Below, in pieces: positions 1-64,000 of a stretch of DNA of 64,000 nucleotides. How positions within the stretch are numbered: the first letter of the stretch is position 1; each line of letters begins with the position of its first letter. The notes beneath the pieces are model-generated. The model saw only the letters and a list, made by a program, of their open reading frames with translations. It did not search any database and was not told the DNA's origin. A program made the position numbers and the translations under genes. The stretch is from Myxococcota bacterium. GTDB taxonomy: Bacteria; Myxococcota_A; Bradymonadia; UBA4248. The DNA lies in assembly GCA_045643185.1 (NCBI GenBank), contig JAZUKH010000046.1, positions 10,883 through 74,882 on the forward strand, in the 5' to 3' direction.

Positions 1-295
1 GACGTGTCGGAGATGTGTTTTCTGCTTTTGAAGCATTGGGTATCATAGAACCGAAGTTTATGATACGTGTTTGAACGCTTGGCGTTTATGGGCTTTCATT
101 TTGGCATTTGGGAGGAATGATACAAAACGATACAGACTGATTTTGGGATAAAAAACTTTCAAGTTCGTTAAAAATGTAAAAAAAAGCTTGCCAAGGGGGA
201 CGAATACGCGTAGAAGGCGCGCGCTCCTTGCTTCCGAGGCAAATCATGGTGGTTTGCAAGTGTGGAAGCCGAATCAGTTCCATAGGGAGAACACA

Positions 296-739
296 ATGGC
301 ATTTTTAGTTGAGCACCCGAAAACAGTTCGTGAGTACGAAACCGTTTATATTCTGAGAGCGGACGTACTTGATGAAGACCGTAAGAAAGTCACCGATCGT
401 ATGTCGAGCATCATCGAACGTCTCGATGGCACTATTCTTCTTCAGGAAGAATGGGGCAAACGCAAACTCGCGTACAAAATCATGAAGAATGCTTATGGCA
501 TTTACTTCTATCTTCGTTATCTTGGTTACAACGACATGGTTGCGGAAATTGAACGTAACCTTCGCATCCTCGAACCCGTCATCAAGTACATGACGGTCAA
601 ACTCGGCGATGATGTCGATGTTGATAAATGCAAAGAAGAAGCCACGAAGCTTGGCTCCTGCGCGCCGAAAGACAATGCTGATTACAGCGCTGTTGAAATC
701 GGTGATGATGAACTTGATGAACTCGTCGATGACGACTAA
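296..739 (+). CDS. rpsF: 30S ribosomal protein S6; true start is the ATG at 296 (MAFLVEHPK...), not the upstream extension in the ORF track
   Basis: S6-like sequence (REYETVYILR...EEWGKRKLAYKI), acidic C-terminal tail, RBS AGGGAGA upstream of the ATG. Confidence 0.9.
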   Translation: MAFLVEHPKTVREYETVYILRADVLDEDRKKVTDRMSSIIERLDGTILLQEEWGKRKLAYKIMKNAYGIYFYLRYLGYNDMVAEIERNLRILEPVIKYMTVKLGDDVDVDKCKEEATKLGSCAPKDNADYSAVEIGDDELDELVDDD

Positions 740-760
740 TTCCAGTAAGGAGAAAATTAG

Positions 761-1207
761 ATGAAAGTTATTCTTTTGGAAGATGTCGCTCACGTCGGTA
801 ACATGGGTGAAATCGTTAAGGTTTCCGATGGTTACGGCCGCAACTACCTTATTCCTCAGGGCCTTGCCCTCCTCGCTACTGAACAGCGTACGAAAGAATT
901 CGCGCATCAGCAGGCGATGATCGAAAACAAAAAAGCGAAAGTTCGCAAAGCGGCTGAAGAAGTGGCTGCTAAACTTGCGGGCCTCGAAATCGTTATCGCT
1001 CGTGCCACGACCGGTGATGAAGACAAAATTCACGGTTCCGTCACGAATGCGAACATCGCGGATGCCATCGCTGCCAAAGGCATCGATATCGACAAACGTA
1101 AAATCGTTCTCGATCAGAACATCCGTAACCTCGGCGACTATGAGATCGAAATCCGTCTCGGCGCCGAAGTTAAATCGACCGTTAAAGTTTCTGTCGTCGC
1201 CGAATAA
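761..1207 (+). CDS. rplI: 50S ribosomal protein L9
   Basis: N-terminus [36 protein letters not shown] is the canonical L9 sequence; RBS AAGGAGAAAA; directly follows rpsF. Confidence 0.9.
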
Positions 1208-1237
1208 TTCGTCGATGGCGTATTAACGCATCGTAAA

Positions 1238-1270
1238 GGCGCGCCCCCTTAGGGACGCGCCTTTTTTTAT
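1238..1270 (+). terminator. Rho-independent terminator after rplI
   Basis: GGCGCGCCCC-CTTA-GGGACGCGCC hairpin followed by a T7 run. Confidence 0.7.
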
Positions 1271-1287
1271 ATTTTGAGTTTATTACA

Positions 1288-2262
1288 ATGAATGTAAAGC
1301 ATATCTGCACCATCAAAGGCATTCCTGTTGGCGTCAACTTTTCGTTTTTGATTCTGGTCGTGTTGTTGGCCATGTTGATGGGCAATAACAACCTGGTCTA
1401 TGGCATCATTTGTGGGATATGCATTATCATCGCGTTGATGGTTCACGAATTTGGTCACGCGCTGGTTGCGGCACACTATAACCTGAATCCGCAAGTCATC
1501 TTGACCGGGTCAGGCGGGCTGACGATCCACAAGTCGGCGAATGCCAAACAGTCGTTTCTCATTACCCTGATGGGACCGCTGTCTGGGCTAGTTCTGGGCG
1601 GCATCGCGCTCGGCGTGTATTTCGGGCTGGCTGTCTATGCGCCGACGTTTCTTTCGACTTACACGAACTTCGCGAAGTTCCTGGAATACAGCATGTTCAT
1701 CAACCTCGGTTGGGGCATCTTTAACCTGATTCCCATCAACCCCTTGGATGGCGGTAAACTGCTTTCGGCTTTACTGGCCAAGTTTATGGCACCCAAAACG
1801 GCGATCAAAACGAGCGTCGTTGTCAGCACGTTGTGTTGTGTGGCTTTCATCGTGCTTTCTTGCACGATCTGGCGAAGCATGTTCAACCTTTTTGTTGGCT
1901 TTTACCTGTTGATGATCAACTTTTTGTCGGCAAAACAGGTTTTTTCAAGCATTTCGACGCTCAAAAAGGAAAAAGCCAGTCTGCGTGCCGATACGATCTA
2001 CGAAATGGGGATTTCGGCGGCCCGCGATCACCGCTGGAAAGAGCTCGAAATGTATGGTCATCAGCTCAAAGAAGCGTCTTCATCTTCCGACCAGCTCAAG
2101 AGCGCGTATGACTTTTTGACGATCGCTTGTACGAATCAAAAGAAATATGAAGAAGCGTTGAACTATGCGGAGCGCTCGTCTAAAAGCGAGTCGGTTCAGC
2201 GTGCCGTCGACCGTTGTCGTCACCAATTGACGGTCGAAAAAGAAAATAGTACGGATGCGTGA
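1288..2262 (+). CDS. Site-2 protease family (peptidase M50) membrane metalloprotease with a soluble C-terminal domain
   Basis: HEFGH (HExxH) within a predicted TM helix plus the downstream NLIPINPLDGG motif, the two hallmark M50 motifs; multiple hydrophobic segments. Confidence 0.75.
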   Translation: MNVKHICTIKGIPVGVNFSFLILVVLLAMLMGNNNLVYGIICGICIIIALMVHEFGHALVAAHYNLNPQVILTGSGGLTIHKSANAKQSFLITLMGPLSGLVLGGIALGVYFGLAVYAPTFLSTYTNFAKFLEYSMFINLGWGIFNLIPINPLDGGKLLSALLAKFMAPKTAIKTSVVVSTLCCVAFIVLSCTIWRSMFNLFVGFYLLMINFLSAKQVFSSISTLKKEKASLRADTIYEMGISAARDHRWKELEMYGHQLKEASSSSDQLKSAYDFLTIACTNQKKYEEALNYAERSSKSESVQRAVDRCRHQLTVEKENSTDA

Positions 2263-2328
2263 AATTATGTAGAATGTGTGTCCGACTTGTTCTGGTTATA
2301 GATCGATTTATCCATAAGGAAACACAAT

Positions 2329-3231
2329 ATGAATACTTCCAAACGCGTTATGATCATTGTTGGTTTGGTTATCGTAGTTCTCTGTGTCGTTTTTACGATT
2401 TTTGCGCTTGGTCGCGGCGAAGAGGATGGGGAATGGACCGGATTTGAGCCGTTGGATAGCCAGTTGGCTGTGGTCGATATGTCGTATGCGAAATGGTTTA
2501 AGGATCGCATCGACGTCATGTCGATCCCGGCTGGTCAGCGCGTCGTCTGCGACTGGTTGATGTACAAGTCGTATGCGGTGACGCAACATACCAACATGGG
2601 CGACGCGCTTGAAAAATTCATTGGCAATGATATGGATTTTGCCGTCGATCAGGGTGTGCGTGCCGACTACTGGGCCAGCGTCGCCGCCTGGGAAGAATTC
2701 CTTAAAGCCTACCAGGACGAGAACGCGCGTAAAAAGCTTTTTGAGATCTGCAAAGACGAAGCGCCTGACCTCGAAACGCAATTCAACAACGAGATCATTT
2801 CGTTCAAACAGTTTGCGACCAACGAAGAATTGCTCGACGAAGCCGGTCATTTGAAACCCGACAAGGCTAAACTCGCCCTGTTGCTGCACCGCTACGTGTG
2901 GATCAAAGCCAGTCAGCAGCAGTTCCCCGTGAATGCGATCCAGACACCCGAAGAAGCCATGGCCATGTTCCGTTGGCAGGTCGAAGCGTCGCACATGGCG
3001 GCGGATAAAAAGATCGAAAAGCTGCATGAGACAAAGACGAGCCACCCTGGTGCTTACGATTACACGTATGCAGAAGCCGTCATTGACATTCAAAACGGCG
3101 ATTACGCCGCAGCCTGTCTGCTTTTGAGTCCCATCGCGACCGGCGATGGCATGGTCGATCCATATCAACAGAATTTGTATCGTCGTGCCATGAAAGCCAT
3201 TAAGGCGCTTGACGCTAACGCGTGCCCATGA
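2329..3231 (+). CDS. Hypothetical protein with N-terminal membrane anchor
   Basis: Signal-anchor-like N-terminus (MIIVGLVIVVLCVVFTIFAL), RBS AAGGAAACA; same orientation as its neighbours; an antisense ORF was rejected. Confidence 0.5.
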   Translation: MNTSKRVMIIVGLVIVVLCVVFTIFALGRGEEDGEWTGFEPLDSQLAVVDMSYAKWFKDRIDVMSIPAGQRVVCDWLMYKSYAVTQHTNMGDALEKFIGNDMDFAVDQGVRADYWASVAAWEEFLKAYQDENARKKLFEICKDEAPDLETQFNNEIISFKQFATNEELLDEAGHLKPDKAKLALLLHRYVWIKASQQQFPVNAIQTPEEAMAMFRWQVEASHMAADKKIEKLHETKTSHPGAYDYTYAEAVIDIQNGDYAAACLLLSPIATGDGMVDPYQQNLYRRAMKAIKALDANACP

Positions 3232-3267
3232 GGCATAGATGACCGTGCGGCAACATAGTGTCGTGTC

Positions 3268-3347
3268 AGGCCCCCGCCAGGCGAAGGGGTAGCGGCGTAT
3301 TGGCGTTTCAACGACAATAGCCGCGTAGGGGGAGACTTCCCCCTCAA
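3268..3347. repeat. REP/MITE-like intergenic repeat, copy 1 (family found 7x in the window)
   Basis: Core GCCAGGCGAAGGGGTAGCGGCGTAT - spacer - ATAGCCGCGTAGGGGGAGACTTCCCCCTC, shared with copies at 7.8, 22.7, 33.9, 35.4, 54.7 and 57.3 kb. Confidence 0.85.
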
Positions 3348-3488
3348 AATAAAAATTCCATCGATTTTCTGCTTAACTTTTGGCGATCCGTGAATAAACT
3401 AACGCCACGCCCGAAACAGTTGGTTTGTGCTGATGCACGAAATGACTGTGTTTTTACAACTTAAGACGTCTCAGAAGGAGAATGGACC

Positions 3489-4049
3489 ATGAGTGAAGAA
3501 GTGAAAAACGAAGAAGTGAAAGTCGACGAAGTGAAAGCTGCAGAAGCGAAAGCCGACGAAGCCAAAGCTGAAGACGCCATTAAAGACACCAAGGACCTGA
3601 TCGTTGAACAGGCGAATGCGCTCAAAGGCAAATTGAGCAACCTGTTTGGTAAAGCGACGGAGATCGGTAATTCGGTCGTCGAGACTGTGAAAGAAAAAGC
3701 CGAAAAAGGCAAAGAAATGTATGACGACAAACGTCGTGACTGGGAAGCCAACGATGTTTATCGCAAACTCGGCAAACGCGTGGCCAAATTGGCAAAACGT
3801 GGCGAATTGGTTTTGCCGGAATCTTGCCAGCAGTACCTCGATGCTTTGGATGACATCTATGGTGAAAACGGCGATGATGACGACAACAGCGGCGAATGCT
3901 GTTGCTGCAGCGACGACAAATGCTGCAGCGACGACAAATGCTGCTGCGACGACAAATGCTGCTGCGACGACAATGCCTGCAAGTGCTGCGACAAATGCAC
4001 GGGGGAAGCCGGTTGCGACTGCGGCTGCGACGATTGCAAATGCAAATAA
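3489..4049 (+). CDS. Small acidic protein with a C-terminal metallothionein-like poly-cysteine tail
   Basis: RBS AAGGAGAAT; the last ~60 aa hold ~27 Cys in CC/CCC clusters (CCCCSDDKCCSDDKCCCDDKCCCDDNACKCCDKC...CDCGCDDCKCK), encoded by ~15-nt tandem repeats. Confidence 0.6.
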   Translation: MSEEVKNEEVKVDEVKAAEAKADEAKAEDAIKDTKDLIVEQANALKGKLSNLFGKATEIGNSVVETVKEKAEKGKEMYDDKRRDWEANDVYRKLGKRVAKLAKRGELVLPESCQQYLDALDDIYGENGDDDDNSGECCCCSDDKCCSDDKCCCDDKCCCDDNACKCCDKCTGEAGCDCGCDDCKCK

Positions 4050-4083
4050 CGCTCGCGAATTAGATCAAATCTAAATGATAAAG

Positions 4084-4118
4084 CCTCATCATGCGCTTGT
4101 GTGATGGGGCTTTTTTAG
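4084..4118 (+). terminator. Rho-independent terminator
   Basis: GCCTCATCA...TGATGGGGC hairpin followed by TTTTTT. Confidence 0.6.
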
Positions 4119-4236
4119 TTTTTGTCATTTTTGTGACCGAATTGTTCAAAAAACTGTTTCAGCTCAAGGCGTTAATCGCTAAAAGAGTATTTTTGGCTCG
4201 TTTGAGTTTTGTCGTGTAAAACGAGGAGAAAATAAG

Positions 4237-5772
4237 TTGCAGGATCTAAGAGCAGATGTCGTTATTATTGGCGGCGGTGTCGCGGGATTGACGAGCGCAT
4301 TGGGTATGCGCGGTCGTCGCGTGATCGTATTGACGAAAGCGGAATTTGGCAAAGGCGGTTCGACGCCGATCGCACAGGGCGGTATTGCCTGTGCCATGGG
4401 GAAAGATGACGATCCGAAGCTGCACGCAGCGGATACGCTTGTGGCCGGGGACGATCTTTGTATTTCGGACTGTGTGGATGTTTTGACGAGCGAAGGCCCA
4501 GCGGCGATCCGCCATTTGATCGAAGAAGGCGCTGAGTTTGACCGCACGCCGGATGGCGAACTTTCGTTTGGTCGTGAGGCGGCGCACAGCCGTCGTCGCA
4601 TTTTGCACGCGCATGGCGACAGCACCGGTGCCGAAGTTGAACGCGCGCTCGTGGCGGCCGTTCGACGCGTGGATTACATTCAGATCATTGAAAAGTGCTA
4701 CGTGGGCGATCTGCTGATGGATGGCGATCGCGTGGTCGGTGCGTATGGCGTCGTGAACGGCGAAGTCGTGCGAGTGTTTGCGCCGGCCGTGGTGTTGGCG
4801 TGTGGCGGCATTGGTCGCATCTACCAATACACGACGAATCCTGTCGAATCGGTCGGTGACGGACTCGCCATTGCGGCGCGTGCTAACGCCGTTTTGTCGG
4901 ACGTCGAGTTCGTTCAGTTCCATCCGACGGCGCTCAACACGAAGTTGGATCCGTTGCCGCTGTTGACCGAAGCTCTGCGCGGTGAAGGCGCGACGCTCCA
5001 CACCGAAGATGGCACGCGCTTCATGGTCGGACTGCACAAAGATGCCGAACTTGCGCCGCGCGATGTCGTGGCTCGCGGCATTTGGAAGCAACAGATGGCT
5101 GGGCACTTTGTGACGCTCGACGCGCGCCACATCGGCGCTGAATTTCCTAACAAATTCCCAACGGTCTACGGCTTTTGTCAGCAGGCCGGCATTGACCCGC
5201 GTGTCGATTGCCTGCCCGTCACTCCGGCTGCCCACTATCACATGGGCGGCGTTTCGGTCGATCAGAACGGACACACCACCGTCAAAGGCTTATGGGCTTG
5301 TGGCGAAGTTTCAGCCACGGGCGTGCACGGCGCTAACCGATTGGCCAGCAACTCGTTGCTCGAAGGCCTCGTCTTTGGCGCCCGTGTCAGTCAGAATATC
5401 GCCGAAATCTCGAATTTTGACGAAAAACTCGGTCAGACCCAGACAGAATGCCCACTTTGCAACACGTTTGTCACGGCTGATGAGGCCGATGATGTCCAAA
5501 AACTTCGCGAAACCATGTGGAATCACGTCGGACTCGTCCGAAATGAAGACGGCATGAAAACAGCACTCGCCTTCTTTGACCAGTTGCGTGAAAAACATGC
5601 CCACCCGTCCATGATGCTCAGAAACATGGTCGATGCGGCCACCATGATCACACAGGCTGCCCGTGAACGCCAGGAAAGCCGCGGCGGTCACTATCGCTCC
5701 GATTTTCCAAACCATTCCGACGTCGCCGAACATCATCCGTTCGTCTACACCGGCAATGGTCCGTGGATCTAG
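4237..5772 (+). CDS. nadB: L-aspartate oxidase (FAD flavoprotein, NadB/SdhA family); TTG start
   Basis: N-terminal FAD fold VVIIGGGVAGLTSAL, AQGGIA motif, C-terminal ESRGGHYRSDFP; 511 aa is NadB-sized rather than SdhA-sized; RBS GAGGAGAA. Confidence 0.75.
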   Translation: MQDLRADVVIIGGGVAGLTSALGMRGRRVIVLTKAEFGKGGSTPIAQGGIACAMGKDDDPKLHAADTLVAGDDLCISDCVDVLTSEGPAAIRHLIEEGAEFDRTPDGELSFGREAAHSRRRILHAHGDSTGAEVERALVAAVRRVDYIQIIEKCYVGDLLMDGDRVVGAYGVVNGEVVRVFAPAVVLACGGIGRIYQYTTNPVESVGDGLAIAARANAVLSDVEFVQFHPTALNTKLDPLPLLTEALRGEGATLHTEDGTRFMVGLHKDAELAPRDVVARGIWKQQMAGHFVTLDARHIGAEFPNKFPTVYGFCQQAGIDPRVDCLPVTPAAHYHMGGVSVDQNGHTTVKGLWACGEVSATGVHGANRLASNSLLEGLVFGARVSQNIAEISNFDEKLGQTQTECPLCNTFVTADEADDVQKLRETMWNHVGLVRNEDGMKTALAFFDQLREKHAHPSMMLRNMVDAATMITQAARERQESRGGHYRSDFPNHSDVAEHHPFVYTGNGPWI

Positions 5773-5781
5773 GGGGAAAGC

Positions 5782-6360
5782 ATGACGCGTTTTGAATTGG
5801 CCCGCGATAAGCGCATCACGATCGCGGCGCTCGTCCTCGACGTCCTGAGCGTTTTGTTCATTCTGCTGCTCGTCAACGAGTTGGTCGCCGTTCAGTTCGG
5901 CATTCAGACCTTCAGCCTAAACCACGAGCCGTCGTGGGATGGCGTCAAAAACATGGCGCTCTTTTTCGTGCTGCCAACGCAGTATTTGCTGGCTGTGGTC
6001 GAACTCATCGCCCGGTATCGCGAGGATGGACGCAGCTTTACGCTCCCCATCGTCTTTTTGCCGTTTGGACATGTGCTGCGCTTTTTGATCATGTTTGCGC
6101 TCGAAGCCATCGTCGTGGCTGTCAAACTGGTCGTCTACTTCCTTTCCGTTCTCATCGAGTTCGTGCTCATGATCTGCCGTCTCGATAAAGTCGCCGGCAC
6201 GGCCCTTTGTGTCGATGCCGTCGACCGTTGCCTGGAACCTGTCGAAAAATTCGTCAATGCGACGTATAACTTCCTCTATTTCAATAAGATCCAGACGAAC
6301 GGCAATATCTTTAATTCAGTGTTTAACAATTGTTTAACTTTGTGGTGTATCAACCATTAA
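5782..6360 (+). CDS. Hypothetical integral membrane protein
   Basis: Several hydrophobic helices; same orientation as its neighbours. Confidence 0.45.
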   Translation: MTRFELARDKRITIAALVLDVLSVLFILLLVNELVAVQFGIQTFSLNHEPSWDGVKNMALFFVLPTQYLLAVVELIARYREDGRSFTLPIVFLPFGHVLRFLIMFALEAIVVAVKLVVYFLSVLIEFVLMICRLDKVAGTALCVDAVDRCLEPVEKFVNATYNFLYFNKIQTNGNIFNSVFNNCLTLWCINH

Positions 6361-6479
6361 GGCTGTTTTAACGCGCTATTGAAGGGAAAGCCGCACTGGC
6401 GGCGCCCTCATGGCGAGCAAACAGACGGAACGCTTGCACGCGTTCAAATGAAAATGGTTGGCCCCGCGCTCCGTGTTTT

Positions 6480-7775
6480 TTGAATTCGATGGAACCCCCT
6501 ACTTCTTGTGATGATGAACAAAATTCGATTTTACACAGAATAGTTCGAATAGTCTTTTTTATCTCGACATTTTCGTGGTCGTTTAATCGTTTTGAAGAGT
6601 ATGCTACCGAAGGTGCTCCAGCTGAAAAGATCGTGATGCGCATTCTGCCATTGATGATTACGGCAGCCTACCTTGTGCTCGGCAAATATCGTCCCAGGCT
6701 CAAAAATCTGCTTAGACCCGTGTTTTGGCCCGTTTTGGCCTATCTGTTTTTTGGGGTGTTTTTTGGTCTGTTTGGCATTCAGCCGTTGCTCTCGATGTGG
6801 AAAGGCGCGGAACTGCTGATCGCGACGGCGTTTATCGCTTGTACGTGTGACGATCTGCCAAGTCTCAAGCGTGAATTTCACGCGTACAGCTTTTACATTG
6901 AGTTGTTGATGTATGCGACGGTCGTGTTGGCGTTGATCTCGCCAGAACGCGGGTTTTTGGATTCGCCGTCGTTCGTGCCCTGGATTCGTGGTTATTTGCC
7001 GATGCTGAACCCGAACACGGTCGGCTTTTTGGCTGCTGTGGCGTTGACGCGTCTGCTCTTTACGCCCGTGAAGCTCAAGCCGCTGCGTCTGGCGTTGATC
7101 TCTGGCGTATTGTTGTGCGCGCAGTCGCGTACGCAGTATGCCGCCATGGTCGTGGTGTTCATCGTTTTTGTGGTGGATGCATTTCGTACGCGTCAGCGTC
7201 GCCGCGTGTTTTGGTCAATGATCGGCGGCGCGGTGGCGCTGCTGTTTCTGTTCGGCTTTTCAGACCTGGTGATCAAAGTGTTTCAGCGCGGTCAGTCGGC
7301 GGACACGATGAGCCGTCTTTCGGGGCGCACGGACTATTGGGCCATTGCGTGGGCTCATGCCGGCTTGACGGGCGGCGGGTTTGCGACCGGCTCACGCAGC
7401 CTCATTTTTGAGGCGAGCGGCGTGTTTCAACAGGGCGCCGTAAACCTGCACAGCACCTATCTCGAAGCCATCCTCGGCGCGGGCTTTTTGGGCGCCATTC
7501 CGTTTCTCTTCAACATCCTGTGGAACGTCATTCGACAGGGCATGCGCTTTTTGCTGCGTTGCCGCTCGTTTGACGGCATGTTCACGGCATTCGCTCTGTT
7601 GCTGCTGGCGCGCACGATCATGAGCAATGGCCCGTCGTTGTTCACGATCGATTATTGTCTGCTCATCATGATCTGGTTTGCCATTTCGATCACGTCCAAA
7701 GAGGTGCAGAACCAGACCGAATCGCCCAAACCGCGTGTGAGAACGGAACTTGAATTGGGGGGAAAGATTCAATAG
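6480..7775 (+). CDS. O-antigen ligase (Wzy_C)-like polytopic membrane protein; the real start may be an internal Met near 6632
   Basis: About 10-12 TM segments; C-terminal motif NLHSTYLEAILGAGFLGAIPF resembles the O-antigen ligase H-N-x-Y-L...E-x-G signature. Confidence 0.45.
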   Translation: MNSMEPPTSCDDEQNSILHRIVRIVFFISTFSWSFNRFEEYATEGAPAEKIVMRILPLMITAAYLVLGKYRPRLKNLLRPVFWPVLAYLFFGVFFGLFGIQPLLSMWKGAELLIATAFIACTCDDLPSLKREFHAYSFYIELLMYATVVLALISPERGFLDSPSFVPWIRGYLPMLNPNTVGFLAAVALTRLLFTPVKLKPLRLALISGVLLCAQSRTQYAAMVVVFIVFVVDAFRTRQRRRVFWSMIGGAVALLFLFGFSDLVIKVFQRGQSADTMSRLSGRTDYWAIAWAHAGLTGGGFATGSRSLIFEASGVFQQGAVNLHSTYLEAILGAGFLGAIPFLFNILWNVIRQGMRFLLRCRSFDGMFTAFALLLLARTIMSNGPSLFTIDYCLLIMIWFAISITSKEVQNQTESPKPRVRTELELGGKIQ

Positions 7776-7813
7776 GCGGTATTTCTCGTCTGATTCTGGC
7801 GGCGATCGTATTT

Positions 7814-7886
7814 TGAGGGGGAAGTCTCCCCCTACGCGGCTATTGGCGTTCGCCAATACGCCGCTACCCCTTCGCCTGGCAGGGCC
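7814..7886. repeat. REP/MITE-like intergenic repeat, copy 2 (inverted orientation)
   Basis: GAGGGGGAAGTCTCCCCCTACGCGGCTAT-TGGCGTTCGCCAAT-ACGCCGCTACCCCTTCGCCTGGC. Confidence 0.85.
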
Positions 7887-8053
7887 CACGACGGCGTTTG
7901 CGTGAACCACGTCGCTTGTGCCGCACCACGTCACGGCGCTACTACACACGTAAACGAATCTGTGATATGACACGCGCGCCGTATGGCATGTCGCATGCCC
8001 GGTAGATTTTGAATGAATGATATTCTTGGCCAATGGCCGTGGTTTTGTGAAAT

Positions 8054-9472
8054 ATGACGATGCAGGAAAAGACGGAGATTCAAACTCAACAGGAGATTGC
8101 CAAACAGCACGAAGCGATATGCTCTTTGTTTGGGCTCAAAAAGACGTACGAGGAACGCGCAAACGCAGCTAGTACGCCAAAAACTGGCCTTTCGACGAAA
8201 CAGGTCGTCGTTTTGGTGTTGGCGGCTTTGTTGATCGTTGGGACGATCGTCGGCTACAGTGTGGCGCAGAAACTGATCGACCAGAAGGAACAGGACGAGG
8301 TCGTGGCCAAAAAGCAGCGTGAGATCGAAGCCGAAGAAGCGCGCCGTAACCGCACGGAATTTGCCGAGATCGCGTTTTTGGATTCGTTGCCCGAACAGGC
8401 TGCGATTTCGATGGATGGCAAAAAACTGTACGCCAAGACGCCGGATGGCAGCTACACCGCGTTGCGCGCTGGCAAGGACACTTGGATTCGTTATTTGCCG
8501 GTCAAAGAGAGCACGGTGATCCAGTTTGGCTTTGAGGCCGAAGGGTTTAGGCCGCTGTCACGCAAGATCGCTTACTATGACTGGTATCCTGCGCACAAAG
8601 GTGACATCACGCTTCAGAAGATCTTTCGCAAGATCGTGATGGAACCGGATGTGACGCCGCGTTTGTCGAATTGTGAGGGCGACGCGTGTGAATGGACGGT
8701 GTTTCGCGAGATCATGTTTCGTCTGAAGTATGCTGAGACGGCCAAGATCGCGGTCATCAACGAGGCTGATCGTGGTGTGAACCGCGAGCGCGTGTTGCGC
8801 ACCCATCCCGCGCTCGCGTCGGCGGTTGGCTTGGATGTGGCGAATTTGCCCAAGAATGATGCAGACATGCCGTTGGCTGCGCAAAACCTGATGCAGTTTG
8901 TCGACAAACATCCGTTTGATCTGTATGGGACGATCACGGTCAAATCGAATGTGGCTGACACGCGTGTTTCGTTTTTGGGTGAGCCGCTGATGGTGTTTAA
9001 GGCGTCCGGGTCGATGAGCCAGGTCAAGGTGGATCCCGAAGCGCCGTATACATTTTCGACGTATGGTCAGGGGCATCCGATCGTGATCACGGAGCCGTTG
9101 AGTTTGCGGCTTGAAGCGCCGGGTTATCCGAGCTACGTGACGGAGATCCTGCCGCATCAGTGGCGTTGTGAGCCAGTGTCGGCCGAAGTTCAGGCGGCTT
9201 TGACGGCGCCTGCGTTCACGCAGCTGGAAGATACGAAAGCGGATTATCACCATTATCTTTGCGATTACACCATAGAGATTGCCGTCGACTTTGAGTCGAT
9301 CAAAGCTGCTGCGGATCAGGATGCGGCAGCGGTTGCTGCCGCTCAGCTTGAGGCGTCCAAAGCAGCCGAGGCCAAAGCTGCGGCTACAAAGGCTGACGGG
9401 CAGTCGACGTCTGAAAAAGCGGAGGCTGCGCCACAAGCTGCTGCGAACGGGCAGAACAATGTTGCGAAGTAA
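8054..9472 (+). CDS. Hypothetical membrane-anchored protein with an Ala/Gln-rich C-terminus
   Basis: Internal TM anchor (VVVLVLAALLIVGTIVGY); ORF with plausible codon usage. Confidence 0.5.
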   Translation: MTMQEKTEIQTQQEIAKQHEAICSLFGLKKTYEERANAASTPKTGLSTKQVVVLVLAALLIVGTIVGYSVAQKLIDQKEQDEVVAKKQREIEAEEARRNRTEFAEIAFLDSLPEQAAISMDGKKLYAKTPDGSYTALRAGKDTWIRYLPVKESTVIQFGFEAEGFRPLSRKIAYYDWYPAHKGDITLQKIFRKIVMEPDVTPRLSNCEGDACEWTVFREIMFRLKYAETAKIAVINEADRGVNRERVLRTHPALASAVGLDVANLPKNDADMPLAAQNLMQFVDKHPFDLYGTITVKSNVADTRVSFLGEPLMVFKASGSMSQVKVDPEAPYTFSTYGQGHPIVITEPLSLRLEAPGYPSYVTEILPHQWRCEPVSAEVQAALTAPAFTQLEDTKADYHHYLCDYTIEIAVDFESIKAAADQDAAAVAAAQLEASKAAEAKAAATKADGQSTSEKAEAAPQAAANGQNNVAK

Positions 9473-11525
9473 GCTGTGGTTGACCTTGACGCTGCTTTTG
9501 GGCGTTGGCATGACGGCCTGCGAGCAAAAACAGCCGGTAGTGCTTGAACCGTTGCCGGTTTTGGCGATGCCCGAGGTCGAACTCACGCCTTTTTTGCCCA
9601 AAACAGCGTGGTCAGACCAGCTGATCGACTGGAAGATCGTGTCGTCGGCGCTTCGTGATGGCGTGACGATGCCAGACGCGCTTGAAACGCGGTTGACGCG
9701 CGATGATCGCGAGATCTGGAAGCGCGTGAGCGCGAATGTCGAGGCTTATGAAGCCAATCGTCGCGATGCGCTCGTTTTGGCAAGTGCCCAGGTGCCGCAG
9801 GCTGTCGAATGCGTGCCGCCGAGTTCGGCGTTCAGTTTGCAGCAACGCGCCATGTTAAGCCGCATGTTGCAGCAGCATCGCAATGTTTTGTGGCGGCTAG
9901 GGCGCCTCGAAATGGCGTCGCGCTATGTCAAAACATCGCTAAACCAGTTTTTGCCGCAATACGCCGGTGGGCGCATCAAAGACGCCGATACGGGCGTCGT
10001 GCAGCCCATTCGGTCGCTGTTTGAGCAGATCCAGGAGATTCGTTCACGCTACCAGACGCCCAACGGCGTGTGGTCTCCGGGAGAACTGCATTTTCGCATG
10101 GCGCGCCTTGCTCAGATCGCGCCGGCGATGCTTCAACTCAATGATTCGTTTGGCGTGTGGGCCGATCAGATCGCGGCGAGCACGCGGTGGCGCTATTTGG
10201 TCGGCAGCGCCGAGCCTGTGCGCGAAGCGCTTAAGATATGGTTGGACGAATACGAAAGCGTGTTGACGGCTTATCGGCATTTGGCCAGTGCTACGCAGGC
10301 GCTCGAACAGAGTTTTGGACCGCCGAATCAGCTCGTCGCATTTCCATGCATTAACCAGAATTTGCGCCGTATGCGCATTTTAGCGAACCTGTTTCAGGTG
10401 ATCCTGCCCATGCAATGGTCGCTCGCCCAGTCTGAAGTCAACGCCATGCACGTGCATCAACGCGTTTTGACGCCAGACTATCGCGAGGCAAAGCAGGAAT
10501 TCATGGCCAGCGAGGTTGTGGCGACGCATGAAAAAATGGTCGCGCTCAGTCGTAAGTTGGCGCACGCGGCTGACTTGTTGTTGATCATGTGGGATCAGTC
10601 AAATTACAGTGTTTGGAGCGGCTTGCCTGACTTTGTGGATCCCATTCATCACCATTCCGGCACTGCGGTCGAGGATGCTGAAACGTGGCGAGCGATGTAT
10701 TCGGTGTTGCAGGGTGACTTGGCGCGTTTGTCGACGAATTTGAAGCCTGAACCCGAACAGCCGCTCAACAAGTACGGCAAACCGTACGCGGCGCCAGTGC
10801 AAAAGATCGTTGAAGAGATCGAGTCGCCGACGCGCATTGACGAGGTCGAACACGGGCTGCTTTCGATTTCCGAGATCGAGTCTCACTTGGTCGCGATTCG
10901 CGACCAGTTGCTGCGCCTTTGCATGGACGGGGCGTGTCGCAGTTTTCCGGAAGCCGAGTTGGCCAATTCGCCGCGTAAGAGTCAATGGGTCGTGTCGTGG
11001 CGTCAAAGTCCTGTCTCGGAGCGAACGATCGGGCATTCGTTGATCGTGCTCAAACTGTGTCAGCTGCACCTGAGTCGTTTGGTGCAGCGTCTGGCCGAGA
11101 TCTATGGCTGGTTTGCCGAAACGTCGAATGCTGACATCACCTGGAAAACGTTAAAAGCCTGGCAGCGTATTTGGACGCTGTATGCCGAGCCCAATGGGAC
11201 GTATGCGAACTTTTTGAGGAGTGTGTCGACGCTTGACAAGCAGATCATGGAGATGGCGATTCCGCTCGAAAAGCGCGCGCAGTCGCCGGAACTGCTTGAA
11301 TTGCTCAAAATCCAGGATGAGTTGTTCGACCTGACGATCGACTATGCGCGCTTTATCGATGCGCGCGTGCACGCCCCCGTGCCGTTTGATGACATCACCG
11401 AAACGTGGTTATCGCTTCAAAGCGCGATCTCGACGATCGCGCGTTTGACGGCCGAACGCGACGAAAAAGCGGCGCCCGATGCGGTAAAAACCAAAAAACG
11501 CGTGCGTCAGGACGTTGATCGATAG
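9459..11525 (+). CDS. Hypothetical lipoprotein; start at the internal ATG (MLRSKLWLTLTLLLGVGMTAC), not the long upstream extension in the ORF track
   Basis: Lipobox signal peptide; 14-nt overlap with the stop of the upstream gene. Confidence 0.5.
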   Translation: MLRSKLWLTLTLLLGVGMTACEQKQPVVLEPLPVLAMPEVELTPFLPKTAWSDQLIDWKIVSSALRDGVTMPDALETRLTRDDREIWKRVSANVEAYEANRRDALVLASAQVPQAVECVPPSSAFSLQQRAMLSRMLQQHRNVLWRLGRLEMASRYVKTSLNQFLPQYAGGRIKDADTGVVQPIRSLFEQIQEIRSRYQTPNGVWSPGELHFRMARLAQIAPAMLQLNDSFGVWADQIAASTRWRYLVGSAEPVREALKIWLDEYESVLTAYRHLASATQALEQSFGPPNQLVAFPCINQNLRRMRILANLFQVILPMQWSLAQSEVNAMHVHQRVLTPDYREAKQEFMASEVVATHEKMVALSRKLAHAADLLLIMWDQSNYSVWSGLPDFVDPIHHHSGTAVEDAETWRAMYSVLQGDLARLSTNLKPEPEQPLNKYGKPYAAPVQKIVEEIESPTRIDEVEHGLLSISEIESHLVAIRDQLLRLCMDGACRSFPEAELANSPRKSQWVVSWRQSPVSERTIGHSLIVLKLCQLHLSRLVQRLAEIYGWFAETSNADITWKTLKAWQRIWTLYAEPNGTYANFLRSVSTLDKQIMEMAIPLEKRAQSPELLELLKIQDELFDLTIDYARFIDARVHAPVPFDDITETWLSLQSAISTIARLTAERDEKAAPDAVKTKKRVRQDVDR

Positions 11526-11721
11526 TAAGCGCATTAGATAGGCTTGCGTGCTAAACACTTAGCGATGAAAATAGATATGTGCTTGGACTGAAGGAACACA
11601 CGCACTTAGTAGAGTGTAGGGGGATGCACCTACGATACAGAGACACGCGTTCAATGTAAATTTCTGTCTCTTGCTGCGCCGTTTATGACGCAACAAAAGA
11701 AGATGCAAGTTTAACTAGTGC

Positions 11722-12180
11722 CTACTTGTTTTCTGAGTTGTCGTATATTTCATTATATAAATCTCTGGCTTTTTGTAAGAAGAATAGCATGTATGATTCG
11801 TTTGAATCAATACCATTATTCAGAGTGCTTATCATGTCATTTAAAACATAAAACCCCGTGTTTGCGTATTCTTCAGCATATTGGTACGCTAAAGAATCAT
11901 CATCCAAATTTTCAATTTCGTTATCATGGATAAGTTGATTGATAAGAATTGAGCGCAAAGTGGCTCTTTTGAAATAATCCAGAGTTTCTGAGCGGATAAA
12001 GTCCACGCGTTTTTTTAGTGGTTTTCGTTGACCATTTTCAATGCCAATAGCGACTGCAAATAGAAACAGATCACTTCGATCACAAGATGACTTACCCAGT
12101 TTCATGAAGTCTAAATCATCGATTTGTGGTATGATTTTAGATTGAACGTATGAATCAATATAAATTCTTGGTTCTTGCAT
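11722..12180 (-). CDS. Hypothetical protein, last gene of the AT-rich 6-gene operon
   Basis: AT-rich codon usage matching the island; start immediately follows the upstream stop (12180/12183). Confidence 0.5.
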   Translation of the reverse strand: MQEPRIYIDSYVQSKIIPQIDDLDFMKLGKSSCDRSDLFLFAVAIGIENGQRKPLKKRVDFIRSETLDYFKRATLRSILINQLIHDNEIENLDDDSLAYQYAEEYANTGFYVLNDMISTLNNGIDSNESYMLFFLQKARDLYNEIYDNSENK

Positions 12181-12182
12181 GA

Positions 12183-14168
12183 TTAAATCTCCTTAATGGC
12201 ATTGGTGTAGATTTCATCAATTGGTTTGAGAATGTGTTTGCTTGCTACAATCGTATTTGTGAATTGAGCTTGTATTTCTTTTGAAAATTCAGAGGGTGTT
12301 AGGGCAAGAATGATTTGCTTTGTTTTGCTGATTTCGACAAGTGATTTTGCAAAATTGGATCGATTTTCTGTATCGACACGACCAACAGGAGTATCAATAA
12401 ATAATAAAGAATCAAAACCAGATATTCTATGCATGGCAAGTGTAAAAGCTAAGGCTAATAATTGGCGTTCTGCGGATGAACCGACTAAATCTGTATTATT
12501 TAAATGTTTATTGTAAACGGCCATGTTATAGTCTTCATCGAGCGTAATGCGATCAAATGTATTCTTTTTCCACTCTAACTTTTCAAAAATCCGCATAGTT
12601 TCGGTTTCAATTTGTATTCGAAGGTCTGAGATGCATTTTGTTTTTAATTTTTCAAGAAGATCTAATGCATTGGTCGCAAATAGATAGTAATTATTAACAA
12701 TCTTATTGCTTTCTTGTTTCTGAGTGGCTTCAATTAGTTTTGTTTGATATTCCTTAATCTTTTCTTGGCATTTGTTCAGTTTAGGTGTTAATTGTCCAAT
12801 TTCTTCAGAATCCTTAGCAATTTGATTACGGTAAAAATTTCGTCGTTCAATACAATTTGTAATTTCATCAGGGTCAGGACATAGCTTAATTTTATTGATA
12901 AGTTCTTCCTTGGTTAACTCACATTCTCGTATTTTTTGTTCGATGTGAGCCTGTTCTTTTATAAGACTATTGATTTGATCATTCAAATCGCGTGGCCTTG
13001 AACACCATTTTTCAAGATCACTTTTGATTTCAACGAGTTTGTGTGATACTGATGATGAAAAATTAATCTGGTCAAGTAAATTTTGAATTTTCTGGATAGC
13101 TGTTTCGGATAAGTGACTACCACAGATTTTACATTGTTCATCTTTTAATGTATCATTTAGTACGCTGATATCAATACGAGGAGGAAGTTGTCCTTTGGTG
13201 CTGGCGTCGATGATGTAATGGTATACGGATTGATTTGTTTTATATAAGATAATTGAAATAAATAGATCTCGTGTTAATTTATAAAGTTTGGATTTGTTTG
13301 TATTTAAAGTTTTGTTGAAGTCATCGATCTGGGATTGGGTTAAGTCGAGCTGCTTTTGTTCGTCAGCGATGCATTCCATGCCAGAAATTTGTCTTGTGAG
13401 TCGTTCGAATTCTCTATTTGAAATAGCTCTATCCTGATTTAAGGTGTTTATTTTTCTTTCATATTCATCTTTTGATTGTTTACAATTGTTTAATTCTGTT
13501 TCGATTTCTTGACATTTTGGAATGTCTTTAGAGATTTGTTTGCAATATGAACTTATTACGCCTCGTAAATCGTTTTCTAGGTTTTCTAGATCAGTGATTT
13601 TTGACATCTTATAAATAGAACTTCTTACATTTTTTTGTTGTTGACTATCGAAATAGTCTGATAACTGCTCACCATCAAAAAAGAAGTATCCTCGAATAGC
13701 TTGGGGAAATTTTGAACGAATTATTTCTGTGGCTTCAGCATTCGTTTTAACATCTGATTGGTTTGTTAATAAATTAGTTTGTGTGACAATAAACTCATCT
13801 GCACCAGTCATTTCTGTTCTGACGCTGTATTTTAAAGATCGTTCTATTGTCAATTTTATGTTTTCTATTGTGCTGCGCGCTATTATCACAACTTTTACTG
13901 CGACAAACTCATCACCAATGCCTTTTGTTTCAAGAATCGATTTTGCATTGCAAATTGATTTTTTATCATTTCTATACGTTAATGACCCAATATGTGGCTC
14001 ATCATTATATAAACACCAATTGATGGCATTTAACAGGTTGGTTTTGCCAACGCCGTTACGACCGATAATGATGTGTAGGTCAGCATTGCCCTGATTGGGC
14101 TGATCAAATTGAAAGAAAGCATCCTGATATTGACGGTAGTTAATGATTTTGACGGAATCAATTCTCAT
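12183..14168 (-). CDS. SMC-like Rad50/SbcC-family ATPase with a central CxxC zinc hook
   Basis: N-terminal Walker A GRNGVGKTNLLNAINWCLY; long central coiled coil containing CKICGSHL; C-terminal LLFIDTPVGRVD (D-loop/Walker B region). Confidence 0.7.
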   Translation of the reverse strand: MRIDSVKIINYRQYQDAFFQFDQPNQGNADLHIIIGRNGVGKTNLLNAINWCLYNDEPHIGSLTYRNDKKSICNAKSILETKGIGDEFVAVKVVIIARSTIENIKLTIERSLKYSVRTEMTGADEFIVTQTNLLTNQSDVKTNAEATEIIRSKFPQAIRGYFFFDGEQLSDYFDSQQQKNVRSSIYKMSKITDLENLENDLRGVISSYCKQISKDIPKCQEIETELNNCKQSKDEYERKINTLNQDRAISNREFERLTRQISGMECIADEQKQLDLTQSQIDDFNKTLNTNKSKLYKLTRDLFISIILYKTNQSVYHYIIDASTKGQLPPRIDISVLNDTLKDEQCKICGSHLSETAIQKIQNLLDQINFSSSVSHKLVEIKSDLEKWCSRPRDLNDQINSLIKEQAHIEQKIRECELTKEELINKIKLCPDPDEITNCIERRNFYRNQIAKDSEEIGQLTPKLNKCQEKIKEYQTKLIEATQKQESNKIVNNYYLFATNALDLLEKLKTKCISDLRIQIETETMRIFEKLEWKKNTFDRITLDEDYNMAVYNKHLNNTDLVGSSAERQLLALAFTLAMHRISGFDSLLFIDTPVGRVDTENRSNFAKSLVEISKTKQIILALTPSEFSKEIQAQFTNTIVASKHILKPIDEIYTNAIKEI

Positions 14169-14365
14169 TTTGAAATCTCCTTAGATGTAACATTTCTATT
14201 GATTTCGTTATAAGTCTTTTCTATGATCTTTTGACAAGTCTTTTTATTGTGGATTCTATCATTGAATTGATAATTAATTAGCCTTTGTAATAACTCTTGA
14301 ATGCTTTTGTCGCCACGAGTAACTTCAAGAAGATTCTTTTCGATGAGTTCATTAAGATTTCCCAT
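14165..14365 (-). CDS. Small 66-aa protein, translationally coupled upstream of the SMC-like ATPase
   Basis: ATGA overlap with the downstream gene; lies inside the operon. Confidence 0.4.
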   Translation of the reverse strand: MGNLNELIEKNLLEVTRGDKSIQELLQRLINYQFNDRIHNKKTCQKIIEKTYNEINRNVTSKEISK

Positions 14366-14377
14366 AATATTCTCCTT

Positions 14378-16486
14378 TTATATTAAACCAGTTTTGGTTA
14401 TATCGGCAACCGCCTGGCTTCCGTTTATTGCTTCAGTAGCTATAGCAAAGATTCGTTTCATTTCTTTTTTGAAGATTCGCTTATCAAAATTTCTTTCTTC
14501 ATTTGACCAATCAGAATAATCAGGAGTGACAACAAAATCATCTATATAGGCAAGCTGTTTGTTGCCGTTATCACGTAGCACTCTACCTAAACGCTGAATA
14601 TACTCTCTTGCGTTCTCACTACTTGACAATAGAATTGCCCGTGAGGCTGTCTTGATGTCAATCCCTTCGTCCAGACATTTTATCGCAACAAGTATCTGAT
14701 AATAGCCGTTTCGAAATTTTTCAAGGATATCTTCTCTTTCAGATATACCCTTATCATCAATTTTTGTTGATTCGGACTGCGTAAATCGATGGCCAGATAT
14801 ATTAAGCTTAACAAGTAGTTCTTCAACTTTATCTATCTGTTTGTCTGAGACATAGATAATAGTATCACGAATGTCTGAAATTGAGGAGAGAAGAATTTTT
14901 AATGCAGAGATCTTGTGTTCAGCATTTTTAACGATATTTGCTCTTTTGAATAGCAGTTGTTCATATTTTTCATTATTTTCTATGTCATCATCTTTTGTGT
15001 GAATTAATTTGGATAATTTCTTAGTCAGCTTGTTATATTCGCTAGATTCGTTCTCAGTTAAATTGATAGGATATATATTGTATTTATAACTCACAAGAAA
15101 TGTACGATTTGTTACTGGGTTGATTGTTGTTAATGCATCATGTAATGAAAAAGTGAATTCATTGTTCATAAAATACGATTTAAGCAGATTTGTTCCTTCT
15201 TCATCGAACCATCTATCTGGAGTGGCGCTTAAACCGAGCCGATAATCGTATTTATCGAGCAATGACTTTTTGGTTTTGGAGGCTCCCATGCCATGGACTT
15301 CGTCCCCTATAAGCATGGTTTTATAACTATAGGATTTGATAATCTTTATAAAATCATCAGTGCACGCTGAACAGTGTGTTACATAGATAAGAATTTGTTT
15401 ATAAATTCCAAGATTAGCTTTTTGAAGAACACAGTTCAGATCTTTTTTCCAATTTGTGTGGTTACTATCGCAGACAATTGTTTGATCAAATCGAAGTTGG
15501 AGTGAATCGATTTCCTTTTTCCATTGAGATTGGAGTGTAATTTGTGGAATTGCTATGATTGTCAATAATTTTTGACAATTTTGTTGCGCATTTTCAAGAC
15601 ATTTTACTGCTGTGAAGGTCTTTCCTGTTCCAGTGGCCATTTCGAGCAACATAATTCTGTTACATTCGATCCAGTGTTCAATCGCTCTATTTTGATATGG
15701 AAAAGGCAACTTTTCAGATTGAGGCTTTGTAATAATTGATACACTTGTGTGATATCGGTTTTCGCGATATCGATCTAGAGATAGCTTATCATTTTGATAA
15801 TCTTCGCCTCGTTCTATTAGACGTTGTTTGACCGCAGTTGGTAAGTCTATGACTTCTAGCGAAGCGACGCTGTTATTCCACATTGAGTTAAAGTCGTTTT
15901 GGTGTCCTTGAAAGTATTCTCGTTGACCCGCATTCCAATTTTTATATACCTCGAAACGTTCATCATTCCATAACCAACCTGAGGCCGATTCATTGTTTGA
16001 ACCACTAAAAGAAATGCCATAATCGATTGATTTATTGTCGTACAGAATGCCAAACTTTTGATGCATAATGGGATTGTTGGCTGTATTCCTTACGTCTTTT
16101 ACGATAGCTATTTTTATTTGAAGTTTATTATTGGCCAACATCCAGCCAAGTGCTGCAATATGATCATTGAGAAAGTAATCAGGAATGTCTTCGATTGCAG
16201 TGATCATAGATTCTTCTAGAATCTTGTTTTGGTTTTCAATGACATTTTGAATGGTTTTAATATCATCATCACTTAGTTTTGGACATGTAATGAGTCTCAT
16301 GGTGCCACCATTTGCAATAAGCCCACCAATGCCTCGAGCTGCAATAGCTAAACTAGTTGATGAAAAATACCCCGATATTCTGTCATATTTCCTGGCTTCA
16401 CATAGTGCGGGAATATAGAAATCAGAGATCAAGTCGTCTTCTGAGCTTTTATATTGTATTTTTATGGGCAAATCCTTCAAGCTCAT
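14378..16486 (-). CDS. Fusion of an N-terminal PLD (HKD-motif) nuclease domain to a C-terminal SF2 DEAD/DEAH-box helicase
   Basis: IMHQKFGILYD...GSNN HKD-type motif (single copy); helicase motifs MATGTGKT (I), IGDEVH (II), LSATP (III), QRLGRVLR (VI). Confidence 0.75.
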   Translation of the reverse strand: MSLKDLPIKIQYKSSEDDLISDFYIPALCEARKYDRISGYFSSTSLAIAARGIGGLIANGGTMRLITCPKLSDDDIKTIQNVIENQNKILEESMITAIEDIPDYFLNDHIAALGWMLANNKLQIKIAIVKDVRNTANNPIMHQKFGILYDNKSIDYGISFSGSNNESASGWLWNDERFEVYKNWNAGQREYFQGHQNDFNSMWNNSVASLEVIDLPTAVKQRLIERGEDYQNDKLSLDRYRENRYHTSVSIITKPQSEKLPFPYQNRAIEHWIECNRIMLLEMATGTGKTFTAVKCLENAQQNCQKLLTIIAIPQITLQSQWKKEIDSLQLRFDQTIVCDSNHTNWKKDLNCVLQKANLGIYKQILIYVTHCSACTDDFIKIIKSYSYKTMLIGDEVHGMGASKTKKSLLDKYDYRLGLSATPDRWFDEEGTNLLKSYFMNNEFTFSLHDALTTINPVTNRTFLVSYKYNIYPINLTENESSEYNKLTKKLSKLIHTKDDDIENNEKYEQLLFKRANIVKNAEHKISALKILLSSISDIRDTIIYVSDKQIDKVEELLVKLNISGHRFTQSESTKIDDKGISEREDILEKFRNGYYQILVAIKCLDEGIDIKTASRAILLSSSENAREYIQRLGRVLRDNGNKQLAYIDDFVVTPDYSDWSNEERNFDKRIFKKEMKRIFAIATEAINGSQAVADITKTGLI

Positions 16487-17214
16487 ATATTAATTCTCCA
16501 GTCGATGCAATCCATTAGCTGAATAAGGTAGGATCCAGATAATGCGAATGTTAAGACCTGCTTCGTGTTAGCTTGGCGTCTTACTGCAGTTTTGTATGAA
16601 ATCGAAGATAAACAACTGCTATAGCTCCAAAATCCTTTGGTGTATATTGATTTTAAGATCGTTTGTATGAAAATATTAGAAAATAAAAGCTTTTTTATAA
16701 GCGATGAACGTATTGTTAACGGGTAGATGAGCATTTGATTGCTAAGTGCTGTTATCCTTACTTTGATTGGCTTTTCTTCGCTAATGGTTACCAATTTCAT
16801 CATGGCCGCAAGCTTAGCATGGTTTTCACCATATTTTAGTTGAGCTCCTGGTGTTTTGGATTGTATCAATTGGTAGCCTAAATCTTTAAATCCCATGCCT
16901 TGAGGCATGAATGACAAAATCTCACTTACTCTGAATATGCCATGTTCAAAATTGCTAAAACATGGTATGTCGTTTGCCAATAAAGTAACTTCTTTTATAT
17001 TATTGTCGTTAAAAATCTGATTGATAAAAGCCTCTTCAGAATACTCATTTAGTTTTTGTATGAAAATTTCTAATTCGTCTTTTGAAGCATTGTTGATAAT
17101 GTTATTTATTTCTGGTTCGTTGGTTAAGAATTTATGCAAAAAATCGTCATAAAATTGAGAATTGTAGGCCTGATCGAGATTGTTAGTATTCGCATCTGGA
17201 TATGTGTTATTCAT
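16483..17214 (-). CDS. Hypothetical protein (no recognisable motif), operon member
   Basis: ATGA overlap with the downstream gene; AT-rich island codon usage. Confidence 0.5.
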   Translation of the reverse strand: MNNTYPDANTNNLDQAYNSQFYDDFLHKFLTNEPEINNIINNASKDELEIFIQKLNEYSEEAFINQIFNDNNIKEVTLLANDIPCFSNFEHGIFRVSEILSFMPQGMGFKDLGYQLIQSKTPGAQLKYGENHAKLAAMMKLVTISEEKPIKVRITALSNQMLIYPLTIRSSLIKKLLFSNIFIQTILKSIYTKGFWSYSSCLSSISYKTAVRRQANTKQVLTFALSGSYLIQLMDCIDWRINI

Positions 17215-17216
17215 TA

Positions 17217-18395
17217 CTAAACCTCATTATATCTCATGTCGAAATACTGCTTCGCTATTTGTGGATAGTCTCGCTCAATCTCGAGCAGAGCTTTCATTGA
17301 AGAACAGTAAGTACCTTGTGTTTTGTGAAGAGCCTGATTAGCTTCACAGAACTGGCGAAAACTCATTTTTTTGAGCATGTTTGGTTGGTTGCACCAGCGT
17401 GCGATGCTGACATATAAACTTGAATATGGCGAGATTTTCCAGGGTGTTTCGTTTATATTCTGGTATCGCATGATATAGGGAAGACATTTATAGCGAAGAA
17501 GCAGTTCAATGCGTTTGAATGCATTGGCAATATCCGTGGCATCGGTGCTTTTGAAGCCTACTAGTACATAGAATTTTACACTCGTTGATTGAGTATATTT
17601 TCGAATTAATTTCAGTTTTTGCTCGATAAGCTTATAATCTTCTACGTTATCGAAGGCGAACGTGAAGTCACCATCGTAGTGTGCGTTAAACAGCATTTCA
17701 CATTTTTCTTCGGTGAGTATGCGTTCGTCCAGGCCTTGTTTGAATTTAAAGGGTTTATTGGTGTCGATGAGCTTTTGGAGTAGCGTTTTCCATTTGGGAT
17801 AACCGAGAAAATTGTCGTCTAAAAGGCAAATCTTTTTTAGGTTCTGGTCTAAAAACTCCTCCAAAGGACTATGTTCGAAAACATGGTCATATTTTTGATT
17901 CACGCAGAATGGACAGCGTCTGAAACAGCCTCTTGTCAAAAATCCAATCGAATAATTTGTGTATTCCTTGAATTGAGTCATGAATGATGACTTATTAAAG
18001 TTCTTCCCTTCTTTTAATTTGGTTAATTCGGCCTTCTGGACTTCGTCGGCTATCCATGCGTCATAAAGATGATAATCTGGACAACAGTGTTCGATTTCTG
18101 GGAGGAGGTTAGGTGCTTTGTCGAAATAAAATCCAGTTCCACCAATAGAAACATTTTTATGTTTCGTCAGGTTGATGGGAAAGAGTGGATCTGTTCCAAC
18201 AGGTGTGTCTGTAAATACTTTGGAAACAAAGACATGCTCATAGGCCTCAAGATTTTTGTAGTCAAGTTTGAGTTCGACTGCTTTGCCTTGGGCTTTGTAG
18301 TATGCCGAGAGTTTTTCGCTTGCGAGATTGGGAAAGCGATGTTTATCGCGGGCGATCAGATCTGCATCAATGATGGCAATGGTCATGATAGCCAT
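17217..18395 (-). CDS. Radical-SAM-like protein (CxxxCxxC), possibly with an N-terminal B12-binding-like domain; first gene of the operon
   Basis: GFLTRGCFRRCPFCVNQ contains C-x3-C-x2-C at about residue 155; RBS AGGATGG. Confidence 0.5.
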   Translation of the reverse strand: MAIMTIAIIDADLIARDKHRFPNLASEKLSAYYKAQGKAVELKLDYKNLEAYEHVFVSKVFTDTPVGTDPLFPINLTKHKNVSIGGTGFYFDKAPNLLPEIEHCCPDYHLYDAWIADEVQKAELTKLKEGKNFNKSSFMTQFKEYTNYSIGFLTRGCFRRCPFCVNQKYDHVFEHSPLEEFLDQNLKKICLLDDNFLGYPKWKTLLQKLIDTNKPFKFKQGLDERILTEEKCEMLFNAHYDGDFTFAFDNVEDYKLIEQKLKLIRKYTQSTSVKFYVLVGFKSTDATDIANAFKRIELLLRYKCLPYIMRYQNINETPWKISPYSSLYVSIARWCNQPNMLKKMSFRQFCEANQALHKTQGTYCSSMKALLEIERDYPQIAKQYFDMRYNEV

Positions 18396-18436
18396 CCTTG
18401 ATCCTGAAAAAGCTGGTTATTTATGAATAATCTTCG

Positions 18437-18449
18437 CCCCCCCCCCCCC
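18437..18449. repeat. Homopolymeric C13 tract in the leader/promoter region of the island operon
   Basis: CGCCCCCCCCCCCCCG read directly; lies between a TATAAT-like box (minus strand, ~18460-18465) and the start codon. Confidence 0.8.
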
Positions 18450-18814
18450 GGTCTGGCTAATTATATTCGGTTTTCTCATTAGTATGTTTCCAGTGTCTAA
18501 ATGTTCAGTTGATTTGGTTAGTTAAGTGCTTTCCTGTACGAAACAGTGTTTCTGTGTGCAATAGCTCAAGCTAGTTTAGTTGATCAGTTCTCGGTGATCA
18601 ATGATTTTTTTCTCTTTTCACAAATTATGTGCATATATGTAATAAATGTGATCGCGCATCTGCGAATAGTCTGTCAGCAGAAATGTACTGCTTAAGATAC
18701 GGAGTACAATTTTGGTGGGTATGCTATTCATTTGTTTGAAACAGATTCTGATACTTCACGTTTGGATATGAAAAAACTTGTCCCGAGAAGCCATGGACGA
18801 CGCTCGCGTCGTCT

Positions 18815-19405
18815 TTAGATTTCGTGTTTTTCGACGAGCGTGCGGATGATGCAGGCGGGCGTGTAGAATTCACCGGCGTTTTGGCCTTCCTGACTGGTGA
18901 ACTTAGAGAGGTAGTATTCATAGGTTCGCCCGAGCAAATCTTTGTCGTGCATCTGCGCGTTCATGTCGATATTGGTAAAGAGATTGATGACTTCGCCGAG
19001 TTTTCGTTTGTCAGAGTTCGGGGCGCGCAAAGTTCTTGGGCAGAATGCTGGCAAGTGAAGTGTTTTAGCCTTCGATGGAGGGCAAGGCCTGATCGATCGT
19101 CGTGCCGTTTGTCGCGTTGTGCGCATCGGTTGCAATGACTTTCTAGCGCGCATTTTCGGGCACAAAAAAACGTGCTCTGCTACGTATTCATCTCGATCTT
19201 CTTCAAACCCCTAACCCTCGCCTTCTTCGACGAGCTCCCGATATCGTGCTTCAAAGCGATCGCTGATGTGTTTTAGGAAGATGAGCCCGAGGATAACGGA
19301 TTTATATTCAGCTGCATCGATGTTGCCGCGAAGATTGTCCGCCGCTTTCCAGAGTTTGTCTTCAAATCCAAGTTCTGTTGTTGAGGTTTGGGTTTTCTTT
19401 GCCAT
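18815..19405 (-). pseudogene. hsdM: Decayed type I restriction-modification methylase (hsdM) remnant in two frames
   Basis: Fragment A (19211-19405) LGFEDKLWKAADNLRGNIDAAEYKSVILGLIFLKHISDRFE matches the HsdM_N domain; fragment B (18815-19165, other frame) LLGRTYEYYLSKFTSQEGQNAGEFYTP matches the start of the N6-MTase domain, then stops. Confidence 0.7.
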
Positions 19406-19672
19406 GGTTTTTGTTTTTGTAAATTGTAGGTTGTAGCCATCGAGCCCATCTTGCGTTCCGCTTCGACGGACCCGATTATTATTGTTATGGACAGTTTTAT
19501 AGAGACTCAATAGCAGCGCCTTCCAGGCGCCTTTTTCGGGGATTGTTTTACTCCGGAGGCGGTCGCTACGCGCCCACCCCCGGTTATGCAAGACATCGGC
19601 TTCCAGCCGAATATCTATGGCCATAACAATAATTGCTCATTGTAGTGTCGCCTTCGGTGTGCGCGAAGCGCA

Positions 19673-19714
19673 AATAATTGCTCATTGCTCATTGCTCATT
19701 GCTCATTGTAGTGT
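19673..19714. repeat. Heptamer tandem repeat (ATTGCTC)x4-5, with related copies at 19630-19648 and 20035-20058
   Basis: AATAATTGCTCATTGCTCATTGCTCATTGCTCATTGTAGTGT read directly. Confidence 0.8.
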
Positions 19715-19933
19715 TGTTCGGTAGCCCACGGCGAGTATCGCTGGAAGGCTGTAAAACTTGTATCGATACGTTTTCCCGTCATCGGCAGTTTGTGCAAAAA
19801 ATGCATAAACTGAATTTTCGTCGAGTTCGTGCTCGGAAAAGATGTTTTTAAGGTGCTTTGCGGCAACAGTTCGATCGATCCCAAACAACTGCCCAATCCC
19901 TTTTGGCGTGAGCCAAACCTGATGATCCTGCAC
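19703..19933 (-). pseudogene. N-terminal fragment of a RhuM-family (virulence/Fic-associated) protein
   Basis: GKTYRYKFYSLPAILAVGYR resembles the conserved RhuM N-terminal motif; only 76 aa remain where full-length proteins are ~300 aa. Confidence 0.5.
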
Positions 19934-20343
19934 ACGGACTTCGATGCCGTTTTCATCGTGTTCTCGCGTAAATTTCAGAAAGTCGGCGACCTGATTTCGG
20001 ATGTATGGAAGAAGCCATGTTTATCTCCCGCTAATCATTGCTCATTGCTAATTCGACTTTTGCAAGCCGACTATTGTTATTATAGCACATAATACGCGTC
20101 ATTTTCTGTCGCAATTCTTTAGCAGGATCGCCTTGAGCCGCAAAAATTTGCGGCTCTACGGCTCGCTGGCGGCGCTATTGCCTGCGTCGCTACGCTTGCC
20201 GATACGCCCTTTGTCGCCGGCAATCAGCTTCGCGAAGCTCGCGGATACGAACGCAGCCTCTGTCTTTACGCTAGATCGCCGCCCAGTCTGTGCGCATGCA
20301 GTCGTACAATCTGAATTAAAATCGACCTGAATAAACATCGTGA

Positions 20344-20817
20344 TCATCTTATAAAGAACTTATAATAGTCGCTTTCCTGTGGATATTTCCATGGGTCTGT
20401 TCGATGATTGTAGTACAAATTGCATTCTCTCCCTATAGATATTTTTGTGTTGGTAACATTAGATGTGTTCCATTTGTTCAGAGGTCTGTTAAATGCTGCT
20501 GCACCACTAAACATCTTCTGCATGTTTGTAACATTGGAAACGTCCCAATTGTTAATATCTGAGTTCATTTTTAAAGCGTCACTGAACATTTCGGACATAT
20601 CCATGACGGCAGACAAATCAGGAACGTCCTTTGCTTTAATTACTGCATTTTTAGTTTGAGCCATAAAATAATGCATGCTTCTCCATACGTTTGTTCCCCA
20701 CTGGTCTACACTGAGAAGGGAACAATCATCGTCGTCGAATAGGCGCATCGAAGGTATGGTTCCAAGCAATACAAGCCGAACAAGTCGCGCAGTCTTGCAT
20801 GTCGAAGGCACGAACAA
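20344..20817 (-). pseudogene. Fragment of a surface protein with 26-residue repeats (BspA/Listeria-lipoprotein type)
   Basis: FSDALKMNSDINNWDVSNVTNMQKMFSGAAAFNRPLNKWNTSNVTN matches the F..A..FN..I..WDVSNVT.M..MF repeat; short, AT-rich. Confidence 0.5.
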
Positions 20818-20949
20818 ATCGCGTCCGCTCGCCCAATCTCAGCCTGCTTGCCTTCGGCTTGGCTACGGCTGAGATTTTGAGTTTCTGACCAGCCAAAGCT
20901 TCCAGGCTGAGTTGTCACAAGTTGTGGGGCGCGGCGAGCAGTGCCATCT

Positions 20950-21303
20950 TTACACTTCGTGTTTTTCGACGATATAATCTTCAATATTGCGTTTTTCGTG
21001 CGAGAAATTTACGCCCACCAGATACGTCGTTTTGTGTCCCAGGGTGAATGGAAGGACATAATCGTTATCTTTGATCTGATCGAGTGCAAGTTGGGCTGTT
21101 TTGTTGTATTTGAATTCAAAAATATATAAATAATTGCCAGTTTCCATGAGCAGATCGATGCGGCCATCAGCGATTTTATATTCTGCATGGACATAATATC
21201 CGGTCAGTGTTGCCAATAAATAGATAAAATTCTGGAAATGTAGTTCGCGATCGTAGCTGATATCGTATGGTGCACCAGCCAGAAGCACGGTGATGCGTTT
21301 CAT
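20950..21303 (-). CDS. PD-(D/E)XK nuclease-like C-terminal module, split from the upstream AAA-ATPase-like gene
   Basis: Aligns with the C-terminus of the intact paralog at 40484-42067 (IADGRIDLLMETGNYLYIFEFKYNK vs GYADIAFIPY...IVELKRN). Confidence 0.5.
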   Translation of the reverse strand: MKRITVLLAGAPYDISYDRELHFQNFIYLLATLTGYYVHAEYKIADGRIDLLMETGNYLYIFEFKYNKTAQLALDQIKDNDYVLPFTLGHKTTYLVGVNFSHEKRNIEDYIVEKHEV

Positions 21304-21325
21304 AAACGCGTCAATATTACCGGAT

Positions 21326-22480
21326 TCAAGTTCCTTGGAGTGTGCTTTTACAATAGAATGGTACCAGATAATCTATAAATCCTTCTTCAACTTCGCGATT
21401 GGGAAATTTTAATGTATATTCATCAAAATCCGGATCGTAATCTGATATGGTTAAATAACCAGTCTGATAAAGGATCGGAACGGGATCCTCGCTGTCGAAA
21501 TCGATATTTTCCAAATTACTTCCTTTGGTCGTAATTCCGTTAATTTCGTCGAATTGCCAGTGATTTTTATGAATCATTTTTGCCAGAATATCTGGTGTAC
21601 CTGTCGCAAACCAGAATTTGCCAAAGCGAAGACTGTTAAAGGCACTGAGCAGGCTGAATGGATTATACATGCCCGGTCCCTCGGCAGTGAAATGATAGCC
21701 ATCATAGAGTTCTTTTAGCTTCGATTTGGTCTTTTCAATCGAGATTTTCTGCTTTTGAGCGAGCGCTTCGATGTCATCTTCAAATTGCGTTAAAACTTCG
21801 TTTTCAGAAATGCCGCAAATTGCAGAAAACTGTTCATCCAGAGAAATGTCTTGCAGGTTGTTGAGTTCACTGAAAACACTGAGTTTTCCCATTTTGCTCA
21901 CACCGGTGATGAACACAAATCGGATATGTGCGTCTTCGCTTTTCAGGTTGCCGTACAGCCCTCGCAAGGTCGTTCTGTGTTTTTCACGAAGCTCGGGATA
22001 GTCCATGGATTCGACGATCGGTTTTTCGTATTCATCGATCAGGATGACGACTTTTTGGCCGGTCTTTTGGTGTATCGTTTGAATCAGGCGCTGAAAGCGG
22101 ACGTTGAGTTCCAAATCAGCAGGTTCAAGGCCATATTGTTTTTCCCATTCATGAAACTGATAATTCAGTTTGGATCTAAGTTCGCCCTCTTCCGCATAAT
22201 TCGCGCCGTTAAAATCGATCCGCAAAACTGGATATTTGATCCAGTCGTGTTCGATCTGTGCCATGGCGAGCTGGTTGAACAGTTCTTTTTTTCCCTCGAA
22301 ATAGGCTTGTAGCGTGGACAGAAGCAGGCTTTTTCCGAATCGACGCGGGCGTGCAAGGAAATAGTAGCCTTTGTCCTTTGCGATTTCGTAAACCAAGTCC
22401 GTTTTATCGACGTAATAGAAACCGTCTTCACGAATATTTTCAAATGTTTGAATGCCGATCGGGTATTTTTTCTTAGCCAT
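21326..22480 (-). CDS. Predicted AAA-ATPase-like (PF09820-type) protein, truncated or split before its nuclease module; start at MAKKKYPIGIQ
   Basis: YPIGIQTFENIREDGFYYVDKT...FLARPRRFGKSLLLSTL family signature; the upstream extension in the ORF track is read-through of a repeat element. Confidence 0.6.
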   Translation of the reverse strand: MAKKKYPIGIQTFENIREDGFYYVDKTDLVYEIAKDKGYYFLARPRRFGKSLLLSTLQAYFEGKKELFNQLAMAQIEHDWIKYPVLRIDFNGANYAEEGELRSKLNYQFHEWEKQYGLEPADLELNVRFQRLIQTIHQKTGQKVVILIDEYEKPIVESMDYPELREKHRTTLRGLYGNLKSEDAHIRFVFITGVSKMGKLSVFSELNNLQDISLDEQFSAICGISENEVLTQFEDDIEALAQKQKISIEKTKSKLKELYDGYHFTAEGPGMYNPFSLLSAFNSLRFGKFWFATGTPDILAKMIHKNHWQFDEINGITTKGSNLENIDFDSEDPVPILYQTGYLTISDYDPDFDEYTLKFPNREVEEGFIDYLVPFYCKSTLQGT

Positions 22481-22656
22481 AGTCAACCTCACAGGTGTGC
22501 ACGCGCTACCAATCCGTATTATAGCATACATTTTGTTGGTATTAGTACGTGGAGACGTGAGTCTCGAAGTTGAGACGTGCAGGTCATTTTGACCAAGCCA
22601 AGCCGCTAGGTTGAGGTGCACTACTGACTGGTGTGGGCAGCGTGCCATGGGGTTAT

Positions 22657-22752
22657 GGGCCCTGCCAGGTGAAGGGGTAGCGGCGTATTTTTTCCATGAT
22701 GCCACGCAGCATCATGGGAAAAATAGCCGCGTAGGGGAAGGCCTTCCCCTTC
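22657..22752. repeat. REP/MITE-like intergenic repeat, copy 3
   Basis: GCCAGGTGAAGGGGTAGCGGCGTAT-[palindrome TTTTTTCCATGATGC..GCATCATGGGAAAAA]-TAGCCGCGTAGGGGAAGGCCTTCCCCTTC. Confidence 0.85.
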
Positions 22753-22755
22753 ACA

Positions 22756-24651
22756 TTAATCAAAATCGATGATGTTGCGTGCTTTGAGGTTGCAGAGGAT
22801 CTGAGCGGTTTCGGTCTGCGACCATGCGGAGAGTGAGAGGACGTCGTTGATGGAGACGACGCCGTCGATGAGTGAGAGGATGAAGCCGGCGTGTGCGTCG
22901 ATATCGGTTCGGCGCGAGAGTTCAGCCATATTGATGCAGATGCGTGGTGTACGTGAGAGCGGATGAAGTTTTGAGAGTTCATCGGTCTCGAGTGTGCTTT
23001 TTCGTCCGCGTTGTTCGTCTTGAACGGGTGGTTTGGTTTGATCGGGATTGTAAGCCGCCTGTGGCGCGATCGGGTGAAGACCGACGGAGGTGGGACGGCA
23101 GTTTGCGTCACGGACTGCCTGCAGTTTGTTCATTGTGGGACGATAGTTGTCTTCGGAAGCTGGGAGAGGATTGACTTCTCCGGGACGTCGCAGGACAGCG
23201 GAATCGCGACGCGGTCGTGCGCCGATGCCATCGAGTGAAAGATTGGGCGGACGTTTTGTGTCGAGTTGTGAGTCGCGATTGAGTTTACCGAGGTTGCTCG
23301 CGGTGCGATTATTGATGTTGCTCGAGGATGGGTTGTTGATGCTGCTCGAATAGTTACTAAGGTTGCTCGAGGAGCGGTTATTATTGAAGCTGCTGGAACC
23401 GGCGAGTCGATTTTGAGGCCCGGTCTGTCTCAAGCTTTGGCTTGTGGTCGCGGGGGATGGTTCACGGGGGGCGCCTGAGGGGCCGAGCGGATGCTGATTT
23501 GGATTGAATTCGATGCTGCTGGAGGGGCGACGAATGCGTCCCGTGGGCGTTTTTGTCATGCTCGTGGGGTTTGGCGTGACGGTGTTTTCGAGCGAGTTGA
23601 CATTGGTGCCGGGAATGTGCGTCGAGCCGTTAAAGACGTTGGCTTTTCCGGGGGCGGGCGTAGAGATATCGCCTGACGCGTTATCGGCCGTGAGGGGCGC
23701 GAGTTTGAAGTTGGGTGTGGGCTGCTGAGGTGCGTTCATTTTTCCGAACGGACCAGGCGTCATGGGTTGATCATCGATCGAGTTGATCGGCACGGCCGGT
23801 CGGAAGAGCGGCGTATTGGTATCACGGTGCAGATCGTTGATCTGATGTCTGTTCTGATTTGGTTTGAAGGGATTCTCTGCGACCTGGCGGATATCTTCGG
23901 TGTTTGAATCTCGCCGTGGGCGAGCCCAGTCTTCGGGGATACAATCGTGGACGTCCGAGGGGGAACGGGTAGTATCATGGTTATCGGGACGATTGTCAGA
24001 GAGGTTGACCCACAATTGCTGTCCCCCGGAGGCGAATCGTGTTTCCGCTTCTTTTGCACCGTTGATGTTGAGTGGATCGACGGGGGAAGCCGTGGTTTCA
24101 TTGAGAGCGCGATTGAGCTGCAGGAGTCCTGGATGAGAATTTGCGGGTTTGAATGGGTATGAATTATCCGTATTGCTTTCTGGATCTTCGACATCGATAT
24201 CGACATCGACTTGTGGCTGCGAGGTGAAATCGGGGTGTACGGTTGAATGATCCGGTGGGGTACTGAAGCAGAGGTGTGGTTTTCCACTTTGTGCGGCGCC
24301 AAAATGGCTATCGAAAGAAGCGTCGAGCGCATTCATGAAGTCGTCATCGCCGAAAGGCAGTCGTGAGTCGAGCGTGCGTTCGCTGGCGGCGAAGTCGCTG
24401 AAGCTTGAATCGATTTGACTGGACGAACTGAGGGTTGCCGCAGCGGCGAGGAGGTTGTCGTAGTAAGCGTACATAGACAACGGCGCATCGTCAAACAGTC
24501 GAAGTGTGAGATCGAGCAATTCTGTGATGTCGGCGCGTTTTTGGCGAAGTCTATCCGCTTCGTCGCGTGCGCGTTGGGAGTCACCACTGTAGTAAATTTC
24601 AACGATATTTTTGATGCAATCCGGAATATCCCGGAGCGTATTAATCGCCAT
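22756..24651 (-). CDS. Large low-complexity (Ser/Pro/Asn-rich) hypothetical protein with structured N- and C-terminal ends
   Basis: 631-aa ORF; its polarity is consistent with the adjacent repeat and the intergenic region; central region looks disordered. Confidence 0.45.
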   Translation of the reverse strand: MAINTLRDIPDCIKNIVEIYYSGDSQRARDEADRLRQKRADITELLDLTLRLFDDAPLSMYAYYDNLLAAAATLSSSSQIDSSFSDFAASERTLDSRLPFGDDDFMNALDASFDSHFGAAQSGKPHLCFSTPPDHSTVHPDFTSQPQVDVDIDVEDPESNTDNSYPFKPANSHPGLLQLNRALNETTASPVDPLNINGAKEAETRFASGGQQLWVNLSDNRPDNHDTTRSPSDVHDCIPEDWARPRRDSNTEDIRQVAENPFKPNQNRHQINDLHRDTNTPLFRPAVPINSIDDQPMTPGPFGKMNAPQQPTPNFKLAPLTADNASGDISTPAPGKANVFNGSTHIPGTNVNSLENTVTPNPTSMTKTPTGRIRRPSSSIEFNPNQHPLGPSGAPREPSPATTSQSLRQTGPQNRLAGSSSFNNNRSSSNLSNYSSSINNPSSSNINNRTASNLGKLNRDSQLDTKRPPNLSLDGIGARPRRDSAVLRRPGEVNPLPASEDNYRPTMNKLQAVRDANCRPTSVGLHPIAPQAAYNPDQTKPPVQDEQRGRKSTLETDELSKLHPLSRTPRICINMAELSRRTDIDAHAGFILSLIDGVVSINDVLSLSAWSQTETAQILCNLKARNIIDFD

Positions 24652-25064
24652 TTTGAAGTTACTCCTCTCAGGCTTAAGACAGGAAATCTTCGTTATTATA
24701 GCAGAAATTTTACCGGATGAGAAAGGATAGTTTTATTGAGTGGGTGGCATCATTAGATATAGCGAATATGGATCATGGGAAAAAATTTGGTGTGATGACG
24801 GCAAAAATCTGATAAGATACGAAGAAGTTTGTTCGGTGGGCGAAGTGGGTCCACTGGAATACGTTTTGACGTGGAAATGTTTGTTGAAGCGTGAACCACG
24901 GGCGAGTCGAGAATGTGATTCGTCTGTCCACAGCATGTATTTATGTGGTGTGGAGAAGGTTTGTTGCCGATCGGAACATTACTTCATCATTTCAGGATAG
25001 AAGTTACGGAATCAGGTATGGAGGCGAGTCCTTTTACCGGTTTTCTTTTGAGGAGTTCACTTTT

Positions 25065-25289
25065 ATGGCAGAAAGAATAGTCTGGCAGTATTTTGTTTTG
25101 CGCCGTCACATTGATGAAATGGGCAAAGTCGATTTCTTTAGAGGCGACACAAAAGATGCCTGCTGCGCGTCGAACGCGGATGAATCGGAAGTGCTTGGCA
25201 TTTTTGGTCAGCACGGTTACGAGCTTTGTAGCGTTCAGCAGCTCCGTACAGGCGATATCAAATATTACTTCAAACGTCCTGCAAACTAA
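25065..25289 (+). CDS. Small hypothetical protein (74 aa) immediately upstream of rpoZ
   Basis: RBS GAGGAG 8 nt upstream of the ATG; stop 15 nt before the rpoZ start. Confidence 0.3.
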   Translation: MAERIVWQYFVLRRHIDEMGKVDFFRGDTKDACCASNADESEVLGIFGQHGYELCSVQQLRTGDIKYYFKRPAN

Positions 25290-25303
25290 TTTAAGGAGTT
25301 ACA

Positions 25304-25555
25304 ATGGCTCGTGTTACAGTCGAGGATTGCCTCGAGAAGATTCCTAACCGTTTTGCGGTGGCTCTGCTTGCCAGCAAACGCGCTCGTGCGTTGCTGAACG
25401 GCGCCGAAGTGACGGTTCAGTCTGATAATAAACCCTGCGTTACCGCCCTTCGTGAAATTGCGGAAGGCACCGTTCATTGGGATTTGCCGGTGGAAGATAT
25501 CCTTCACGGAAATATTCCCAAAGAGAAAAAACGTCGAGGTAATCGCAGCAAGTAA
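25304..25555 (+). CDS. rpoZ: DNA-directed RNA polymerase subunit omega
   Basis: [30 protein letters not shown] is the canonical RpoZ N-terminus; RBS AAGGAG. Confidence 0.85.
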
Positions 25556-25650
25556 ACGCTGTTAGAACTTGTGAAAGCGCTTTTCTGCTGTCAGAGAAGC
25601 GCTTTCATCGTCTATAAAGTCTCTCAAAGCACACCATTCAAGGAGGAAGA

Positions 25651-27612
25651 ATGCGCCGCCTGCATGATTTGAAACCCACCCTTCGATGTCTGAAATCGTT
25701 TGGATGTGCGGCCCTACTTTCGATCGCTGCCCTCGAGGCGGTCGCTGCTCCTCAATTGGCTGAGGCCCAGGAACCCGACGAGAATGCCCGCGTCATGTGG
25801 AACATTCGCTACGCCGATGGCCTCGATAAAGCCACGCGTGACGAGGTTCAAAATACGCTTTTAAGCACGCTCGCCCGCGGTCGTGAGCGCCACTTCGCGA
25901 CTCAGCCGATCATTACACAGAAATTGAAATCCGAAGGTCTGCAGATCCCGTCCTGCTTCGAAGATGGCGGCCCCTGCGCTTCCGGTCCGTCCTTTTTGCT
26001 CGACGTTCATCAGGTCGATATCTACGTCGATGCGCTTTTTAACAAGGTCGGTGACGAATGGCAGATCGAACTCAAACTCTTTAAACGCTTTGCCTCTTCG
26101 TCGAATACCATCACACAGACAGGCAAAAACCTCGCGAATCTGCTCAACACGATTATTGGATCGCTCTTCGTTCTCGAATCGAGCATCGATATTACCAGCG
26201 AGATCCCTGATGTCGAAGTCTGGTTGAACCAGAAACTCATCGGCACGACGCCGCTTTCGATGAAGATCACCGAAGGCCCGCAAAAGCTCGTCTTCAAGAA
26301 AGACGGTTATTTTTCCGGTGACTGGTCTTTTACCGCTCAAAAGGGCGCCATTCATTCGCACTATGTTGAACTCAGCCCCGAAACGACCCAGTTCACCGTC
26401 GTAACGACCGACGAAGAGGCTGAGATCCTCGTCGATGGCGCGGAGTGGGGACATTCTGGTGATACCCACGAGATCTTGCCCGGTAATCACAACATCTCCA
26501 TTAAGAGTGCTGCGTATCATCCGTACGAACAGGATCTGACAATCTACGCGGGCGGTCCGCAGACCATGCAGGTCTCGTTGCTGCCAAACTCGCGTGATAT
26601 CGAGGATATCCGCGCTGACGGCATTAAACGCTATCGTTTTTCGGCGACGGGCGGCTACCACTTCGGTATTCAGAAATTCGGCATGGGGTCGAACAACACG
26701 ATCCGCATTAAAAAGACCCATCCGACGCCGGCTGACATCGAAAGCGGCAACTACGGTTACAAGCACGTCAGTGCCGGCAGTAAAAACCAGGGCGATGCCT
26801 ACGCGAAGTTTGCGGACACGTCGTTCCACGGCATGTCGTTCGCGTTCAACTACGAAAACGAGTTTTGGGGCATCACGCTCGCGCGTCTCGACCTTTTGGG
26901 GTCCGCCTATGACGGGTTGTTTGGTCTTTACGAAAACCAGGGTGGCCAGCTTGGCAACACGGGGATCGGTATGAAGGGCGATGGCGGCACGTTGATCGGT
27001 TTCTATCCCGCCCAGCTCAAGGCGCATTACAACTTCTGGGTCATGCAGGTCGAATTGCAGGCCGGTGTCGGTGTGTCTTGGACGAAGCTCAAAGGCGTTC
27101 AGACGAATGCGATCGATATGACGGGCACGACAGATTACGAGGATCTGAAAGTCGCGTTCTCGCGTACCCAGTTTTCGGCGAACTTCGATCTTGGACTCAA
27201 ATATTTCTTTACGGAAGAAACGTTTGCGATGTTGAGTTACGGTCTTCAGATCGACTCGGATGGTCGTGATGACACGACTTTGCGTCACGGTATGACGATT
27301 GCGTTTGGTATTCAGATCCCCATGGCGATGCGTGACAAGAAGCTGCAGGCGACGCTCGACGAGACGGCCGCCGAGACGGCGCAAACGATCGCCGATGCGC
27401 AAAACGCGTCAGGCAATGGCGATGCAGCCAATGCAGAGGCGTCTGAACTCGTTGCGCCGATCGTGGACGATGTCGACGACGTTGAAATCGATGCACCCGA
27501 CACGTTGACGGAGGTCGACGAGAATGTCGCGGCCGCCATCGTCGATGACGTGGATGAAGAAGATGAAGCGTGGCTTAACAGCGACGCAGCTCAGGAGGCC
27601 GACCATGACTAA
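25651..27612 (+). CDS. Secreted hypothetical protein with PEGA-like beta domains and an acidic C-terminal tail
   Basis: Signal peptide (CAALLSIAALEAVAA); RBS AAGGAGGAAGA; very acidic DDVDD-rich C-terminus. Confidence 0.55.
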   Translation: MRRLHDLKPTLRCLKSFGCAALLSIAALEAVAAPQLAEAQEPDENARVMWNIRYADGLDKATRDEVQNTLLSTLARGRERHFATQPIITQKLKSEGLQIPSCFEDGGPCASGPSFLLDVHQVDIYVDALFNKVGDEWQIELKLFKRFASSSNTITQTGKNLANLLNTIIGSLFVLESSIDITSEIPDVEVWLNQKLIGTTPLSMKITEGPQKLVFKKDGYFSGDWSFTAQKGAIHSHYVELSPETTQFTVVTTDEEAEILVDGAEWGHSGDTHEILPGNHNISIKSAAYHPYEQDLTIYAGGPQTMQVSLLPNSRDIEDIRADGIKRYRFSATGGYHFGIQKFGMGSNNTIRIKKTHPTPADIESGNYGYKHVSAGSKNQGDAYAKFADTSFHGMSFAFNYENEFWGITLARLDLLGSAYDGLFGLYENQGGQLGNTGIGMKGDGGTLIGFYPAQLKAHYNFWVMQVELQAGVGVSWTKLKGVQTNAIDMTGTTDYEDLKVAFSRTQFSANFDLGLKYFFTEETFAMLSYGLQIDSDGRDDTTLRHGMTIAFGIQIPMAMRDKKLQATLDETAAETAQTIADAQNASGNGDAANAEASELVAPIVDDVDDVEIDAPDTLTEVDENVAAAIVDDVDEEDEAWLNSDAAQEADHD

Positions 27613-28624
27613 TTGCTCACTCCGTAACCTTCTGCGCCACGCGATGTGTGCGCTTTGCCTTGGCCTGGGCGCTTTGACGCTCGTGCCTGCCAGTGATGCC
27701 TGCGCGCAGGAAACTTCGCAGGATTTCATCACCAAGGGCAATGGCCTCTACAATACGAAAAAGTATGACGAGGCGGTTCTTTCTTATGTCAAAGCGATCC
27801 AAATCGACCCCAAAACGGCACTGAAAGCGTATCTAAACTGCGCTCGCGCTTACTCGATGCTCAAAGATTACGTCAATTCTAAGCGTTTTTACGATTACTA
27901 CTTTGAAGTTTCGGGCATCAACAACGACAAGAAGATCAATGCCGAATACAAAGCGGTCGTGCGCAAGATCAAGAAGGACGAATCCTACGTTCGTCCGGAA
28001 GCGCAGGCGCGTGTCCTCGTTCAGCTTCAGTCGACGATGATGTCGGGGCCTTACGTGAATCGTCAGGGTGGCGGCGCGTTTGCTTACTACGACATTTTGC
28101 TCAGAACCGGTTTTGCTGAACCGATGCTGGATTCGCTTCAGAATGACCTGATCAAGGGACTTTTGATCGAGGTCGAAAACGAGATCCGTCCAGTGGAAGG
28201 TCAGCCGTTGCCGAACCTCGACCGCGTTGGTTGGGAATACGTTCGCAACAAATTGGCGCGCGCCACGTTGTTTCCCAGCGTCGTGCCCGATCTGGAACGC
28301 GTTGCACGCCTCGAAAACACAGCCCTCGGCTGGGAAGCCTATTTGCGCAGCGAATACAGCGTTGCCGCTCAGTATTTCGACAAAGCGTGTGATGAACAAC
28401 ACCCGTTGCCTGCAGCTTTCTGGGGGCGCATGATGGCTGCTTTTCACACCGATTCCGATGACGCCATTCTCAAACGCATCGAGCTGACCGACAAGGTCTA
28501 TCAGGATGCCGCACTCGGTAAATTTGACGCATACTTCGCACTGCTTCGCGCCCAGGTCTATCGTAGCCAGGGTAAGTATGACGATGCGATCAAAGAACTG
28601 ACAAAAATGGGAGATGCGCTCTAA
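27605..28624 (+). CDS. Secreted TPR-repeat protein
   Basis: Signal peptide LCLGLGALTLVPASDACAQ; TPR-like YDEAVLSYVKAIQIDP repeats; 8-nt overlap with the upstream gene. Confidence 0.55.
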   Translation: MTNCSLRNLLRHAMCALCLGLGALTLVPASDACAQETSQDFITKGNGLYNTKKYDEAVLSYVKAIQIDPKTALKAYLNCARAYSMLKDYVNSKRFYDYYFEVSGINNDKKINAEYKAVVRKIKKDESYVRPEAQARVLVQLQSTMMSGPYVNRQGGGAFAYYDILLRTGFAEPMLDSLQNDLIKGLLIEVENEIRPVEGQPLPNLDRVGWEYVRNKLARATLFPSVVPDLERVARLENTALGWEAYLRSEYSVAAQYFDKACDEQHPLPAAFWGRMMAAFHTDSDDAILKRIELTDKVYQDAALGKFDAYFALLRAQVYRSQGKYDDAIKELTKMGDAL

Positions 28625-29257
28625 ATGCGAACTTGCGAGATCTTTGAATTGCCAGGACAGTCGACGCCCGACCAGGTGATGGCTTCCTTTGCGCCGGCGC
28701 CACGCACGCTGACGCTTGTTGGAATGCGTGCTGAAGTCGCCATTCGTGTCCTCTGTTACCTGCTCTGCCTCGCTTTCGCTTCCATCGTTGTTTTGCGCTT
28801 TTTCGACTATTACATCGAAAATGCCGAGATCTTCGCCTGGTTTGCCATCGTGCTCGTCGCACCACTCGCCATCATTGGCTTGCCCTGGTGCCTCAGTGTT
28901 GGACTCAAAAAACGTCGTCAGACTTTCGAAAAGTGCCGCGCTATCTACGAAAATGGTGTGCTCGCCAAAGGTGAGATCGTCATGCTCTCGCTCGTCATGG
29001 GGAATGACTACGCCTGTTATTACGCCAAACGCAGTTTTTGGGCACAACACCTGCCACAATGCGTGCGCGTCGACTACACCTTCAACGTCAACAACGAACT
29101 TAAGGTTGGCTCCGTCTTCATCCACGAAAAAAACGCCCGTTATCTGGCGACCAACGACGAGATTTGCGTGCTCTACGACCCGGAACACCCCGAAAACAAT
29201 ATGCTCTATCCGTTACCCGGTGAGGAGTTGTGCGGGTTCTGCGTCAAAACGCCGTGA
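28625..29257 (+). CDS. Hypothetical membrane protein
   Basis: Two hydrophobic helices; start abuts the upstream stop. Confidence 0.45.
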   Translation: MRTCEIFELPGQSTPDQVMASFAPAPRTLTLVGMRAEVAIRVLCYLLCLAFASIVVLRFFDYYIENAEIFAWFAIVLVAPLAIIGLPWCLSVGLKKRRQTFEKCRAIYENGVLAKGEIVMLSLVMGNDYACYYAKRSFWAQHLPQCVRVDYTFNVNNELKVGSVFIHEKNARYLATNDEICVLYDPEHPENNMLYPLPGEELCGFCVKTP

Positions 29258-29314
29258 TCAGATCATCAAAAACAATTTTATCGCGCAATTTCGCGCTTCA
29301 ACAAGGAGATCAAT

Positions 29315-29884
29315 ATGGCTCGTGAAGAAATGAAAACCGACTTTTCAGAAGTCGTCATCCCTGGTACCGGTAGACTGTTTGCCCGTTTTGAGACGAGCAT
29401 GGGCGACATCGTTTGTGAACTCGCCGAAAAACTCGCCCCGAATACCGTCAAAAACTTCGTGGGTCTCGCGACGGGTCAGATCGAATTCACGAATGCTCAG
29501 ACCGGTGAAAAAGAAAAACGTCCGTTCTACGATGGCATCATTTTCCACCGCGTCATTCCCGAATTCATGATCCAGTGTGGTTGCCCGCTCGGCATTGGTA
29601 TTGGTGGCCCGGGCTATCGTTTCCGCGATGAATTCCACCCGCAGCTTCGTCACAGCGGCCCCGGCATCCTCTCGATGGCGAACGCCGGTCCGAACACGAA
29701 TGGTTCGCAGTTCTTCATTACGGAAGTTGACACGAGCTACCTCGATAACCGTCACGCCGTGTTTGGCAAAGTCATTGACGGCCTCGACATCGTCAAGAAG
29801 ATCGCCCGCGTTCGTCGCGATCACAACGACAAACCGTACGATCCCGTTGTTCTGCAGCACGTGATCATCTATCGCGCTAACTAA
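29315..29884 (+). CDS. ppiB: Peptidyl-prolyl cis-trans isomerase, cyclophilin type
   Basis: FHRVIPEFMIQCG, SMANAGPNTNGSQFFIT and HAVFGKVIDGLDIV are cyclophilin signatures; RBS AAGGAG. Confidence 0.9.
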   Translation: MAREEMKTDFSEVVIPGTGRLFARFETSMGDIVCELAEKLAPNTVKNFVGLATGQIEFTNAQTGEKEKRPFYDGIIFHRVIPEFMIQCGCPLGIGIGGPGYRFRDEFHPQLRHSGPGILSMANAGPNTNGSQFFITEVDTSYLDNRHAVFGKVIDGLDIVKKIARVRRDHNDKPYDPVVLQHVIIYRAN

Positions 29885-29936
29885 GTTATGTAGCGGCGTG
29901 CGTGCCGCTACATTATATAATGTAACGATAAGTTTT

Positions 29937-31280
29937 ATGGCCAAACCATCCACTGGGTTCAAGATAGAGATCATTCCTGACGTTTACACGATCGGGTTGT
30001 TCAAAAAGACACTGTCGTCGCGCAAACGTTTGCGTGTGACCACAGGCGTGGCGCTTGTCTCGTTGTGGGTGGCTTTTTTTGCTCTTGGCTGGTTTTTACA
30101 TGACGTGAGCGAGTGGCCGAATCTCAACCTGGTCTTGCTGCTTTTGCTGATGGCCGGGTTGATCGTCACCAGTTATTTGCTGGCGCTGACGGTGGGGGAT
30201 GCGTTCTTTCCCGGGCCGTGGCGCGAGAAGATGCGTGATCCCAAGTTTGTGCCCGAACAGATCGACGACCAGGTCGCGTTGCTCAAGAATCGTAACGGCT
30301 ATTTTATTGCGACGTGGTTCGTTTGCCTGGTGGCGCTGTTTTTTGTCAGCGACCGGATGACCGGCAGCATGATCTCGTGGTACAGCAACTGCGGCGGTGC
30401 CCTGGCCTCGTTGCGCAGCGACGACGCGTCGGAACGCCTGGCGTCGCTCTACGCACTGACGAACCCGCTTCGCACGACGGCGTGGGAAGATGACGGCATT
30501 CGTCAGCAGATCCAGATCATTCTGGAAGACCCGAACGAGGGCGATGATGTCGTGGCGCTCGCCGCTTACGTGGCTGGACGCGCCATTATGGTCAATACCG
30601 CCGACGCCTTGACCGCCGTTCTCAAAAACACTGCGCGCAGCGAACACGCACGCGCTGAAGCTGCGGCTACGCTTGGACGCCTCGATTGGAAACCCGCTCG
30701 TGGCGCCATGATCACGGTCATGAACCAGACGTTCACACAGGATCCGATGAATCACGAGCTGATTCCGTCGATCATTTACGCTTTTTCGTATGCCATGAAG
30801 GATGATTCTGCAGTCCAACCCGTGATGCAGAAGCTCGAAACGTGTTTGTCGACGGCGTGCAGTGACGAGATCCTGCAATATGGTTTCTTTTATTTGAAAT
30901 CGATGCGTTCGACGCAGGCGGCGCCGTTGGCGTTCAAATACATCGATGACGCGCAGCAACCGGCTGCGCACCGCTGCTGGGCCGCAGACTCACTGCGTTT
31001 TATCTCGGAACCCAAACACATCGCCGAAATGAAGATGCGCTTTGACCGCACTTCACGCGAGCTTGTTTGCGCAGACGTCTTTCACAAATATCACCAGGAA
31101 GCTGCGGTCGTGCTGTTCGAGAACGACCCGATGCGCTCGCTCTACGTGCGCGCGGTCGGCAACCACATGCAGCCCTCCGACTACGACTGGATCTGGGTCA
31201 TTGGCTCAGACGAAAACGAATTGCTCTCGACGCGCAAAGTGGCCGAAGTTTACACGCGCGCGATGAACGCCAAGAAATAA
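29937..31280 (+). CDS. Hypothetical membrane protein with HEAT/PBS-like repeats
   Basis: Two N-terminal TM helices followed by an alpha-repeat region. Confidence 0.4.
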   Translation: MAKPSTGFKIEIIPDVYTIGLFKKTLSSRKRLRVTTGVALVSLWVAFFALGWFLHDVSEWPNLNLVLLLLLMAGLIVTSYLLALTVGDAFFPGPWREKMRDPKFVPEQIDDQVALLKNRNGYFIATWFVCLVALFFVSDRMTGSMISWYSNCGGALASLRSDDASERLASLYALTNPLRTTAWEDDGIRQQIQIILEDPNEGDDVVALAAYVAGRAIMVNTADALTAVLKNTARSEHARAEAAATLGRLDWKPARGAMITVMNQTFTQDPMNHELIPSIIYAFSYAMKDDSAVQPVMQKLETCLSTACSDEILQYGFFYLKSMRSTQAAPLAFKYIDDAQQPAAHRCWAADSLRFISEPKHIAEMKMRFDRTSRELVCADVFHKYHQEAAVVLFENDPMRSLYVRAVGNHMQPSDYDWIWVIGSDENELLSTRKVAEVYTRAMNAKK

Positions 31281-31286
31281 CCCATC

Positions 31287-32432
31287 ATGGACAAAATTTA
31301 CGGACATCAACAGATCAAGGAAGGACTTTGCCATGCCGCCCAGACCGGTCGACTGCACCACGCGTTGCTGTTCGTAGGCCCGAATGGCGTGGGCAAGATG
31401 TCGCTGGCGCGCGCGTTCGTGCGCACCATGTATTGTGCCAAAACCGATGCGGCCAAAGGCGAATTCTGCATGTGTGGTCAATGTGACGCGTGTGTGCGGC
31501 TGGGGACGGGCAAACGCTGTCAGATCCGCGTGGATGAGATCGATTCGTCCGACATGATCCCGGGCTTGTGGATCAACCCGGGTTATCCCGATCTGCTCGA
31601 GGTCGAAGAGGATGACCCGTGGATCAAGGTGGCGACGATGCGCGCCGTGTCGGTGCGCGCCAACCTGTCGCTGAGTTTTGCTTCGCATCGATACATCATT
31701 ATTCGTGATGCGCACAAGCTGCGCGATGAGGCTGCGAACGCGTTTTTGAAGACGCTCGAGGAGCCGAACCCAAACACGTCGTTCATTTTGACGACGTCAA
31801 ACCTCAATGCGTTGCTGCCGACGATCGTGAGTCGCTGCCAGGTCGTGCGCTTTGCGCCGTTCAGCGATGACGATGTTGCTGCGCACGTGAACCGCGTTGT
31901 GGCTGACGAAGAGGCGCGCATGCGCGCCGAGGGCGAAGATCCCAACGAGGTGCATCTGCCTCACCAGGAATATGACGTCAACCAGGTCGTCAACATGGCA
32001 TTCGGAAGCTTTGGCGCGGCTGCTAAATTCGTCTACGGTGAGGATAAGGACCTCATCATTCGACACTTCCAGCAGATCATCAGCCTAAAAAGTGCCGTCG
32101 ATGCGCTTCGGCTCGCCGCGGCTTTCAAACACGACTCGGCTGATGAAAAGAAAAAATACATTCAGCGCTGTATTGAGCCGCTCTTTCGCCTGTTATTGCT
32201 CTTTTTGCGCGATATCATGTTGATGCAGGCAGTGCCGAACGCTGACATCAAGCTTAAACATCATTTGGAGCTTATCGCCAAATGCGCTAAAACGGCCCGT
32301 CCGGCAGACGTTCAGCGTGCGTTCAATACGACGCAGGAGATCTACCAGGCCATCGTCTTTGGCAATGCCAATGAACAGATCGCGTGGGAACGACTTATGC
32401 TCGGTTTCCAAGGCGTTTTGTTCAAAAAATAG
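31287..32432 (+). CDS. holB: DNA polymerase III delta-prime subunit
   Basis: GRLHHALLFVGPNGVGKMSLA and the C..C..C zinc module (CMCGQCDACV) are typical HolB N-terminal features. Confidence 0.7.
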   Translation: MDKIYGHQQIKEGLCHAAQTGRLHHALLFVGPNGVGKMSLARAFVRTMYCAKTDAAKGEFCMCGQCDACVRLGTGKRCQIRVDEIDSSDMIPGLWINPGYPDLLEVEEDDPWIKVATMRAVSVRANLSLSFASHRYIIIRDAHKLRDEAANAFLKTLEEPNPNTSFILTTSNLNALLPTIVSRCQVVRFAPFSDDDVAAHVNRVVADEEARMRAEGEDPNEVHLPHQEYDVNQVVNMAFGSFGAAAKFVYGEDKDLIIRHFQQIISLKSAVDALRLAAAFKHDSADEKKKYIQRCIEPLFRLLLLFLRDIMLMQAVPNADIKLKHHLELIAKCAKTARPADVQRAFNTTQEIYQAIVFGNANEQIAWERLMLGFQGVLFKK

Positions 32433-32530
32433 GGTGAGTCACGTCAATTTGGCGTTTGATAAGGCCCTTATCGATTATTTAACCCAAAAATGCGCCGTGG
32501 ACCGAAAAGTCATGCGGCGCTCAACATGTT

Positions 32531-33829
32531 ATGACTGAAGAAAACGAAATGAATTCGCAACAGCCGGTGGCGACCGATGCGCCGGCTGAAACCCCGTCGA
32601 ACGCGTCGAATGCCGTCGAAAACATCAAAGCGGCCATTGAAGAAACGAATGACGCACAGGCTTCTCATGTGACGGTCATTCACCAGGGTGACAAGACCTA
32701 TCACATCGTGGGAACGGCACACGTCAGTGAGCAGAGTCGCCAGGAAGTGGCCGATCTGATCGAAAAACTCAATCCCGACACGGTCTGCGTCGAGCTTTGT
32801 CAGGAGCGTTACGACTCGTTCAAAGACGAAAACCGCTGGGCGAAGCTCGACATCTTTCAGGTGATCCGCAAAGGCAAGTTCCTGTATTTGCTCGGGAACC
32901 TGGCTGTGGGCGCCTATCAGCGCAAAATGGGCGCGCAGCTTGGTGTCAAACCCGGTGCTGAGCTCATGGGCGCCGTCGAGATCGCTGAAGCGCGCGGCAC
33001 GCGCGTGGCGCTCATTGACCGAAACATCAACACGACGCTTAAACGCGTGTGGCGCAACCTCGGCTTTATGACCAAGATCCAGCTTTTGGGCGCGATCTTT
33101 GACTCGTTGACCGAAGGCAAAAAAGAAGACGAGCCCGTCACGTCCGAGTCGATCGAAGATCTCAAGAAGGACGCGAACCTGTCAGCCATGATGGACGAAT
33201 TCGCCAAAGAAATGCCGCAGGTCCACACGCCGCTGATCGACGAACGCGATCGCTATTTGAGCGCCAAAATGCGTCAGGCTGAAGGCAAAACGATCGTCGC
33301 CGTCGTGGGCGCCGGTCACGTCAACGGCATCAAACGCTATTTTGAGCAGGACATCGACACCGAAGCGCTCGACGTGATCCCGCCGACTTCTGTCATTTGG
33401 ACGATCCTCAAGTGGTTGATTCCGGCCATCATCCTGGGCGGTCTGATCTACGGCGGCGTCACACACGGCTCGGGCACGCTCTACGAGATGCTGACCGCGT
33501 GGATCATTCCGAACTCGTTGTTCTGTTTCCTGCTGACCGCCGCGGCACTCGCCAAACCGCTTACGTTGCTGGCGTCGATCTTCGTGTCACCGCTGACGTC
33601 AACGACGCCGGTCATCGGCGCCGGTATCGTTCTGGGCTTGCTCGAAGCCTGGTTGCGCAAGCCGACCGTGGCTGATTGCGAAGACCTCGTCAACGTGCAC
33701 ACGCTCAAGGATTTTTATCGCAACCCAGTGACGCATACCCTCATCGTGTGTGTGCTTTCGACGATCGGTTCCGCACTTGGCGCTTGGATCGGCATCGGTT
33801 GGATGCTCGCAAAACTCGGTCTGGCATAA
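32531..33829 (+). CDS. TraB/GumN family protein
   Basis: YHIVGTAHVSEQS signature; C-terminal multi-TM region. Confidence 0.65.
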   Translation: MTEENEMNSQQPVATDAPAETPSNASNAVENIKAAIEETNDAQASHVTVIHQGDKTYHIVGTAHVSEQSRQEVADLIEKLNPDTVCVELCQERYDSFKDENRWAKLDIFQVIRKGKFLYLLGNLAVGAYQRKMGAQLGVKPGAELMGAVEIAEARGTRVALIDRNINTTLKRVWRNLGFMTKIQLLGAIFDSLTEGKKEDEPVTSESIEDLKKDANLSAMMDEFAKEMPQVHTPLIDERDRYLSAKMRQAEGKTIVAVVGAGHVNGIKRYFEQDIDTEALDVIPPTSVIWTILKWLIPAIILGGLIYGGVTHGSGTLYEMLTAWIIPNSLFCFLLTAAALAKPLTLLASIFVSPLTSTTPVIGAGIVLGLLEAWLRKPTVADCEDLVNVHTLKDFYRNPVTHTLIVCVLSTIGSALGAWIGIGWMLAKLGLA

Positions 33830-33842
33830 TCTGGCTCGTCGA

Positions 33843-33950
33843 AGGCCCTGCCAGGCGAAGGGGTAGCGGCGTATTTTTCCCACGTAGTTGCGTAGCATGC
33901 TACGCAGCAACGTGGGAAAAATAGCCGCGTAGGGGGAGACTTCCCCCTCC
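33843..33950. repeat. REP/MITE-like intergenic repeat, copy 4
   Basis: GCCAGGCGAAGGGGTAGCGGCGTAT-[47-nt palindromic spacer]-ATAGCCGCGTAGGGGGAGACTTCCCCCTC. Confidence 0.85.
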
Positions 33951-33977
33951 AAAATTGACAATTTAAGAGGTTTGAAC

Positions 33978-35342
33978 ATGAAAAAATATTTATTAGCCAT
34001 CGCATTGTTGAGCTCGATCGCCCTCTGCGTGGCTTGTGACGACGACAACTCGGAAGAAAAGGGCGCGACCTGCTCGCCCGACTTATTCAAGGCCTCGTGC
34101 GCGGACGAAACGCACATTTATCAGTGCCAGGACGGCGATATCGTGTCGGTGCAGTGCGGCGCTAACGAGGTTTGCTCGAACAACGCGTGCAAAGCTGAGT
34201 CATCCAAGCCGAGCACAGGGTCGGACGAGTCTGGAAAACAGGGCGAGGATAAGAAATCGCCCACGTCCTCAGAAGGCGACAAGTGCGGCGCGGATTTCGT
34301 TGCCAGCTGTGATGCTGCGGGCAATTTGGTGACGTGCATCGACGGCGAAGTGAGTGTCGAAGCCTGCTCGAATGGCGAATACTGCTTGCTTGGTAAATGC
34401 CAGGGCTCGTGCGAACAGGGCAGTGACTTTTGCCTCGACGAAAAGACCGTCATGATGTGCATTTCGGGCAAGTATTACAAAGGCAATTGCTCCGACGGCT
34501 GCGCCAATAACCGTTGCGTGAACCCCAATGAACAGCTGGGCGGCGACGACGAACCCGAAGGCCCGGCGTGCGAACTCGGTACAAAGCCATATTGCGACGA
34601 AGATGGCACGCTCGTGAGCTGCGAATACTGGGGCGAGCCGATGGTCGTCAAATCGCAGTGCGTTTCGGGCACCAAATGTCAGGATGGCGTCTGCGTCATG
34701 GAAAACGCCGATCGCTGCGTCGGCAATGTCTGCAAGGACTTCCACACGCTGCTCAAATGTGAAGATGGCGTCGCCACCGAGTCCAAATGCGGCGAGGGCG
34801 AGGTTTGCTTATCCGAACAATGCAAAAAGATGAGCGGCGTCGATTTTTGCGAAAATGATGACGAATGCGCCGATGACGAAGTCTGCCGCGACAGCCTTTG
34901 CTACAAAAAAGCCCAGTTCGACATCAAGATCGGCTCGGCATGCGACTCTGGCACGTTCCAGGAATACTGCGAAAACGGCATGGAAGTGAAGTGCGATCCT
35001 TACGAGGACTTCGTCGTCACCAAAAACAGCTGCGAAGGCTACAACGGCTGCAGCATGATCGTCCAAAAAGCGTACAATCCCGACCCGAAAGCCACGCCCA
35101 AGCTCATTCGCAACGCGATCTGCCGCGGCACCGACAGCGACCTCGCCTATTGCAGCCAGCACATGGGCGTCGTCTACAATTCGTGCCTCAACGTCGAAGG
35201 CGTCGGCATCATGAGCGGCTTCTCGTACTCCTACACCAACGCGTGCATCTACGGCACCGACGGCCAGCCCGTCTTCTCGTTTGCGCGCGATCAGACGTCC
35301 TGTACCGGCCTGTGCGACGATTCGACCGGTCTTTGCGAATAA
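33978..35342 (+). CDS. Cysteine-rich repeat lipoprotein (member of the Cys-rich lipoprotein family)
   Basis: Lipobox MKKYLLAIALLSSIALCVAC; repeated C-x-C-x-G-x-C modules throughout. Confidence 0.65.
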   Translation: MKKYLLAIALLSSIALCVACDDDNSEEKGATCSPDLFKASCADETHIYQCQDGDIVSVQCGANEVCSNNACKAESSKPSTGSDESGKQGEDKKSPTSSEGDKCGADFVASCDAAGNLVTCIDGEVSVEACSNGEYCLLGKCQGSCEQGSDFCLDEKTVMMCISGKYYKGNCSDGCANNRCVNPNEQLGGDDEPEGPACELGTKPYCDEDGTLVSCEYWGEPMVVKSQCVSGTKCQDGVCVMENADRCVGNVCKDFHTLLKCEDGVATESKCGEGEVCLSEQCKKMSGVDFCENDDECADDEVCRDSLCYKKAQFDIKIGSACDSGTFQEYCENGMEVKCDPYEDFVVTKNSCEGYNGCSMIVQKAYNPDPKATPKLIRNAICRGTDSDLAYCSQHMGVVYNSCLNVEGVGIMSGFSYSYTNACIYGTDGQPVFSFARDQTSCTGLCDDSTGLCE

Positions 35343-35363
35343 ATAGGTCGTTTGGGATTTGGG

Positions 35364-35437
35364 AGGGGGAAGTCTCCCCCTACGCGGCTATTGGCATCAT
35401 CGCCAATACGCCGCTACCCCTTCGCCTGGCGGGGCCT
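35364..35437. repeat. REP/MITE-like intergenic repeat, copy 5 (inverted)
   Basis: GGGGGAAGTCTCCCCCTACGCGGCTAT-TGGCATCATCGCCAAT-ACGCCGCTACCCCTTCGCCTGGC. Confidence 0.85.
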
Positions 35438-35466
35438 TTGACCCGGTTGAGGTGCGACGTATTGTA

Positions 35467-35499
35467 AAAAAACGCGGCTTTTGGCCGCGTTTTTTTGTT
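35467..35499. terminator. Rho-independent terminator
   Basis: AAAAACGCGGCTTTTGGCCGCGTTTTTTTG hairpin plus T-run. Confidence 0.7.
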
Positions 35500-35588
35500 G
35501 TGAGAAGGCCAAAACATTGTAGAAGAGTCAAGTTGTTTGGCACGAGACGGTGCCGTTCGTAATCCACCTAAAATTTTGGAGTGAAAAC

Positions 35589-36893
35589 ATGCGCGTCGTA
35601 GATCTTATTGAAGCAAAACGTGATGGCAGAACGATTCCTGGAGCTGACATTCGTGAGTTTGTGAATGCCGTTGTTCGCAAAGAAGTTCCGGAATACCAGA
35701 TCGCCGCCTTTTTGATGGCGGTGTATTTCAAGGGCATGGAACGCGACGAACTGGTTGCGTACACGGATGCCATGCTTCACAGCGGCGACACGATGTCGTT
35801 GAAAGGGCTCGGCAGCCACTTCAAAGTGGATAAGCACTCGACGGGTGGCGTGGGCGACAAAGTGTCGTTGACGCTGGCGCCTATGGTGGCTGCGTGCGGT
35901 CCGGTGATTCCGATGATCTCGGGACGCGGCCTGGGGCACACGGGCGGCACGCTCGACAAACTTGAGTCGATTCCCGGCTACCGCGTCGATCTGAACGAAA
36001 ACGAGATCGAAGGCGCGATCAACGATTGCGGTTACATCATTTCCGGCCAGACGGGCTCGCTCGTGCCGGCTGACAAGATCTTTTATGCGCTTCGCGACGT
36101 GACGGGCACGGTGCCGTCGATTCCGTTGATCGCGGCGTCGATCATGAGCAAAAAACTGTCGGTGGGCTTGAACGGCTTGGTTTTGGACGTCAAAGTCGGT
36201 ACGGGTGCCTTCATGAAGACGCAGCAGGACGCCCAGCTTTTGGCCGACACGATGATCTCGATCGGCAACGCGATGCAGTGCAACACGCGTGCGTGCATCA
36301 CGAGCATGGATCAGCCGCTGGGCGTCGCCGTCGGCAACGCCAACGAGCTTATCGAAGCGATCGAAATGCTCAAAGGCAACGCGCCAAAAGATTACGAAGA
36401 GATCTGTTACGCGCTCGGCACCGAAATGCTGTCGATCGCCAAGGGCATTTCGCCCGACGACGCGCGTGACGAACTCTCCAAAGCCATTTCGTCGGGCCGT
36501 GCGCTCGAGTGTCTGCGCAAAAACGTTGCGGCTCAGGGCGGCGACGCCCGCATCGTCGACGATTATTCGCTCCTTAACGTGTCTAAGACCACGACCGTCG
36601 TCAAAGCGGCTCAGTCGGGTTACGTGTGCGGCTATAACTGCGAACAGGTCGGTAAAGCCAGCTGCGTGTTGGGTGGCGGCCGCGAAGTTGCCGGGGCCCC
36701 CGTCGATCACTCCGTCGGGCTCGAAGTCCTGCACAAGATCGGTGACAAGGTCGAAGCTGGGGCGCCGCTCTTCAACGTGTATTATCACGACGAGGCGAAA
36801 GCCGAAAAAGCTTGTAAGATGCTGCTCGACGCCATTCAGATCGGCGACGCCATGCCTCAGCCTAACCAGTTGATCCGCGACATTCGCCGTTAG
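35589..36893 (+). CDS. pdp: Thymidine/pyrimidine-nucleoside phosphorylase
   Basis: VDKHSTGGVGDKVSL and SGRGLGHTGGTLDKLESIPG motifs; start at MRVVDLIEAKRDG. Confidence 0.85.
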   Translation: MRVVDLIEAKRDGRTIPGADIREFVNAVVRKEVPEYQIAAFLMAVYFKGMERDELVAYTDAMLHSGDTMSLKGLGSHFKVDKHSTGGVGDKVSLTLAPMVAACGPVIPMISGRGLGHTGGTLDKLESIPGYRVDLNENEIEGAINDCGYIISGQTGSLVPADKIFYALRDVTGTVPSIPLIAASIMSKKLSVGLNGLVLDVKVGTGAFMKTQQDAQLLADTMISIGNAMQCNTRACITSMDQPLGVAVGNANELIEAIEMLKGNAPKDYEEICYALGTEMLSIAKGISPDDARDELSKAISSGRALECLRKNVAAQGGDARIVDDYSLLNVSKTTTVVKAAQSGYVCGYNCEQVGKASCVLGGGREVAGAPVDHSVGLEVLHKIGDKVEAGAPLFNVYYHDEAKAEKACKMLLDAIQIGDAMPQPNQLIRDIRR

Positions 36894-37010
36894 TGCGTTA
36901 AACGGAGCCATGTTGGCGCCACGTCGTCGCGGCGCCACTCGGTTGAGATGGTTAATTGATACAAAATATTAATAAATAAAGAATGGTACGATCCATTACC
37001 AGGGAGAGTT

Positions 37011-37760
37011 ATGAAAAAGATCATTCTTATGACAGTGCTTTGTGGCATGCTCTTGGTCACAGGCTGCGCAAACGACGATTCATCCAATGATTCCGGGGCT
37101 GCAGGCAACGACGCTTCGACGACAGATAACAAAGATGACGGCAAAACGCAGTCTGGCGACGACGGCAAAACGCAGTCTGGCGACGAAACGACCGAAAACT
37201 ACAGTTTTACGGACGTGTCGACGACAGAGTTCTCGTTTTCTGAGCTCAACCCCGCCTTTCAAATGGATGACGGCTATATTTACATCATGAATGCGGACGG
37301 CAGTCGCAGTAAAACCGTCAGTAACTGGGTGCTCAGCCATGACTATCGAAATATTCTGGCATGCGGCTTTTCAGCTCAAATCAAAGTTGGCAGCCAGATG
37401 AATTATTCCGGTCTTCAACTATTCAAAAAAGACAGCTACGATGATTATGAATTTGACGTCTATTCGGACGGCAAATTTGTCGTCAAAGATCCCCAAAAAA
37501 CTGTTTTGACATTGCAGGCGGACGCCTCTTTCGTCAAAGTTGGTGAATTTAACAAACTTCAAGTGACGACCGCTGACTCAGGCAACGTTCTCGTTTATGT
37601 CAACGACCATCTCGTGCTGACCATTTCCTCTCAAGAACTCGCCTTTAAGCTCACCGAAGCTAATAAACTTGCGGTTTTATACAATGTCAAAAGCACAGCC
37701 ACGAGTGCAGAACCCGCTGAAGCCTGGGTCAAGATGGAAAACATCGAGCAACAGAAATAG
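37011..37760 (+). CDS. Hypothetical lipoprotein
   Basis: Lipobox MKKIILMTVLCGMLLVTGC; internal 24-nt duplication (DDGKTQSGD x2). Confidence 0.55.
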   Translation: MKKIILMTVLCGMLLVTGCANDDSSNDSGAAGNDASTTDNKDDGKTQSGDDGKTQSGDETTENYSFTDVSTTEFSFSELNPAFQMDDGYIYIMNADGSRSKTVSNWVLSHDYRNILACGFSAQIKVGSQMNYSGLQLFKKDSYDDYEFDVYSDGKFVVKDPQKTVLTLQADASFVKVGEFNKLQVTTADSGNVLVYVNDHLVLTISSQELAFKLTEANKLAVLYNVKSTATSAEPAEAWVKMENIEQQK

Positions 37761-37859
37761 CGTTACAACGGTCACGAAATAGCTCATGACTGGATGATAT
37801 TGCTACTCAGTGTGATGTCTCCCAAAAGTGGGAGACATCACGAATCAATGATTTAATGA

Positions 37860-39197
37860 TTATTCAGTCCAACCGGATAATTCAAGGGCACCATTATTAA
37901 TACCGAAAGTGCAGTATAAGTTAGAAACATTTTCGGGAATGGGTGCAGTACCGCAATGGGTGAGCGCTTCAGCGACGGTCATATTTTTCGTCGTATCATT
38001 TTGGCACAGATCGTCATCAGAACCTTTGATTTTGATTGAAGCATAACGCTGGCAGATAGGCATCTGTTCATCAATGAATAGAAGATCCCACAATTGATCG
38101 CGATATTTTTCATTTTCTCCAGCATCAGCCAGATCATCGCCACCCAGTATTCTGTAATAATAAGTATTTCCGTCAATCTTACGGAAATACGGATCATTAT
38201 AGCAATAGGCATTTAAGCAATACTTACCGGTTTTGCATTTAGCTTTATGGCAAAGGCATTCTTCAGCGGTACATTTGGGAATACCTTTGACGATTTCGAA
38301 TCCCTCGGGAAGGTCTTTGAGCGTCGTACGATCGACGCACTTGTCGCGTCTGCAGACTGCTCCCATCGGACAAGTATTTTCGCCGCATTCACAGCCATTT
38401 GGGTCGATACAATAGTTGACCATTTTATTTTCTTTTGAAGGCACGCAAATATATTTTTCATTATATTCACGACCGTCGCAAGTGCAGCCCTGAGGTGTGG
38501 GTGAATAGCCATTCGTGCATTCGAGCGGTTCACAGACTTCATCTTTTGTAATTGTTTTGCCGTAACAATTACATTCGTCTTTAAAACACACGAGGCTGTA
38601 ATACATATTTTTATACGGTTTATGTCTGCAGGCCAGGCCACGTCCCGTGACAGGCGAGCCAGCACAAGTTCCCCATTTTCCAGAGCAGCCCATGTTAGAA
38701 TAAACCGTGATCTTTCCGCAAGGACAGCCATCAGACTGCGTGCAACCGATATCATAACGATCTTTTGAGATTTCCCAGCAGGAATAGCCTGTGAGAGAGC
38801 TATCAATGAGTGTATCGCCGCATTTACAGACACCATCCGTACAAACGCCGTTCATCGGACAGGTCACGTCACCACATTCACAACCTTCAGCGTTGTCGCA
38901 CGAAACACTTTCGCTTGAAGGTTGCGCAACGGGGGCTTGGGGCGCCATGTTGGGGGCCATTTCACGCGGTGCGGGCGCTTCATCCGTCGTATCCTGAACT
39001 GCGTCATGATCCACAGCTTCTGTGGCGTCTTGCTGAGCTGCAACATCCTTATCAGCTTTGTCTGCCGCAGCTTTGTTGTCTGCCGCAGCCTGGTTGTCTG
39101 TTGACGCTGGGGGCGCGTTATCTGTTTTGGTGCCACAGGCAGACAAAACGAGTAGCAGAGAACAAGCCGCGATCGGTGATAAAAACTTTGTTTTCAT
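37860..39197 (-). CDS. Cysteine-rich repeat lipoprotein (family member)
   Basis: Lipobox MKTKFLSPIAACSLLLVLSAC at the internal ATG; dozens of Cys in repeated modules. Confidence 0.6.
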   Translation of the reverse strand: MKTKFLSPIAACSLLLVLSACGTKTDNAPPASTDNQAAADNKAAADKADKDVAAQQDATEAVDHDAVQDTTDEAPAPREMAPNMAPQAPVAQPSSESVSCDNAEGCECGDVTCPMNGVCTDGVCKCGDTLIDSSLTGYSCWEISKDRYDIGCTQSDGCPCGKITVYSNMGCSGKWGTCAGSPVTGRGLACRHKPYKNMYYSLVCFKDECNCYGKTITKDEVCEPLECTNGYSPTPQGCTCDGREYNEKYICVPSKENKMVNYCIDPNGCECGENTCPMGAVCRRDKCVDRTTLKDLPEGFEIVKGIPKCTAEECLCHKAKCKTGKYCLNAYCYNDPYFRKIDGNTYYYRILGGDDLADAGENEKYRDQLWDLLFIDEQMPICQRYASIKIKGSDDDLCQNDTTKNMTVAEALTHCGTAPIPENVSNLYCTFGINNGALELSGWTE

Positions 39198-39478
39198 AAA
39201 ACTCCTTATGCGAATCGATAACCATGTCACACAAGGCCAGTGTGACCAAACGAGCGACGTTTTTTGAAACATTTTATGCCATTTAACAAGAATAATCGCG
39301 GTCCGAAATCGAAAGTTGCACCTTGACGCTTGCAAAGGCGAAAATATTTGGTATAAGCAGCGTTTCTGCTAACACTTATGACGCGGCGCGTTATGGTATT
39401 GCAGATGATCAAGCAGGTGAAAAGCGCGACTGCGCTTTGAAGCAAGCCAAATTGACTGTTTTTTATGTAGGAGATTAC

Positions 39479-40318
39479 ATGAAACGCGTTGTTTTACTGA
39501 TTCAGGTTTTACTTTTCGTGATGTTGGCAAGCACGAACGTGTATGCGCAAGATGAGTACGTTCAGTCAGCTCAAGAAGATTCAATGTTCACGAATGAAAG
39601 CGGATCGATCGCAGAGTATGACGCATCGATCGCAAATGACGATATTCCAACTGAGTCAGACAGTATTGACAGCACTTCAGAGAATGCAGACTTGACGTCT
39701 GTCGACGATTCGTTATCCATGAACGAATTGGATCAGCAGATCCCGTTGTGGAGACCCGGTTTTTCGATCAGCGGAAAAATTGGTCCTACGTTCTCGGTCG
39801 CGGGAATTCTTTGGTTAAATGTTGGCTATGGTGGTCTTCAAGGCAGCGTTGAACTTGGTTACCACTGGGATATTTTTGGTTTATATTTGAACCAACAGTT
39901 TTCTGGTAACTGGGCATTTGGCACGTCAATAAGTTTTGACGACGTTGAAGACGAAGCAGATTACAACGAGAAAAATAACACCTATCTTGGCGGCTTTGGC
40001 ATGACCGCTCTCGATTTCCGTTGGTTTATTAATGCGTCTGAACGCCTAAAAATCTCGTTAGGCTTTGGTTTGGGGTTTCAATATCAGTTGAATGTCAAGA
40101 AAGAGGTCGTTACCGAATATGATGAAAATGGTGAAGAATATGTCACCGAAAAAAGCGACGGTGGTATCATACCGTTAGCCCGTCTACATTTGGGCATAAA
40201 CTACCTCATGACCCCGAACTTGTCGTTAGGTTTCCGCCTTGATTATTCAGGTTTCTCGCTTTGGTATATTCATTATCACCAGTTTGACCCGTCGTTCTTC
40301 GTCACTTATACCTTCTAA
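39479..40318 (+). CDS. Putative outer-membrane beta-barrel protein
   Basis: Signal peptide; alternating amphipathic strands; C-terminal ...YTF aromatic terminus typical of OMP barrels; RBS TAGGAG. Confidence 0.5.
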   Translation: MKRVVLLIQVLLFVMLASTNVYAQDEYVQSAQEDSMFTNESGSIAEYDASIANDDIPTESDSIDSTSENADLTSVDDSLSMNELDQQIPLWRPGFSISGKIGPTFSVAGILWLNVGYGGLQGSVELGYHWDIFGLYLNQQFSGNWAFGTSISFDDVEDEADYNEKNNTYLGGFGMTALDFRWFINASERLKISLGFGLGFQYQLNVKKEVVTEYDENGEEYVTEKSDGGIIPLARLHLGINYLMTPNLSLGFRLDYSGFSLWYIHYHQFDPSFFVTYTF

Positions 40319-40483
40319 GGCGTATTTTACATGACGGCTTGGTAGAGACGCCCGTCTCTACCGTATCGCGCGTCTCTAGCAGGCTTACCGTTCCTCGCCA
40401 TTGCCATTATTTTATGCTAAAACATTTCTAGATCGTTAGCGACGTGCGATTCGCACGTCGCTCATGGTCTGTGTGATGGAGGT

Positions 40484-42067
40484 TTGGCAATGGGTTTGTT
40501 TGTTAATCCAACGGAAGCTTTGTTGAGAATGGGCGTTCGCTCGAGAATTTATGTCGATAAATCGATGTTGATTCACGAGCTCAATCAGCTTTTGAATACG
40601 GAAGAACGCTTCGTGTGCGTATCACGTGCGCGCCGTTTTGGCAAGTCGATGGCTGGTGCCATGATTGCCGCCTATTACAGCAAACTCGCCAAGTCGCGCC
40701 CCATTTTTGAAAAGCTCAAGATCGCGCAGACGTCCGATTTTGAAACGTATCTTAATCAGTTTAACGTTATTCACATCGATATTAACGCGTGTTATTCGAG
40801 TTCAACGCGTCATGAAGACATTGTGCCGTTGTTTACAGCGAACGTGCGTGAAGAACTCCAGGAACAATTTCCAAATTGTGGTATCAACGAACGTGATGCA
40901 CTCGACAAGTGCATTATGAAAATTTATTCAAGAACAGGCGAACAATTTGTATTGATTCTTGATGAATACGATGTTTTGGTGCGCGAAAAAGTGAATGCAT
41001 CGATTTTTGATTCGTATTTGGCTTTTCTCAATGCGATGTTTAAAAATGTAAACCTGGCACCTGCATTTGCACTTGTATATTTGACAGGCATTTTGCCCGT
41101 CGTGCGCGATAAAATTCAATCCAAACTCAATATGTTTCGTGAATATACAATGATAGAGGCTGATCAATTCACTCCATATATAGGATTTAGCGAGGATGAA
41201 GTAAAATCGTTATGCCAAAAGCACGATATGAGTTTTAGCGATTGTAAACGTTGGTATGATGGTTATAAGCTCTATGGTCATAGTTTTTATAATCCATGTT
41301 CTGTTGTGAATGCCATGGTTTCACATCGTTTTGGAAGTTTTTGGACGCAAACAGGATCATATGAGGCACTTAAACAATATATATTAATGAATTTTGAGGG
41401 CATTCGTGATGATGTGTTGACGATGATTGCAGGTGGAAGTGTAAGCGTGAATGTGACGAGTTTCATGAATACCATGACCGATTTTCATACCAAAGACGAT
41501 GTTTTTACCTATCTTATTCATCTTGGCTATCTTGGCTATGATCAAAAACTCCAACGATGTTTTATCCCAAATCAAGAAGTACGTCAGGAATGGATTAATT
41601 CTATTCAAACAAGTTCAGATTATGCCCAAGCGCTTTGCATTGTAAAACATTCTAAAGATTTATTAGATCTTACGATCAATGGCGATGAAAAAGCCGTTGC
41701 TCACGCTATTGACGATGCTCATACCGAACTTGTATCGAATTTACAATATAATAATGAAGGTTGTTTTCAGAGCGTGATTCGCTTCGCCTATTTTTACGCT
41801 AATACACGCTACACTGTGATTTCTGAGTTGCCTGCTGGCAAGGGGTACGCTGATATTGCGTTTATTCCTTATATCCCCAATACGCCAGCGATGATCGTTG
41901 AACTCAAGCGCAACAGCTCCACCGAAACAGCTCTGACGCAGATCGAAAACAAACAATATGATAAAGCCCTTGAACATTATCAGGGCGATCTATTATTTGT
42001 CGCCGTGAATTATGACGAAAAGACGAAAGAACACACGTGTGAGATTAAACGGTTTGTGAAAGAATAA
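40484..42067 (+). CDS. AAA-ATPase-like (PF09820-type) plus C-terminal PD-(D/E)XK nuclease protein; intact paralog of 20950-22480
   Basis: YVDKSMLIHEL...SRARRFGKSMAGAMIAAYY N-terminal signature; C-terminal GKGYADIAF...IVELKRN PD-(D/E)XK-like motif. Confidence 0.65.
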   Translation: MAMGLFVNPTEALLRMGVRSRIYVDKSMLIHELNQLLNTEERFVCVSRARRFGKSMAGAMIAAYYSKLAKSRPIFEKLKIAQTSDFETYLNQFNVIHIDINACYSSSTRHEDIVPLFTANVREELQEQFPNCGINERDALDKCIMKIYSRTGEQFVLILDEYDVLVREKVNASIFDSYLAFLNAMFKNVNLAPAFALVYLTGILPVVRDKIQSKLNMFREYTMIEADQFTPYIGFSEDEVKSLCQKHDMSFSDCKRWYDGYKLYGHSFYNPCSVVNAMVSHRFGSFWTQTGSYEALKQYILMNFEGIRDDVLTMIAGGSVSVNVTSFMNTMTDFHTKDDVFTYLIHLGYLGYDQKLQRCFIPNQEVRQEWINSIQTSSDYAQALCIVKHSKDLLDLTINGDEKAVAHAIDDAHTELVSNLQYNNEGCFQSVIRFAYFYANTRYTVISELPAGKGYADIAFIPYIPNTPAMIVELKRNSSTETALTQIENKQYDKALEHYQGDLLFVAVNYDEKTKEHTCEIKRFVKE

Positions 42068-42142
42068 ATAATCAATTGTACTTTGGAGGTCTCGAACGCG
42101 TGTGAAATATTGTGCAGCGTGATGGTGCTGACTGGGAAAAGC

Positions 42143-42169
42143 AAAAAGGCGGCATAAGCCGCCTTTTTG
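42143..42169. terminator. Bidirectional terminator between convergent genes
   Basis: AAAAAGGCGGC-ATAA-GCCGCCTTTTTG. Confidence 0.75.
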
Positions 42170-42233
42170 CTGTAAGCGTTAATAAGTCATTTGAATAATA
42201 AAGAGCATCGTTTATACGAATGTTATTCTCGGT

Positions 42234-45200
42234 TCATTCTTGGGGAACACAAACATCGTCGGGGGAACAGACAGAACCTTCCGGACAGTCAAAGTCCCCC
42301 TCACAACCACATGTACGATCGTTTAAGCAAATATGACCATTCGCATTGCTTGAACAATGGGTATTTTCTGTGCATTCACCTTCAACACAAATATTGTTGG
42401 AACAGATCGTAGTGTCCGGACAGTCATTGCTCGAATTGCAGCCACATGTATTGTTGCTTAGACAAGCATAACCATTCGCGTTGCTCGAACAGTGAGATGA
42501 CGTATTGCACTCTACACAAGCGGAATGGTTTGTATTCGCGTATGGTGTTGGTTCTGAACACGCTGAACAGCTTGTGTCGGTTGAACCGGTTGAAATGGTA
42601 TTATCAGAACATTCAACACAGGATCTGCCGTCTGCTGAAAGCATAGATCCACTATCACAACTTGTAACTTTGCAAACATTGTTTTGGCATTCGACTGCTG
42701 CCACACCGTTTCCTGCAGTACAGTGCGTGTTTTCTGAACATTCGACACAAGCGGTGTGATCATCATTCGCATGGGGTTTGGTTCCAGTGCATGCTGAGCA
42801 GCTTATACCCGTCGTCGAAATGTGATCCGTGGGACAAGTTTCGCATTCACGCTTGGATGTGTTGGGGCTAGAACCCGGTGTGCAAGCATAGACTTTGCAA
42901 ATACCAGAGACACAGTCTGTGGAAACGCTATTTGCTATTTCTAAACATTCAGAAGCTTCGACACAGCCTGTTTTTATGCAAATCTTCGTGTCGTCGCCAG
43001 TTAATGAATATCCGGTATTGCAAGAATACACACACTTGTTGGCGCTGTTACATGTCCCCGTGCCGTTATCGATGGTGCAGTCTGTATCTTCGGTACAGCC
43101 CGTCTTTTCGCAAGTTTTGTGATCGGAATCAGTTACTATTGAATAACCAGCATTGCATGAATATACGCATTGATTAGCACTGTTACATGTACCGGTACCA
43201 TTCGTAATGGTACAGTCACTATCACTTAGACAGCCAACTTTATTGCACGTTGAACCGTTCAAGGTATAGCCGGGGTCGCATGAATAATTGCAAGTATGTG
43301 AGCTGCTGCAAGTTCCGGATCCAAAAGTAATTGGACATTCTGCGTCATTAACGCATCCTGTTTTTTCACAGATATTTCCGTTTAATGTATAACCAGGATC
43401 ACATAAGTAATCACAGGTATTGGCACTATTGCAAATACCCTTACCATGGTCTAGTGAACAGTCATTATCTGATGTGCATCCTGTTTTTTCACAAGTATTT
43501 TCATTTAATGAATAACCGGGTTTACAATTTTCAACTTTACAAGAGCCTGTTTCGCAGGAGACTGACAATACAGCGGCAGCGCCTCCCAATCCTTCGGTGC
43601 TTGTCGAACAGGTGACATTGCAGGCACCGCAATGTGCCAAGGTGGCAGGTTTGTCACTGGCTTGGGTAACACAGGTTGAACCACACAACGTTGTTCCGGC
43701 ACCGCAACTGGTTGTACATTTGCCATTTGAACAAATGGTGCCGACGTTACAAATTTCACCTTGGTCTAAGGGCCCCGTGGCACCGCAATGATAGTTGTCT
43801 GTTTTGGCATTCACGCATTGAATACCGGAGGCTGTATCAGAATTACTGATGTTCACAAATCCATCGCCAGTGCATTGGTATTTACAGGTTCCATCAACAC
43901 ATGAAGCAACTGCAGTATTGATCGGTTTATATGTATTACAAACAAAACCACAAGCACCGCAGTTATTGGTGTCGCTTGCGTGAATATCGATACAGGCTTT
44001 TCCGCTCGAGGTTGAGCATAAGGTTTTGTCTTCTGGACATGTATTTAATTCACAATTGCCATTAATACAGGCTTTTCCCTGAGTTGAACAGTTCTTTAAT
44101 GTTGTTCCGCATTCAGTGTTGCTGTCAGCAATACATTTCCCTGCATTAAGGTGATAACCTGGCGTGATACAAGCGGTTGCGACACACTGGTTATTCCAGC
44201 AGGAACCACCATTCCAGCCCGCGGTGTCAGAACACTTATATTCGCTCATACCACAGTTATCTTCGTTACTTTTTTTGCAGGAAGCCGTGGCATTATCATA
44301 GTATTGATCTGAACCGCAGTTTGCTTTGCATTCGTTATTGATAACGGCATAGCCTTCTTTACAAGTTTGGACAAAACATTCGTTGTTGTTACAGGATCCT
44401 GTACTCCAGTTAGAAATATGCGCATAACATTTGTAACCTTTCATACCGCAGTTATCTAGGTTGCTCGTTTTACAAGTGACATCGTAATACTGAGTATCGT
44501 TACAACTGGAAACACAGGTATTGTTATTAACGGTATAGCCATCGTTGCATTGAGAAACTGAGCATTTGCCCGCTGAACATTTGACTGTTTTGGAGTTTTT
44601 GATCTCATCCGAACAGGCATGTCCCGTGGCACCGCAATTATTGACATCATCGGCAATGCAGCGTGCTTGTTTATTATCGTAATGTTGTCCAACGGAGCAG
44701 TCGGAAACGCATTGTTTTCCGTCAGAAGAGGGTTTGAAGCCGGATCCACATTCTGTCACAACGCAAACATTGTTAGAACAATTGCCTGTTATCCAATTAG
44801 AAATATGGGTTGAGCATTGATAGCCTTTCATGCCGCAGTTTGCGACGTCACTGGTCGCGCAGGCACCCGTTGAACTGTCGTAATATTTCGTCGTATCGCA
44901 GTTTGCTTTGCATTCGTTATGGATAACGGCATAGCCTTCTTGGCAGGTTTGGACAGAGCAGATGTTGTTGTTACAGGTTCCTGAACTCCAGTTAGAAATA
45001 TGCTCAGAACACTTGTAACCTTTCATACCGCAGTTATCGGTATCGCTCGTTTTGCAAGTGACATCGTAATACTGAGTATCGTTGCAACTCGAAACGCAGG
45101 TATTATTGTTAACGGTATAACCCTCGTTACATGCGGAAACTGAGCATTTACCAGAAGAACAACTTACGGTGTTAGAGTTTTTGATTTCATCTTTGCAGGC

Positions 45201-46145
45201 ATGGCCTGTGGCGCCGCAGTTGTCGACATCATTGGCAACGCATTTGGCTTGTTCGCTGTCGTAATGTTCATCCACCGTGCAGTTGGAAACGCACTTATTA
45301 TCCGTAACTTTATAGCCGGTCTCACATGCTGAAACGGTACAAATACCATTTATACATGAGCCATCTGTCCATTGGGCCACGTTATCTTTGCATACATAGT
45401 CAGTGGCACCACAATTGAATATATCATCGGGAACACAGCTTTGTGCATCATTGTCATAGTGTTGGCCTTTTTCACAGGCAGATACACACGTTTTTTTATC
45501 TGTCGCTGGTTTAAATCCTTGTTCACATTGATCAACAATACAAAGCTCATTTTCACATTTGCCACTAACCCAGTTGGTGATAAAATTCTCACAGCTTGAG
45601 GTGTCTTTTTCTGTGCATTGTTTAACAGGTTTTCTACAATGAAATATATCTCCACTTAAAGCACAGGTTTGATAGTTATTGGGGCAGATGTTGTACTTAA
45701 AAGCATCCGGAAATACGCTTTTTTCTTTGCAATCATTTCTATCTGTGCAAAGACCATCGATATAACCTAATTCAAGGTTTTTGTTGTTGTTAAAAAGATT
45801 TTGATAAGTTGAATATTTATAGATGACTTTTCCATTGTATACATATTCGCCAATGTTGTTTAATATTGGATATATTTTCTTTTCGTCTTGTGTAATTGGA
45901 TTGCAATTTTTTAGATCTGTTTCATCTAATTTACATAAATAATGATCGTTTCCATCAATATCGTACACATAAATTCGTGGCGGGCATGCGACGATCTCTT
46001 CACTCGTGTCATCAACATAGGTGTCATACAGAGCACTGTCCCACGAGCACCCACTCATTCCCAGGGTTGCAACGGTTGCCAGAACAGCCAGAGGCAGCCC
46101 TACATGCCTTGGTTTTGACTGGAATACACGCCTGCGATATTTCAT
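42234..46145 (-). CDS. Giant (~1300 aa) cysteine-rich repeat lipoprotein with EGF-like modules
   Basis: ATG at 46143-46145 with GGAGG RBS (the ORF track starts at an upstream TTG); lipobox ...LGMSGCSW; ~200 Cys in C-x-C..GY.L.G..C modules; 582-bp internal direct repeats. Confidence 0.7.
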   Translation of the reverse strand: MKYRRRVFQSKPRHVGLPLAVLATVATLGMSGCSWDSALYDTYVDDTSEEIVACPPRIYVYDIDGNDHYLCKLDETDLKNCNPITQDEKKIYPILNNIGEYVYNGKVIYKYSTYQNLFNNNKNLELGYIDGLCTDRNDCKEKSVFPDAFKYNICPNNYQTCALSGDIFHCRKPVKQCTEKDTSSCENFITNWVSGKCENELCIVDQCEQGFKPATDKKTCVSACEKGQHYDNDAQSCVPDDIFNCGATDYVCKDNVAQWTDGSCINGICTVSACETGYKVTDNKCVSNCTVDEHYDSEQAKCVANDVDNCGATGHACKDEIKNSNTVSCSSGKCSVSACNEGYTVNNNTCVSSCNDTQYYDVTCKTSDTDNCGMKGYKCSEHISNWSSGTCNNNICSVQTCQEGYAVIHNECKANCDTTKYYDSSTGACATSDVANCGMKGYQCSTHISNWITGNCSNNVCVVTECGSGFKPSSDGKQCVSDCSVGQHYDNKQARCIADDVNNCGATGHACSDEIKNSKTVKCSAGKCSVSQCNDGYTVNNNTCVSSCNDTQYYDVTCKTSNLDNCGMKGYKCYAHISNWSTGSCNNNECFVQTCKEGYAVINNECKANCGSDQYYDNATASCKKSNEDNCGMSEYKCSDTAGWNGGSCWNNQCVATACITPGYHLNAGKCIADSNTECGTTLKNCSTQGKACINGNCELNTCPEDKTLCSTSSGKACIDIHASDTNNCGACGFVCNTYKPINTAVASCVDGTCKYQCTGDGFVNISNSDTASGIQCVNAKTDNYHCGATGPLDQGEICNVGTICSNGKCTTSCGAGTTLCGSTCVTQASDKPATLAHCGACNVTCSTSTEGLGGAAAVLSVSCETGSCKVENCKPGYSLNENTCEKTGCTSDNDCSLDHGKGICNSANTCDYLCDPGYTLNGNICEKTGCVNDAECPITFGSGTCSSSHTCNYSCDPGYTLNGSTCNKVGCLSDSDCTITNGTGTCNSANQCVYSCNAGYSIVTDSDHKTCEKTGCTEDTDCTIDNGTGTCNSANKCVYSCNTGYSLTGDDTKICIKTGCVEASECLEIANSVSTDCVSGICKVYACTPGSSPNTSKRECETCPTDHISTTGISCSACTGTKPHANDDHTACVECSENTHCTAGNGVAAVECQNNVCKVTSCDSGSMLSADGRSCVECSDNTISTGSTDTSCSACSEPTPYANTNHSACVECNTSSHCSSNANGYACLSNNTCGCNSSNDCPDTTICSNNICVEGECTENTHCSSNANGHICLNDRTCGCEGDFDCPEGSVCSPDDVCVPQE

Positions 46146-46357
46146 GATGACCTCCAAAAGGGTTTAACTGTGGGTGAAATGCCGTAAAACTTTCAAATTT
46201 TCTCCAATTCAGAACGAATTAGTTACCAAAACACGATTCTACATTATACCGTTTATTCATTTTATATGGCAATTGATTTCGGCTGTTCTCGAGTTACAGT
46301 TCAGCCTCATTGCCAGCGCGATGTTATTATCTCAACCGGGGCATGAATCATAAAAGC

Positions 46358-46392
46358 GCCGCCGTATGCAATAGGCGGCGCGGCGAGCCGTA
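46358..46392. terminator. Terminator hairpin downstream of the 46436-48514 gene
   Basis: GCGCCGCC-GTATGCAATA-GGCGGCGC palindrome. Confidence 0.55.
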
Positions 46393-46435
46393 TTCGCGGA
46401 GCGAATAGGCGCGCCTAAAAATTAAAAAATATAAA

Positions 46436-48514
46436 TTAATGACACGCAAATTCGATGCAGGTGATGCAAGAATTCTGACATTTTCCGCAGTTTTTGAAGT
46501 CATCACGTAAATCTGCTTCGCAACCATTCGTGGGTTGGCCGTCGCAATCAGCCCAACGGTGGAAGTAATCGTCACCCATGTATTCATAAATTTCGTCTGT
46601 CTCGCAGGTCAGAATGGGGGTGCCATCCTGGCATTGGACATGGGTGACATGCAATACGGTATCGGTTGTGAGATCGACATCACATGCGCCGCAATGATGT
46701 ATATCCGTTTTGAGATCGACAAATTCAGTGCCGCACTGGGTGTAGCCTGCGGGCACGTCCAAGCATGTACCTTCAAAACAGGTGTGGTCGCCGCAATCGA
46801 TGTTGCAGTCGCCGCAATGGTGGGAATCTGTTTTTAGATCGACGCAGCCGGCACTGCCGCAAGACGTGAATTCTGGTTCGCATTGACAAGCCCCATCGGC
46901 GCAGCTTTGACCCTCGCCGCAATCGATGCTGCAGTCGCCGCAATGTTGGGGATCTGTTTTTAGATCGACGCAGCCGGCACTGCCGCAAGACGTGAATTCT
47001 GGTTCGCATTGACAGGTTCCGTCGGCGCAGATGGCGTTGGACTGGCACTGGTTGCCGCATGCGCCGCAATTGAGGCGGTCTGTCTTGATGTCGACGCAAA
47101 GATCGTTGCAATGTAGCCAACCGCTGTTGCATACATCGCAGACGCCATGGATACAGGCTTTGGGGCCGCAGTCGTTGCCGCATGCGCCGCAGTTGTTCTG
47201 GGTCAGAAGGCTCGTTTCGCAGCCATTGCTGATTTTGCCGTCGCAGTCGGCATAATTTTCCGCGCATTGACCTTCACAGTTGAGCCAGTGCTGTTTGCTC
47301 AGGTCGAAACAGGTCGTTTTAGAACACCTGGTCTCATTGGCTGCGCACTGAATCTCGCAGCTGCCGTCAATGCAGACGAAGTTTTCGGGACATTTGTTTC
47401 CGCATGCGCCGCAGTGATCTGAGCTGATACGGGTGTTGGCTTCGCAGCCGTTGGTGAGGTCGTTGTCGGCATCGCACCACTCATTTTGACATTCTGTACA
47501 GGCGCTGAGATGCCAGATCGACAGGTTGGCTTCGCAGCCGTTGTCGGCATTTTGGTCGAGGTCGCAGAAGCCGGCTGCGCAGGCTGTGCAGTCGTCATTG
47601 AGATGAACGAGGGCTGCGTTCGTTTCACAGCCATTGGCGAGCGTCTTGTCGAGGTTGCACCATCCGGCTTCGCAGCCGTCGCAGGTCGCGTTCAGATGAA
47701 GTGTCTGGGCGTGGCTCTCGCAGCCGGTCGAGGCTTTGTTGTTGTCCATGTCGCACCACCCTTCAAGACAGGTGTCGCAGCTGGCGAGGTTTTTGGCTGA
47801 AAGATGGGTGCACTGATGGCCACAAAGCACGTTGCCCTGATCGGCACGGCATTGAGAAAGACACTGACCTTCGATGCAGAATTCGTATGCCTGACAGGCA
47901 ATTCCGCATGCGCCGCAGTTTTCGCTATCTTCTTGGGTGTTGGTTTCGCAGCCGTTGGCCGGGTTGGCGTCGCAGTTTTGATAGCCGGATGCGCATGTGC
48001 CGCACGTGCTGTAATGCAGTTCTGAGGTTGTTTTTTCACAGCCATTGCTCAAATCGTCGTCGAGGTCGCAGTAACCCTCGTTGCAGTCAGAGCAGGTCGT
48101 GTTGAGATGAAGTTTGTGGGCGTCCGCTTCGCAACCTGTGGCGGTATTGTTATCGAGGTCGCACCAGTTCTCAACGCACGTGTCGCATTTGGCGTAGTGC
48201 TGACGGGCGAGTTGAATGCAGTGATCGCCGCATTTGGCATAGCCGTCTGAGGCCGGGCACTCGGAGGCGCAGACCCCTTGGGCGCAGACTTGGCCGTCGT
48301 TGCAGCTTCTGCCGCACTGGCCGCAGTTTGACTGGGTGTTCAGGTCGGTCTCGCAGCCGTTTGAACGCGTGTGATCACAGTCTACGAAGCCACTTTGACA
48401 TGTCTGGGGCTCATCTTCGGATGAAGTAGAAGGTTCGTGACTTTCATGACACGCGGAAAGATATATGACACTGATGATGCAGATATTTATGAATAATTTG
48501 TTATGATATTTCAT
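46436..48514 (-). CDS. Cysteine-rich repeat lipoprotein (692 aa), family member
   Basis: Lipobox ...VIYLSAC; repeated NCGACGNxC / HCGDCxIDC / LHLNxxCxxCxxGxCDLDxxxxNGCE modules; 114-bp tandem duplication. Confidence 0.7.
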   Translation of the reverse strand: MKYHNKLFINICIISVIYLSACHESHEPSTSSEDEPQTCQSGFVDCDHTRSNGCETDLNTQSNCGQCGRSCNDGQVCAQGVCASECPASDGYAKCGDHCIQLARQHYAKCDTCVENWCDLDNNTATGCEADAHKLHLNTTCSDCNEGYCDLDDDLSNGCEKTTSELHYSTCGTCASGYQNCDANPANGCETNTQEDSENCGACGIACQAYEFCIEGQCLSQCRADQGNVLCGHQCTHLSAKNLASCDTCLEGWCDMDNNKASTGCESHAQTLHLNATCDGCEAGWCNLDKTLANGCETNAALVHLNDDCTACAAGFCDLDQNADNGCEANLSIWHLSACTECQNEWCDADNDLTNGCEANTRISSDHCGACGNKCPENFVCIDGSCEIQCAANETRCSKTTCFDLSKQHWLNCEGQCAENYADCDGKISNGCETSLLTQNNCGACGNDCGPKACIHGVCDVCNSGWLHCNDLCVDIKTDRLNCGACGNQCQSNAICADGTCQCEPEFTSCGSAGCVDLKTDPQHCGDCSIDCGEGQSCADGACQCEPEFTSCGSAGCVDLKTDSHHCGDCNIDCGDHTCFEGTCLDVPAGYTQCGTEFVDLKTDIHHCGACDVDLTTDTVLHVTHVQCQDGTPILTCETDEIYEYMGDDYFHRWADCDGQPTNGCEADLRDDFKNCGKCQNSCITCIEFACH

Positions 48515-48614
48515 CGTTATGATAACTTGTTATGAGAAATATAACATATCCTACGCATTTCAACGTTATTTGTAATGCTGAATCATCGTAAGATCTAGTC
48601 GATAAAATGCAAAC

Positions 48615-50318
48615 TCAGTGATGATGACAGGTTTGTTCATAAGTGATTGGATTTGTGCTTAGGTTTTCACAGCCGTTTTCATCATTTCCGTCGCAGTTTT
48701 CATAGGTTGAATATGTATTCTCACGGTCCCAGCATGTCGATTTGACATGGCCATTTTCACAGGTGAAGGCTTTGGCATGCATGGCATCTAGGTCGTATTT
48801 TTTATACAGGTCAATGTCGCATTCACCGCAATGTTTGATATCTGTTTGGAAATCAGCACAATCACCGGAGCAGAAATGAAGTCCTGACGGGCATTTGCAG
48901 GTTCCGGAGAGGCATGAAGCTTCACCGCATGCGTTGTTGCATGTCCCGCAATGATCGTGATTGTTAAGAAGATCGGTTTCGCATCCGTTGACCGGGTCGC
49001 CGTCGCAGTCGGCATGATCGGGCATACAGGTGCCGCTGCAGTCGGTCCAGTGTCGCTGAGTCAGATTGACGCATTCATTGTCGCACGGTGTTTCGTAAGA
49101 TCTGCAAGGCATCGTGCATGTGCCAGCATCGCAAGTGTCCTCAGGACGACATTCTTGGCCGCATGCGCCGCAGTTGAGGGAATCGCTGGCGATGTTGGTT
49201 TCGCAGCCATTGGAAGCCTCGTTATCGCAGTCGGCATAACCGGCAACGCAGGTGCCGTCGCAGTCAGTCCAGTGAAGCGGCGTGAGATCGACGCAGTTTT
49301 CACCGCATCCCGTCTGGTCGAGCGGGCACTGACGGCACTGGCCGTGGTAGCATTTTTCGCCGATTTCGCAGGCGTGACCGCATGTGCCGCAATTTACGGT
49401 ACTTGTTGAAGCCTCGTCTTCGCAACCATTGGTGAGGTCGTTGTCGGCATCGCACCAGCCCGGGGCGCAGGCGTCACAGCTGGACAGGTGGAGCACTGTC
49501 ATGTCGGCCTCGCAGCCGTTGCTGGCGTTTTGATCGAGGTCACAAAAGCCGGCTGCACAGGTTGCGCAGTCGGCGTTCTGGTGCAGATATTCGGCCGAAG
49601 CTTCGCAGCCGTTTGTGGCCATGTCGTGGTCGGCATCGCACCAGTTGATTTGGCATGTATCGCACGAAATCAGGTGGTTTTGAGTCAGATCGACGCAGTT
49701 TTCGCCGCAGACGGCTAGGCCGTATTCGGCAGAACAGAGGGATGCGCATTCGCCGTGAACGCAGTATTCAAAGGCGTGGCATTGGTTTCCGCATGCGCCG
49801 CAGTGATCGCGATCGGCGGTCAGTTTTTGTTCGCAGCCGTTTGTGGCATCGCCGTCGCAGTCGCCGTAGCCGGGCTGGCACGTGTCGCATGTGCTCTGAT
49901 GACGGTCGGTCAGGGCGCTTTCGCAGCCATTGGTGAGGTCGTTGTCGGCGTCGCACCAGCCGCTTTCGCAGGCATCACAGGCTTGGTTCAGGTGATGGGC
50001 GTAGGCGCTGAATTCGCAGCCGTTGGCCATATCGTGGTCGGCATCACACCAGCCCTCGAGGCAGGTTGAACACATCACCAGGTGGTTCTGAGCGAGGTTG
50101 GTGCATTTTCCCCCGCACATGAAAAAGCCTTGTTCTGCCTGGCAGTCGACGATGTCGCAGCAGGATGTGCCGCAAATTTGTTTGCCTTCCGGGCATTTCG
50201 TGTCGCAGGTGTCGCACGAAGGCGTGTCATCGGGCGTCTTGGAGGCTTCGTCGCTTTCGGATTCGCATCCCGCCAGGAAAAGTACAGTCAGAGCAAGAAT
50301 AATGGGGATCTTTTTCAT
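48615..50318 (-). CDS. Cysteine-rich repeat lipoprotein (567 aa), paralog of the preceding gene
   Basis: Lipobox MKKIPIILALTVLFLAGC; same module types as the 46436-48514 product. Confidence 0.7.
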   Translation of the reverse strand: MKKIPIILALTVLFLAGCESESDEASKTPDDTPSCDTCDTKCPEGKQICGTSCCDIVDCQAEQGFFMCGGKCTNLAQNHLVMCSTCLEGWCDADHDMANGCEFSAYAHHLNQACDACESGWCDADNDLTNGCESALTDRHQSTCDTCQPGYGDCDGDATNGCEQKLTADRDHCGACGNQCHAFEYCVHGECASLCSAEYGLAVCGENCVDLTQNHLISCDTCQINWCDADHDMATNGCEASAEYLHQNADCATCAAGFCDLDQNASNGCEADMTVLHLSSCDACAPGWCDADNDLTNGCEDEASTSTVNCGTCGHACEIGEKCYHGQCRQCPLDQTGCGENCVDLTPLHWTDCDGTCVAGYADCDNEASNGCETNIASDSLNCGACGQECRPEDTCDAGTCTMPCRSYETPCDNECVNLTQRHWTDCSGTCMPDHADCDGDPVNGCETDLLNNHDHCGTCNNACGEASCLSGTCKCPSGLHFCSGDCADFQTDIKHCGECDIDLYKKYDLDAMHAKAFTCENGHVKSTCWDRENTYSTYENCDGNDENGCENLSTNPITYEQTCHHH

Positions 50319-50397
50319 TATGCAGAATCTGAAATGTCGCGTGTTGTCATTCAGCACGACTGTTAATAATATATAAGGATGCTTTTTATATAATATG

Positions 50398-50468
50398 GGC
50401 GCGGGCTATCGGCGTTGCCGATCCGCCCGACGGGCGCGGGCTATCGGCGTTGCCGATACGCCCGCTTT
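50398..50468. repeat. 35-bp direct repeat x2, each containing the palindrome ATCGGCGTTGCCGAT, downstream of lon
   Basis: GGGCGCGGGCTATCGGCGTTGCCGAT occurs at 50398 and 50433. Confidence 0.7.
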
Positions 50469-50550
50469 GGCGGCGCTTCTCCCTCGCTTGAGCCGCCCGA
50501 ACCGGACGGCTCTACGCTCGCTCAATACGCGCCGCCCCTTTTGATACGTC

Positions 50551-53067
50551 TCAGACCCTGGCTTCTGGGGCATCCACATTTTTGACGACAGAAGTAGATT
50601 TTGTGATGCGTTTGCACGGCGTTTTGGTTTTGCCAAAGACGATCTGGATGACCTGGTCGATGGTTTCGACGCTTTTGAGGGTGATATTGGCTCGAATCTC
50701 TTCGGGAATGTCGTCGAGGTCGCGTTCATTCTCTTTGGGGAAGAGCACGGTCTTGATGCCGGCTCTGTAAGCGCCGAGGACTTTTTCTCTCAGTCCACCG
50801 ATCGGTAAAGCCAGCCCACGCAAAGAGATCTCGCCCGTCATCGCTATATCTGCGGGCACGAGCTGGTCGGTGAAGAGGCTCATGAGCGCGGTGAAGATGG
50901 CGCAACCAGCAGAAGGCCCATCTTTGGGCGTTGCCGCAGCCGGGAAATGAACGTGCACGTCTTTATTTTCGAGGAAATCCGGGGCGAGTCCGAGTTTTTC
51001 AGCGCGCGAACGAAGAACGGTGAGCGCCGTGGTGATGCTTTCTTGCATGACATCGCCGAGTTTACCCGTCATGACGATCTTGCCCTTGCCCGGTACGACC
51101 GTGGTCTCGATCATCAAAATTTCGCCGCCGCACGAGGTCCAGGCGAGCCCTGTGGCGACGCCTGTCACGGGGTGCTTTTGGGCTTTGTCGTGGTCATAAC
51201 GTGGTTTTCCCAAAAAGTTGGTGATGGTTTTGGCAGACACCGTCGTCTTTTTGGCGCGTTTGTTGTCGTTTTTGGCTTCAGCCACGGTCGTGGCGACTTT
51301 ACGCATGATGGCTGAGAGGCGTTGTTCGAGTTGACGCACACCAGCTTCGTGGGTGTAGCGCGAAATGACTTCTTCGAGCGCGTCATTTTTGATCTCGAGG
51401 TTTGATTTGACGAGCCCGTGGTTGTCGAGCAGTTTGGGAATGAGGTGTTCGACGGCGATGTGGTGCTTGTCGACCGTGGTGTAGCCCGGGATCTCGATGA
51501 TCTCCATACGGTCGCGCAGTGCGGGCGGAATGGTGTCGAGCGAGTTGGCCGTCGTGATAAAGAGCACCTGGCTCAGATCGATGGGGAGTTCGACATAGTT
51601 GTCGCTGAACGCGAAGTTCTGTTCTGGGTCAAGGACTTCGAGCAGGGCGCTGGACGGGTCGCCGCGCATATCATTGGCGAGTTTGTCGACTTCATCGAGC
51701 ATGATGACGGGGTTCATCGTCTTGACTTTGCGCAGGGCCTGAACAATGCGTCCGGGCATACTGGCGACGTAGGTGCGACGATGGCCGCGTATCTCACTTT
51801 CGTCGTGCACGCCACCCAGGCTGATGCGATGGAACTTGCGTCCGAGGGCACGCGCGACGCTTTGGCCCAGGCTGGTCTTGCCGACGCCCGGTGGCCCATA
51901 CAAACAAAGGATCGGGGCTTTTAGATCGGGTTTGAGCGCACGCACCGCGAGAAATTCGACGAGGCGGGCTTTGACTTCGGTCAGTCCGAAGTGATCTTCG
52001 TCGAGGATGCGGCGCGCTTCGGCTATGTCGTGGCTGTCTGTCGTGTGCTGTGACCACGGAATGTCGAGCAGCGTTTCAAGATGGGCACGCGCGACGCTGT
52101 ATTCCGAGCCGGACGTCTGCATCTGCGTCATGCGTTTCCACTCTTTCATGCAGTATTCTTTGACTTCGTCGCTCGCTTCGAGCTTTTCGATCTGGGCTTT
52201 GAGTTCGTCGAGGTCGTTATTCTGGTCAGTTTTGTCGCCGACTTGTTCCTGAAGTGCCTTGATCTGCTGTCGCAGGTAGTAGTCGCGTTGCTGCTTTTCC
52301 ATTTCGGCACGGACATTTTGGGCGATCTCTGCCATGAGTTGTGCGATCTGGATCTGTTCGGTCAACAGATGCAGCGTGTGTTCGAGGCGTTCAAAGATGT
52401 TGAGGTGGTTCAGGATCGCTGCGCGGTCTTTGCATGGCACGTCGAGTGTGCGAGCAATGCGGTCACACATCGTGCCCGGGTCGAGCGTGTCGCGGTCGAG
52501 GGCACGCAGCAGGTCTTTGGCTGCCGGCGTTTGTATGCGTTCAAAGATCTGACGCGACAACTGACGGATCACGCGCATTTTGCCCTGAGCTTCGAAGAGC
52601 TGGGCACCGATGGTCGGCAACGGAATCTCGTTGGCATCGGACGTGGTCGTGCGCCAGATATTGGTCTCTTCATCGCGCGTCGTGGCTTCGAGCAGCACGC
52701 GTTTGGTGCCGCGGATCGAGTAACGCATTTCGCCGTCCGGACCTTTTTCGGCTTTCATCACGAGGGCGATCGTCGCCACCGGTAAGTGTGGCGGAAAGTC
52801 TTTTTTGGCTTTGCCGCCCTTGTCGCCAGTTTTGTAGGCAATGACAAGTTCGTGCGATTCGTGGATCGCCGTTTCAAAGATCTTGTCTTCTTCACCGCCC
52901 ATCAGCGTGACGACGGCGGTATCGCCCGGGTAGAGCACGAAATCAGGTGTCAGATAAACAGGAAGACCACGCATCGTCGGCGGAAGCGTCGTCGGATTAA
53001 TTGTATAGGTCTGGCTGCCGTCATCGCTCGATTTGATGGTCGGCATCGGGGTTTTCTTTGAACTCAT
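50551..53067 (-). CDS. lon: ATP-dependent Lon protease
   Basis: Walker A GPPGVGKTSLGQS and catalytic PKDGPSAG motifs; 838 aa; start at MSSKKTP with GGAGA RBS. Confidence 0.95.
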   Translation of the reverse strand: MSSKKTPMPTIKSSDDGSQTYTINPTTLPPTMRGLPVYLTPDFVLYPGDTAVVTLMGGEEDKIFETAIHESHELVIAYKTGDKGGKAKKDFPPHLPVATIALVMKAEKGPDGEMRYSIRGTKRVLLEATTRDEETNIWRTTTSDANEIPLPTIGAQLFEAQGKMRVIRQLSRQIFERIQTPAAKDLLRALDRDTLDPGTMCDRIARTLDVPCKDRAAILNHLNIFERLEHTLHLLTEQIQIAQLMAEIAQNVRAEMEKQQRDYYLRQQIKALQEQVGDKTDQNNDLDELKAQIEKLEASDEVKEYCMKEWKRMTQMQTSGSEYSVARAHLETLLDIPWSQHTTDSHDIAEARRILDEDHFGLTEVKARLVEFLAVRALKPDLKAPILCLYGPPGVGKTSLGQSVARALGRKFHRISLGGVHDESEIRGHRRTYVASMPGRIVQALRKVKTMNPVIMLDEVDKLANDMRGDPSSALLEVLDPEQNFAFSDNYVELPIDLSQVLFITTANSLDTIPPALRDRMEIIEIPGYTTVDKHHIAVEHLIPKLLDNHGLVKSNLEIKNDALEEVISRYTHEAGVRQLEQRLSAIMRKVATTVAEAKNDNKRAKKTTVSAKTITNFLGKPRYDHDKAQKHPVTGVATGLAWTSCGGEILMIETTVVPGKGKIVMTGKLGDVMQESITTALTVLRSRAEKLGLAPDFLENKDVHVHFPAAATPKDGPSAGCAIFTALMSLFTDQLVPADIAMTGEISLRGLALPIGGLREKVLGAYRAGIKTVLFPKENERDLDDIPEEIRANITLKSVETIDQVIQIVFGKTKTPCKRITKSTSVVKNVDAPEARV

Positions 53068-53403
53068 TCTGTCTCCATACGCCAACTTGGGCGCGCGCTA
53101 ACTTGGCAGCCTTGGCTGCCACAAAACACAAAGCGTCCAAATTAAACACCCTTTTTGACTCGCCCACTATTTTTTTAGTTACGATTCAGCTAGGGGCGGG
53201 GATGGCGCAAAGCGCCATGCCTCCGGTGTCATGGCGTGCTCAAAACTGCGGCTGGATGTCGCTGCGATTGTCTCTTTCGTTATGTCCATAACGATAGTCA
53301 TGATTGCCTGCAACATTAAGAAGGTTACAAGCGAAATAAATTCCGTTAAAACACATTGAATGTGTGTGTCTATGGGCAATTTGGATACATGGAGTGAGTT
53401 AAA

Positions 53404-54648
53404 ATGGCGGATAAAAAAGACGATGATCTGTTAAGCCGTTGGATGAATCGCAGTCAGGCTGAAATAACAGCGTCAGACGTGACGCCGGAATCGCGTGAGA
53501 TCGTTCAAAAAGGCGTGACGCCGGACGTTTCTGGTGAAGCGCCGCTTGCTCCGAACCGTCGTTTTATGCCGCCATTGCTCAGTGGGCGTCTGGCTGATTT
53601 TCTTTCGACGCAGCAGCCGCGTCATATCCATGGCGATGGCGAATCGATGACGTCCAAAGACGTGGATTTTGAGATCAAAGACGTTCAAACGCGTGCCGTG
53701 GTGGCGATGTCCATCATTTTGACGAGCCATTTGACGCGGTTTGGCGCGACCACGTTGTCGGAAGCGTCGCTCAACCAGGTTCGCGAGCAGATCATGCGGA
53801 CGTTCAGTGCCCACGATGCCGTGCGCATCGAAGTGGAGGCCTACGACCTGTTGAACTGGTTTGCCGGTGTCATGAACGAGTCGTGGGCCATGTCGACGTC
53901 GGTCACTTCGTTGTCCAGCCCGTCTCAGTGTATGCAAAATCACGTGGCGATGATCGAGCGTGCCATCACCGACAAGCGCGATCTCGAAATGCGTTATTAC
54001 ACGGGTACTCGTGGTGAATTCTCCACTCGCCGTATTTCGCCCATCAAAATAGAAGCTGAAAAATACCTGATCGCTTACTGCCACTCGCGCAAAGAAGAGC
54101 GTAAATTCAGACTCACCCGTATTTTAAGCCTGAACTGGATCGATTCGATGCTGCCTAGTCCGCCCTCCGTGTCAGAATTGCCCGTGTCGATCGAAAATGA
54201 CGAGTCATTGCCCAATATTCCGTCGTCCAACGTGACGATCACGTCCGCCCCTGTGGCGTCCAACGCTGTGTCTCAAACTCACTCGCGGTTGACTGCGCCC
54301 GAACCTGTTCAGCCTGACGTGGTGGCGTCTGACCCGGTTTTGTGCGACGACGAGGACGATCTGCGCGAAATCACGGCGGAAGGCAGCGAAAACGCGTCAC
54401 CGACGCTTCAACCAGGCTCTGTCAGTGACTCAGCCAGTGTCGCCGTCGTGAACGTCAGCGCCGGGTGGATCCCTGAATCACAGATCGAAGCTTATCGGCG
54501 CGATAAGCTTAAAAATGCCGCGGTTCAGGCCACGTTGCCTGGCATCGCCGCAGTGCATGAGCCACCCAAAAGCCAAGACATTGCGTCAAAGCCTGAAAAG
54601 TCAAAACCGAAAAAACCAACGACCGGCTTTTTGCCCGGATTTGAGTAG
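53404..54648 (+). CDS. WYL-domain-containing hypothetical protein
   Basis: Central RYYTGTRGEFSTRRISPIKIE...YLIAYCHSRKEERKFRLTRI resembles the WYL domain consensus; RBS GGAGTGAG. Confidence 0.45.
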   Translation: MADKKDDDLLSRWMNRSQAEITASDVTPESREIVQKGVTPDVSGEAPLAPNRRFMPPLLSGRLADFLSTQQPRHIHGDGESMTSKDVDFEIKDVQTRAVVAMSIILTSHLTRFGATTLSEASLNQVREQIMRTFSAHDAVRIEVEAYDLLNWFAGVMNESWAMSTSVTSLSSPSQCMQNHVAMIERAITDKRDLEMRYYTGTRGEFSTRRISPIKIEAEKYLIAYCHSRKEERKFRLTRILSLNWIDSMLPSPPSVSELPVSIENDESLPNIPSSNVTITSAPVASNAVSQTHSRLTAPEPVQPDVVASDPVLCDDEDDLREITAEGSENASPTLQPGSVSDSASVAVVNVSAGWIPESQIEAYRRDKLKNAAVQATLPGIAAVHEPPKSQDIASKPEKSKPKKPTTGFLPGFE

Positions 54649-54675
54649 CGTACCGCGCGTCTCAACGTGGTTTTT

Positions 54676-54756
54676 GGCCCCTGCCAGGCGAAGGGGTAGC
54701 GGCGTATTTCGCATGCGAAATAGCCGCGTAGGGGGAGGCTTCCCCCTTCAATAATA
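54676..54756. repeat. REP/MITE-like intergenic repeat, copy 6
   Basis: GCCAGGCGAAGGGGTAGCGGCGTAT-TTCGCATGCGAAAT-AGCCGCGTAGGGGGAGGCTTCCCCCTTC. Confidence 0.85.
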
Positions 54757-54798
54757 AAATAAAGGAAGGGGGCGCGATCAGACGCTGGCGTTTATGGA

Positions 54799-55836
54799 TT
54801 AATCTTCAGATTTGCCGTTTTCGTCTTTGTTTTCTTCTGATTTGCCGTTTTCGTCTTTGTTTTCTTCAGATTTGCCGTTTTCGTCTTTGATTTCTTCTGA
54901 TTTGCCGTTTTCGTCTTTGATTTCAGGCGAGGATTGAGGGACGGGCGTCATATCAGATTTGATTTGAGGCGTGCCGTTATTGTCGGTCTCGACCTGGAGT
55001 TCGCCGGAAGGCGTGACGGCGGGAAGATCGGTCATGGAGGCGCGGCGGCGTTTACGGCGATGAGGCTTCATGTGTTTGAGGCTCATGTAGATGGAGTTGA
55101 GGATGCCGAAGCCGACGTAGTAGCAGACGAAGAAGAAGAAAGCCGTTGCTGGGTGGAGAACGAAGCAGAGTGCGGCGAAGAGGAGGACGCCGATGGCGAT
55201 GAAGATGTAGTCGCCGGTGGTCTTTTTGCCTTTGAAGGTCTTGTATTTGACGGTTGAGACCATGAGGATGCCGATGGCGATGGCGATGGCGCCAAAGGTG
55301 TTGACTTCAAAGGAGGTCAGGTTTGTGACGTCGATGATCTGTGGATTTTTGAGCGTGGCCATGACGATGGCAGCGATACAAGCGGCGCCACCGGGTGCGG
55401 GAATGCCTTTGAAGTAGGTCTGGACGCCTTCGGGTGGGGCTTCGACGTTGAATCGGGCGAGTCGGAGGATGGCACCGCATGCGAAGAGGAATGCGGCGAT
55501 GATGCCGTACCAGCCGGCGGAGGTGAGGCAGAAGCCGTAGATGAGGATGGCGGGTGCGATACCGAAGCTGACGGCATCGGCGAGGCTGTCGAGTTCCATG
55601 CCGAATTTTGTGGAGGTGTGCGTGGCGCGTGCGACTTTACCGTCGAAGGTGTCAAAGACGATGCTGCCGATGACCGCGAGGGCGGCGAACATCATGGTGT
55701 CGAGTCGTTCCTGACCGGCCTGGCTTTGGGCTTCGAAGCTCCACGCCATAGACAGGAAGGCGCAGAAGACCGAGCTGAGGGTCACGAGGCTTGGGAGCGC
55801 GAAGACCGCTTTGTTGATTTTCTTAATTTTTGCCAT
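54799..55836 (-). CDS. pssA: CDP-alcohol phosphatidyltransferase, likely phosphatidylserine synthase, with a repetitive acidic C-terminal tail
   Basis: DTFDGKVAR...GMELDSLADAVSFG is the D-G-x-x-A-R...G...D...D motif; C-terminal (K/E)DENGKSEEN x4 from a 30-bp tandem repeat. Confidence 0.65.
   Translation of the reverse strand: MAKIKKINKAVFALPSLVTLSSVFCAFLSMAWSFEAQSQAGQERLDTMMFAALAVIGSIVFDTFDGKVARATHTSTKFGMELDSLADAVSFGIAPAILIYGFCLTSAGWYGIIAAFLFACGAILRLARFNVEAPPEGVQTYFKGIPAPGGAACIAAIVMATLKNPQIIDVTNLTSFEVNTFGAIAIAIGILMVSTVKYKTFKGKKTTGDYIFIAIGVLLFAALCFVLHPATAFFFFVCYYVGFGILNSIYMSLKHMKPHRRKRRRASMTDLPAVTPSGELQVETDNNGTPQIKSDMTPVPQSSPEIKDENGKSEEIKDENGKSEENKDENGKSEENKDENGKSED
54806..54925. repeat. 30-bp tandem repeat x4 inside the pssA 3' end
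   Basis: TCAGATTTGCCGTTTTCGTCTTTGTTTTCT repeated four times with one or two substitutions. Confidence 0.85.
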
Positions 55837-55883
55837 GAAAGCGTTTCCTAAAGTAGTTAGAAGTTTGTGGGTGGGCGTCGCGA

Positions 55884-56246
55884 TTATGAATGTGTTTTGG
55901 GCGTCCAACGGGTCTTATCTCTTGCGTCGATCTTTTCTAGCGTTTTTTGCATGAGGTCGTCGAGTTTGATGTGATGACCATTGGCAAAGCAAATGAGGAC
56001 GAGGAGGAGATCTCCGAGTTCTTCTTCGACGTTTGCGACTTCCTCGAATTTATCTGTGGCTTTGAGCTTTTTAGCGCCTTCGGCGTATGAGACGGCTCTT
56101 GCGAGTTCTCCAAGTTCTTCGGAGAGGCGCGCGAGCTGAATGAAGGAGGGAAAATAGCCTTCTTCGAACTGATCGATCCACTGATCGACGCGATCCTGAG
56201 CCTCTTTGAAGGTGAGTGGAGCAGATTTTGGCAGATCGTAGGACAT
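55884..56246 (-). CDS. MazG-like nucleotide pyrophosphohydrolase
   Basis: EELGELARAV...EEELGDLLLVL EExxE-type helices typical of the MazG/NTP-PPase fold; 120 aa. Confidence 0.55.
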   Translation of the reverse strand: MSYDLPKSAPLTFKEAQDRVDQWIDQFEEGYFPSFIQLARLSEELGELARAVSYAEGAKKLKATDKFEEVANVEEELGDLLLVLICFANGHHIKLDDLMQKTLEKIDARDKTRWTPKTHS

Positions 56247-56299
56247 GATGAGACCTTGGTTAAGGGCGATTGCCCGTGAGCGGCTTTTGGGCGAATTGC

Positions 56300-56341
56300 G
56301 TGTGAGCTTTAAAGTGTGAGCTTTAAAGTGTGAGCTTTAAT
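56300..56341. repeat. 14-bp tandem repeat x3 (GTGTGAGCTTTAAA) in the divergent mazG-like / rplU intergenic region
   Basis: Read directly from the sequence. Confidence 0.85.
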
Positions 56342-56565
56342 ATGGTTAGCTTGCATGACTTTATTTTGGTAAAGTTTGCGTCCATGGCATGCCCAAGAAG
56401 CAGGGCGCATTTTATCATAAAAATAACTTGACGCAACAGGGGGGATGCGTGTAGAAATGTGCGTCATTTCGGAGGGTGGAAATTTTTTACCTTCTGATAG
56501 ATTCAGCCCCGTTCGCGCCTGAGAGCGCGTTATTTTGTATCTTTAGAAAGACTGAGGTTTGTGAA

Positions 56566-56871
56566 ATGTACGCTGTGATTCGCACAGGTGGTAAACAGTA
56601 CCGCGTTAGTCAGGACGACGTTTTGCGCGTTGAAACGCTGAAAGCGGAAGTCGGTTCGACAGTGAAATTTGATGTTCTCGCGATTGGCGAGGGCGAGGGT
56701 CTCCGCATCGGTAAACCGGTCGTGGATGGCGCGAAAGTTGAAGGCGTTGTTCTGAAACAGGCGCGTGCTCGTAAAGTTCTTATCTACAAATTCGAAAATA
56801 CGAAGAATTATCACCGTAAAAAAGGTCATCGTCAGGCCTACACGGAAGTTCGTATTTCTACGATCGGCTAA
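56566..56871 (+). CDS. rplU: 50S ribosomal protein L21
   Basis: MYAVIRTGGKQYRVSQDDVLRVE canonical L21 N-terminus. Confidence 0.9.
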   Translation: MYAVIRTGGKQYRVSQDDVLRVETLKAEVGSTVKFDVLAIGEGEGLRIGKPVVDGAKVEGVVLKQARARKVLIYKFENTKNYHRKKGHRQAYTEVRISTIG

Positions 56872-56898
56872 TCTCGATCATTACTAGGAGAATTAGAA

Positions 56899-57159
56899 AT
56901 GGCTCATAAGAAAGGTCAAAGCTCAAGCCGTAACGGTCGTGATAGCAATCCGCAGTTCCGCGGCGTGAAAGTTTATGGTGGTCAGGCCTGCCGCGCTGGT
57001 AACATCATCGTTCGTCAGTGTGGTACGCGCGTTCACCCGGGTCTCAACGTTGGTGTTGGCCGTGACTGGACGATCTTCGCCCTCGTCGATGGCATCGTCA
57101 GCTTCGAAACCTACAACCGCGGCAAAAAACGCGTCAGCGTTATCCCCGCTGAAGGCTAA
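56899..57159 (+). CDS. rpmA: 50S ribosomal protein L27
   Basis: [29 protein letters not shown] canonical L27 N-terminus; RBS AGGAGAA. Confidence 0.9.
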
Positions 57160-57312
57160 TCGCTTTCAAATTTTTTAGGCCGTGTTTCGCACGCGCCTTC
57201 CTGTATGGATCGGTGAATCACTGATTCAATCCCCAAAGCACAAAAAGTAATTCCGCCTCCTTGGGTTGCTTTTTGTGCTTTTTTGTATCTGCTCTCCGAT
57301 GGCATTTTTAGA

Positions 57313-57378
57313 TGGGGGAAGTCTCCCCCTACGCGGCTATTTCGCATGCGAAATACGCCGCTACCCCCTCTGCCTACG
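57313..57378. repeat. REP/MITE-like intergenic repeat, copy 7 (inverted, one end diverged)
   Basis: GGGGGAAGTCTCCCCCTACGCGGCTAT-TTCGCATGCGAAAT-ACGCCGCTACCCCCTCTGCCTACGG. Confidence 0.8.
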
Positions 57379-57503
57379 GCTTCCTGTCGACTTGTGCCTC
57401 GGCCCTGTCGTCCACAAAAAAAACGCGCTGTGTCGCGAAGTCGTGCCTGGACGCGGCTTTTCGCAAGACGAACGGCCTTCTTCGTGATTGATTTGTACTG
57501 AAT

Positions 57504-58529
57504 ATGAGATTCGTTGATGAAGTAAGAATAGAAGCGACTGCCGGTAAAGGCGGTGATGGCAAAGCCTCGTTCAGACGTGAAGTTTATACGCCAACAGGCG
57601 GTCCTGATGGCGGCGACGGCGGTAAAGGCGGTGACGTGATCCTCGTCGGTGACCGAAGCGTCAACACACTCAGTGACTTGCGCTATCGCCACTTTTTGCG
57701 CGCGAAAAACGGCCAACCCGGTGGCTCCGAAAAACTTCATGGCAGAAATGGCGAATCGTTGACGGTCAAAGTGCCCGTCGGCACCCTGATCTTTGACGAA
57801 ACGACCGGTGAACAGGTCGGCGATGTGACCGAACATGCTCAGCAGGTCGTCATTGCCAAAGGTGGCCGCGGTGGCCGCGGAAACATTCACTTCGCGACCC
57901 CGACAAATCGCTCGCCCCACCTCGCCGAACGCGGCCGAAGCGGCGAACAAAAAAATCTGCGCCTCGAACTCAAATTGTTGGCTGACGTCGGCTTGCTCGG
58001 TTTCCCAAGCGTCGGTAAATCGACCTTCATTTCGTGCATTTCCAATGCTCGTCCCACCATCGCCGATTATCCGTTCACAACGCTGACGCCGCATCTCGGC
58101 GTCGTCGAAATGTTCGAAGATCATGCCTTCGTCGTCGCTGATGTGCCAGGACTCATCGTCGGCGCCAGTGAAGGAAAAGGGCTCGGACACGACTTTTTGA
58201 AACACCTCGAACGCACGCGCATCCTCGTGCACCTCATTGAAGTGACTTATCAGCTCGAAGGCTGTGAGACCGATCGCGACCCCATTCAGGATTTCGAAAA
58301 ACTGAACGCAGAACTCGCTAAATTCAGCGAAGAACTCAGCCATAAAAAACAAATCGTCGTCCTTAACAAATGCGACGAGCCTTACGTGGCTTCCGAGATC
58401 CCCCGACTCGCCAAGTATTTTGGCGAAAAAGGTTACGAATTCCACGCGATCAGTTGCGCCACCATGGACGGTATTCGCGATCTCGTCAAATCGCTCGTTC
58501 GACACGTTGAAGGCAAAACCAAGAAATGA
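57504..58529 (+). CDS. obg: GTPase Obg/CgtA
   Basis: MRFVDEVRIEATAGKGGDGKASFRREVYTPTGGPDGGDGGKGG glycine-rich Obg fold, then G1 GFPSVGKST and G3 DVPG motifs; the rplU-rpmA-obg order is conserved. Confidence 0.9.
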   Translation: MRFVDEVRIEATAGKGGDGKASFRREVYTPTGGPDGGDGGKGGDVILVGDRSVNTLSDLRYRHFLRAKNGQPGGSEKLHGRNGESLTVKVPVGTLIFDETTGEQVGDVTEHAQQVVIAKGGRGGRGNIHFATPTNRSPHLAERGRSGEQKNLRLELKLLADVGLLGFPSVGKSTFISCISNARPTIADYPFTTLTPHLGVVEMFEDHAFVVADVPGLIVGASEGKGLGHDFLKHLERTRILVHLIEVTYQLEGCETDRDPIQDFEKLNAELAKFSEELSHKKQIVVLNKCDEPYVASEIPRLAKYFGEKGYEFHAISCATMDGIRDLVKSLVRHVEGKTKK

Positions 58530-59890
58530 TCGCGATCACCGGTCAACTCGATGGCATCGCCGCCGCGTTTTCACGCACACTGGCTCGTTCTGAACGGCAT
58601 GCGCCAATCATCGGACTGGGCAGGGCCGCTGCGTGCGGCTGGGGCGTCGATACCTGGCGCCTCGGATCCATGACGAGCGAGCGTGATACACAGTACATGC
58701 TCGCTGACGTGTCGACCGCGTTTTACTTTTGCCTTACGCCACCGAACGAAGGACGCACGCACGAAGGACTCGGTTACGACGTCGCTCTTTGCGACGCCAT
58801 AAATTTCGCTCACTGCGCTGGCGATCACGTTCGCGTCGTGCTCGTCACACGCTTCTTTCCGAATGACGGGCGAAATCTCGGTAACAGCTTCGCTTTTTGG
58901 CGCGAAGTTTGTGAGATCTTCAAAGAAAATGTGACGCATTTGCAGATTGTTCAAACTACGCCAGTTTGGTCTGAATTTGATGCGGTTGTTACGGGGTTGA
59001 TCTCGTATGCGCAACACCAGTCAATTCAGGATCGCGATGTCCGGTTTTTTAACCTCGTGAATCCCACCACCATGAAGTCTTTGCAAGACAAACTCGTGCG
59101 TACGTTCGACGATTGGCAGGACGGCGCTGAACATCTTGTGGAAGGCGATATCGCCGTGTCTTACGGCAACCTGGTTCGCTGCGTTCAAAATGCGTTGAAC
59201 GGACGCCGCATTCAGAGCTCGGTGGCACGCATGATCACGCGCTCACGTCAACTTGGTTTTGATGACGAAACGTTGTTCAAACAGGCTGTCGAGTTTCACT
59301 CGGCTGGTGAATTGGCGATGTATAAGGCAAATCAGACTGACTTGCCCAAACGCGTGTTTGAACGCTGTCGTGACTTTGTGGCCGACCAGGTCGATGTGTC
59401 GATCGTGAGCGCGACGTGCTCGCGTTTGGGCGCGTTGGCGCGTACAAGTCGGTTAAAAGTCGAAACCGCCGACGCGCCGCACGCGCGCAACTACGTTTAT
59501 CGCATTGCCCGTTTGCCCAAACGCCCCGTGTCTGAGATCGCCGACCTGTTTGTCGAGTGGCTACCACGTTATTTTCAGCGACTCGTGCATCTCGAAAAAC
59601 TCGGTGAAACGCGCCAGATGGTGCGCCTTTCGCGCGTGCCGCTCGTAGAATTCGAAAAATGTGATGAGTCGTGGCAACGTTGTCGTCTCGTCGTGCGTTG
59701 GCCGCTCGGCAACCACGTTCAGGCACGCACACAGTTGATCACCACGGTCACGGGCACGCGCGAAAAACCGCGTGAATTACTCATCGTGTGTGAAGAAGGC
59801 ACTGAAGGAAACTGGTTCGTCATGCTGTCACGCGGCATTTTGGCTGCGTTTGGCACTTATTTGCGAGATTACGGCGTGGCAGAGGCGTAA
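58526..59890 (+). CDS. Hypothetical protein
   Basis: 454-aa ORF overlapping the obg stop by 4 nt (ATGA); no motif recognised. Confidence 0.45.
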   Translation: MIAITGQLDGIAAAFSRTLARSERHAPIIGLGRAAACGWGVDTWRLGSMTSERDTQYMLADVSTAFYFCLTPPNEGRTHEGLGYDVALCDAINFAHCAGDHVRVVLVTRFFPNDGRNLGNSFAFWREVCEIFKENVTHLQIVQTTPVWSEFDAVVTGLISYAQHQSIQDRDVRFFNLVNPTTMKSLQDKLVRTFDDWQDGAEHLVEGDIAVSYGNLVRCVQNALNGRRIQSSVARMITRSRQLGFDDETLFKQAVEFHSAGELAMYKANQTDLPKRVFERCRDFVADQVDVSIVSATCSRLGALARTSRLKVETADAPHARNYVYRIARLPKRPVSEIADLFVEWLPRYFQRLVHLEKLGETRQMVRLSRVPLVEFEKCDESWQRCRLVVRWPLGNHVQARTQLITTVTGTREKPRELLIVCEEGTEGNWFVMLSRGILAAFGTYLRDYGVAEA

Positions 59891-59992
59891 AAAGGCGTGG
59901 TGTGCTCGCGAAATGCGAGAAAACCGCTCGTAAAGCTGATAAAATAACTCGGCTGTTTTTTGTGTATTGAAATAAACAACCGAGGAGAAAAG

Positions 59993-62900
59993 ATGAGGAA
60001 GAACAAATGGTTCGGGCTGGCTGCTGTGGTTTTGGCGAGTGGACTGGCTGGGTGTGAGGATGACGGCGTCTTGGCGCTGGCAACTGAGGAAAAAGAATGC
60101 GAAGGGCTGGGGTGTGACGAGGCATCGATCATTAAGGATGATTGCGACCACAAATGCGATGCCGAGGCCAAAAAATGTGAAAATGGCCAGCTTGTGACTT
60201 GCGAAAACGACTCAAATGGTTGCCGCGTCTGGTCGATCGCCCGTGATTGCGGTGACGGTATGTATTGTGACAGCGCTCAAAACGCGTGCGTAGAAGGGTG
60301 TCAAAACGCGTGCGAACTCGGGGCCAAAAAATGTGACGGCGCACAGATCCAGACGTGTGTCAAAGACGAAGCCGAGAATGCGTGCACGCGCTGGGACGTC
60401 GCCGTGGGATGCGGCGAAAACATGCATTGTGATGCCGCAACCAATGAATGCGTCGCCGGGTGCGAAGACGAGTGTGTCGAAGGTCAAAATGAGTGCTACG
60501 GCGAAGCGTTCCGTACGTGTGGACAATTCGACGAGGATTCGTGTCTCGAATTCAGTGAATTTCAGGAATGTGGCACCGACGAACTGTGCGATCCGATCGC
60601 TCAGAAGTGCGTAACGACGGTTTGTGAGACGGAATGCGTGGACGGTGAGACCGTGTGCGGCGATGATCAGCACTCGGTTTTGGCGTGCCATGCCGTCGCT
60701 GGGACGCGTTGCAATGCGTTGTCGATCATTCAAAACTGTGTCGACGGCGAAAGCTGCAAAGACACTGCCGACGGCGTGGCGTGCGTGAAAGACAGTACGG
60801 ATGTCGGTCCGGGGACGGGCGAAGATCCCGTCGTCAAAATCTGTGACGTCGGCGCCAAAAAATGCTCGGATGACAGCAAATCCCTGATGACGTGCGTCGC
60901 GAACAGCACTGGCAACGAATGGAAGAGCGAGTCGTGCGGCGCCATGACTTGTAATGCCGCCAAGTTGACGTGCGAAGCTACTTGTACGGACGCGTGCACT
61001 GAGAACGCCACGCAGTGTGCGTCGGGCAACAAGGCCACACAGGTCTGTAAGCGCGGTGCGAATGGTTGCACTGCCTGGACCAACGGTGACAGCTGTGCTC
61101 AGACCTGTAGCGCTGGTAAGTGCGCAGATTACTGCGGCGATGATTGCGAACCTTTCTCGATCGTCATTTTGCCAGATACACAGAATTACGTGCGCTACGA
61201 CTCGGTCAAGACCGACACGACCTATCACAAACAGATGAACTGGATCGTCAAGAACATGAACACGTCGAAGTTGCCCAACCTCAAGCACGTCGTGCACATG
61301 GGTGACATCACGAACGACAATACCGACGTCCAGTGGAAGATCGCGAAAGACGCGCAGCAGATCCTCAAAGATAATGGCGTGTCATTCTCAGTCGTGAACG
61401 GCAACCACGACTACCGTATTTCGGGCAAGGTCGGTGGCCGCAGCAAGACCAAGTTTACAACCTACTTCCCGGAATCGTGGCTCAAAGGCATCAAGGGCTA
61501 TGGCGGCATTTACGACGGTGCGAATACCTACATGAATTTCCGCGCCGGTAACCAGGATTACCTCGTTTTGAACCTGGAATTTGCGCCGCGTCAACAGACC
61601 ATTTGTTGGGCGAACGACCTGCTTCAGAAGGCTGAAAACAAGAATAAGAAGGTCATCATTGCGACGCATGCAAACTTGTCGCATGATGCCAAATACAGTG
61701 GCAAGCCCAAGAACCAGTTTGTGGCGAACGGGGCGAGTGGCAGTGAGCTGTGGAATGAATTGACGTCGCGTCATTCGAACATCATGATGATCTTGAATGG
61801 CCACGTGGGCGATAGCGAGCATCGCACGGATAACGGCCTGAATGGCAACCCGGTTCAGCAGATCTTGACGGACTACCAGTTTGAGCGCAATTGCAGCGAA
61901 TCGAAGCTTTCGTCCTGCACGAATCATTGCCGTCACGCGGTGAATGCGGGCAACGGTTGGTTGCGCGTTTTGACGTTTTATCCCAAGACGAACAAGGTCG
62001 AAGCGCGTACCGTGTCGGTGTTGTCAGGCAACAAGTCGCTGTTTTCGTCGCAGGGCACCGACCAGTTCTTTTGCTCGCCTATGTTCGACATGGCGAACAA
62101 GGGTAAAAGCTGCACCGATTGTGGCCAGTGGTATCCCAAAGCTCCGTCGGACGCGGCGCATCAGTTCGACCTGACGTTCGACTTCACGACGCCGAGCACC
62201 AACGTGTACAAGACGAACGGCTACCTTGGCTTTGTGCACCGCAACATTAATGCAACGAGCACGGGTGACCAGATCAATCCGGTGATCGCGACGAACAACA
62301 CGGGACGTTCGGTCTTCGTTTGGCAGGACAACTCGAGTAGCGCCGACGGCAAACGCAGCGATGGCACGAACGACGCGCACGATATCTACGCGCGTATTAT
62401 GCTGCCCGAAGCGTGTAATTACAGTGGTCATTCGGAACTCGTGATCAACGAAAAAACGGCTGGTCATCAGGAAGAACCCGATGTCGCGATGGATCAGAAT
62501 GGCAACTTTGTCGTGGTCTGGACCGATGATAATGACAACAATGGTTCGACGCAGATCTACATGCGTGGCTTTAACGCTGACGGCACGCAGCGCTTTGCGA
62601 CCAAGACCGTGAATACGGTCGATACGCGCAACCAGTACCAGCCGCACATCGCGATGGCGCCAGACGGGCAGTTCGCGGTCTCGTGGACCGACACGGCATC
62701 CAGCAAAGACACGCCTCAGATCAACGTGCGTGGCTTCAACGCCGACGGCTCGCAGGCCTTCGCTCAGCGCGCCGTCACCGATGCCGTGGCTGGCACACAG
62801 GTGCATTCCGACATCTTCATGGACAAAAATCACAATATCGTCGTCGTCTGGGAGGATGACGGGGATGCCAACGGCTCGACCCAGATCAAAATGCGCCTCA

Positions 62901-63436
62901 TCAACGCCAATGGCACAAGCAAGACCGATGCGAAGACCGTCAACTCGGTGGCTTCGGGTAACCAGAACTCACCAAGTGTGTCGGGTCGGAGCGACGGGGC
63001 CGAATTTATGGTCGTTTGGCAGAACGTGGCTTCGTCGCAATACAGCATTATGGGGCGCACGTTCAACGCGGATGGTAAGCAGATCGACGCCGACTTCACG
63101 CTGTCTACCTCCGACACGGCTCAAAAAGTCACGGATCCGCAGGTCTGCATGAACGACAGTGCCAATGCCGTTGCTGTTTGGTACAACCCGACGACCAAAA
63201 ATGTCGTGCGTCGACACTTCTCGGGCGGCAAACCCACGGGGTCGGCCGAGACCATCACGAATTCGCCCAGTAACGCATCGACCGATACCAACGCCTACGG
63301 TGCGCCGACTGCCAAAGCCTATCAGCCCGCCATCGCCTGTGTGCCTGGTGGCAATATCAGTATGGTCACGTTCGCCGATGACAATGATGGCAACGCCACT
63401 TTCGAAATTTTTGGCGTCGGGTTTAAGGTTAAATAA
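59993..63436 (+). CDS. Large lipoprotein: Cys-rich repeat N-terminus, central calcineurin-like metallophosphoesterase domain, and five C-terminal ~50-aa repeats
   Basis: Lipobox MRKNKWFGLAAVVLASGLAGC with RBS GAGGAG; phosphoesterase motifs ILPDTQ / HMGDITND / GNHD / GHVGDSEH; C-terminal W.D....G...I..R.FNADG repeats. Confidence 0.65.
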   Translation: MRKNKWFGLAAVVLASGLAGCEDDGVLALATEEKECEGLGCDEASIIKDDCDHKCDAEAKKCENGQLVTCENDSNGCRVWSIARDCGDGMYCDSAQNACVEGCQNACELGAKKCDGAQIQTCVKDEAENACTRWDVAVGCGENMHCDAATNECVAGCEDECVEGQNECYGEAFRTCGQFDEDSCLEFSEFQECGTDELCDPIAQKCVTTVCETECVDGETVCGDDQHSVLACHAVAGTRCNALSIIQNCVDGESCKDTADGVACVKDSTDVGPGTGEDPVVKICDVGAKKCSDDSKSLMTCVANSTGNEWKSESCGAMTCNAAKLTCEATCTDACTENATQCASGNKATQVCKRGANGCTAWTNGDSCAQTCSAGKCADYCGDDCEPFSIVILPDTQNYVRYDSVKTDTTYHKQMNWIVKNMNTSKLPNLKHVVHMGDITNDNTDVQWKIAKDAQQILKDNGVSFSVVNGNHDYRISGKVGGRSKTKFTTYFPESWLKGIKGYGGIYDGANTYMNFRAGNQDYLVLNLEFAPRQQTICWANDLLQKAENKNKKVIIATHANLSHDAKYSGKPKNQFVANGASGSELWNELTSRHSNIMMILNGHVGDSEHRTDNGLNGNPVQQILTDYQFERNCSESKLSSCTNHCRHAVNAGNGWLRVLTFYPKTNKVEARTVSVLSGNKSLFSSQGTDQFFCSPMFDMANKGKSCTDCGQWYPKAPSDAAHQFDLTFDFTTPSTNVYKTNGYLGFVHRNINATSTGDQINPVIATNNTGRSVFVWQDNSSSADGKRSDGTNDAHDIYARIMLPEACNYSGHSELVINEKTAGHQEEPDVAMDQNGNFVVVWTDDNDNNGSTQIYMRGFNADGTQRFATKTVNTVDTRNQYQPHIAMAPDGQFAVSWTDTASSKDTPQINVRGFNADGSQAFAQRAVTDAVAGTQVHSDIFMDKNHNIVVVWEDDGDANGSTQIKMRLINANGTSKTDAKTVNSVASGNQNSPSVSGRSDGAEFMVVWQNVASSQYSIMGRTFNADGKQIDADFTLSTSDTAQKVTDPQVCMNDSANAVAVWYNPTTKNVVRRHFSGGKPTGSAETITNSPSNASTDTNAYGAPTAKAYQPAIACVPGGNISMVTFADDNDGNATFEIFGVGFKVK

Positions 63437-63439
63437 CGC

Positions 63440-63500
63440 ACGTCGTAGAGACGTGACGTGTCACGTGTCTACGACGTACGTGTCACGTGTCTACGACGCG
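63440..63500. repeat. Inverted repeat with tandemly duplicated arm (GTGTCACGTGTCTACGACG x2); probable terminator
   Basis: CGTCGTAGAGACGTGACGTGTCACGTGTCTACGACGTACGTGTCACGTGTCTACGACG. Confidence 0.6.
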
Positions 63501-63589
63501 CCGCCGTGGCTAAAATCTGTAAATTTGGCGGTTTTGGGTGTAAAAACGCATTGTCGCAATGACGCGACTTAGTTGGATCTCATAAAATC

Positions 63590-64000
63590 ATGCATAAACG
63601 TAGAAGTGTTTTTAAAGATAATCCGGATCCCAATGACCCGATCGTGTTTGAGAAGATCATGTCGGTCATCACGGCACTGGGCGTGGATGGAATTCAGCTC
63701 GAACTTGTGAGTGACGAAACTTCGGAAGTCACGATGCTTCATCAGATCACGTGGAAAGCAAAGGATGACGAGCTTCAGACCGAGTTGGCGATCGTTCGCG
63801 ATCTGCACGACGGCGTCTGTTACGCGACGATCTCGTCAAAACAGTCGTGGATCTCAAAACGGGCGCGTGAATTGTTCAACACCACGCTTGACTGCTACAC
63901 GATCAACGAGTTGATCGAGCTCTGCCAAAAGCGTTTCTTTGATTCCAACCTGTTGATCTGTCTGGGGCTTTTGGGCCGCAAACCCGATAAGGATATGATC
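63590..64000 (+). CDS. Hypothetical protein, 5' partial (runs off the window end)
   Basis: Open frame from the ATG at 63590 to the window edge (MHKRRSVFKDNPDPNDPIVFEKIMSVITALG...). Confidence 0.4.
   Translation, partial: MHKRRSVFKDNPDPNDPIVFEKIMSVITALGVDGIQLELVSDETSEVTMLHQITWKAKDDELQTELAIVRDLHDGVCYATISSKQSWISKRARELFNTTLDCYTINELIELCQKRFFDSNLLICLGLLGRKPDKDMI

Follow-up and report, generated by a model that had tools for sequence, protein, structure and literature searches.

The closest described counterpart of the repeat reported here is the GTAG-tagged REP superfamily (Di Nocera, De Gregorio & Rocco 2013, PMC3733652), with which it shares high copy number, intergenic location, G+C-rich stem-loops with GTAG at the stem foot, compensatory stem variants, some G.T pairs, several coexisting families per genome, and a position near 3' ends between unidirectional and convergent ORFs. 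Two families of that superfamily, GTAG-3 and GTAG-14, have "loops" that are length-variable and self-complementary over up to 27 bp, and head-to-tail GTAG hairpins are rare among described REPs (PMC3733652). The present element differs from the superfamily in stringing two or three tagged hairpins head to tail, with a GTAG also after the core hairpin, in a foot that combines two offset bulged Gs with an invariant G-TAT/ATA clamp, and in tips of up to 64 nt (exceptionally 105-156 nt) that host other REPs. Its unit is also larger, at 75-115 nt or more compared with the 20-40 bp of a classical REP.

Other systems are comparable in part. The E. coli REP/BIME repeats, which with their TnpA-REP (RAYT) make up the "REPtron" (PMC3333891, PMC8266576), are mosaic and modular, as is the element; BIME REPs alternate in orientation, whereas the hairpins of the element are co-oriented, and no element-flanked tnpA-REP was found among the contigs examined. 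REPs are known insertion targets, and repeat hairpins serve as landing sites both for IS1397, ISKpn1 and other REP-inserting IS (PMC1525189) and in the element. The inserts in the element are small hairpin repeats (a second REP, here termed REP-2, and inverted clamp hairpins) rather than full IS. REPINs, a subject of Bertels and Rainey, are reportedly REP doublets that form hairpins; like the element they are long hairpins with conserved arms dispersed in hundreds of copies, but their variation is a mutational cloud and their arms are inverted copies of a palindromic REP, whereas the variation of the element sits in its tips. Integron attC sites carry R''/R' boxes (RYYYAAC ... GTTRRRY), stand in co-oriented arrays that separate cassettes, and are accompanied by an intI gene. 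A conserved stem foot with extrahelical bases, such that the strands fold differently, and a terminal structure of widely varying length are common to attC and the element, which in contrast has no R/L boxes, cassette arrays or integrase and lies in both orientations among core genes.

The window, that is, the whole stretch of DNA analysed, is 64 kb long and derives from an uncultured Myxococcota, probably of gut origin. The original prediction of seven copies at defined places in it is borne out. Both half-motifs occur six times each at three or fewer mismatches (none expected from shuffles), the shorter cores GGGGTAGCGGCGTAT and ATAGCCGCGTAGGGG occur exactly seven times each and always paired, and a covariance model based on 56 copies picked by pattern returned these seven copies at E <= 2e-17 and no eighth full copy in the window. 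Upon single-strand folding all seven fall far below shuffled controls (z -3.6 to -8.3), and all are intergenic, as had been said of them. They lie 1.5-19 kb apart in the orientations + - + + - + -, sense to the gene whose 3' end is upstream in some cases and antisense in others, among housekeeping genes; neighbours include L27 (rpmA), Obg, pyrimidine-nucleoside phosphorylase, a WYL protein, an AAA ATPase, TraB/GumN and an O-antigen ligase. The claim that five of the seven adjoin genes for secreted proteins or lipoproteins does not hold, since the gene at 33972-35342, which has a lipobox, and a few membrane proteins are all that fit it. The copies and the related hairpins of the window are as follows.

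3268..3345, + strand: copy 1; 5' C-run/G-run hairpin, GGGG-GTAG, core stem with bulged G, 16-nt tip with one G/A mismatch, then GTAG and the GGGGGAGACTTCCCCC hairpin (77.5 bits, z -5.3)
7815..7887, - strand: copy 2; 12-nt tip TGGCGAACGCCA; antisense to the + genes on either side (79 bits)
22657..22752, + strand: copy 3; 34-nt tip with one T.G pair, 3' hairpin in the compensated variant GGGGAAGGCCTTCCCC; antisense to the - genes on either side (72 bits, z -5.9)
33843..33949, + strand: copy 4; 46-nt tip with one A/A mismatch and one T.G pair; TraB/GumN gene on one side, lipoprotein gene on the other; orthologous site filled, empty or inverted in relatives (z -8.3)
35363..35437, - strand: copy 5; 14-nt tip; stop codon before, canonical terminator (about 35475-35505) after
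54676..54748, + strand: copy 6; perfectly palindromic 12-nt tip TTCGCATGCGAA; convergent genes around
57312..57396, - strand: copy 7; tip identical to that of copy 6, divergent 5' module; past the rpmA terminator and ahead of obg (81.6 bits)
29888..29913, + strand: solo perfect GTAG hairpin ATGTAGCGGCGTGCGTGCCGCTACAT, its 10-nt left arm GTAGCGGCGT common to the element; in relatives the orthologous spacer has one full copy (L062) or two (L063)
46356..46415, + strand: two tandem "clamp" hairpins, stem-G-TAT-[tip]-ATA-stem as in the element, with different outer stems
50402..50538, - strand: two tandem clamp hairpins (CGGGC-G-TAT...ATA-GCCCG) and one degenerate, 3' of the lon gene; weak covariance-model match at 50439-50462; canonical copy at the orthologous L012 site

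Read on one strand, a copy is laid out head-to-tail as a variable 5' G/C hairpin, GGGG-GTAG, the core stem, a second GTAG, a 3' hairpin and an A/C-rich tail; copies have up to three hairpins, and the full unit, 3' of genes, folds into three. The core stem (GCGGC-[bulged G]-TAT / ATA-GCCGC, 22 nt without its tip) is capped by a self-complementary tip, usually of 6-64 nt, and the 3' hairpin has the form GGGGR-loop-YCCCC. Because one extrahelical G stands on each side of the invariant foot of the middle hairpin (GTA-GCGGC-[G]-TAT / ATA-GCCGC-[G]-TA), the two strands fold to different shapes. All seven window copies carry GTAG twice, as GGG-GTAG-CGGCG before the core stem and GCG-GTAG-GGGG before the 3' hairpin; the 56 pattern-selected copies are circular evidence on this point, because the tag formed part of the search pattern, and the model rather than the pattern found tag variants (GTCG or GGCG in place of the 5' tag, GCAG in place of the 3' tag). 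The conserved bipartite core of the original prediction is present in the seven copies, except that in copy 7 the left motif is missing its initial 10 nt (GCCAGGCGAA), and unrelated sequence stands in their place. The terminal hairpin is likewise real, with the variant form of copy 3. The centres, put earlier at 13-47 nt and called perfect palindromes, measure 12-46 nt between TAT and ATA and are perfect in four copies, with copies 1, 3 and 4 departing as listed.

The architecture extends well beyond the window. We counted 68 full copies in 412 kb of sequence from at least eight uncultured Myxococcota/"Proteobacteria" MAGs and unbinned metagenome contigs, and a genome scan gave at least 45 matches, those listed all falling in eight uncultured Myxococcota/"Proteobacteria" MAGs. 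Covariation is strong: pairing is maintained in 96.4% of cells (84.9% in shuffles, 44-57% with slid partners), and 11 of 20 pairs show double-sided changes. The first tip pair varies (UA 35, GC 20, CG 8, UG 3, AU 1) and is never unpaired; the innermost pair of the 3' hairpin is A-U in 50 copies and C-G in 12, and compensated core-stem variants occur at L011:4463, L035:363 and L063:5380. The UAU/AUA clamp is invariant in 67 of 67 copies. Complementarity reaches to within 2 nt of the centre in 18 of 65 tips, and the central three pairs are Watson-Crick in 10 of 65, against about 1.6% by chance. Copies elsewhere keep their palindromic centres, and the coupling of conserved arms to variable palindromic centres, earlier called unusual, is real in the 68 copies; GTAG-3 and GTAG-14 are a precedent for it (PMC3733652).

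At the sequence level no catalogued family corresponds to the element: there was no match to plasmid, viral, Rfam or literature entries, nor to the published GTAG REP consensus files, and Rfam at gathering thresholds gave none in the window (a permissive E-value yielded generic long-hairpin, miRNA-precursor matches far below threshold). The suggestion of a very compact MITE is not supported, in that neither end is an inverted repeat of the other and no duplicated k-mer stands at any fixed flank-offset pair in 59 copies, only internal G runs matching. The element does not fit a REPIN, in that each arm is an 11-nt half of a single stem without internal palindrome and the right end reads ...GCCGCGTAG rather than the inverse complement CTAC, nor an intrinsic terminator, in that no U run directly follows the hairpin. 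As a dispersed, high-copy intergenic palindrome with GTAG at the stem end, lying 3' of genes in either orientation, the element has the defining features of GTAG REPs, and its description as REP-like was apt.

Related species differ from one another by gain, loss or inversion of copies. The spacer 3' of the TraB/GumN gene holds a + copy in the window, L061 and L053, a - copy with compensated core in L063 and none in L052 and L062, and the PPIase-HEAT spacer holds zero, one or two full copies depending on the genome. Two strains with 99.2% identity over 4.7 kb have no indels relative to each other except one of 2 nt in the copy 5 apical loop and one of 3 nt at the edge of copy 4. Tip subfamilies are common to copies within a genome, implying that whole units are copied. 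Eleven of 68 tips enclose a REP-2 hairpin (GTAGrGACGT..ACGTCyCTAC), which also occurs alone and, in one case, within a 3' hairpin loop (L062:5839-5973); one tip carries about 120 nt of non-palindromic DNA (L063:1016-1251). The clamp architecture (stem-G-TAT-[tip]-ATA-stem) is itself enriched, and as this superfamily keeps the clamp despite many outer stems, the sequence of the outer stem cannot in itself be essential.

We would put at roughly one half the probability that these repeats form a GTAG-tagged REP-type family specific to the lineage and acting at the DNA level, with RAYT-type dispersal and turnover of the tips included. In this model, an HUH/Y1 enzyme of RAYT (TnpA-REP) type would read the foot and the GTAG tags sequence-specifically on folded single-stranded DNA, and the same enzyme would disperse and homogenise the copies. 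The substrate of E. coli TnpA-REP is an imperfect bulged palindrome preceded by GTAG (PMC8266576). The apical loop, as exposed single-stranded DNA, would be where indels pile up, and other mobile hairpins would insert into it and so become nested, above all those of a second REP family with its own RAYT. Template switching is able to create and maintain hairpins (PMC8794818), and its intrastrand form during replication may be what keeps the tip arms complementary. Transcribed in a 3' UTR, the element would give a stable hairpin from either orientation, which may explain tolerance or mild favour at gene ends.

A RAYT was looked for, as suggested earlier. No Y1 gene was found in the 64-kb window, and none with the element on both flanks among the contigs examined. 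Two Y1 transposase genes are present in a relative that is itself a host genome, at L004:1120-1635 (Pfam Y1_Tnp match, 6e-9) and L029:295-993; they are flanked by other REPs, and no cognate RAYT was found among those contigs. The L004-type RAYT and a 52%-identical homologue lie between GTAGGG(G)CGGGTC REPs and the L029-type between REP-2 clusters, and three more homologues belong to restriction-modification-like operons that have no hairpins close by. All four Y1 genes of clamp-bearing contigs have clamp hairpins or one canonical copy at 30-500 nt, never on both sides, with upstream clamp hairpins in - orientation and downstream ones in +; this proximity reaches only weak significance (p of roughly 0.005-0.05), as clamp hairpins fill about one in seven intergenic spacers.

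It is also conceivable, if unlikely, that the element no longer moves by itself and is a host-selected binding or structural site: its bulged foot would be recognised sequence-specifically by a chromosomal protein, or it would be a cruciform-prone module, in analogy with the IHF, gyrase and Pol I sites of E. coli BIMEs. Purifying selection would then preserve it at the ends of hundreds of genes and leave its loops and tips free to drift. Consistent with this, the core is identical or differs by at most two changes between genomes that share only 56-76% identity in their proteins and no more than 68% in their coding DNA, the unconstrained positions in hairpin loops and tips being randomised; the invariant UAU/AUA, the occurrence of both orientations and the lack of a linked transposase in our searches point the same way. 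The presence, absence and inversion of copies at orthologous spacers, the within-genome tip subfamilies that denote whole-unit copying, and a clamp superfamily with many outer stems all argue against it. As a counterpoint to RAYT dispersal, identical arms with randomised loops and tips fit old copies under purifying selection, and ongoing transposition is not needed.

The position of the copies bears on whether they act as RNA. Copies in either orientation lie within tens of nt 3' of stop codons, and copy 5 must be transcribed, since a stop codon and a terminator enclose it. These locations, the very stable hairpins, some G.U-compatible pairs and the view that REPs in other bacteria act as 3' UTR RNA elements (PMC3733652) would suit a cis-acting 3' UTR element, either an mRNA-stabilising or processing hairpin or a non-canonical terminator. 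We nevertheless regard this as decidedly improbable, and the structured RNA suggested earlier is not favoured. Relative to the element, the neighbours of 41 classifiable copies are (-,-) in 22, (+,+) in 11, convergent in seven and divergent in one, counts that are approximate because gene calls came from a crude codon-score ORF picker; in about two-thirds of unidirectional cases (22 vs 11) the element is therefore antisense to the preceding gene, and in that RNA the bulged G is a bulged C. Furthermore, G.U pairs show no strand bias (11 top, 14 bottom), the tail after hairpin 3 is (A/T)CC and then A-rich with no U run, and canonical hairpin-plus-T-run terminators coexist with the element, adjoining copies 5 and 7. 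Last, many centres are complementary through the loop, like DNA palindromes, which RNA folding could not select, and no Rfam family matches.

A minimal IS200/IS605-type derivative (PATE-like) would have G-run/C-run hairpins as same-strand subterminal ends and the middle hairpin as cargo, with an IS200/IS605 TnpA supplied in trans. In RGIG464-type copies hairpin 1 (GCGGGGG-loop-CCCCCGC) does resemble hairpin 3, in the same strand and orientation, target-site duplication is absent as expected for IS200/IS605, and Y1 genes exist in the host genome. This origin is very unlikely all the same, in that many copies, all seven of the window included, have no G-to-C 5' hairpin and are no less conserved for it, no IS200/IS605 tnpA or tnpB with element ends was found among the contigs examined, and the supposed cargo rather than the ends is the most conserved part. 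An attC-like site for a hairpin-specific tyrosine recombinase is close to excluded, as the likeness is one of outline only (a conserved stem foot with extrahelical bases and a variable terminal structure), the RYYYAAC/GTTRRRY box is absent from the consensus, and the copies stand 1.5-19 kb apart in both orientations beside housekeeping genes with no cassette array or integrase seen.

Taken as a GTAG-tagged REP-type family, this nested hairpin repeat is an unusually conserved variant of the well-known bacterial REP repeats and not a new kind of element. A bolder proposal, in our estimation quite unlikely, is that the bulged clamp (GC-[G]-TAT / ATA-GC, GTAG on both sides) is the recognition site of a dedicated putative hairpin-specific protein, other than the two RAYT lineages found, and that the apical loop is a landing pad that admits other mobile hairpins (REP-2 and clamp hairpins in inverted orientation) and even some 120 nt of cargo DNA. 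Were the landing-pad reading true, the element would represent a self-nesting, "hairpin-in-hairpin" system of single-stranded DNA elements, conserved among genera of uncultured Myxococcota, of a sort not described for REPs.

The seven copies in the window put forward in the original prediction were borne out: two shorter cores, GGGGTAGCGGCGTAT and ATAGCCGCGTAGGGG, are each found there exactly seven times and always as a pair, and a covariance model recovers the same seven copies, with no eighth full copy in the window. The half-motifs first proposed give six matches each at up to three mismatches, against none in dinucleotide shuffles, and single-strand folding finds all seven copies far more stable than shuffles.

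Full copies in the window, each identified by paired cores and the covariance model.
3268-3345, + strand, copy 1
7815-7887, - strand, copy 2
22657-22752, + strand, copy 3
33843-33949, + strand, copy 4
35363-35437, - strand, copy 5
54676-54748, + strand, copy 6
57312-57396, - strand, copy 7

The finer claims were retained in part. The centres are indeed palindromic, with lengths of 12-46 nt rather than 13-47 nt, and three of the seven fall short of the perfection claimed (copy 1 has a G/A mismatch, copy 3 a T.G pair, and copy 4 an A/A mismatch together with a T.G pair). The left motif described as common to all copies is complete except in copy 7, where the leftmost 10 nt are missing, and the terminal hairpin is shared, although copy 3 carries a compensated version of it (GGGGAAGGCCTTCCCC). 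The proposal that five of seven copies flank genes for secreted proteins or lipoproteins did not hold, as the neighbours are chiefly housekeeping genes (rpmA, obg, nucleoside phosphorylase, lon, holB, PPIase and others).

Alignments of 56 copies (A1) and of 68 model-aligned copies (A2) resolve the element into a row of hairpins on one strand.

Parts of the element, in order.
Part 1, 5' module: GCGGGGG-loop-CCCCCGC in many copies from the carrier MAG RGIG464; a C-run/G-run hairpin in the window; missing elsewhere
Part 2: GGGG-GTAG
Part 3, core stem: GCGGC-[G]-TAT / ATA-GCCGC-[G]-TA, with one extrahelical G per side
Part 4, tip: 6-64 nt, exceptionally 105 and 156 nt
Part 5: a second GTAG, continuing into GGGGR-NNNN-YCCCC
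Part 6, tail: (A/T)CC, then A-rich, about 13 nt

As there is one extrahelical G on each side of the core stem, the two DNA strands fold differently. Paired cells make up 96.4% of A2, compared with 84.9% for shuffles and 44-57% for slid partners, and two-sided changes are found at 11 of the 20 pairs. All Watson-Crick types are represented in the four tip pairs adjacent to the clamp (the G-TAT / ATA at the foot of the core stem), the sixth and innermost pair of the 3' hairpin exchanges A-U (50) for C-G (12), and the UAU/AUA triplets are invariant in 67 of 67 copies. Compensation is also seen in the rare core variants of loci from other genomes (L011 has T-A in place of C-G, L035 has two flipped pairs, and L063 has T-A in place of G-C), and G.U pairs show no bias between top and bottom strand.

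The architecture stem-G-TAT-[tip]-ATA-stem is also seen with numerous different outer stems, frequently in tandem pairs; such clamp hairpins number 27, whereas other bulge/triplet combinations have a median of 4. At 29888-29913, a solo perfect hairpin has a 10-nt left arm, GTAGCGGCGT, in common with the element, and a more distant genome (L054) retains the frame GGGGGTAG-stem...stem-GTAG-GGGG..CCCC with a different stem and a foot without the clamp.

Clamp hairpins in the window.
46356-46415, clamp hairpins
50402-50538, clamp hairpins

Other features of the window were recorded in passing. Three large - strand ORFs at 42234-50357 (1307, 692 and 580 aa) hold many diverged Cys-rich repeat modules (repeat families D1-D12), and their products are probably secreted repeat proteins. 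The stretch 11722-22705 resembles a defence island, with AAA_15/SMC-like ATPase, ResIII/DEAD helicase, PDDEXK_9 and AAA-ATPase_like genes; in it a type I HsdM methylase, apparently broken, is present as two fragments (18815-19165 and 19211-19624), followed by 1.3 kb without a called gene (19625-20949) bearing TCATTGC heptamer repeats. A run of 13 C at 18437-18449, in the 419-nt spacer upstream of a - strand gene (17217-18395), could switch expression through variation in its length.

A genome scan with GTAGCGGCGTAT-N10-40-ATAGCCGCGTAG, using one genome per species, gave at least 45 matches, and those listed all come from eight uncultured MAGs labelled Myxococcota, Myxococcales or 'Proteobacteria', with sources including cattle colon, buffalo rectum and an isolate named Cu122P3bin5. 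An ENA contig (L061) at 99.2% identity to the window represents the window's own species; proteins of that species are 56-76% identical to those of other carriers, and their best named homologues are in Proteobacteria, Bradymonadales and Haliangium MAGs. Coding DNA of the window is at most 68% identical to that of the fetched loci, yet the 24-nt core is identical. The window itself probably derives from the lineage of these carriers. Searches of viral contigs and plasmids gave no matches to the element, Rfam at gathering and permissive thresholds returned nothing relevant, a tRNA/tmRNA search found none, and the core sequence and its complement are absent from the paper texts searched and from REP catalogue supplements. 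The element is a real, lineage-specific hairpin repeat of REP type. Its repeats probably also break metagenome assemblies, given that two contigs terminate within copies (L023:7900-8000 and L053:6308-6408).

On gene calls from a crude codon-score ORF picker, on which all position and orientation counts rest, the flanking genes are unidirectional or convergent for 40 of 41 classifiable copies, which sit near a stop codon, and divergent for one. Where both neighbours point the same way, 22 copies are antisense to the gene before them and 11 are sense. The element is not the terminator of this lineage, because ordinary hairpin-plus-T-run terminators coexist with it in the genome: copy 5 lies between a stop codon and one such terminator, and copy 7 follows another. 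No target-site duplication was found around copies. The orthologous spacer after a TraB/GumN gene holds a + copy in the window and in L061, a + copy in L053 whose 5' module differs and whose tip is nested, and a - copy with a compensated core in L063; in L052 and L062 the element is absent and an 8-nt spacer is left. Similarly, the PPIase-HEAT spacer of the window contains a solo hairpin, whereas L062 has one copy there and L063 has two, and the site after lon has a canonical copy in L012 versus clamp hairpins in the window. A comparison of two strains at 99.2% identity shows no indels in 4.7 kb other than one of 2 nt within copy 5's apical loop and one of 3 nt at copy 4's left edge. Directly beside copy 6, four to five tandem 30-nt repeats (54803-54952) are located at the 3' end of a CDP-alcohol phosphatidyltransferase gene (54799-55908, - strand).

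The tips are variable and host a second repeat, REP-2 (GTAGrGACGT..ACGTCyCTAC), which was found inside 11 of 68 tips. REP-2 also stands alone in the window (63441-63497, in tandem, and 40341-40362) and in L039, and these REP-2-like copies of the window (GTAGAGACG..CGTCTCTAC) lie at gene 3' ends. In L062 REP-2 lies within the loop of the element's 3' hairpin, one tip, in L053, contains an inverted clamp hairpin that itself encloses a REP-2-like hairpin, and another tip encloses about 120 nt of non-palindromic DNA. At L014:2454-2600 the tip of one copy has grown to at least seven tandem 17-nt units (GTAGGTACGTTCCAAAT), each half of a REP-2 hairpin, which shows a further route of tip growth. Tip subfamilies are shared within and between genomes and are separated by paired changes; RGIG464, for instance, has five REP-2 tips, and five MAGs have a GCGCGCA..GAGCAC extension whose C/A and G/A mismatches are conserved. 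Copying has therefore involved whole units. In 18 of 65 tips the complementarity reaches to within 2 nt of the centre, and the three central pairs are Watson-Crick in 10 of 65, against about 1.6% expected, an excess that is overstated as several tips are related by descent. Folding is unable to select for such central complementarity, but DNA-templated symmetry can account for it. Taken together, the nesting, the descent, the DNA-type symmetry and the loop indel between strains suggest that exposed apical loops collect indels and insertions, and that tip arms may be kept complementary by intrastrand template switching, a published route by which hairpins are created and maintained (PMC8794818). 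The complementarity may be reinforced by selection for stem stability.

The element matches the GTAG-tagged REP superfamily (PMC3733652), because the two agree in the GTAG at the stem foot, the G+C-rich stem with compensatory variants, the position between unidirectional or convergent ORFs, the presence of several families per genome, and the variable-length self-complementary 'loops', which in the GTAG-3 and GTAG-14 families reach 27 bp. Unlike those REPs, it is built from composite hairpins arranged head to tail, its core is flanked on either side by GTAG and combines an invariant clamp with two offset bulged Gs, and its tips are much longer and nested. The 3' hairpin GGGGAGAC fits GGGGWSAS, a motif reported in the TIRs of TIR-associated Y1 transposases (PMC3733652, section 16), possibly by coincidence, given how short the motif is and that it is not matched by other variants of hairpin 3.

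A tblastn search with RAYT, IS200 and IS608 sequences, and then with 40 retrieved RAYT homologues, matched Y1 genes in L004 and L029 only, and none in the window. One RAYT of RGIG464, at L004 (Y1_Tnp, 6e-9; RayT in the JGI annotation), has a cluster of GTAGGGCGGGTC REPs before it and three clamp hairpins after it, and a homologue with 52% identity to it, from another organism, carries this type of REP on both flanks. Upstream of the gene, L004:640-1050 is a BIME-like cluster, partly of half-REPs, in which dense 20-nt units (GCTATATGGCTGGGCTTAGA, GCTGTAGGGCGGGTCTGAGA) are mixed with complete GTAG REPs. In the second Y1 lineage (L029/L056), REP-2 clusters lie downstream of the gene and a single canonical copy lies inverted 500 nt upstream of it, and in L059 and L060 clamp hairpins are found 30-330 nt from the homologues of this gene. 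REP-2 palindromes occur within the coding sequence of this lineage (L059:5272-5299, L060:2936-2963, L056:5404-5416), which probably explains the long insertion in its proteins (232-244 aa versus about 170-190). Three more distant Y1 homologues sit in restriction-modification-like operons and have no hairpins. Followed into other contigs, the two lineages pair with REP-1 (GTAGGG(G)CGGGTC repeats) or REP-2, or sit in such operons. The proximity of clamp hairpins to Y1 genes (p roughly 0.005-0.05, given a clamp in about 1/7 of spacers) is suggestive of a cognate enzyme, without establishing one.

E. coli TnpA-REP acts on a bulged, imperfect palindrome that follows a conserved motif (PMC8266576), a format that resembles the element's bulged core. 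Recognition of the element at the DNA level by a RAYT-like enzyme is the best-supported mechanism, and we put its probability at about 0.5. The main rival is a binding site selected by the host, with a role in RNA 3'-UTRs and a mini-element derived from IS200/IS605 ranking after it. Integron attC sites, intrinsic terminators, retrons, CRISPR repeats, DNA-uptake sequences, invertons and G-quadruplexes were dismissed on spacing, orientation, tail composition or absent partner genes.

REPs are among the commonest non-coding features of bacterial genomes, and both their mode of spread and the reasons for their persistence are still debated. The most interesting aspects of the element are the invariance of its bulged clamp across genera and the finding that one REP family is repeatedly nested within loops of another; this nesting is direct evidence, from sequence, that small hairpin repeats insert into exposed hairpin loops. 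The recognition part (the foot and GTAG tags) is cleanly apart from the free-form tip, such that constraint and drift can be read from sequence, and the 24-nt core is a specific metagenome marker for the carrier lineage. The element extends REP biology to an uncultured lineage of Myxococcota.

Follow-up and report, generated by a model that had tools for sequence, protein, structure and literature searches.

Metallothioneins are defined as proteins of low molecular weight in which nearly the whole polypeptide binds metal in metal-thiolate clusters, with cysteines that make up about 15-35% of the residues in CxC, CC or CxxC motifs, and with few or no aromatic residues and histidines in the Cys-rich region. 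Metal storage or buffering is also ensured by proteins of a different build, namely SlyD, HypB, UreE and the Helicobacter GroES, in which a folded domain is followed by a disordered His/Cys-rich C-terminal tail whose length varies between species. Few examples of bacterial metallothioneins have been described, and these belong to very few families, SmtA/BmtA and MymT (PMC7558416). In Tetrahymena, the Cd-metallothioneins display CCC and CC clusters arranged in hierarchical short modules, an organization that has been proposed as a route to a fast expansion of capacity (PMC1808422).

The gene considered here, whose features are collected in Table 1, lies in a 64-kb window, i.e. the whole stretch of DNA that was analysed. 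The open reading frame singled out in the preliminary description does encode 186 aa, and its translation agrees exactly with the sequence quoted there. Its ATG starts 8 nt beyond the end of the GGAG of a ribosome-binding site (AGAAGGAGA) and, 31 nt downstream of the stop codon, a terminator-like hairpin with a 15-pair stem is followed by TTTAGTTTTT. Together with these two signals, about 45 relatives that have a conserved core in common identify the open reading frame as a real gene. Two other frames, AAATTN (3721-4074) and LLRRQM (3896-4063), were considered as genes and rejected as shadows of the conserved Cys frame. No promoter was predicted by a sigma-70 scan of the spacer located upstream of the gene (3232-3488). 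The protein contains neither a signal peptide nor a transmembrane segment, and is probably a small cytoplasmic protein.

Table 1. Features of the locus, given in positions of the window
Feature	Position	Strand	Basis
M50-family (site-2-protease type) intramembrane zinc metalloprotease, 324 aa	1288..2262	+	PF02163, E=2e-12, above cut-off
X300, ~300-aa protein with one N-terminal membrane anchor	2329..3231	+	alignment of orthologues
Copy of a dispersed hairpin repeat (GTAGGGGGAGACTTCCCCCTCAAAA)	3325..3349	.	in the 258-nt spacer that separates X300 from the Cys-tail gene
Ribosome-binding site (AGAAGGAGA)	3473..3481	+	direct sequence inspection
Coding sequence of the 186-aa protein, stop included	3489..4049	+	ORF list and relatives
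Acidic low-complexity EEVKx / EAKAD segment	3495..3574	+	15/30-nt tandem repeat (TRF)
Conserved helical core, aa 45-125	3621..3863	+	sole region conserved across the family
Cys/Asp/Lys tail, aa 126-186	3864..4046	+	composition; disorder predicted
In-frame 18-nt tandem array, 3.9 copies	3903..3973	+	TRF period 18, 98% matches, score 128
Intrinsic-terminator-like hairpin and T-run	4080..4123	+	terminator scan

The tail sets this protein apart. Its 61 aa comprise 21 Cys, 16 Asp and 7 Lys, with no His, Phe, Trp or Tyr, and its pI of 4.05 makes it strongly anionic and unusually rich in Asp. The CC, CCC and CCCC clusters separated by DDK or DDN that had been pointed out are present (1 CCCC, 4 CCC, 9 CC and 8 CxC), but the number of cysteines in the last 60 aa had been overestimated at about 27: it amounts to 21 (35%), and the entire protein contains 22 in 186 aa (12%). 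Even at the inflated Cys frequency of the window (3.8%), a stretch of 60 aa would contain 21 Cys or more with a probability of about 3e-15, and the highest number of Cys per 40 aa is 17 in this protein versus 9 in the next densest open reading frame of the window. No structure is predicted for the tail in the AF2 model, where its pLDDT of 46-57 points to disorder. A search with the tail only among 5.8 billion proteins gave nothing at E<=1e-3 and a mere 21 candidates with shared words, a null result that mainly reflects rarity because composition filtering probably hides the true tails of the family too.

The part that precedes the tail had been described as one acidic, coiled-coil-like domain of about 125 aa. 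This holds for the acidity of aa 1-44, a low-complexity segment with a pI of 4.3, but not for aa 45-125, which are basic (pI 8.7), and the whole does not form one domain. The acidic segment has a low pLDDT in the AF2 model and varies in length among the relatives. The repeat that encodes it is described by TRF either with a period of 15 (5.3 copies, 78%) or with a period of 30 (2.2 copies, 82%), and this genuine 15/30-nt repeat sits at the end of the gene opposite to the tail. The helical core includes a strongly cationic amphipathic helix at aa 85-108 (YRKLGKRVAKLAKR), with a hydrophobic moment of 0.57-0.60, a loop GELVLPESC and a short last helix, the aa 71-120 being modelled by AF2 with a pLDDT of 89-94. 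In the family alignment, G95 is invariant, R83, L94, E106 and P110 are conserved at 90% or more, and the LPE[S/C]C motif of the loop is retained. A Foldseek search of the AF2 model against the PDB returned one match only, whose E-value of 7.7 makes it meaningless.

The relatives, 6 + 22 + 14 of which come from the searches and the others from cluster membership, share 34-61% identity in the core over many independent assemblies, with conserved synteny. All of them derive from metagenomes or MAGs that the depositors labelled Myxococcota, Myxococcales or Proteobacteria, one of these MAGs being from cattle colon. When the protein and the family profile were searched against Pfam, NCBIfam and PDB, nothing came out above threshold. 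In particular, aa 32-76 match the YtxH-like family PF12732 with E=4e-4 and 21.1 bits, under the 37.5-bit cut-off, a weak similarity to the helical part of the model, and the same model matches 2 of 26 family members, both below threshold. In addition, searches of the literature on poly-Cys bacterial tails, on YtxH and cysteine, and on metallothionein-like C-terminal domains brought up no description of the family. To judge by the sequences recovered, it is an orphan family restricted to an uncultured lineage. Its tails are hypervariable, with 0 to 25 Cys: at least 4 are found in 31 of the 45 members, while the homologues of the N-terminal part that lack the Cys tail, whose existence the preliminary description had proposed to look for, are represented by 11 members in which the tail is merely acidic and has at most one Cys. 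Since these 11 relatives exist, the core function of the family is independent of the cysteines. Among the members with short tails, C-x-C-x4-C-x-C is invariant while the intervening residues vary, and His and aromatic residues are absent from nearly all Cys-rich tails.

The tandem repeat in the tail had first been given a period of 15 nt. The actual period is 18 nt, with the unit TGCTGC[A/T]GCGACGACAAA encoding CC[S/C]DDK, and the near-perfect repeats reported do exist as a 15-mer (GACGACAAATGCTGC) present in three exact copies, at 3912, 3930 and 3948, but represent only the invariant part of this longer unit. With up to 2 mismatches allowed, chance alone would give about 0.27 matches to the 15-mer, and three were reached in 0 of 100 shuffles. 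The array of the window encodes CCSDDK-CCSDDK-CCCDDK-CCCDDN, after which 26 more residues, non-repetitive, contain 10 further Cys. Elsewhere in the family, separate lineages have expanded separate in-frame units of 18, 21 or 27 nt, giving CC(C)DDK, CCCDDDK, CCCGKDD or CECKCDGDK arrays, and the sequences of these units indicate that three types, all Cys-rich and in frame, were expanded independently. No frameshift or stop occurs within the arrays of the window and of the loci L001, L006, L008, L009 and L010. Pairwise comparison of the units gives 11 synonymous and no non-synonymous differences in L001, and 8 and none in L009; in the window, all differences between units are non-synonymous (S/C, K/N).

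Variation of the repeat number between strains, suspected from the outset, is indeed observed: three separate 90%-identity clusters hold alleles of 2, 5 or 6 units in one case and of 2, 3 or 4 units in each of the two others, as known from short-read metagenome assemblies in which the arrays, of 36-130 nt, are below typical read length. Inside these clusters, the N-terminal ~120 aa of the copy-number variants are identical or nearly so. More precisely, L001 and L008 share an identical DNA sequence for about 490 nt before the array, in which an indel of exactly 36 nt (2 units) and two substitutions are all that differs. Copy number differing among near-identical strains is the mark of contingency-type (slippage-variable) coding repeats, a class in which the tail arrays of this family can be placed. 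As the changes in copy number are in frame, they affect how long the protein is, not whether the gene is on or off.

The gene context, overlooked in the preliminary description, brings in two conserved upstream genes. The first is that of the M50 protease, which carries an HEFGH motif and opens the conserved trio; its orthologues stand two genes upstream of the Cys-tail gene in L001-L006, L008, L011 and L012, including loci with different outer flanks. The second, X300, is directly upstream in every locus, the M50 gene being upstream almost always. In an alignment of 7 X300 orthologues, the hydrophobic anchor stands out at the N-terminus together with W, Y and C residues at conserved positions, and X300 has no match in Pfam or NCBIfam. 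At the locus L014, the most remote Cys-free member of the family has its start overlapped by a distant X300 homologue (hhalign 97%, E=4.5e-11). The hairpin repeat found in the spacer occurs in four copies in the window, all outside long open reading frames on a crude map, with 0 expected by chance, and its copy at 3325-3349 may separate the Cys-tail gene transcriptionally from the upstream genes. An Rfam scan of the entire window gave 0 matches. A link with rpsF-rplI was dropped as mere lineage synteny, because L006, L011 and L012 retain the trio with other flanks. Genes for a metal sensor, an efflux pump or a chaperone were found neither in the conserved neighbourhood nor in the 64-kb window, and the hypothesis of a metal-resistance island was rejected, the window having no CopA, Czc, Ars or Mer-type genes.

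What, then, could be the role of the tail? Our preferred reading, to which we give a probability of roughly one half, is that it is a disordered, metallothionein-like metal-thiolate tail, whose repeat number sets the capacity, carried by a membrane-associated adaptor. Metal binding is inferred here from the composition. The metallothionein-like character proposed in the preliminary description stands as far as sequence hallmarks are concerned, with 35% Cys in CC, CCC and CxC motifs, Lys beside Cys, neither His nor aromatic residues, and predicted disorder. However, no metallothionein family of Pfam, PF02069 included, is matched in hmmscan by the protein of the window (E<=10) or by 26 members (E<=0.01), and the protein departs from the low molecular weight of the class, with its 186 aa that include a confidently folded core of about 80 aa and an acidic segment. 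In the model that we propose, the core would carry the basic function of the family, tied to the anchored ~300-aa protein encoded upstream and usually also to the M50 protease. Most members possess a tail motif of the CxCx4CxC type, and several lineages have independently enlarged their tails, by in-frame slippage or unequal recombination. With the help of the neighbouring carboxylates and with Lys balancing the charge, the thiolates of the tail would form metal-thiolate clusters with soft ions, namely Zn(II), Cd(II) or Cu(I), and the amphipathic core may keep this metal buffer at the membrane, beside the partner proteins. Each extra unit would bring 2-3 thiolates, i.e. roughly one further divalent ion, and some 7 ions would be expected for the tail with its 21 Cys, by analogy with metallothioneins of 20 Cys, which bind up to 7 (PMC7558416). 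The polymorphism in repeat number among strains would therefore translate into a changed binding capacity. The Asp-rich anionic character of the tail could, for its part, favour harder cations or a non-metal function.

It could be argued that the tail has no selected function, being a tolerated low-complexity appendage subject to neutral repeat turnover in which the cysteines are incidental to acidic disorder. The hypervariable length and sequence of the tails, the 11 members left with an acidic stretch, the second unstable repeat at the 5' end of the same gene and the exclusively non-synonymous differences between the units of the window are all in line with such an idea. Nevertheless, cysteine is rare and reactive, and yet the three unrelated, independently expanded units are all Cys-rich; the retention of tail cysteines, the exact conservation of CxCx4CxC in short tails, the exclusively synonymous differences in L001 and L009 and the six arrays unbroken by frameshift or stop likewise argue for selection on the cysteines, which makes a neutral tail unlikely.

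The tail could also be a redox or sulfur device, which in an anaerobe would serve as a sacrificial thiol buffer against oxidants, carry sulfane sulfur in the form of persulfide or polysulfide, or provide the ligands for iron or for iron-sulfur clusters. The very high thiol density would suit this role, as would the gut origin of at least some relatives, a habitat that is anaerobic and sulfide-rich, the Asp-rich anionic setting, which is as compatible with Fe(II)/Fe(III) as with soft metals, and the conserved Cys or CC pair that the core also has in its LPE[S/C]C loop. Sequence alone separates neither this possibility nor metal binding from the other. Still, there is no canonical Fe-S motif (CxxCxxC...C), and the conserved neighbourhood contains no thioredoxin, rhodanese, sulfurtransferase or Isc/Suf genes, so that we regard a redox or sulfur function as improbable.

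The architecture, in which the N-terminus is conserved and the Cys-rich C-terminus hypervariable, also resembles that of a RiPP precursor (TOMM/heterocycloanthracin, ranthipeptide or daptide), in which a leader of about 125 aa would be removed by the M50 protease and the Cys core converted into thiazoles or thioethers. In this context, the precursors of heterocycloanthracins, thiazole bacteriocins, resemble the present protein in that a low-complexity Cys repeat with strain-variable copy number, of Cys-Xaa-Xaa type in their case, comes after a conserved N-terminal region (PMC2674419). These precursors are, however, short and need a cyclodehydratase/dehydrogenase operon, while the N-terminal domain is here long and folded and no such genes are found in the window. 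The adjacent M50 protease matches the model of the daptide intramembrane protease very weakly and below threshold (E=0.006, 15.8 bits for a cut-off of 300 bits). Besides, neither the 64-kb window nor the neighbourhood of at least 10 loci, among them L001-L006, L008, L011 and L012, encodes a YcaO, radical-SAM, LanM-type or other maturase, a null result that covers the window and these surroundings, heterocycloanthracin precursors being located far from their maturases (PMC2674419). The putative leader would be unusually long, is confidently folded in the AF2 model and matches no NHLP/Nif11 leader model of NCBIfam, a quarter of the members have no Cys core at all, and there is no transporter or immunity gene; a RiPP precursor is thus very unlikely. 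Finally, an origin of the repeat tail in assembly, which the preliminary description had named as what would overturn its proposal, or in sequencing can practically be dismissed, and so can the idea that the ORF is not a gene: although tandem repeats are prone to mis-assembly and the relatives are all metagenomic, the array is just 71 nt long, in frame and followed by the non-repetitive Cys-rich end, the gene has its own ribosome-binding site and terminator, and equivalent tails and a syntenic conserved core recur in many independent assemblies.

Whatever the status of metal binding, the orphan family and the three-gene module composed of the M50 protease, the membrane-anchored protein and the Cys-tail protein are newly defined. 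On a more tentative level, and with doubts that we want to make plain, the protein might represent a previously undescribed metallothionein-like type, that is a slippage-prone poly-Cys/Asp sponge on the cytoplasmic part of an M50/anchored-protein membrane module, with a capacity reset from strain to strain (2 to 6+ units). An uncultured gut lineage would then possess a new envelope-associated system that includes metal buffering or delivery, and the few bacterial metallothioneins would be joined by a new type, a cytoplasmic protein whose repeat-built tail has 21-25 Cys. The natural alleles of 2, 3, 4, 5 and 6 units would show unusually cleanly how capacity scales with module number, and would allow copy number to be compared with metal exposure in gut communities.

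Among the known systems, SlyD, HypB, UreE and GroES share with this protein the principle of a folded domain bearing a disordered, compositionally biased C-terminal tail, but their tails are His-rich, directed at Ni/Zn and borne by well-characterised chaperones or GTPases, whereas the tail described here is rich in Cys and Asp, without His, on an orphan carrier. The Cd-inducible metallothioneins MTT1, MTT3 and MTT5 of Tetrahymena (subfamily 7a) resemble it by their CC and CCC clusters, which are rare among metallothioneins, by CxC motifs with adjacent Lys and by a hierarchical build from short modules that are repeated. They are nevertheless eukaryotic, consist of Cys-rich modules throughout with no folded non-metallothionein domain, and have no sequence homology with it, and the units of the present tail are much shorter (6-9 aa) than their modules and Asp-rich. 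The SmtA/BmtA (PF02069) and MymT proteins are, like it, cytoplasmic, bacterial and Cys-rich, SmtA sequestering Zn/Cd and MymT Cu(I). SmtA differs by its zinc-finger-like fold with Cys and His ligands and MymT by being a stand-alone 4.9-kDa peptide. Tandem repeats and a helical carrier domain, both present in the protein described here, are absent from SmtA/BmtA as well as from MymT.

The 186-aa target protein encoded at 3489-4049 (+), whose sequence as quoted in the preliminary description was matched exactly, is a member of a new protein family, and its gene is part of a conserved trio that is itself new. Relatives were sought by a word-indexed search of 5.8 billion proteins, by exhaustive phmmer against 1.84 billion cluster representatives and by a profile search with the conserved core alone, which combined returned only a few dozen clusters, 100% metagenomic, named solely 'hypothetical protein' from 'MAG: Proteobacteria bacterium', and no relative recovered by them carries a precomputed Pfam domain. 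The window's protein is itself absent from the searched collection, where its closest relatives are 53-61% identical, and the gene is present in five species-representative genomes, all of them MAGs (labelled Myxococcales, Myxococcota or Proteobacteria), one from dairy-cattle colon. The sole Pfam match, YtxH-like and limited to two of 26 members, stayed below threshold (21.1 bits for a 37.5-bit cut-off), while the target gave no match in an NCBIfam search, nor in the PDB by sequence, profile or Foldseek.

In every locus with sufficient flanking DNA (the window and, among the loci carrying relatives, L001-L006, L008, L011 and L012, with L009 and L010 in part), the target is the third gene of a co-directional trio, behind an M50 protease gene and X300, a gene for a membrane-anchored protein. 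Since rpsF-rplI, found upstream in most loci, is absent there in L006, L011 and L012, the conserved unit is the trio and not the ribosomal genes. The upstream gene's stop adjoins or overlaps the start of the target in L002, L006 and L014. In L014, the most distant family member, the Cys-free P0028, is preceded by a remote X300 homologue (hhalign 97%, E=4.5e-11) and lacks an M50 gene directly upstream; the X300 pairing is thus the deepest link. The M50 protein has a C-terminal extension of ~100 aa and a far sub-threshold match to the NCBIfam daptide-biosynthesis intramembrane metalloprotease (E=0.006, 15.8 bits for a 300-bit cut-off). Most related loci have, after the target, a gene for a predicted lipoprotein of 223-281 aa with no Pfam match; in the window no lipoprotein gene follows, nadB being directly next. 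The ribosomal protein S6 of the window ends in an acidic tail (…DDELDELVDDD), and its ORF as listed probably begins too early, ahead of the genuine start codon.

The spacer between X300 and the target measures 258 nt in the window and includes one copy of a dispersed hairpin repeat, GTAGGGGGAGACTTCCCCCTCAAAA, present four times with 0-2 mismatches (0 expected by chance), each time outside the long ORFs of a crude map. Copies one and two also resemble each other in their flanks (…CAATAGCCGC…), suggesting a REP- or MITE-like element. Elsewhere, a gene block on the minus strand resembles a defence island, several of its ORFs having no Pfam match; AAA-ATPase/PD-(D/E)XK fusions and WYL-domain proteins, each encoded once further on, are frequently tied to mobile or defence functions.

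Features of the window and of related loci
Feature	Locus	Positions	Strand	Remark
Ribosomal protein S6	window	188-739	+	
M50 (site-2-protease type) intramembrane metalloprotease	window	1288-2262	+	trio gene 1; Pfam PF02163, HEFGH
X300	window	2329-3231	+	trio gene 2; ~300 aa, one N-terminal membrane anchor, no known domain
Hairpin repeat	window	3325-3349	+	
Hairpin repeat	window	7811-7835	-	
Hairpin repeat	window	33929-33953	+	
Hairpin repeat	window	35359-35383	-	
15/30-nt repeat	window	3495-3574		5' end of target
18-nt array	window	3903-3973		Cys tail of target
Hairpin and T-run	window	4080-4123		past target stop codon
nadB	window	4237-5772		
Defence-island-like block	window	11722-24651	-	
AAA_15/SMC-like ATPase	window	12183-14168	-	in defence-island-like block
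ResIII/helicase protein with PLD-like nuclease domain	window	14378-16486	-	in defence-island-like block
Predicted AAA-ATPase	window	21326-22705	-	in defence-island-like block
Predicted AAA-ATPase fused to PD-(D/E)XK nuclease domain	window	40484-42067	+	
WYL-domain protein	window	53404-54648	+	
Cys-rich ORF	window	33972-35342	+	
Cys-rich ORF	window	37860-39335	-	
Cys-rich ORF	window	42234-46157	-	
Cys-rich ORF	window	46436-48514	-	
Cys-rich ORF	window	48615-50357	-	
Cys-rich ORF	window	59960-63436	+	
Lipoprotein gene	L001	4074-4775		after target
Lipoprotein gene	L003	8612-9283		after target
Lipoprotein gene	L004	5934-6779		after target
Lipoprotein gene	L005	7556-8398 and 8414-9130		after target; duplicated
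Lipoprotein gene	L008	4144-4845		after target
Lipoprotein gene	L010	1625-2326		after target
P0027	L013	1948-2370		outlier

Family alignments contain a sole conserved block, aa 45-125, with the consensus ...KGKE-x6-REREANEIYRKLGKKVYKLVxRGELxLPE[S/C]C-x-KYIxAL-x2-LY, in which G95 is invariant and R83, L94, E106 and P110 are each at least 90% conserved. With the family alignment, AlphaFold2 is confident only within this core (pLDDT 89-94 across aa 71-120), modelled as a long helix (60-103), a GELVLPES turn and a short helix (111-124), the acidic N-terminal segment and the entire Cys tail being without predicted structure. The N-terminal domain had been described as acidic, yet the core is in fact basic (pI 8.7), and aa 85-108 make up a cationic helix of strong amphipathicity (hydrophobic moment ~0.6), of the type, we infer, found on anionic membrane surfaces or in pairings with acidic partners. 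Such a helix suggests that the core may be located at the membrane surface. The core probably has a function of its own, in which X300 and the Zn-dependent M50 protease would take part.

The gene is preceded by a ribosome-binding site, AGAAGGAGA, ending 8 nt before the ATG, and a terminator scan detected a 15-pair hairpin and T-run past its stop codon. The tail (aa 126-186; pI 4.05) comprises 21 Cys, 16 Asp, 7 Lys and neither His nor aromatic residues, 21 also being the actual count in the C-terminal 60 aa, for which about 27 had been announced. Tandem Repeats Finder reports 3.9 copies of an 18-nt period, TGCTGC[A/T]GCGACGACAAA (98% matches), encoding CCSDDK-CCSDDK-CCCDDK-CCCDDN. The 15-nt repeats of the preliminary description were thus right as to the 15-mer, the invariant portion of the 18-nt unit occurring three times at 18-nt spacing (~0.27 expected), and wrong as to the period; a 15/30-nt repeat does sit at the 5' end, coding for the acidic EEVKx/EAKAD segment. 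The Cys density cannot be due to chance (P ~3e-15 with the window's Cys-inflated background), reaching 17 Cys per 40 aa compared to 9 in the densest other ORF. Very large Cys-rich ORFs also cluster in the window (1307 aa/159 Cys, 692 aa/102 Cys, 580 aa/82 Cys and others); with their signal-peptide or lipobox-like N-termini and weak Pfam cEGF, CPL1-like or Stig1-like matches, they probably represent disulfide-rich repeat proteins destined for secretion, and they have no relation to the poly-Cys tail.

Across the 45 members of the family, the tail contains between 0 and 25 Cys, the window protein ranking second; 31 have at least four, and 11 have at most one, in tails that are simply acidic. SGEQxAC-x-C-x4-C-x-C...KDA, its Cys positions invariant, recurs in many of the short tails, and this looks like the basal state. 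The in-frame units expanded differ by lineage: CC[S/C]DDK or CCCDDK (18 nt) in the window, L001 and L008, CCCDDDK (21 nt) in P0001 of L010, CCCGKDD (21 nt) in P0009 of L006, and CECKCDGDK (27 nt; 6.5 copies, 95%) in P0031 of L009. L001 and L008, two independent assemblies, are identical across the ~490 nt preceding the array and differ within it by an exact 36-nt indel (two units) and two substitutions. Unit number also varies inside three 90%-identity clusters whose members have the same, or almost the same, N-terminal ~120 aa: P0044 has 2, P0045 5, P0001 and P0043 6; P0004 has 2, P0047 3, L001 4; P0049 has 2, P0035 and P0050 3, P0048 4. These two lines of evidence confirm the repeat-number variation earlier proposed; the numbers come from short-read assemblies, in which arrays of 36-130 nt should be spanned by single reads. 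Differences between units are all synonymous in L001 (11 pairwise) and L009 (8), consistent with selection on the peptide, and consist of S/C and K/N changes in the window. An outlier, P0027, combines a helical N-terminal part with an 11-Cys tail of repeated CDCTDEK-like units; flanked by a PRK-family kinase upstream and a polysaccharide-synthesis protein downstream, with neither M50 nor X300, it reflects either distant kinship or convergence.

The best-supported reading is that the tail would be a disordered metal-thiolate segment acting like a metallothionein, as suggested by its 35% Cys, its CC, CCC and CxC motifs, the Lys beside Cys, the lack of His and aromatics, and predicted apo disorder. 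Tetrahymena Cd-metallothioneins have as their signature CCC and CC clusters assembled from repeated modules, and their modularity was proposed as a route to rapid capacity expansion (PMC1808422). Metallothioneins with 20 Cys bind up to seven ions (PMC7558416); by analogy, the 21-Cys tail might hold about seven, more with Cu(I), and gain roughly one per added unit. Counted against this reading are the absence of metal-homeostasis genes from the trio neighbourhoods and the 64-kb window, the lack of homology to known metallothioneins, the missing tail cysteines in a quarter of the family, and an unusual Asp richness that could indicate iron, sulfur chemistry or no metal.

A redox, sulfane-sulfur or Fe-S role, inseparable from metal binding by sequence alone, would be an improbable alternative, no supporting genes having been found for it. 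Neutral low-complexity drift of the tail is equally improbable, as Cys-rich units were chosen repeatedly and independently and Cys positions are conserved. Still less probable is a RiPP precursor: a conserved 'leader' with a variable Cys core and strain-variable repeats echoes heterocycloanthracins (PMC2674419), and the adjacent M50 weakly echoes daptide proteases, but maturases (YcaO, radical SAM, LanM) are absent from the trio neighbourhoods and the 64-kb window, and the 'leader' is a long folded domain. Finally, an artefactual tail can practically be dismissed, since 26 more non-repetitive residues with 10 further Cys (ACKCCDKCTGEAGCDCGCDDCKCK) lie downstream of the array, so that repeat collapse or expansion does not by itself account for the tail.

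At the level of sequence, the facts are both solid and unusual. Like metallothioneins in its probable mode of action, the target belongs to none of their known sequence families and is too large for their low-molecular-weight criterion. SlyD, HypB and UreE are folded bacterial proteins with disordered metal-binding tails relying on His chemistry. They are the closest concept to the target, a folded protein with a putative metal-binding tail, whereas its own tail has Cys/Asp chemistry and, unlike theirs, shows slippage-driven copy-number polymorphism.

Follow-up and report, generated by a model that had tools for sequence, protein, structure and literature searches.

Between two conserved chromosomal genes of a Myxococcota bacterium lies a run of whole and broken genes: how much of it still works, and how did its parts come together? 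In the window (the 64-kb stretch of DNA analysed here), this DNA occupies 11526–22655, about 11 kb, between the 3′ ends of convergent genes for products of 748 aa (left) and 631 aa (right), and all its genes and remnants lie on the minus strand. We call it accessory because in the related metagenome contig L089 the orthologues of both flank genes are direct neighbours, separated by about 98 nt; comparing the flanks with relatives, as a sequence-only reading had suggested, recovered conserved flanks. Among metagenome-assembled genomes, those closest to the uncultured host come from gut and rumen and bear the label Myxococcota. GC content falls from 53–58% to 32–38% over 11.6–18.5 kb (flanks, 52–53%), and by block it is 35.1% in a six-gene cassette, 39.7% in its leader, 49% in an hsdM remnant and 42% in an AAA-ATPase/PDDEXK gene. 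These values make the segment a mosaic, composed of three or more GC classes (35%, 40–42% and 47–50%) with a 132-nt host-like piece at 58%. We propose, with a probability of about 0.7 for the explanation as a whole, that it is lineage-specific accessory DNA with one working part, a six-gene operon of low GC content at 11722–18395, imported recently and not yet ameliorated, and several dead parts at 18812–22480. What each piece is, its lesions, the empty site of L089 and the recurring gene order of the cassette are shown; the order of events, the activity of the cassette and a DNA-modification role for its radical-SAM pair are what we infer.

The edges of the segment are as follows.
11526–11721: left junction, a 196-nt spacer from the stop codon of the 748-aa gene to that of PbeD, GC 44%
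22656–22753: REP-like dispersed host element with a hairpin at 22733–22750, right edge of the accessory segment

The REP-like element has at least six further copies in the window (3276–3331, 7829–7888, 33844–33935, 35377–35436, 54679–54750 and 57326–57367). Integrase remnants or att-like direct repeats had been anticipated; no integrase, mobility gene or att repeats were found in the segment, no direct repeats of at least 10 nt link its edges, and tRNA and Rfam searches of it gave no match. The earlier view of a hotspot with successive insertions stands as far as the site is accessory and GC-mosaic, but none of the recovered relatives (L087–L094) has defence cargo there: each shows an empty or a different site, with no intermediate states.

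The right-hand part of the segment contains the following features.
18812–18837, minus strand: 26-nt copy of the PDDEXK_9 ORF 3′ end, 24/26 identical ('VEKHE[I/V]*' plus 3 nt; repeat family D5)
18815–19405, minus strand: hsdM pseudogene remnant, about residues 13–240 of a protein of about 500–545 aa, catalytic domain missing
19623–19716: (CATTGCT)n heptamers and a direct repeat of 17 nt (D1), at the downstream flank of the rhuM remnant
19685–20012, minus strand: rhuM 5′ remnant, residues 6–111 of a 334-aa homologue, start region frameshifted
20344–20817, minus strand: DUF285/BspA-like repeat ORF, 157 aa, TTG start (DUF285, 3.6e-21, positions 3–104 of 120)
20950–21303, minus strand: PDDEXK_9 nuclease module as a separate ORF, 117 aa (PF08011, 2.6e-19, positions 2–104 of 105)
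21326–22480, minus strand: AAA-ATPase_like module, 384 aa (PF09820, 1.1e-68, positions 1–201 of 201)

All the items that the sequence-only reading listed are present at or near the coordinates it gave, with database support far above chance. The hsdM remnant, which covers roughly the N-terminal 40% of the protein, matches HsdM_N (3.2e-15, model positions 2–48 of 135) in 19211–19405 and N6_Mtase (3.2e-10, model positions 2–40 of 311) in 18815–19165, and its joined pieces align to residues 13–240 of a 544-aa HsdM (3khk, 1.4e-26). It had been described as two out-of-frame pieces; translation in all frames gives three, interrupted by two frameshifts and three in-frame stops. In agreement with the earlier reading, neither hsdS nor hsdR was found in the segment. 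The RhuM fragment, put at 76 aa before, is real but longer, at about 106 codons (20002–19685; about the first third of the gene): by Pfam alone the match is weak (2.1e-4, below the gathering score), and tblastn gives 57.5% identity to residues 6–111 of a 334-aa RhuM (5e-34). A 15-nt copy of the rhuM-side repeat lies on the other side of the remnant, at 20035–20049. These data support the interpretation of hsdM and rhuM as true pseudogene remnants. Elsewhere rhuM is found within type I restriction–modification operons, for example in Selenomonas ruminantium pSRC6, where the same two gene types stand in the order hsdM-hsdS-rhuM-hsdR; by contrast, the window has 5′ stumps only, in the order rhuM′ then hsdM′, with hsdS and hsdR absent.

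The hsdM remnant breaks off where it is fused to the final 18–26 nt of a gene of the PDDEXK_9 type, and between this fusion and the cassette stands an unrelated leader of 416 nt. The second copy (B) of the 26-nt repeat is at the PDDEXK_9 ORF, at 20947–20972; by our own analytic estimate, about 1e-4 such matches would be expected by chance in a 12.5-kb self-comparison. The copy that ends the hsdM remnant is a recombination scar. In our model, illegitimate recombination would have cut hsdM by joining it, through about 8 nt of microhomology (TCGTCGAA), to the 3′-terminal 18 nt of a gene of the PDDEXK_9 type, with loss of the rest of hsdM and presumably of hsdS and hsdR. The junction fits such a microhomology-mediated replacement and fits a separate deletion equally well. 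The suggestion that a newer island displaced an older restriction–modification system is supported in part: the low-GC cassette does look recent, because its GC content (35%) matches that of the hosts of related cassettes (34–37%) whereas hsdM has many lesions; yet hsdM ends in a PDDEXK_9 tail, and the leader lies between the two.

The AAA-ATPase gene, with its true start at 22480 (MAKKKYP), and the PDDEXK_9 ORF were correctly read as one gene whose nuclease is now a separate ORF: both Pfam domains are full, and the adjacent ORFs lie in different frames, parted by one frameshift near 21330–21390. The gene belongs to the family of AAA-ATPase_like and PDDEXK_9 fusions (PF09820 + PF08011), of which intact members are a 527-aa paralogue in the same window (40484–42067) and a 607-aa protein in the related locus L086; intact fused homologues align with the AAA-ATPase ORF up to 'FPNREV'. 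The comparison supports a gene split by a single frameshift, and the lesions in hsdM and rhuM together with this frameshifted gene bear out the earlier claim of decay. A single frameshift of this kind could be an assembly error. The DUF285 ORF shows about 35% identity to proteins that carry the annotation 'BspA family leucine-rich repeat surface protein', and is possibly a fragment, as it had been called outright. It is distinctly unlikely, in our estimate, that some of these pieces are functional, as a two-subunit AAA-ATPase and PDDEXK system, a fusion restored by frameshifting or sequence correction, or a small stand-alone DUF285 protein. The completeness of both domains of the split gene across one frame change, the near-full coverage of the DUF285 model and a source that is probably a metagenome assembly, in which single indel errors occur, are in keeping with that idea; but each intact homologue is one fused protein, no long homopolymer lies at the frame change, hsdM and rhuM are too damaged to be restored, and the DUF285 ORF has no recognisable signal peptide with its TTG start, whereas BspA-family proteins are usually much longer.

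The whole 11-kb segment might instead be one composite mobile island, already scarred when it arrived in a single acquisition, with neither successive insertions nor decay in place. We consider this possible, if on the doubtful side. Its genes and remnants are contiguous and on one strand, the relatives seen offer no intermediates between their empty or different sites and this one, the 26-nt tail repeat connects both ends of the junk block, and in L086 too an AAA-ATPase_like/PDDEXK_9 gene adjoins a radical-SAM cassette. A single event accords poorly, however, with three GC classes and a host-like piece, with the lack of any integrase, att site or mobility gene, and with the lesion loads of hsdM (many) and the AAA/PDDEXK gene (one), which differ and so suggest different ages.

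The working part comprises six closely packed ORFs in an intact operon, listed here in operon order after their leader.
18396–18811: leader upstream of the operon, 416 nt
17217–18395, minus strand: radical-SAM enzyme, 392 aa, with an invariant CX3CX2C motif (C157/C161/C164) and an N-terminal Rossmann-like domain
16483–17214, minus strand: partner, 243 aa, helical, fast-evolving, with conserved motifs and five homologues only (28–37% identity)
14378–16486, minus strand: PbeA, 702 aa, fusion of a PLD-like domain and an SF2 helicase (PADLOC PbeA, 6.5e-217)
14165–14365, minus strand: small protein at the PbeB position, 66 aa, fast-evolving, assigned by position and size only
12183–14168, minus strand: PbeC, 661 aa, DndD-like/CxC-type ABC ATPase (PADLOC PbeC, 5.2e-79)
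11722–12180, minus strand: PbeD-like DndE cognate, 152 aa (TIGR04062 dnd_assoc_4, 8.1e-7, under the cutoff)

An intact AT-rich operon had been noticed here and holds at 35% GC; its identity as PbeABCD with a radical-SAM pair had not been recognised. PbeA matches TIGR04095 (6.7e-108), ResIII (1.1e-18), Helicase_C (8.6e-16) and, below the Pfam threshold, PLDc_2 (6.7e-5), and its PLD domain lacks a strict HxK(x)4D motif. PbeC, which matches DndD (TIGR03185) at 5e-36, under the cutoff, has a Walker A motif (GRNGVGKT) and a putative zinc hook, CKIC at residues 346–349, that is CxxC rather than the CxC of the named system. The PbeD-like gene has the position and size of its counterparts in the related loci L084 and L001 and in Xiong et al. 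2019 (PMC6459918), where PbeB is 66 aa and PbeD 152 aa; the protein at the PbeB position, whose counterparts in L001 and L084 are 57–58 aa, shows no sequence similarity. The same four genes stand in the same order as in PbeABCD (PLD-like domain with SF2 helicase, fast-evolving small 66-aa protein, DndD-like ABC ATPase with a Cys hook, 152-aa DndE-like protein), which has been reinterpreted as a CxC ABC ATPase–DndE anchored system (Aravind lab; PMC10853773). Unlike that system, the window operon has no dndCDEA (phosphorothioate, PT) genes or methyltransferase and opens with the radical-SAM enzyme and its 243-aa partner; across the whole 64 kb, too, the large ORFs include no dnd, ssp or methyltransferase gene.

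The leader contains a C13 run at 18437–18449 (G13 on the coding strand), the sole homopolymer in the window at thresholds of at least 8 for G/C and at least 10 for A/T runs, and no such tract was found upstream of 69 related radical-SAM genes. An HTH regulator gene precedes the cassette in L001, L082 and L084 and is missing here, so expression of the cassette is uncertain. The C13 tract near the right edge of the cassette, the sharp GC jump and an independent contig of the same species (L137, 99.2% identical) that ends at the left edge, at about 11531, could all point to a misjoin of low-GC DNA from another organism, which we judge highly improbable. Two independent misjoins would be required for 6.7 kb to end up between sequences that adjoin each other in relatives, assembly k-mers are much longer than a 13-nt homopolymer, and sharp GC islands are the normal signature of horizontal transfer. 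Moreover, the radical-SAM enzyme and partner are both recorded, at 100% identity, on contigs of equal length (83.8 kb), presumably a single NCBI contig.

Homologues of the radical-SAM enzyme number more than 6000, of which the best 120 are 65–71% identical to it, and the enzyme matches phrog_9298 'radical SAM domain protein' at 9.8e-52. A Pfam search with the window protein itself gave no match; its distant homologues weakly match PF04055, and distant plasmid homologues are named 'radical SAM protein' by NCBI's PGAP pipeline. Its AlphaFold2 model (pLDDT 84.9) is matched best in Foldseek by MiaB-type methylthiotransferases (MiaB, 2e-7) and, among class B (cobalamin) radical-SAM methylases, by MgmA (8.5e-7), with RlmN and SuiB also among the matches. 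In the enzyme, as in MiaB and MgmA, a Rossmann-like domain at the N terminus precedes a CX3CX2C radical-SAM core; the TM-scores, however, are 0.45–0.50 and the identity 12–13%, and the enzyme has no TRAM domain. Its N-terminal domain lacks an invariant Cys triad and hence a MiaB-type auxiliary cluster. The partner (AlphaFold2 pLDDT 88) probably carries winged-helix elements, as suggested by fold matches that are winged-helix-like, all at E > 0.1.

The same six genes recur in L001, L084 and L097. Among 52 metagenome loci with sufficient sequence downstream of a radical-SAM homologue, PbeA/PbeC follow that gene in 34, of which 33 also have the partner after it, and a ParB/p136/SNF2 module follows in 9. 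Between the window and L001, identity is 68% for the radical-SAM enzyme, 36% for the partner, 40% for PbeA and 28% for PbeC; such a pair, with the enzyme conserved and its partner variable, resembles an enzyme with its specificity subunit. In 39 of 40 viral loci the homologue has neither partner nor Pbe genes, so other contexts too are possible for the action of the enzyme. The new point is the putative anti-phage cassette: a known restriction-like PbeABCD module led by an undescribed radical-SAM enzyme, a coupling not described in the searchable literature, including PMC6459918 and PMC10853773.

From this gene neighbourhood we infer that the enzyme and partner may form a self-marking DNA-modification module. 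The enzyme, targeted by the variable partner, would put a covalent mark on host DNA, and PbeABCD would scan DNA and act on unmarked invader DNA, with the same logic as DndCDEA–PbeABCD and a different modification chemistry. The proposed combination of a modification module with interchangeable restriction modules is also that of the phosphorothioate systems DndABCDE–DndFGH and SspABCD–SspE, and the window PbeC is related to DndD and its PbeD to DndE; by contrast, the window has no DndA or DndC (cysteine desulfurase and PAPS-reductase-type), and its candidate modifier is a member of the canonical radical-SAM superfamily.

Viperins make antiviral small molecules, and the radical-SAM pair could likewise serve for such a product, or for maturation of a peptide or protein such as PbeB, with the partner as a winged-helix peptide-recognition element like those of RiPP maturases; PbeABCD could also be an inactive orphan in the absence of PT. 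These roles seem rather unlikely to us. The peptide-modifying enzyme SuiB is among the fold matches, the partner's winged-helix-like matches are weak only, the phage homologues stand alone, and the possible inactivity of solitary PbeABCD was raised in Xiong 2019 (PMC6459918). Nevertheless, the top structural matches MiaB and RlmN act on nucleic acid, the phage neighbours include genes for DNA methylases, ParB_N and PAPS reductase, as is typical of DNA-modification modules, the pair also occurs with a different helicase module, ParB/p136/SNF2, that has no PbeB, and an inactive orphan is hard to reconcile with six genes kept together in 33 of 52 loci. If the self-marking proposal is true, the radical-SAM enzyme may mark the host's own DNA.

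Every ORF and remnant of the accessory segment (11526-22655) lies on the minus strand, between genes encoding a 748-aa protein on the left and a 631-aa protein on the right:

11722-18395, minus strand: cassette of six genes, encoding a radical-SAM enzyme (392 aa), a partner protein (243 aa), PbeA, PbeB, PbeC and a putative PbeD
18812-22480, minus strand: pieces of hsdM, rhuM and a DUF285/BspA-like gene, and a split AAA-ATPase_like/PDDEXK_9 gene
22656-22753: REP-like dispersed element at the right edge, about 100 nt long, intergenic and containing a GC-rich hairpin
3276-3331, 7829-7888, 33844-33935, 35377-35436, 54679-54750 and 57326-57367: other copies of the REP-like element

GC content is 53-58% in the flanks, 32-38% over 11.6-18.5 kb and 40-50% onward to 22.5 kb; by block, it is 35.1% in the cassette, 39.7% in its leader, 49% in the hsdM remnant, 47% in the rhuM remnant, 40% in the DUF285 ORF and 42% in the AAA/PDDEXK pieces. 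These blocks, together with domain matches and lesions, confirm the patchwork of an intact AT-rich operon and broken genes described in the sequence-only reading. A 132-nt piece with host-like GC (58%; 20818-20949) separates the DUF285 ORF from the PDDEXK ORF.

We compared the segment with its relatives. Judged by NadB, the closest genomes are MAGs from gut and rumen that carry the labels Myxococcales, Myxococcota or 'Proteobacteria' (69-71% identity; 83% in contig L087), and the loci found in this way were too distant, with synteny gone after one gene. The 748-aa flank protein had no match in genome or metagenome contigs, and exact-sequence look-ups of PbeA and of a 100%-identical radical-SAM protein returned no record. 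A protein search recovered orthologues of the flank protein at 49-65% identity. In L089, where identity is 65%, about 98 nt separate this gene from the next one, an opposite-strand orthologue of the gene for the 631-aa right-flank protein, and the contig matches window positions 22756-22929 and 25048-25259 at 74-76%. Given that the flank orthologues are adjacent in L089, all the sequence from 11526 up to the REP-like element (22656) counts as an insertion when compared with that contig, in agreement with the proposal that this is accessory cargo between conserved flanks. L089 is the one decisive empty site among the flank-orthologue loci: L087 ends 680 nt past the flank gene and the neighbours differ in L088, L090 and L093, which makes these loci uninformative, and the other relatives have a long gene directly downstream or a different synteny. 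No relative recovered carries defence cargo here, so the data do not demonstrate that the site is used repeatedly. The earlier suggestion of a hotspot at which a newer island displaced a restriction–modification (R-M) system is only partly supported. A contig from another sample (L137, Logan ERR6929725) equals window 8966-11531 at 99.2% and ends 6-8 nt past the flank-gene stop codon, at the exact left edge of the segment; this is compatible with strain heterogeneity and hints at strain-level presence or absence, short of proof. The insertion point lies between that stop codon and the REP-like element, and a palindromic element is also present in the L089 empty site.

The integrase remnants and att-like repeats that the sequence-only reading proposed to look for were not found. 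The segment contains no integrase ORF or Pfam match, no direct repeats of at least 10 nt between its edges and no tRNA or Rfam element; that is, it has neither the integrase nor the flanking att repeats and tRNA target of an integrase-mediated genomic island. Its spacers showed no similarity to any compared locus, the 11-kb segment had no megablast match among plasmids, and a distant blastn search with 18396-20343 matched only the conserved hsdM N-terminus. Promoter and terminator scans performed no better than on shuffled sequence. An assembly chimera was weighed and judged unlikely. A scan of the 64 kb for homopolymers (at least 8 nt for G/C, at least 10 nt for A/T) gave one, a C13 run at 18437-18449 that reads G13 on the coding strand and lies 42-54 nt ahead of the start codon of the radical-SAM gene. 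We rejected the idea that it is a regulatory tract conserved with the cassette, since none of 69 related radical-SAM genes has such a run upstream; phase variation, a scar left at a junction or an artefact could each account for it.

The remnants include two ORFs in different frames that match HsdM_N (3.2e-15, model positions 2-48 of 135) and N6_Mtase (3.2e-10, 2-40 of 311). Three-frame translation places the start at 19405 (MAKKTQ...), followed by an in-frame stop after EEGEG with a frame shift, two further stops, a shift back and the end at 18815. Once joined, the pieces align with residues 13-240 of an HsdM of 544 aa (3khk, 1.4e-26), from which it follows that the AdoMet-binding and catalytic half is gone. 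HsdS and HsdR from the one reference operon used, that of the Selenomonas ruminantium plasmid pSRC6, had no similarity in the window. The description of out-of-frame hsdM N-terminal pieces lacking hsdS and hsdR holds within this comparison: of a type I R-M system, which comprises an intact hsdM with AdoMet-binding and NPPF motifs, hsdS and hsdR, there remain approximately residues 13-240 of HsdM, interrupted by three stops and two frameshifts.

A recombination scar lies at the 3′ end of the hsdM remnant. Its last 26 nt (18812-18837) are identical at 24 of 26 positions to the 3′ end of the PDDEXK_9 ORF (20947-20972, '...IVEKHEV', stop codon and 3 nt), and similarity ceases on both sides of the two copies; by our analytic estimate, not a tool output, the chance expectation of such a match is about 1e-4. 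The remnant ends '...GEFYTPACIIRTLVE' followed by KHEI and a stop codon. The 'LVE' at this end belongs to HsdM itself (3khk has LIVEM), so the microhomology at the join amounts to about 8 nt (TCGTCGAA), shared with the tail of a closely related gene of PDDEXK_9 type. The scar is direct evidence that illegitimate recombination took away the rest of hsdM, and the fusion is a clean example of the integrase-free remodelling of defence neighbourhoods. Past the PDDEXK_9 tail come 416 nt of unrelated leader and then the cassette. This arrangement would result either if the cassette and the PDDEXK tail came together and took the place of the R-M genes in a single event based on microhomology, or if a separate deletion joined hsdM to a second PDDEXK copy; the single acquisition of an already scarred composite island is possible.

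Upstream of hsdM, a weak Pfam match to rhuM (2.1e-4, PF13310 positions 2-36 of 252) is reinforced by a translated stretch that is 57.5% identical to pSRC6 RhuM (334 aa) over residues 6-111 (5e-34). The predicted RhuM fragment is therefore real, and covers only those residues of a family with a full length of about 330 aa. In pSRC6, rhuM sits inside hsdM-hsdS-rhuM-hsdR. Between the rhuM remnant and the start of hsdM lies a spacer with a 16-nt inverted repeat (19478-19493/19618-19633; 94% complementary, 124 nt between the arms). Heptamer repeats, (CATTGCT)n in four tandem copies, and a 17-nt direct repeat occur at 19623-19716 and 20035-20062, with a 15-nt copy flanking the rhuM remnant on each side and two small hairpins between the copies; the CATTGCT motif is not dispersed elsewhere in the window.

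The 157-aa surface-repeat ORF is BspA-like, as proposed (DUF285, 3.6e-21; about 35% identity to proteins annotated 'BspA family leucine-rich repeat surface protein'). Its TTG start, short length and lack of a signal peptide make a fragment plausible without proving it. The AAA-ATPase gene does have its nuclease module in a separate ORF: AAA-ATPase_like (1.1e-68) and PDDEXK_9 (2.6e-19) match over their whole models in neighbouring ORFs that differ in frame, the first stopping at 21326 and the second starting at 21303, so that the two domains of the fusion family are not in one polypeptide. Alignment with intact fused homologues runs in one frame as far as 'FPNREV', and the nuclease part resumes in another; no long homopolymer lies at the frame change. 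An intact fused paralogue (527 aa, about 27% identity to the split copy) at 40484-42067 on the plus strand has the architecture normal for the family and is probably foreign too, given its 40% GC in a 52% GC genome. The many lesions in hsdM and the one in the AAA/PDDEXK gene suggest that the remnants are of different ages, and the cassette is probably recent because its GC matches that of the low-GC hosts of related cassettes (34-37%). Pseudogenes are common in defence neighbourhoods, and the decay here, confirmed as real, is ordinary. The noteworthy element is the cassette, a widespread PbeABCD variant led by a radical-SAM enzyme.

PbeA matches its PADLOC model over the full length (6.5e-217), in addition to ResIII, Helicase_C, DEAD and NCBIfam dnd_restrict_1 (6.7e-108). 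It combines an SF2 helicase (GTGKT and DEVH motifs) with a PLD(HKD)-like domain that has HQKFGILYD in place of a strict HxK(x)4D and scores below threshold for PLDc_2 (23.2 bits, cutoff 27). PbeC is matched by PADLOC PbeC (5.2e-79) and DndD (TIGR03185, 5e-36), and has a CKIC hook at residues 346-349, where the six-gene cassettes of L001 and L084 have CPLC and CMC. The PbeB-position ORF (14165-14365, 66 aa), described as overlapping both neighbours, is assigned by position and size only, as the small, rapidly evolving protein that comes between PbeA and PbeC; its counterparts in L001 and L084 have 57-58 aa and no sequence similarity. The PbeD-position ORF (152 aa) had no PADLOC or Pfam match, and was linked to TIGR04062 (dnd_assoc_4) at 8.1e-7 with 29.3 bits against a cutoff of 74.25, and to the L084 PbeD at 25% identity (1.7e-5). 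Both 66 aa and 152 aa are the exact sizes reported for PbeB and PbeD by Xiong et al. 2019 (PMC6459918). Pbe has since been recast as an HKD-SF2 nuclease/helicase, a small disordered protein, a CxC-type ABC ATPase and a DndE cognate (PMC10853773). Whereas the phosphorothioate (PT)-dependent DndCDEA-PbeABCD has linked PT genes, no dndC, dndD, dndE or dndA was found in the operon or among the large ORFs of the 64-kb window; the other large ORFs are mostly housekeeping, and none is dnd, ssp or a methyltransferase. Two minus-strand stretches (42234-46157 and 46436-48514) encode large proteins whose cysteine-rich repeats are eukaryote-like (Pfam matches to cEGF, CPL1-like and Stig1), and L093 has similar Stig1/TSP_3 proteins close to its flank orthologue. 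No remnant of an HTH regulator lies upstream of the cassette; elsewhere, an HTH gene precedes it.

The 392-aa protein is a predicted radical-SAM enzyme. It has no Pfam match (PF04055 appears below threshold, in distant relatives only), yet CX3CX2C (C157/C161/C164) in a partial TIM-barrel core is invariant in 23 sequences, and phrog_9298, 'radical SAM domain protein', matches at 9.8e-52. Its AF2 model (pLDDT 84.9) retrieved MiaB (2e-7) and the B12-dependent methylase MgmA (8.5e-7) in Foldseek, and also SuiB, RlmN and BlsE. The family has more than 6,000 matches, the best 120 at 65-71% identity, and forms 1,711 clusters at 50% identity and more than 6,000 at 90%, mostly from gut and rumen metagenomes. 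Longer members (P0137, P0169, P0124 and P0128) reach about 620-735 aa, one with a weak C-terminal DUF7226 match; one longer member has a LAGLIDADG intein-like insert, and an archaeal plasmid homologue is annotated with an intein. The 243-aa partner has only four non-identical homologues (28-37% identity). It is modelled as a confident helical fold (pLDDT 88), with no Pfam, PHROG, PDB-sequence or significant fold match, the weak matches (E > 0.1) being to winged-helix proteins only. The radical-SAM defence system Ophion (bioRxiv 2025.09.30.679545) was rejected as a counterpart, as its partners are PHP and PRTase.

The six-gene order is repeated in L001, L084 and L097. Compared with L001, the radical-SAM enzyme of the window is 68% identical, the partner 36%, PbeA 40% and PbeC 28%. 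We surveyed 52 metagenome loci in which the sequence continues downstream of a radical-SAM homologue for at least 3 kb.

Genes downstream of the radical-SAM gene in the surveyed metagenome loci
PbeA/PbeC: 34/52 loci, 33 with a detectable partner
ParB-like / 136-aa / SNF2-helicase module: 9/52 loci
Partner only: 3/52 loci
Other or none: 6/52 loci

The analysis thus shows what the genes are, that their linkage is conserved and that the downstream part of the cassette is exchanged as a module. The second cassette type (L082, 10001-15786; L086, 1307-7051) encodes the radical-SAM enzyme, partner, a ParB_N-like protein, a 136-aa protein, an SNF2 helicase and an HTH_ParB-like protein; in L082 it is on an integrative element with integrase, relaxase and primase. 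In IMG/VR, the enzyme occurs without partner or Pbe in 39 of 40 loci, where its neighbours include a DNA methylase, ParB_N and a PAPS-reductase gene.

Xiong et al. 2019 found that 58% of pbeAC loci are without dnd genes and left their pairing open. The coupling of radical-SAM enzyme and PbeABCD was not described in the literature that we searched, and may be described elsewhere. We propose, with a probability of roughly one in three, that the enzyme and partner form a new sequence-targeted DNA-modification module, using radical chemistry rather than phosphorothioation or methyl transfer, which provides the self-mark for 'solitary' PbeABCD and ParB/SNF2 modules, and that the enzyme alone serves phages as counter-defence. 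The radical-SAM enzyme, guided by the variable partner, would mark host DNA, and PbeABCD would restrict unmarked DNA; the logic is that of DndCDEA-PbeABCD, with a different modifier. Alternatively, the radical-SAM pair may be a peptide maturase or act in small-molecule synthesis, or PbeABCD may be an inactive orphan. The highly conserved radical-SAM enzyme with its variable partner is a concrete and testable candidate for new DNA self-marking, and such a role would give a function to a very large protein family without a Pfam model.
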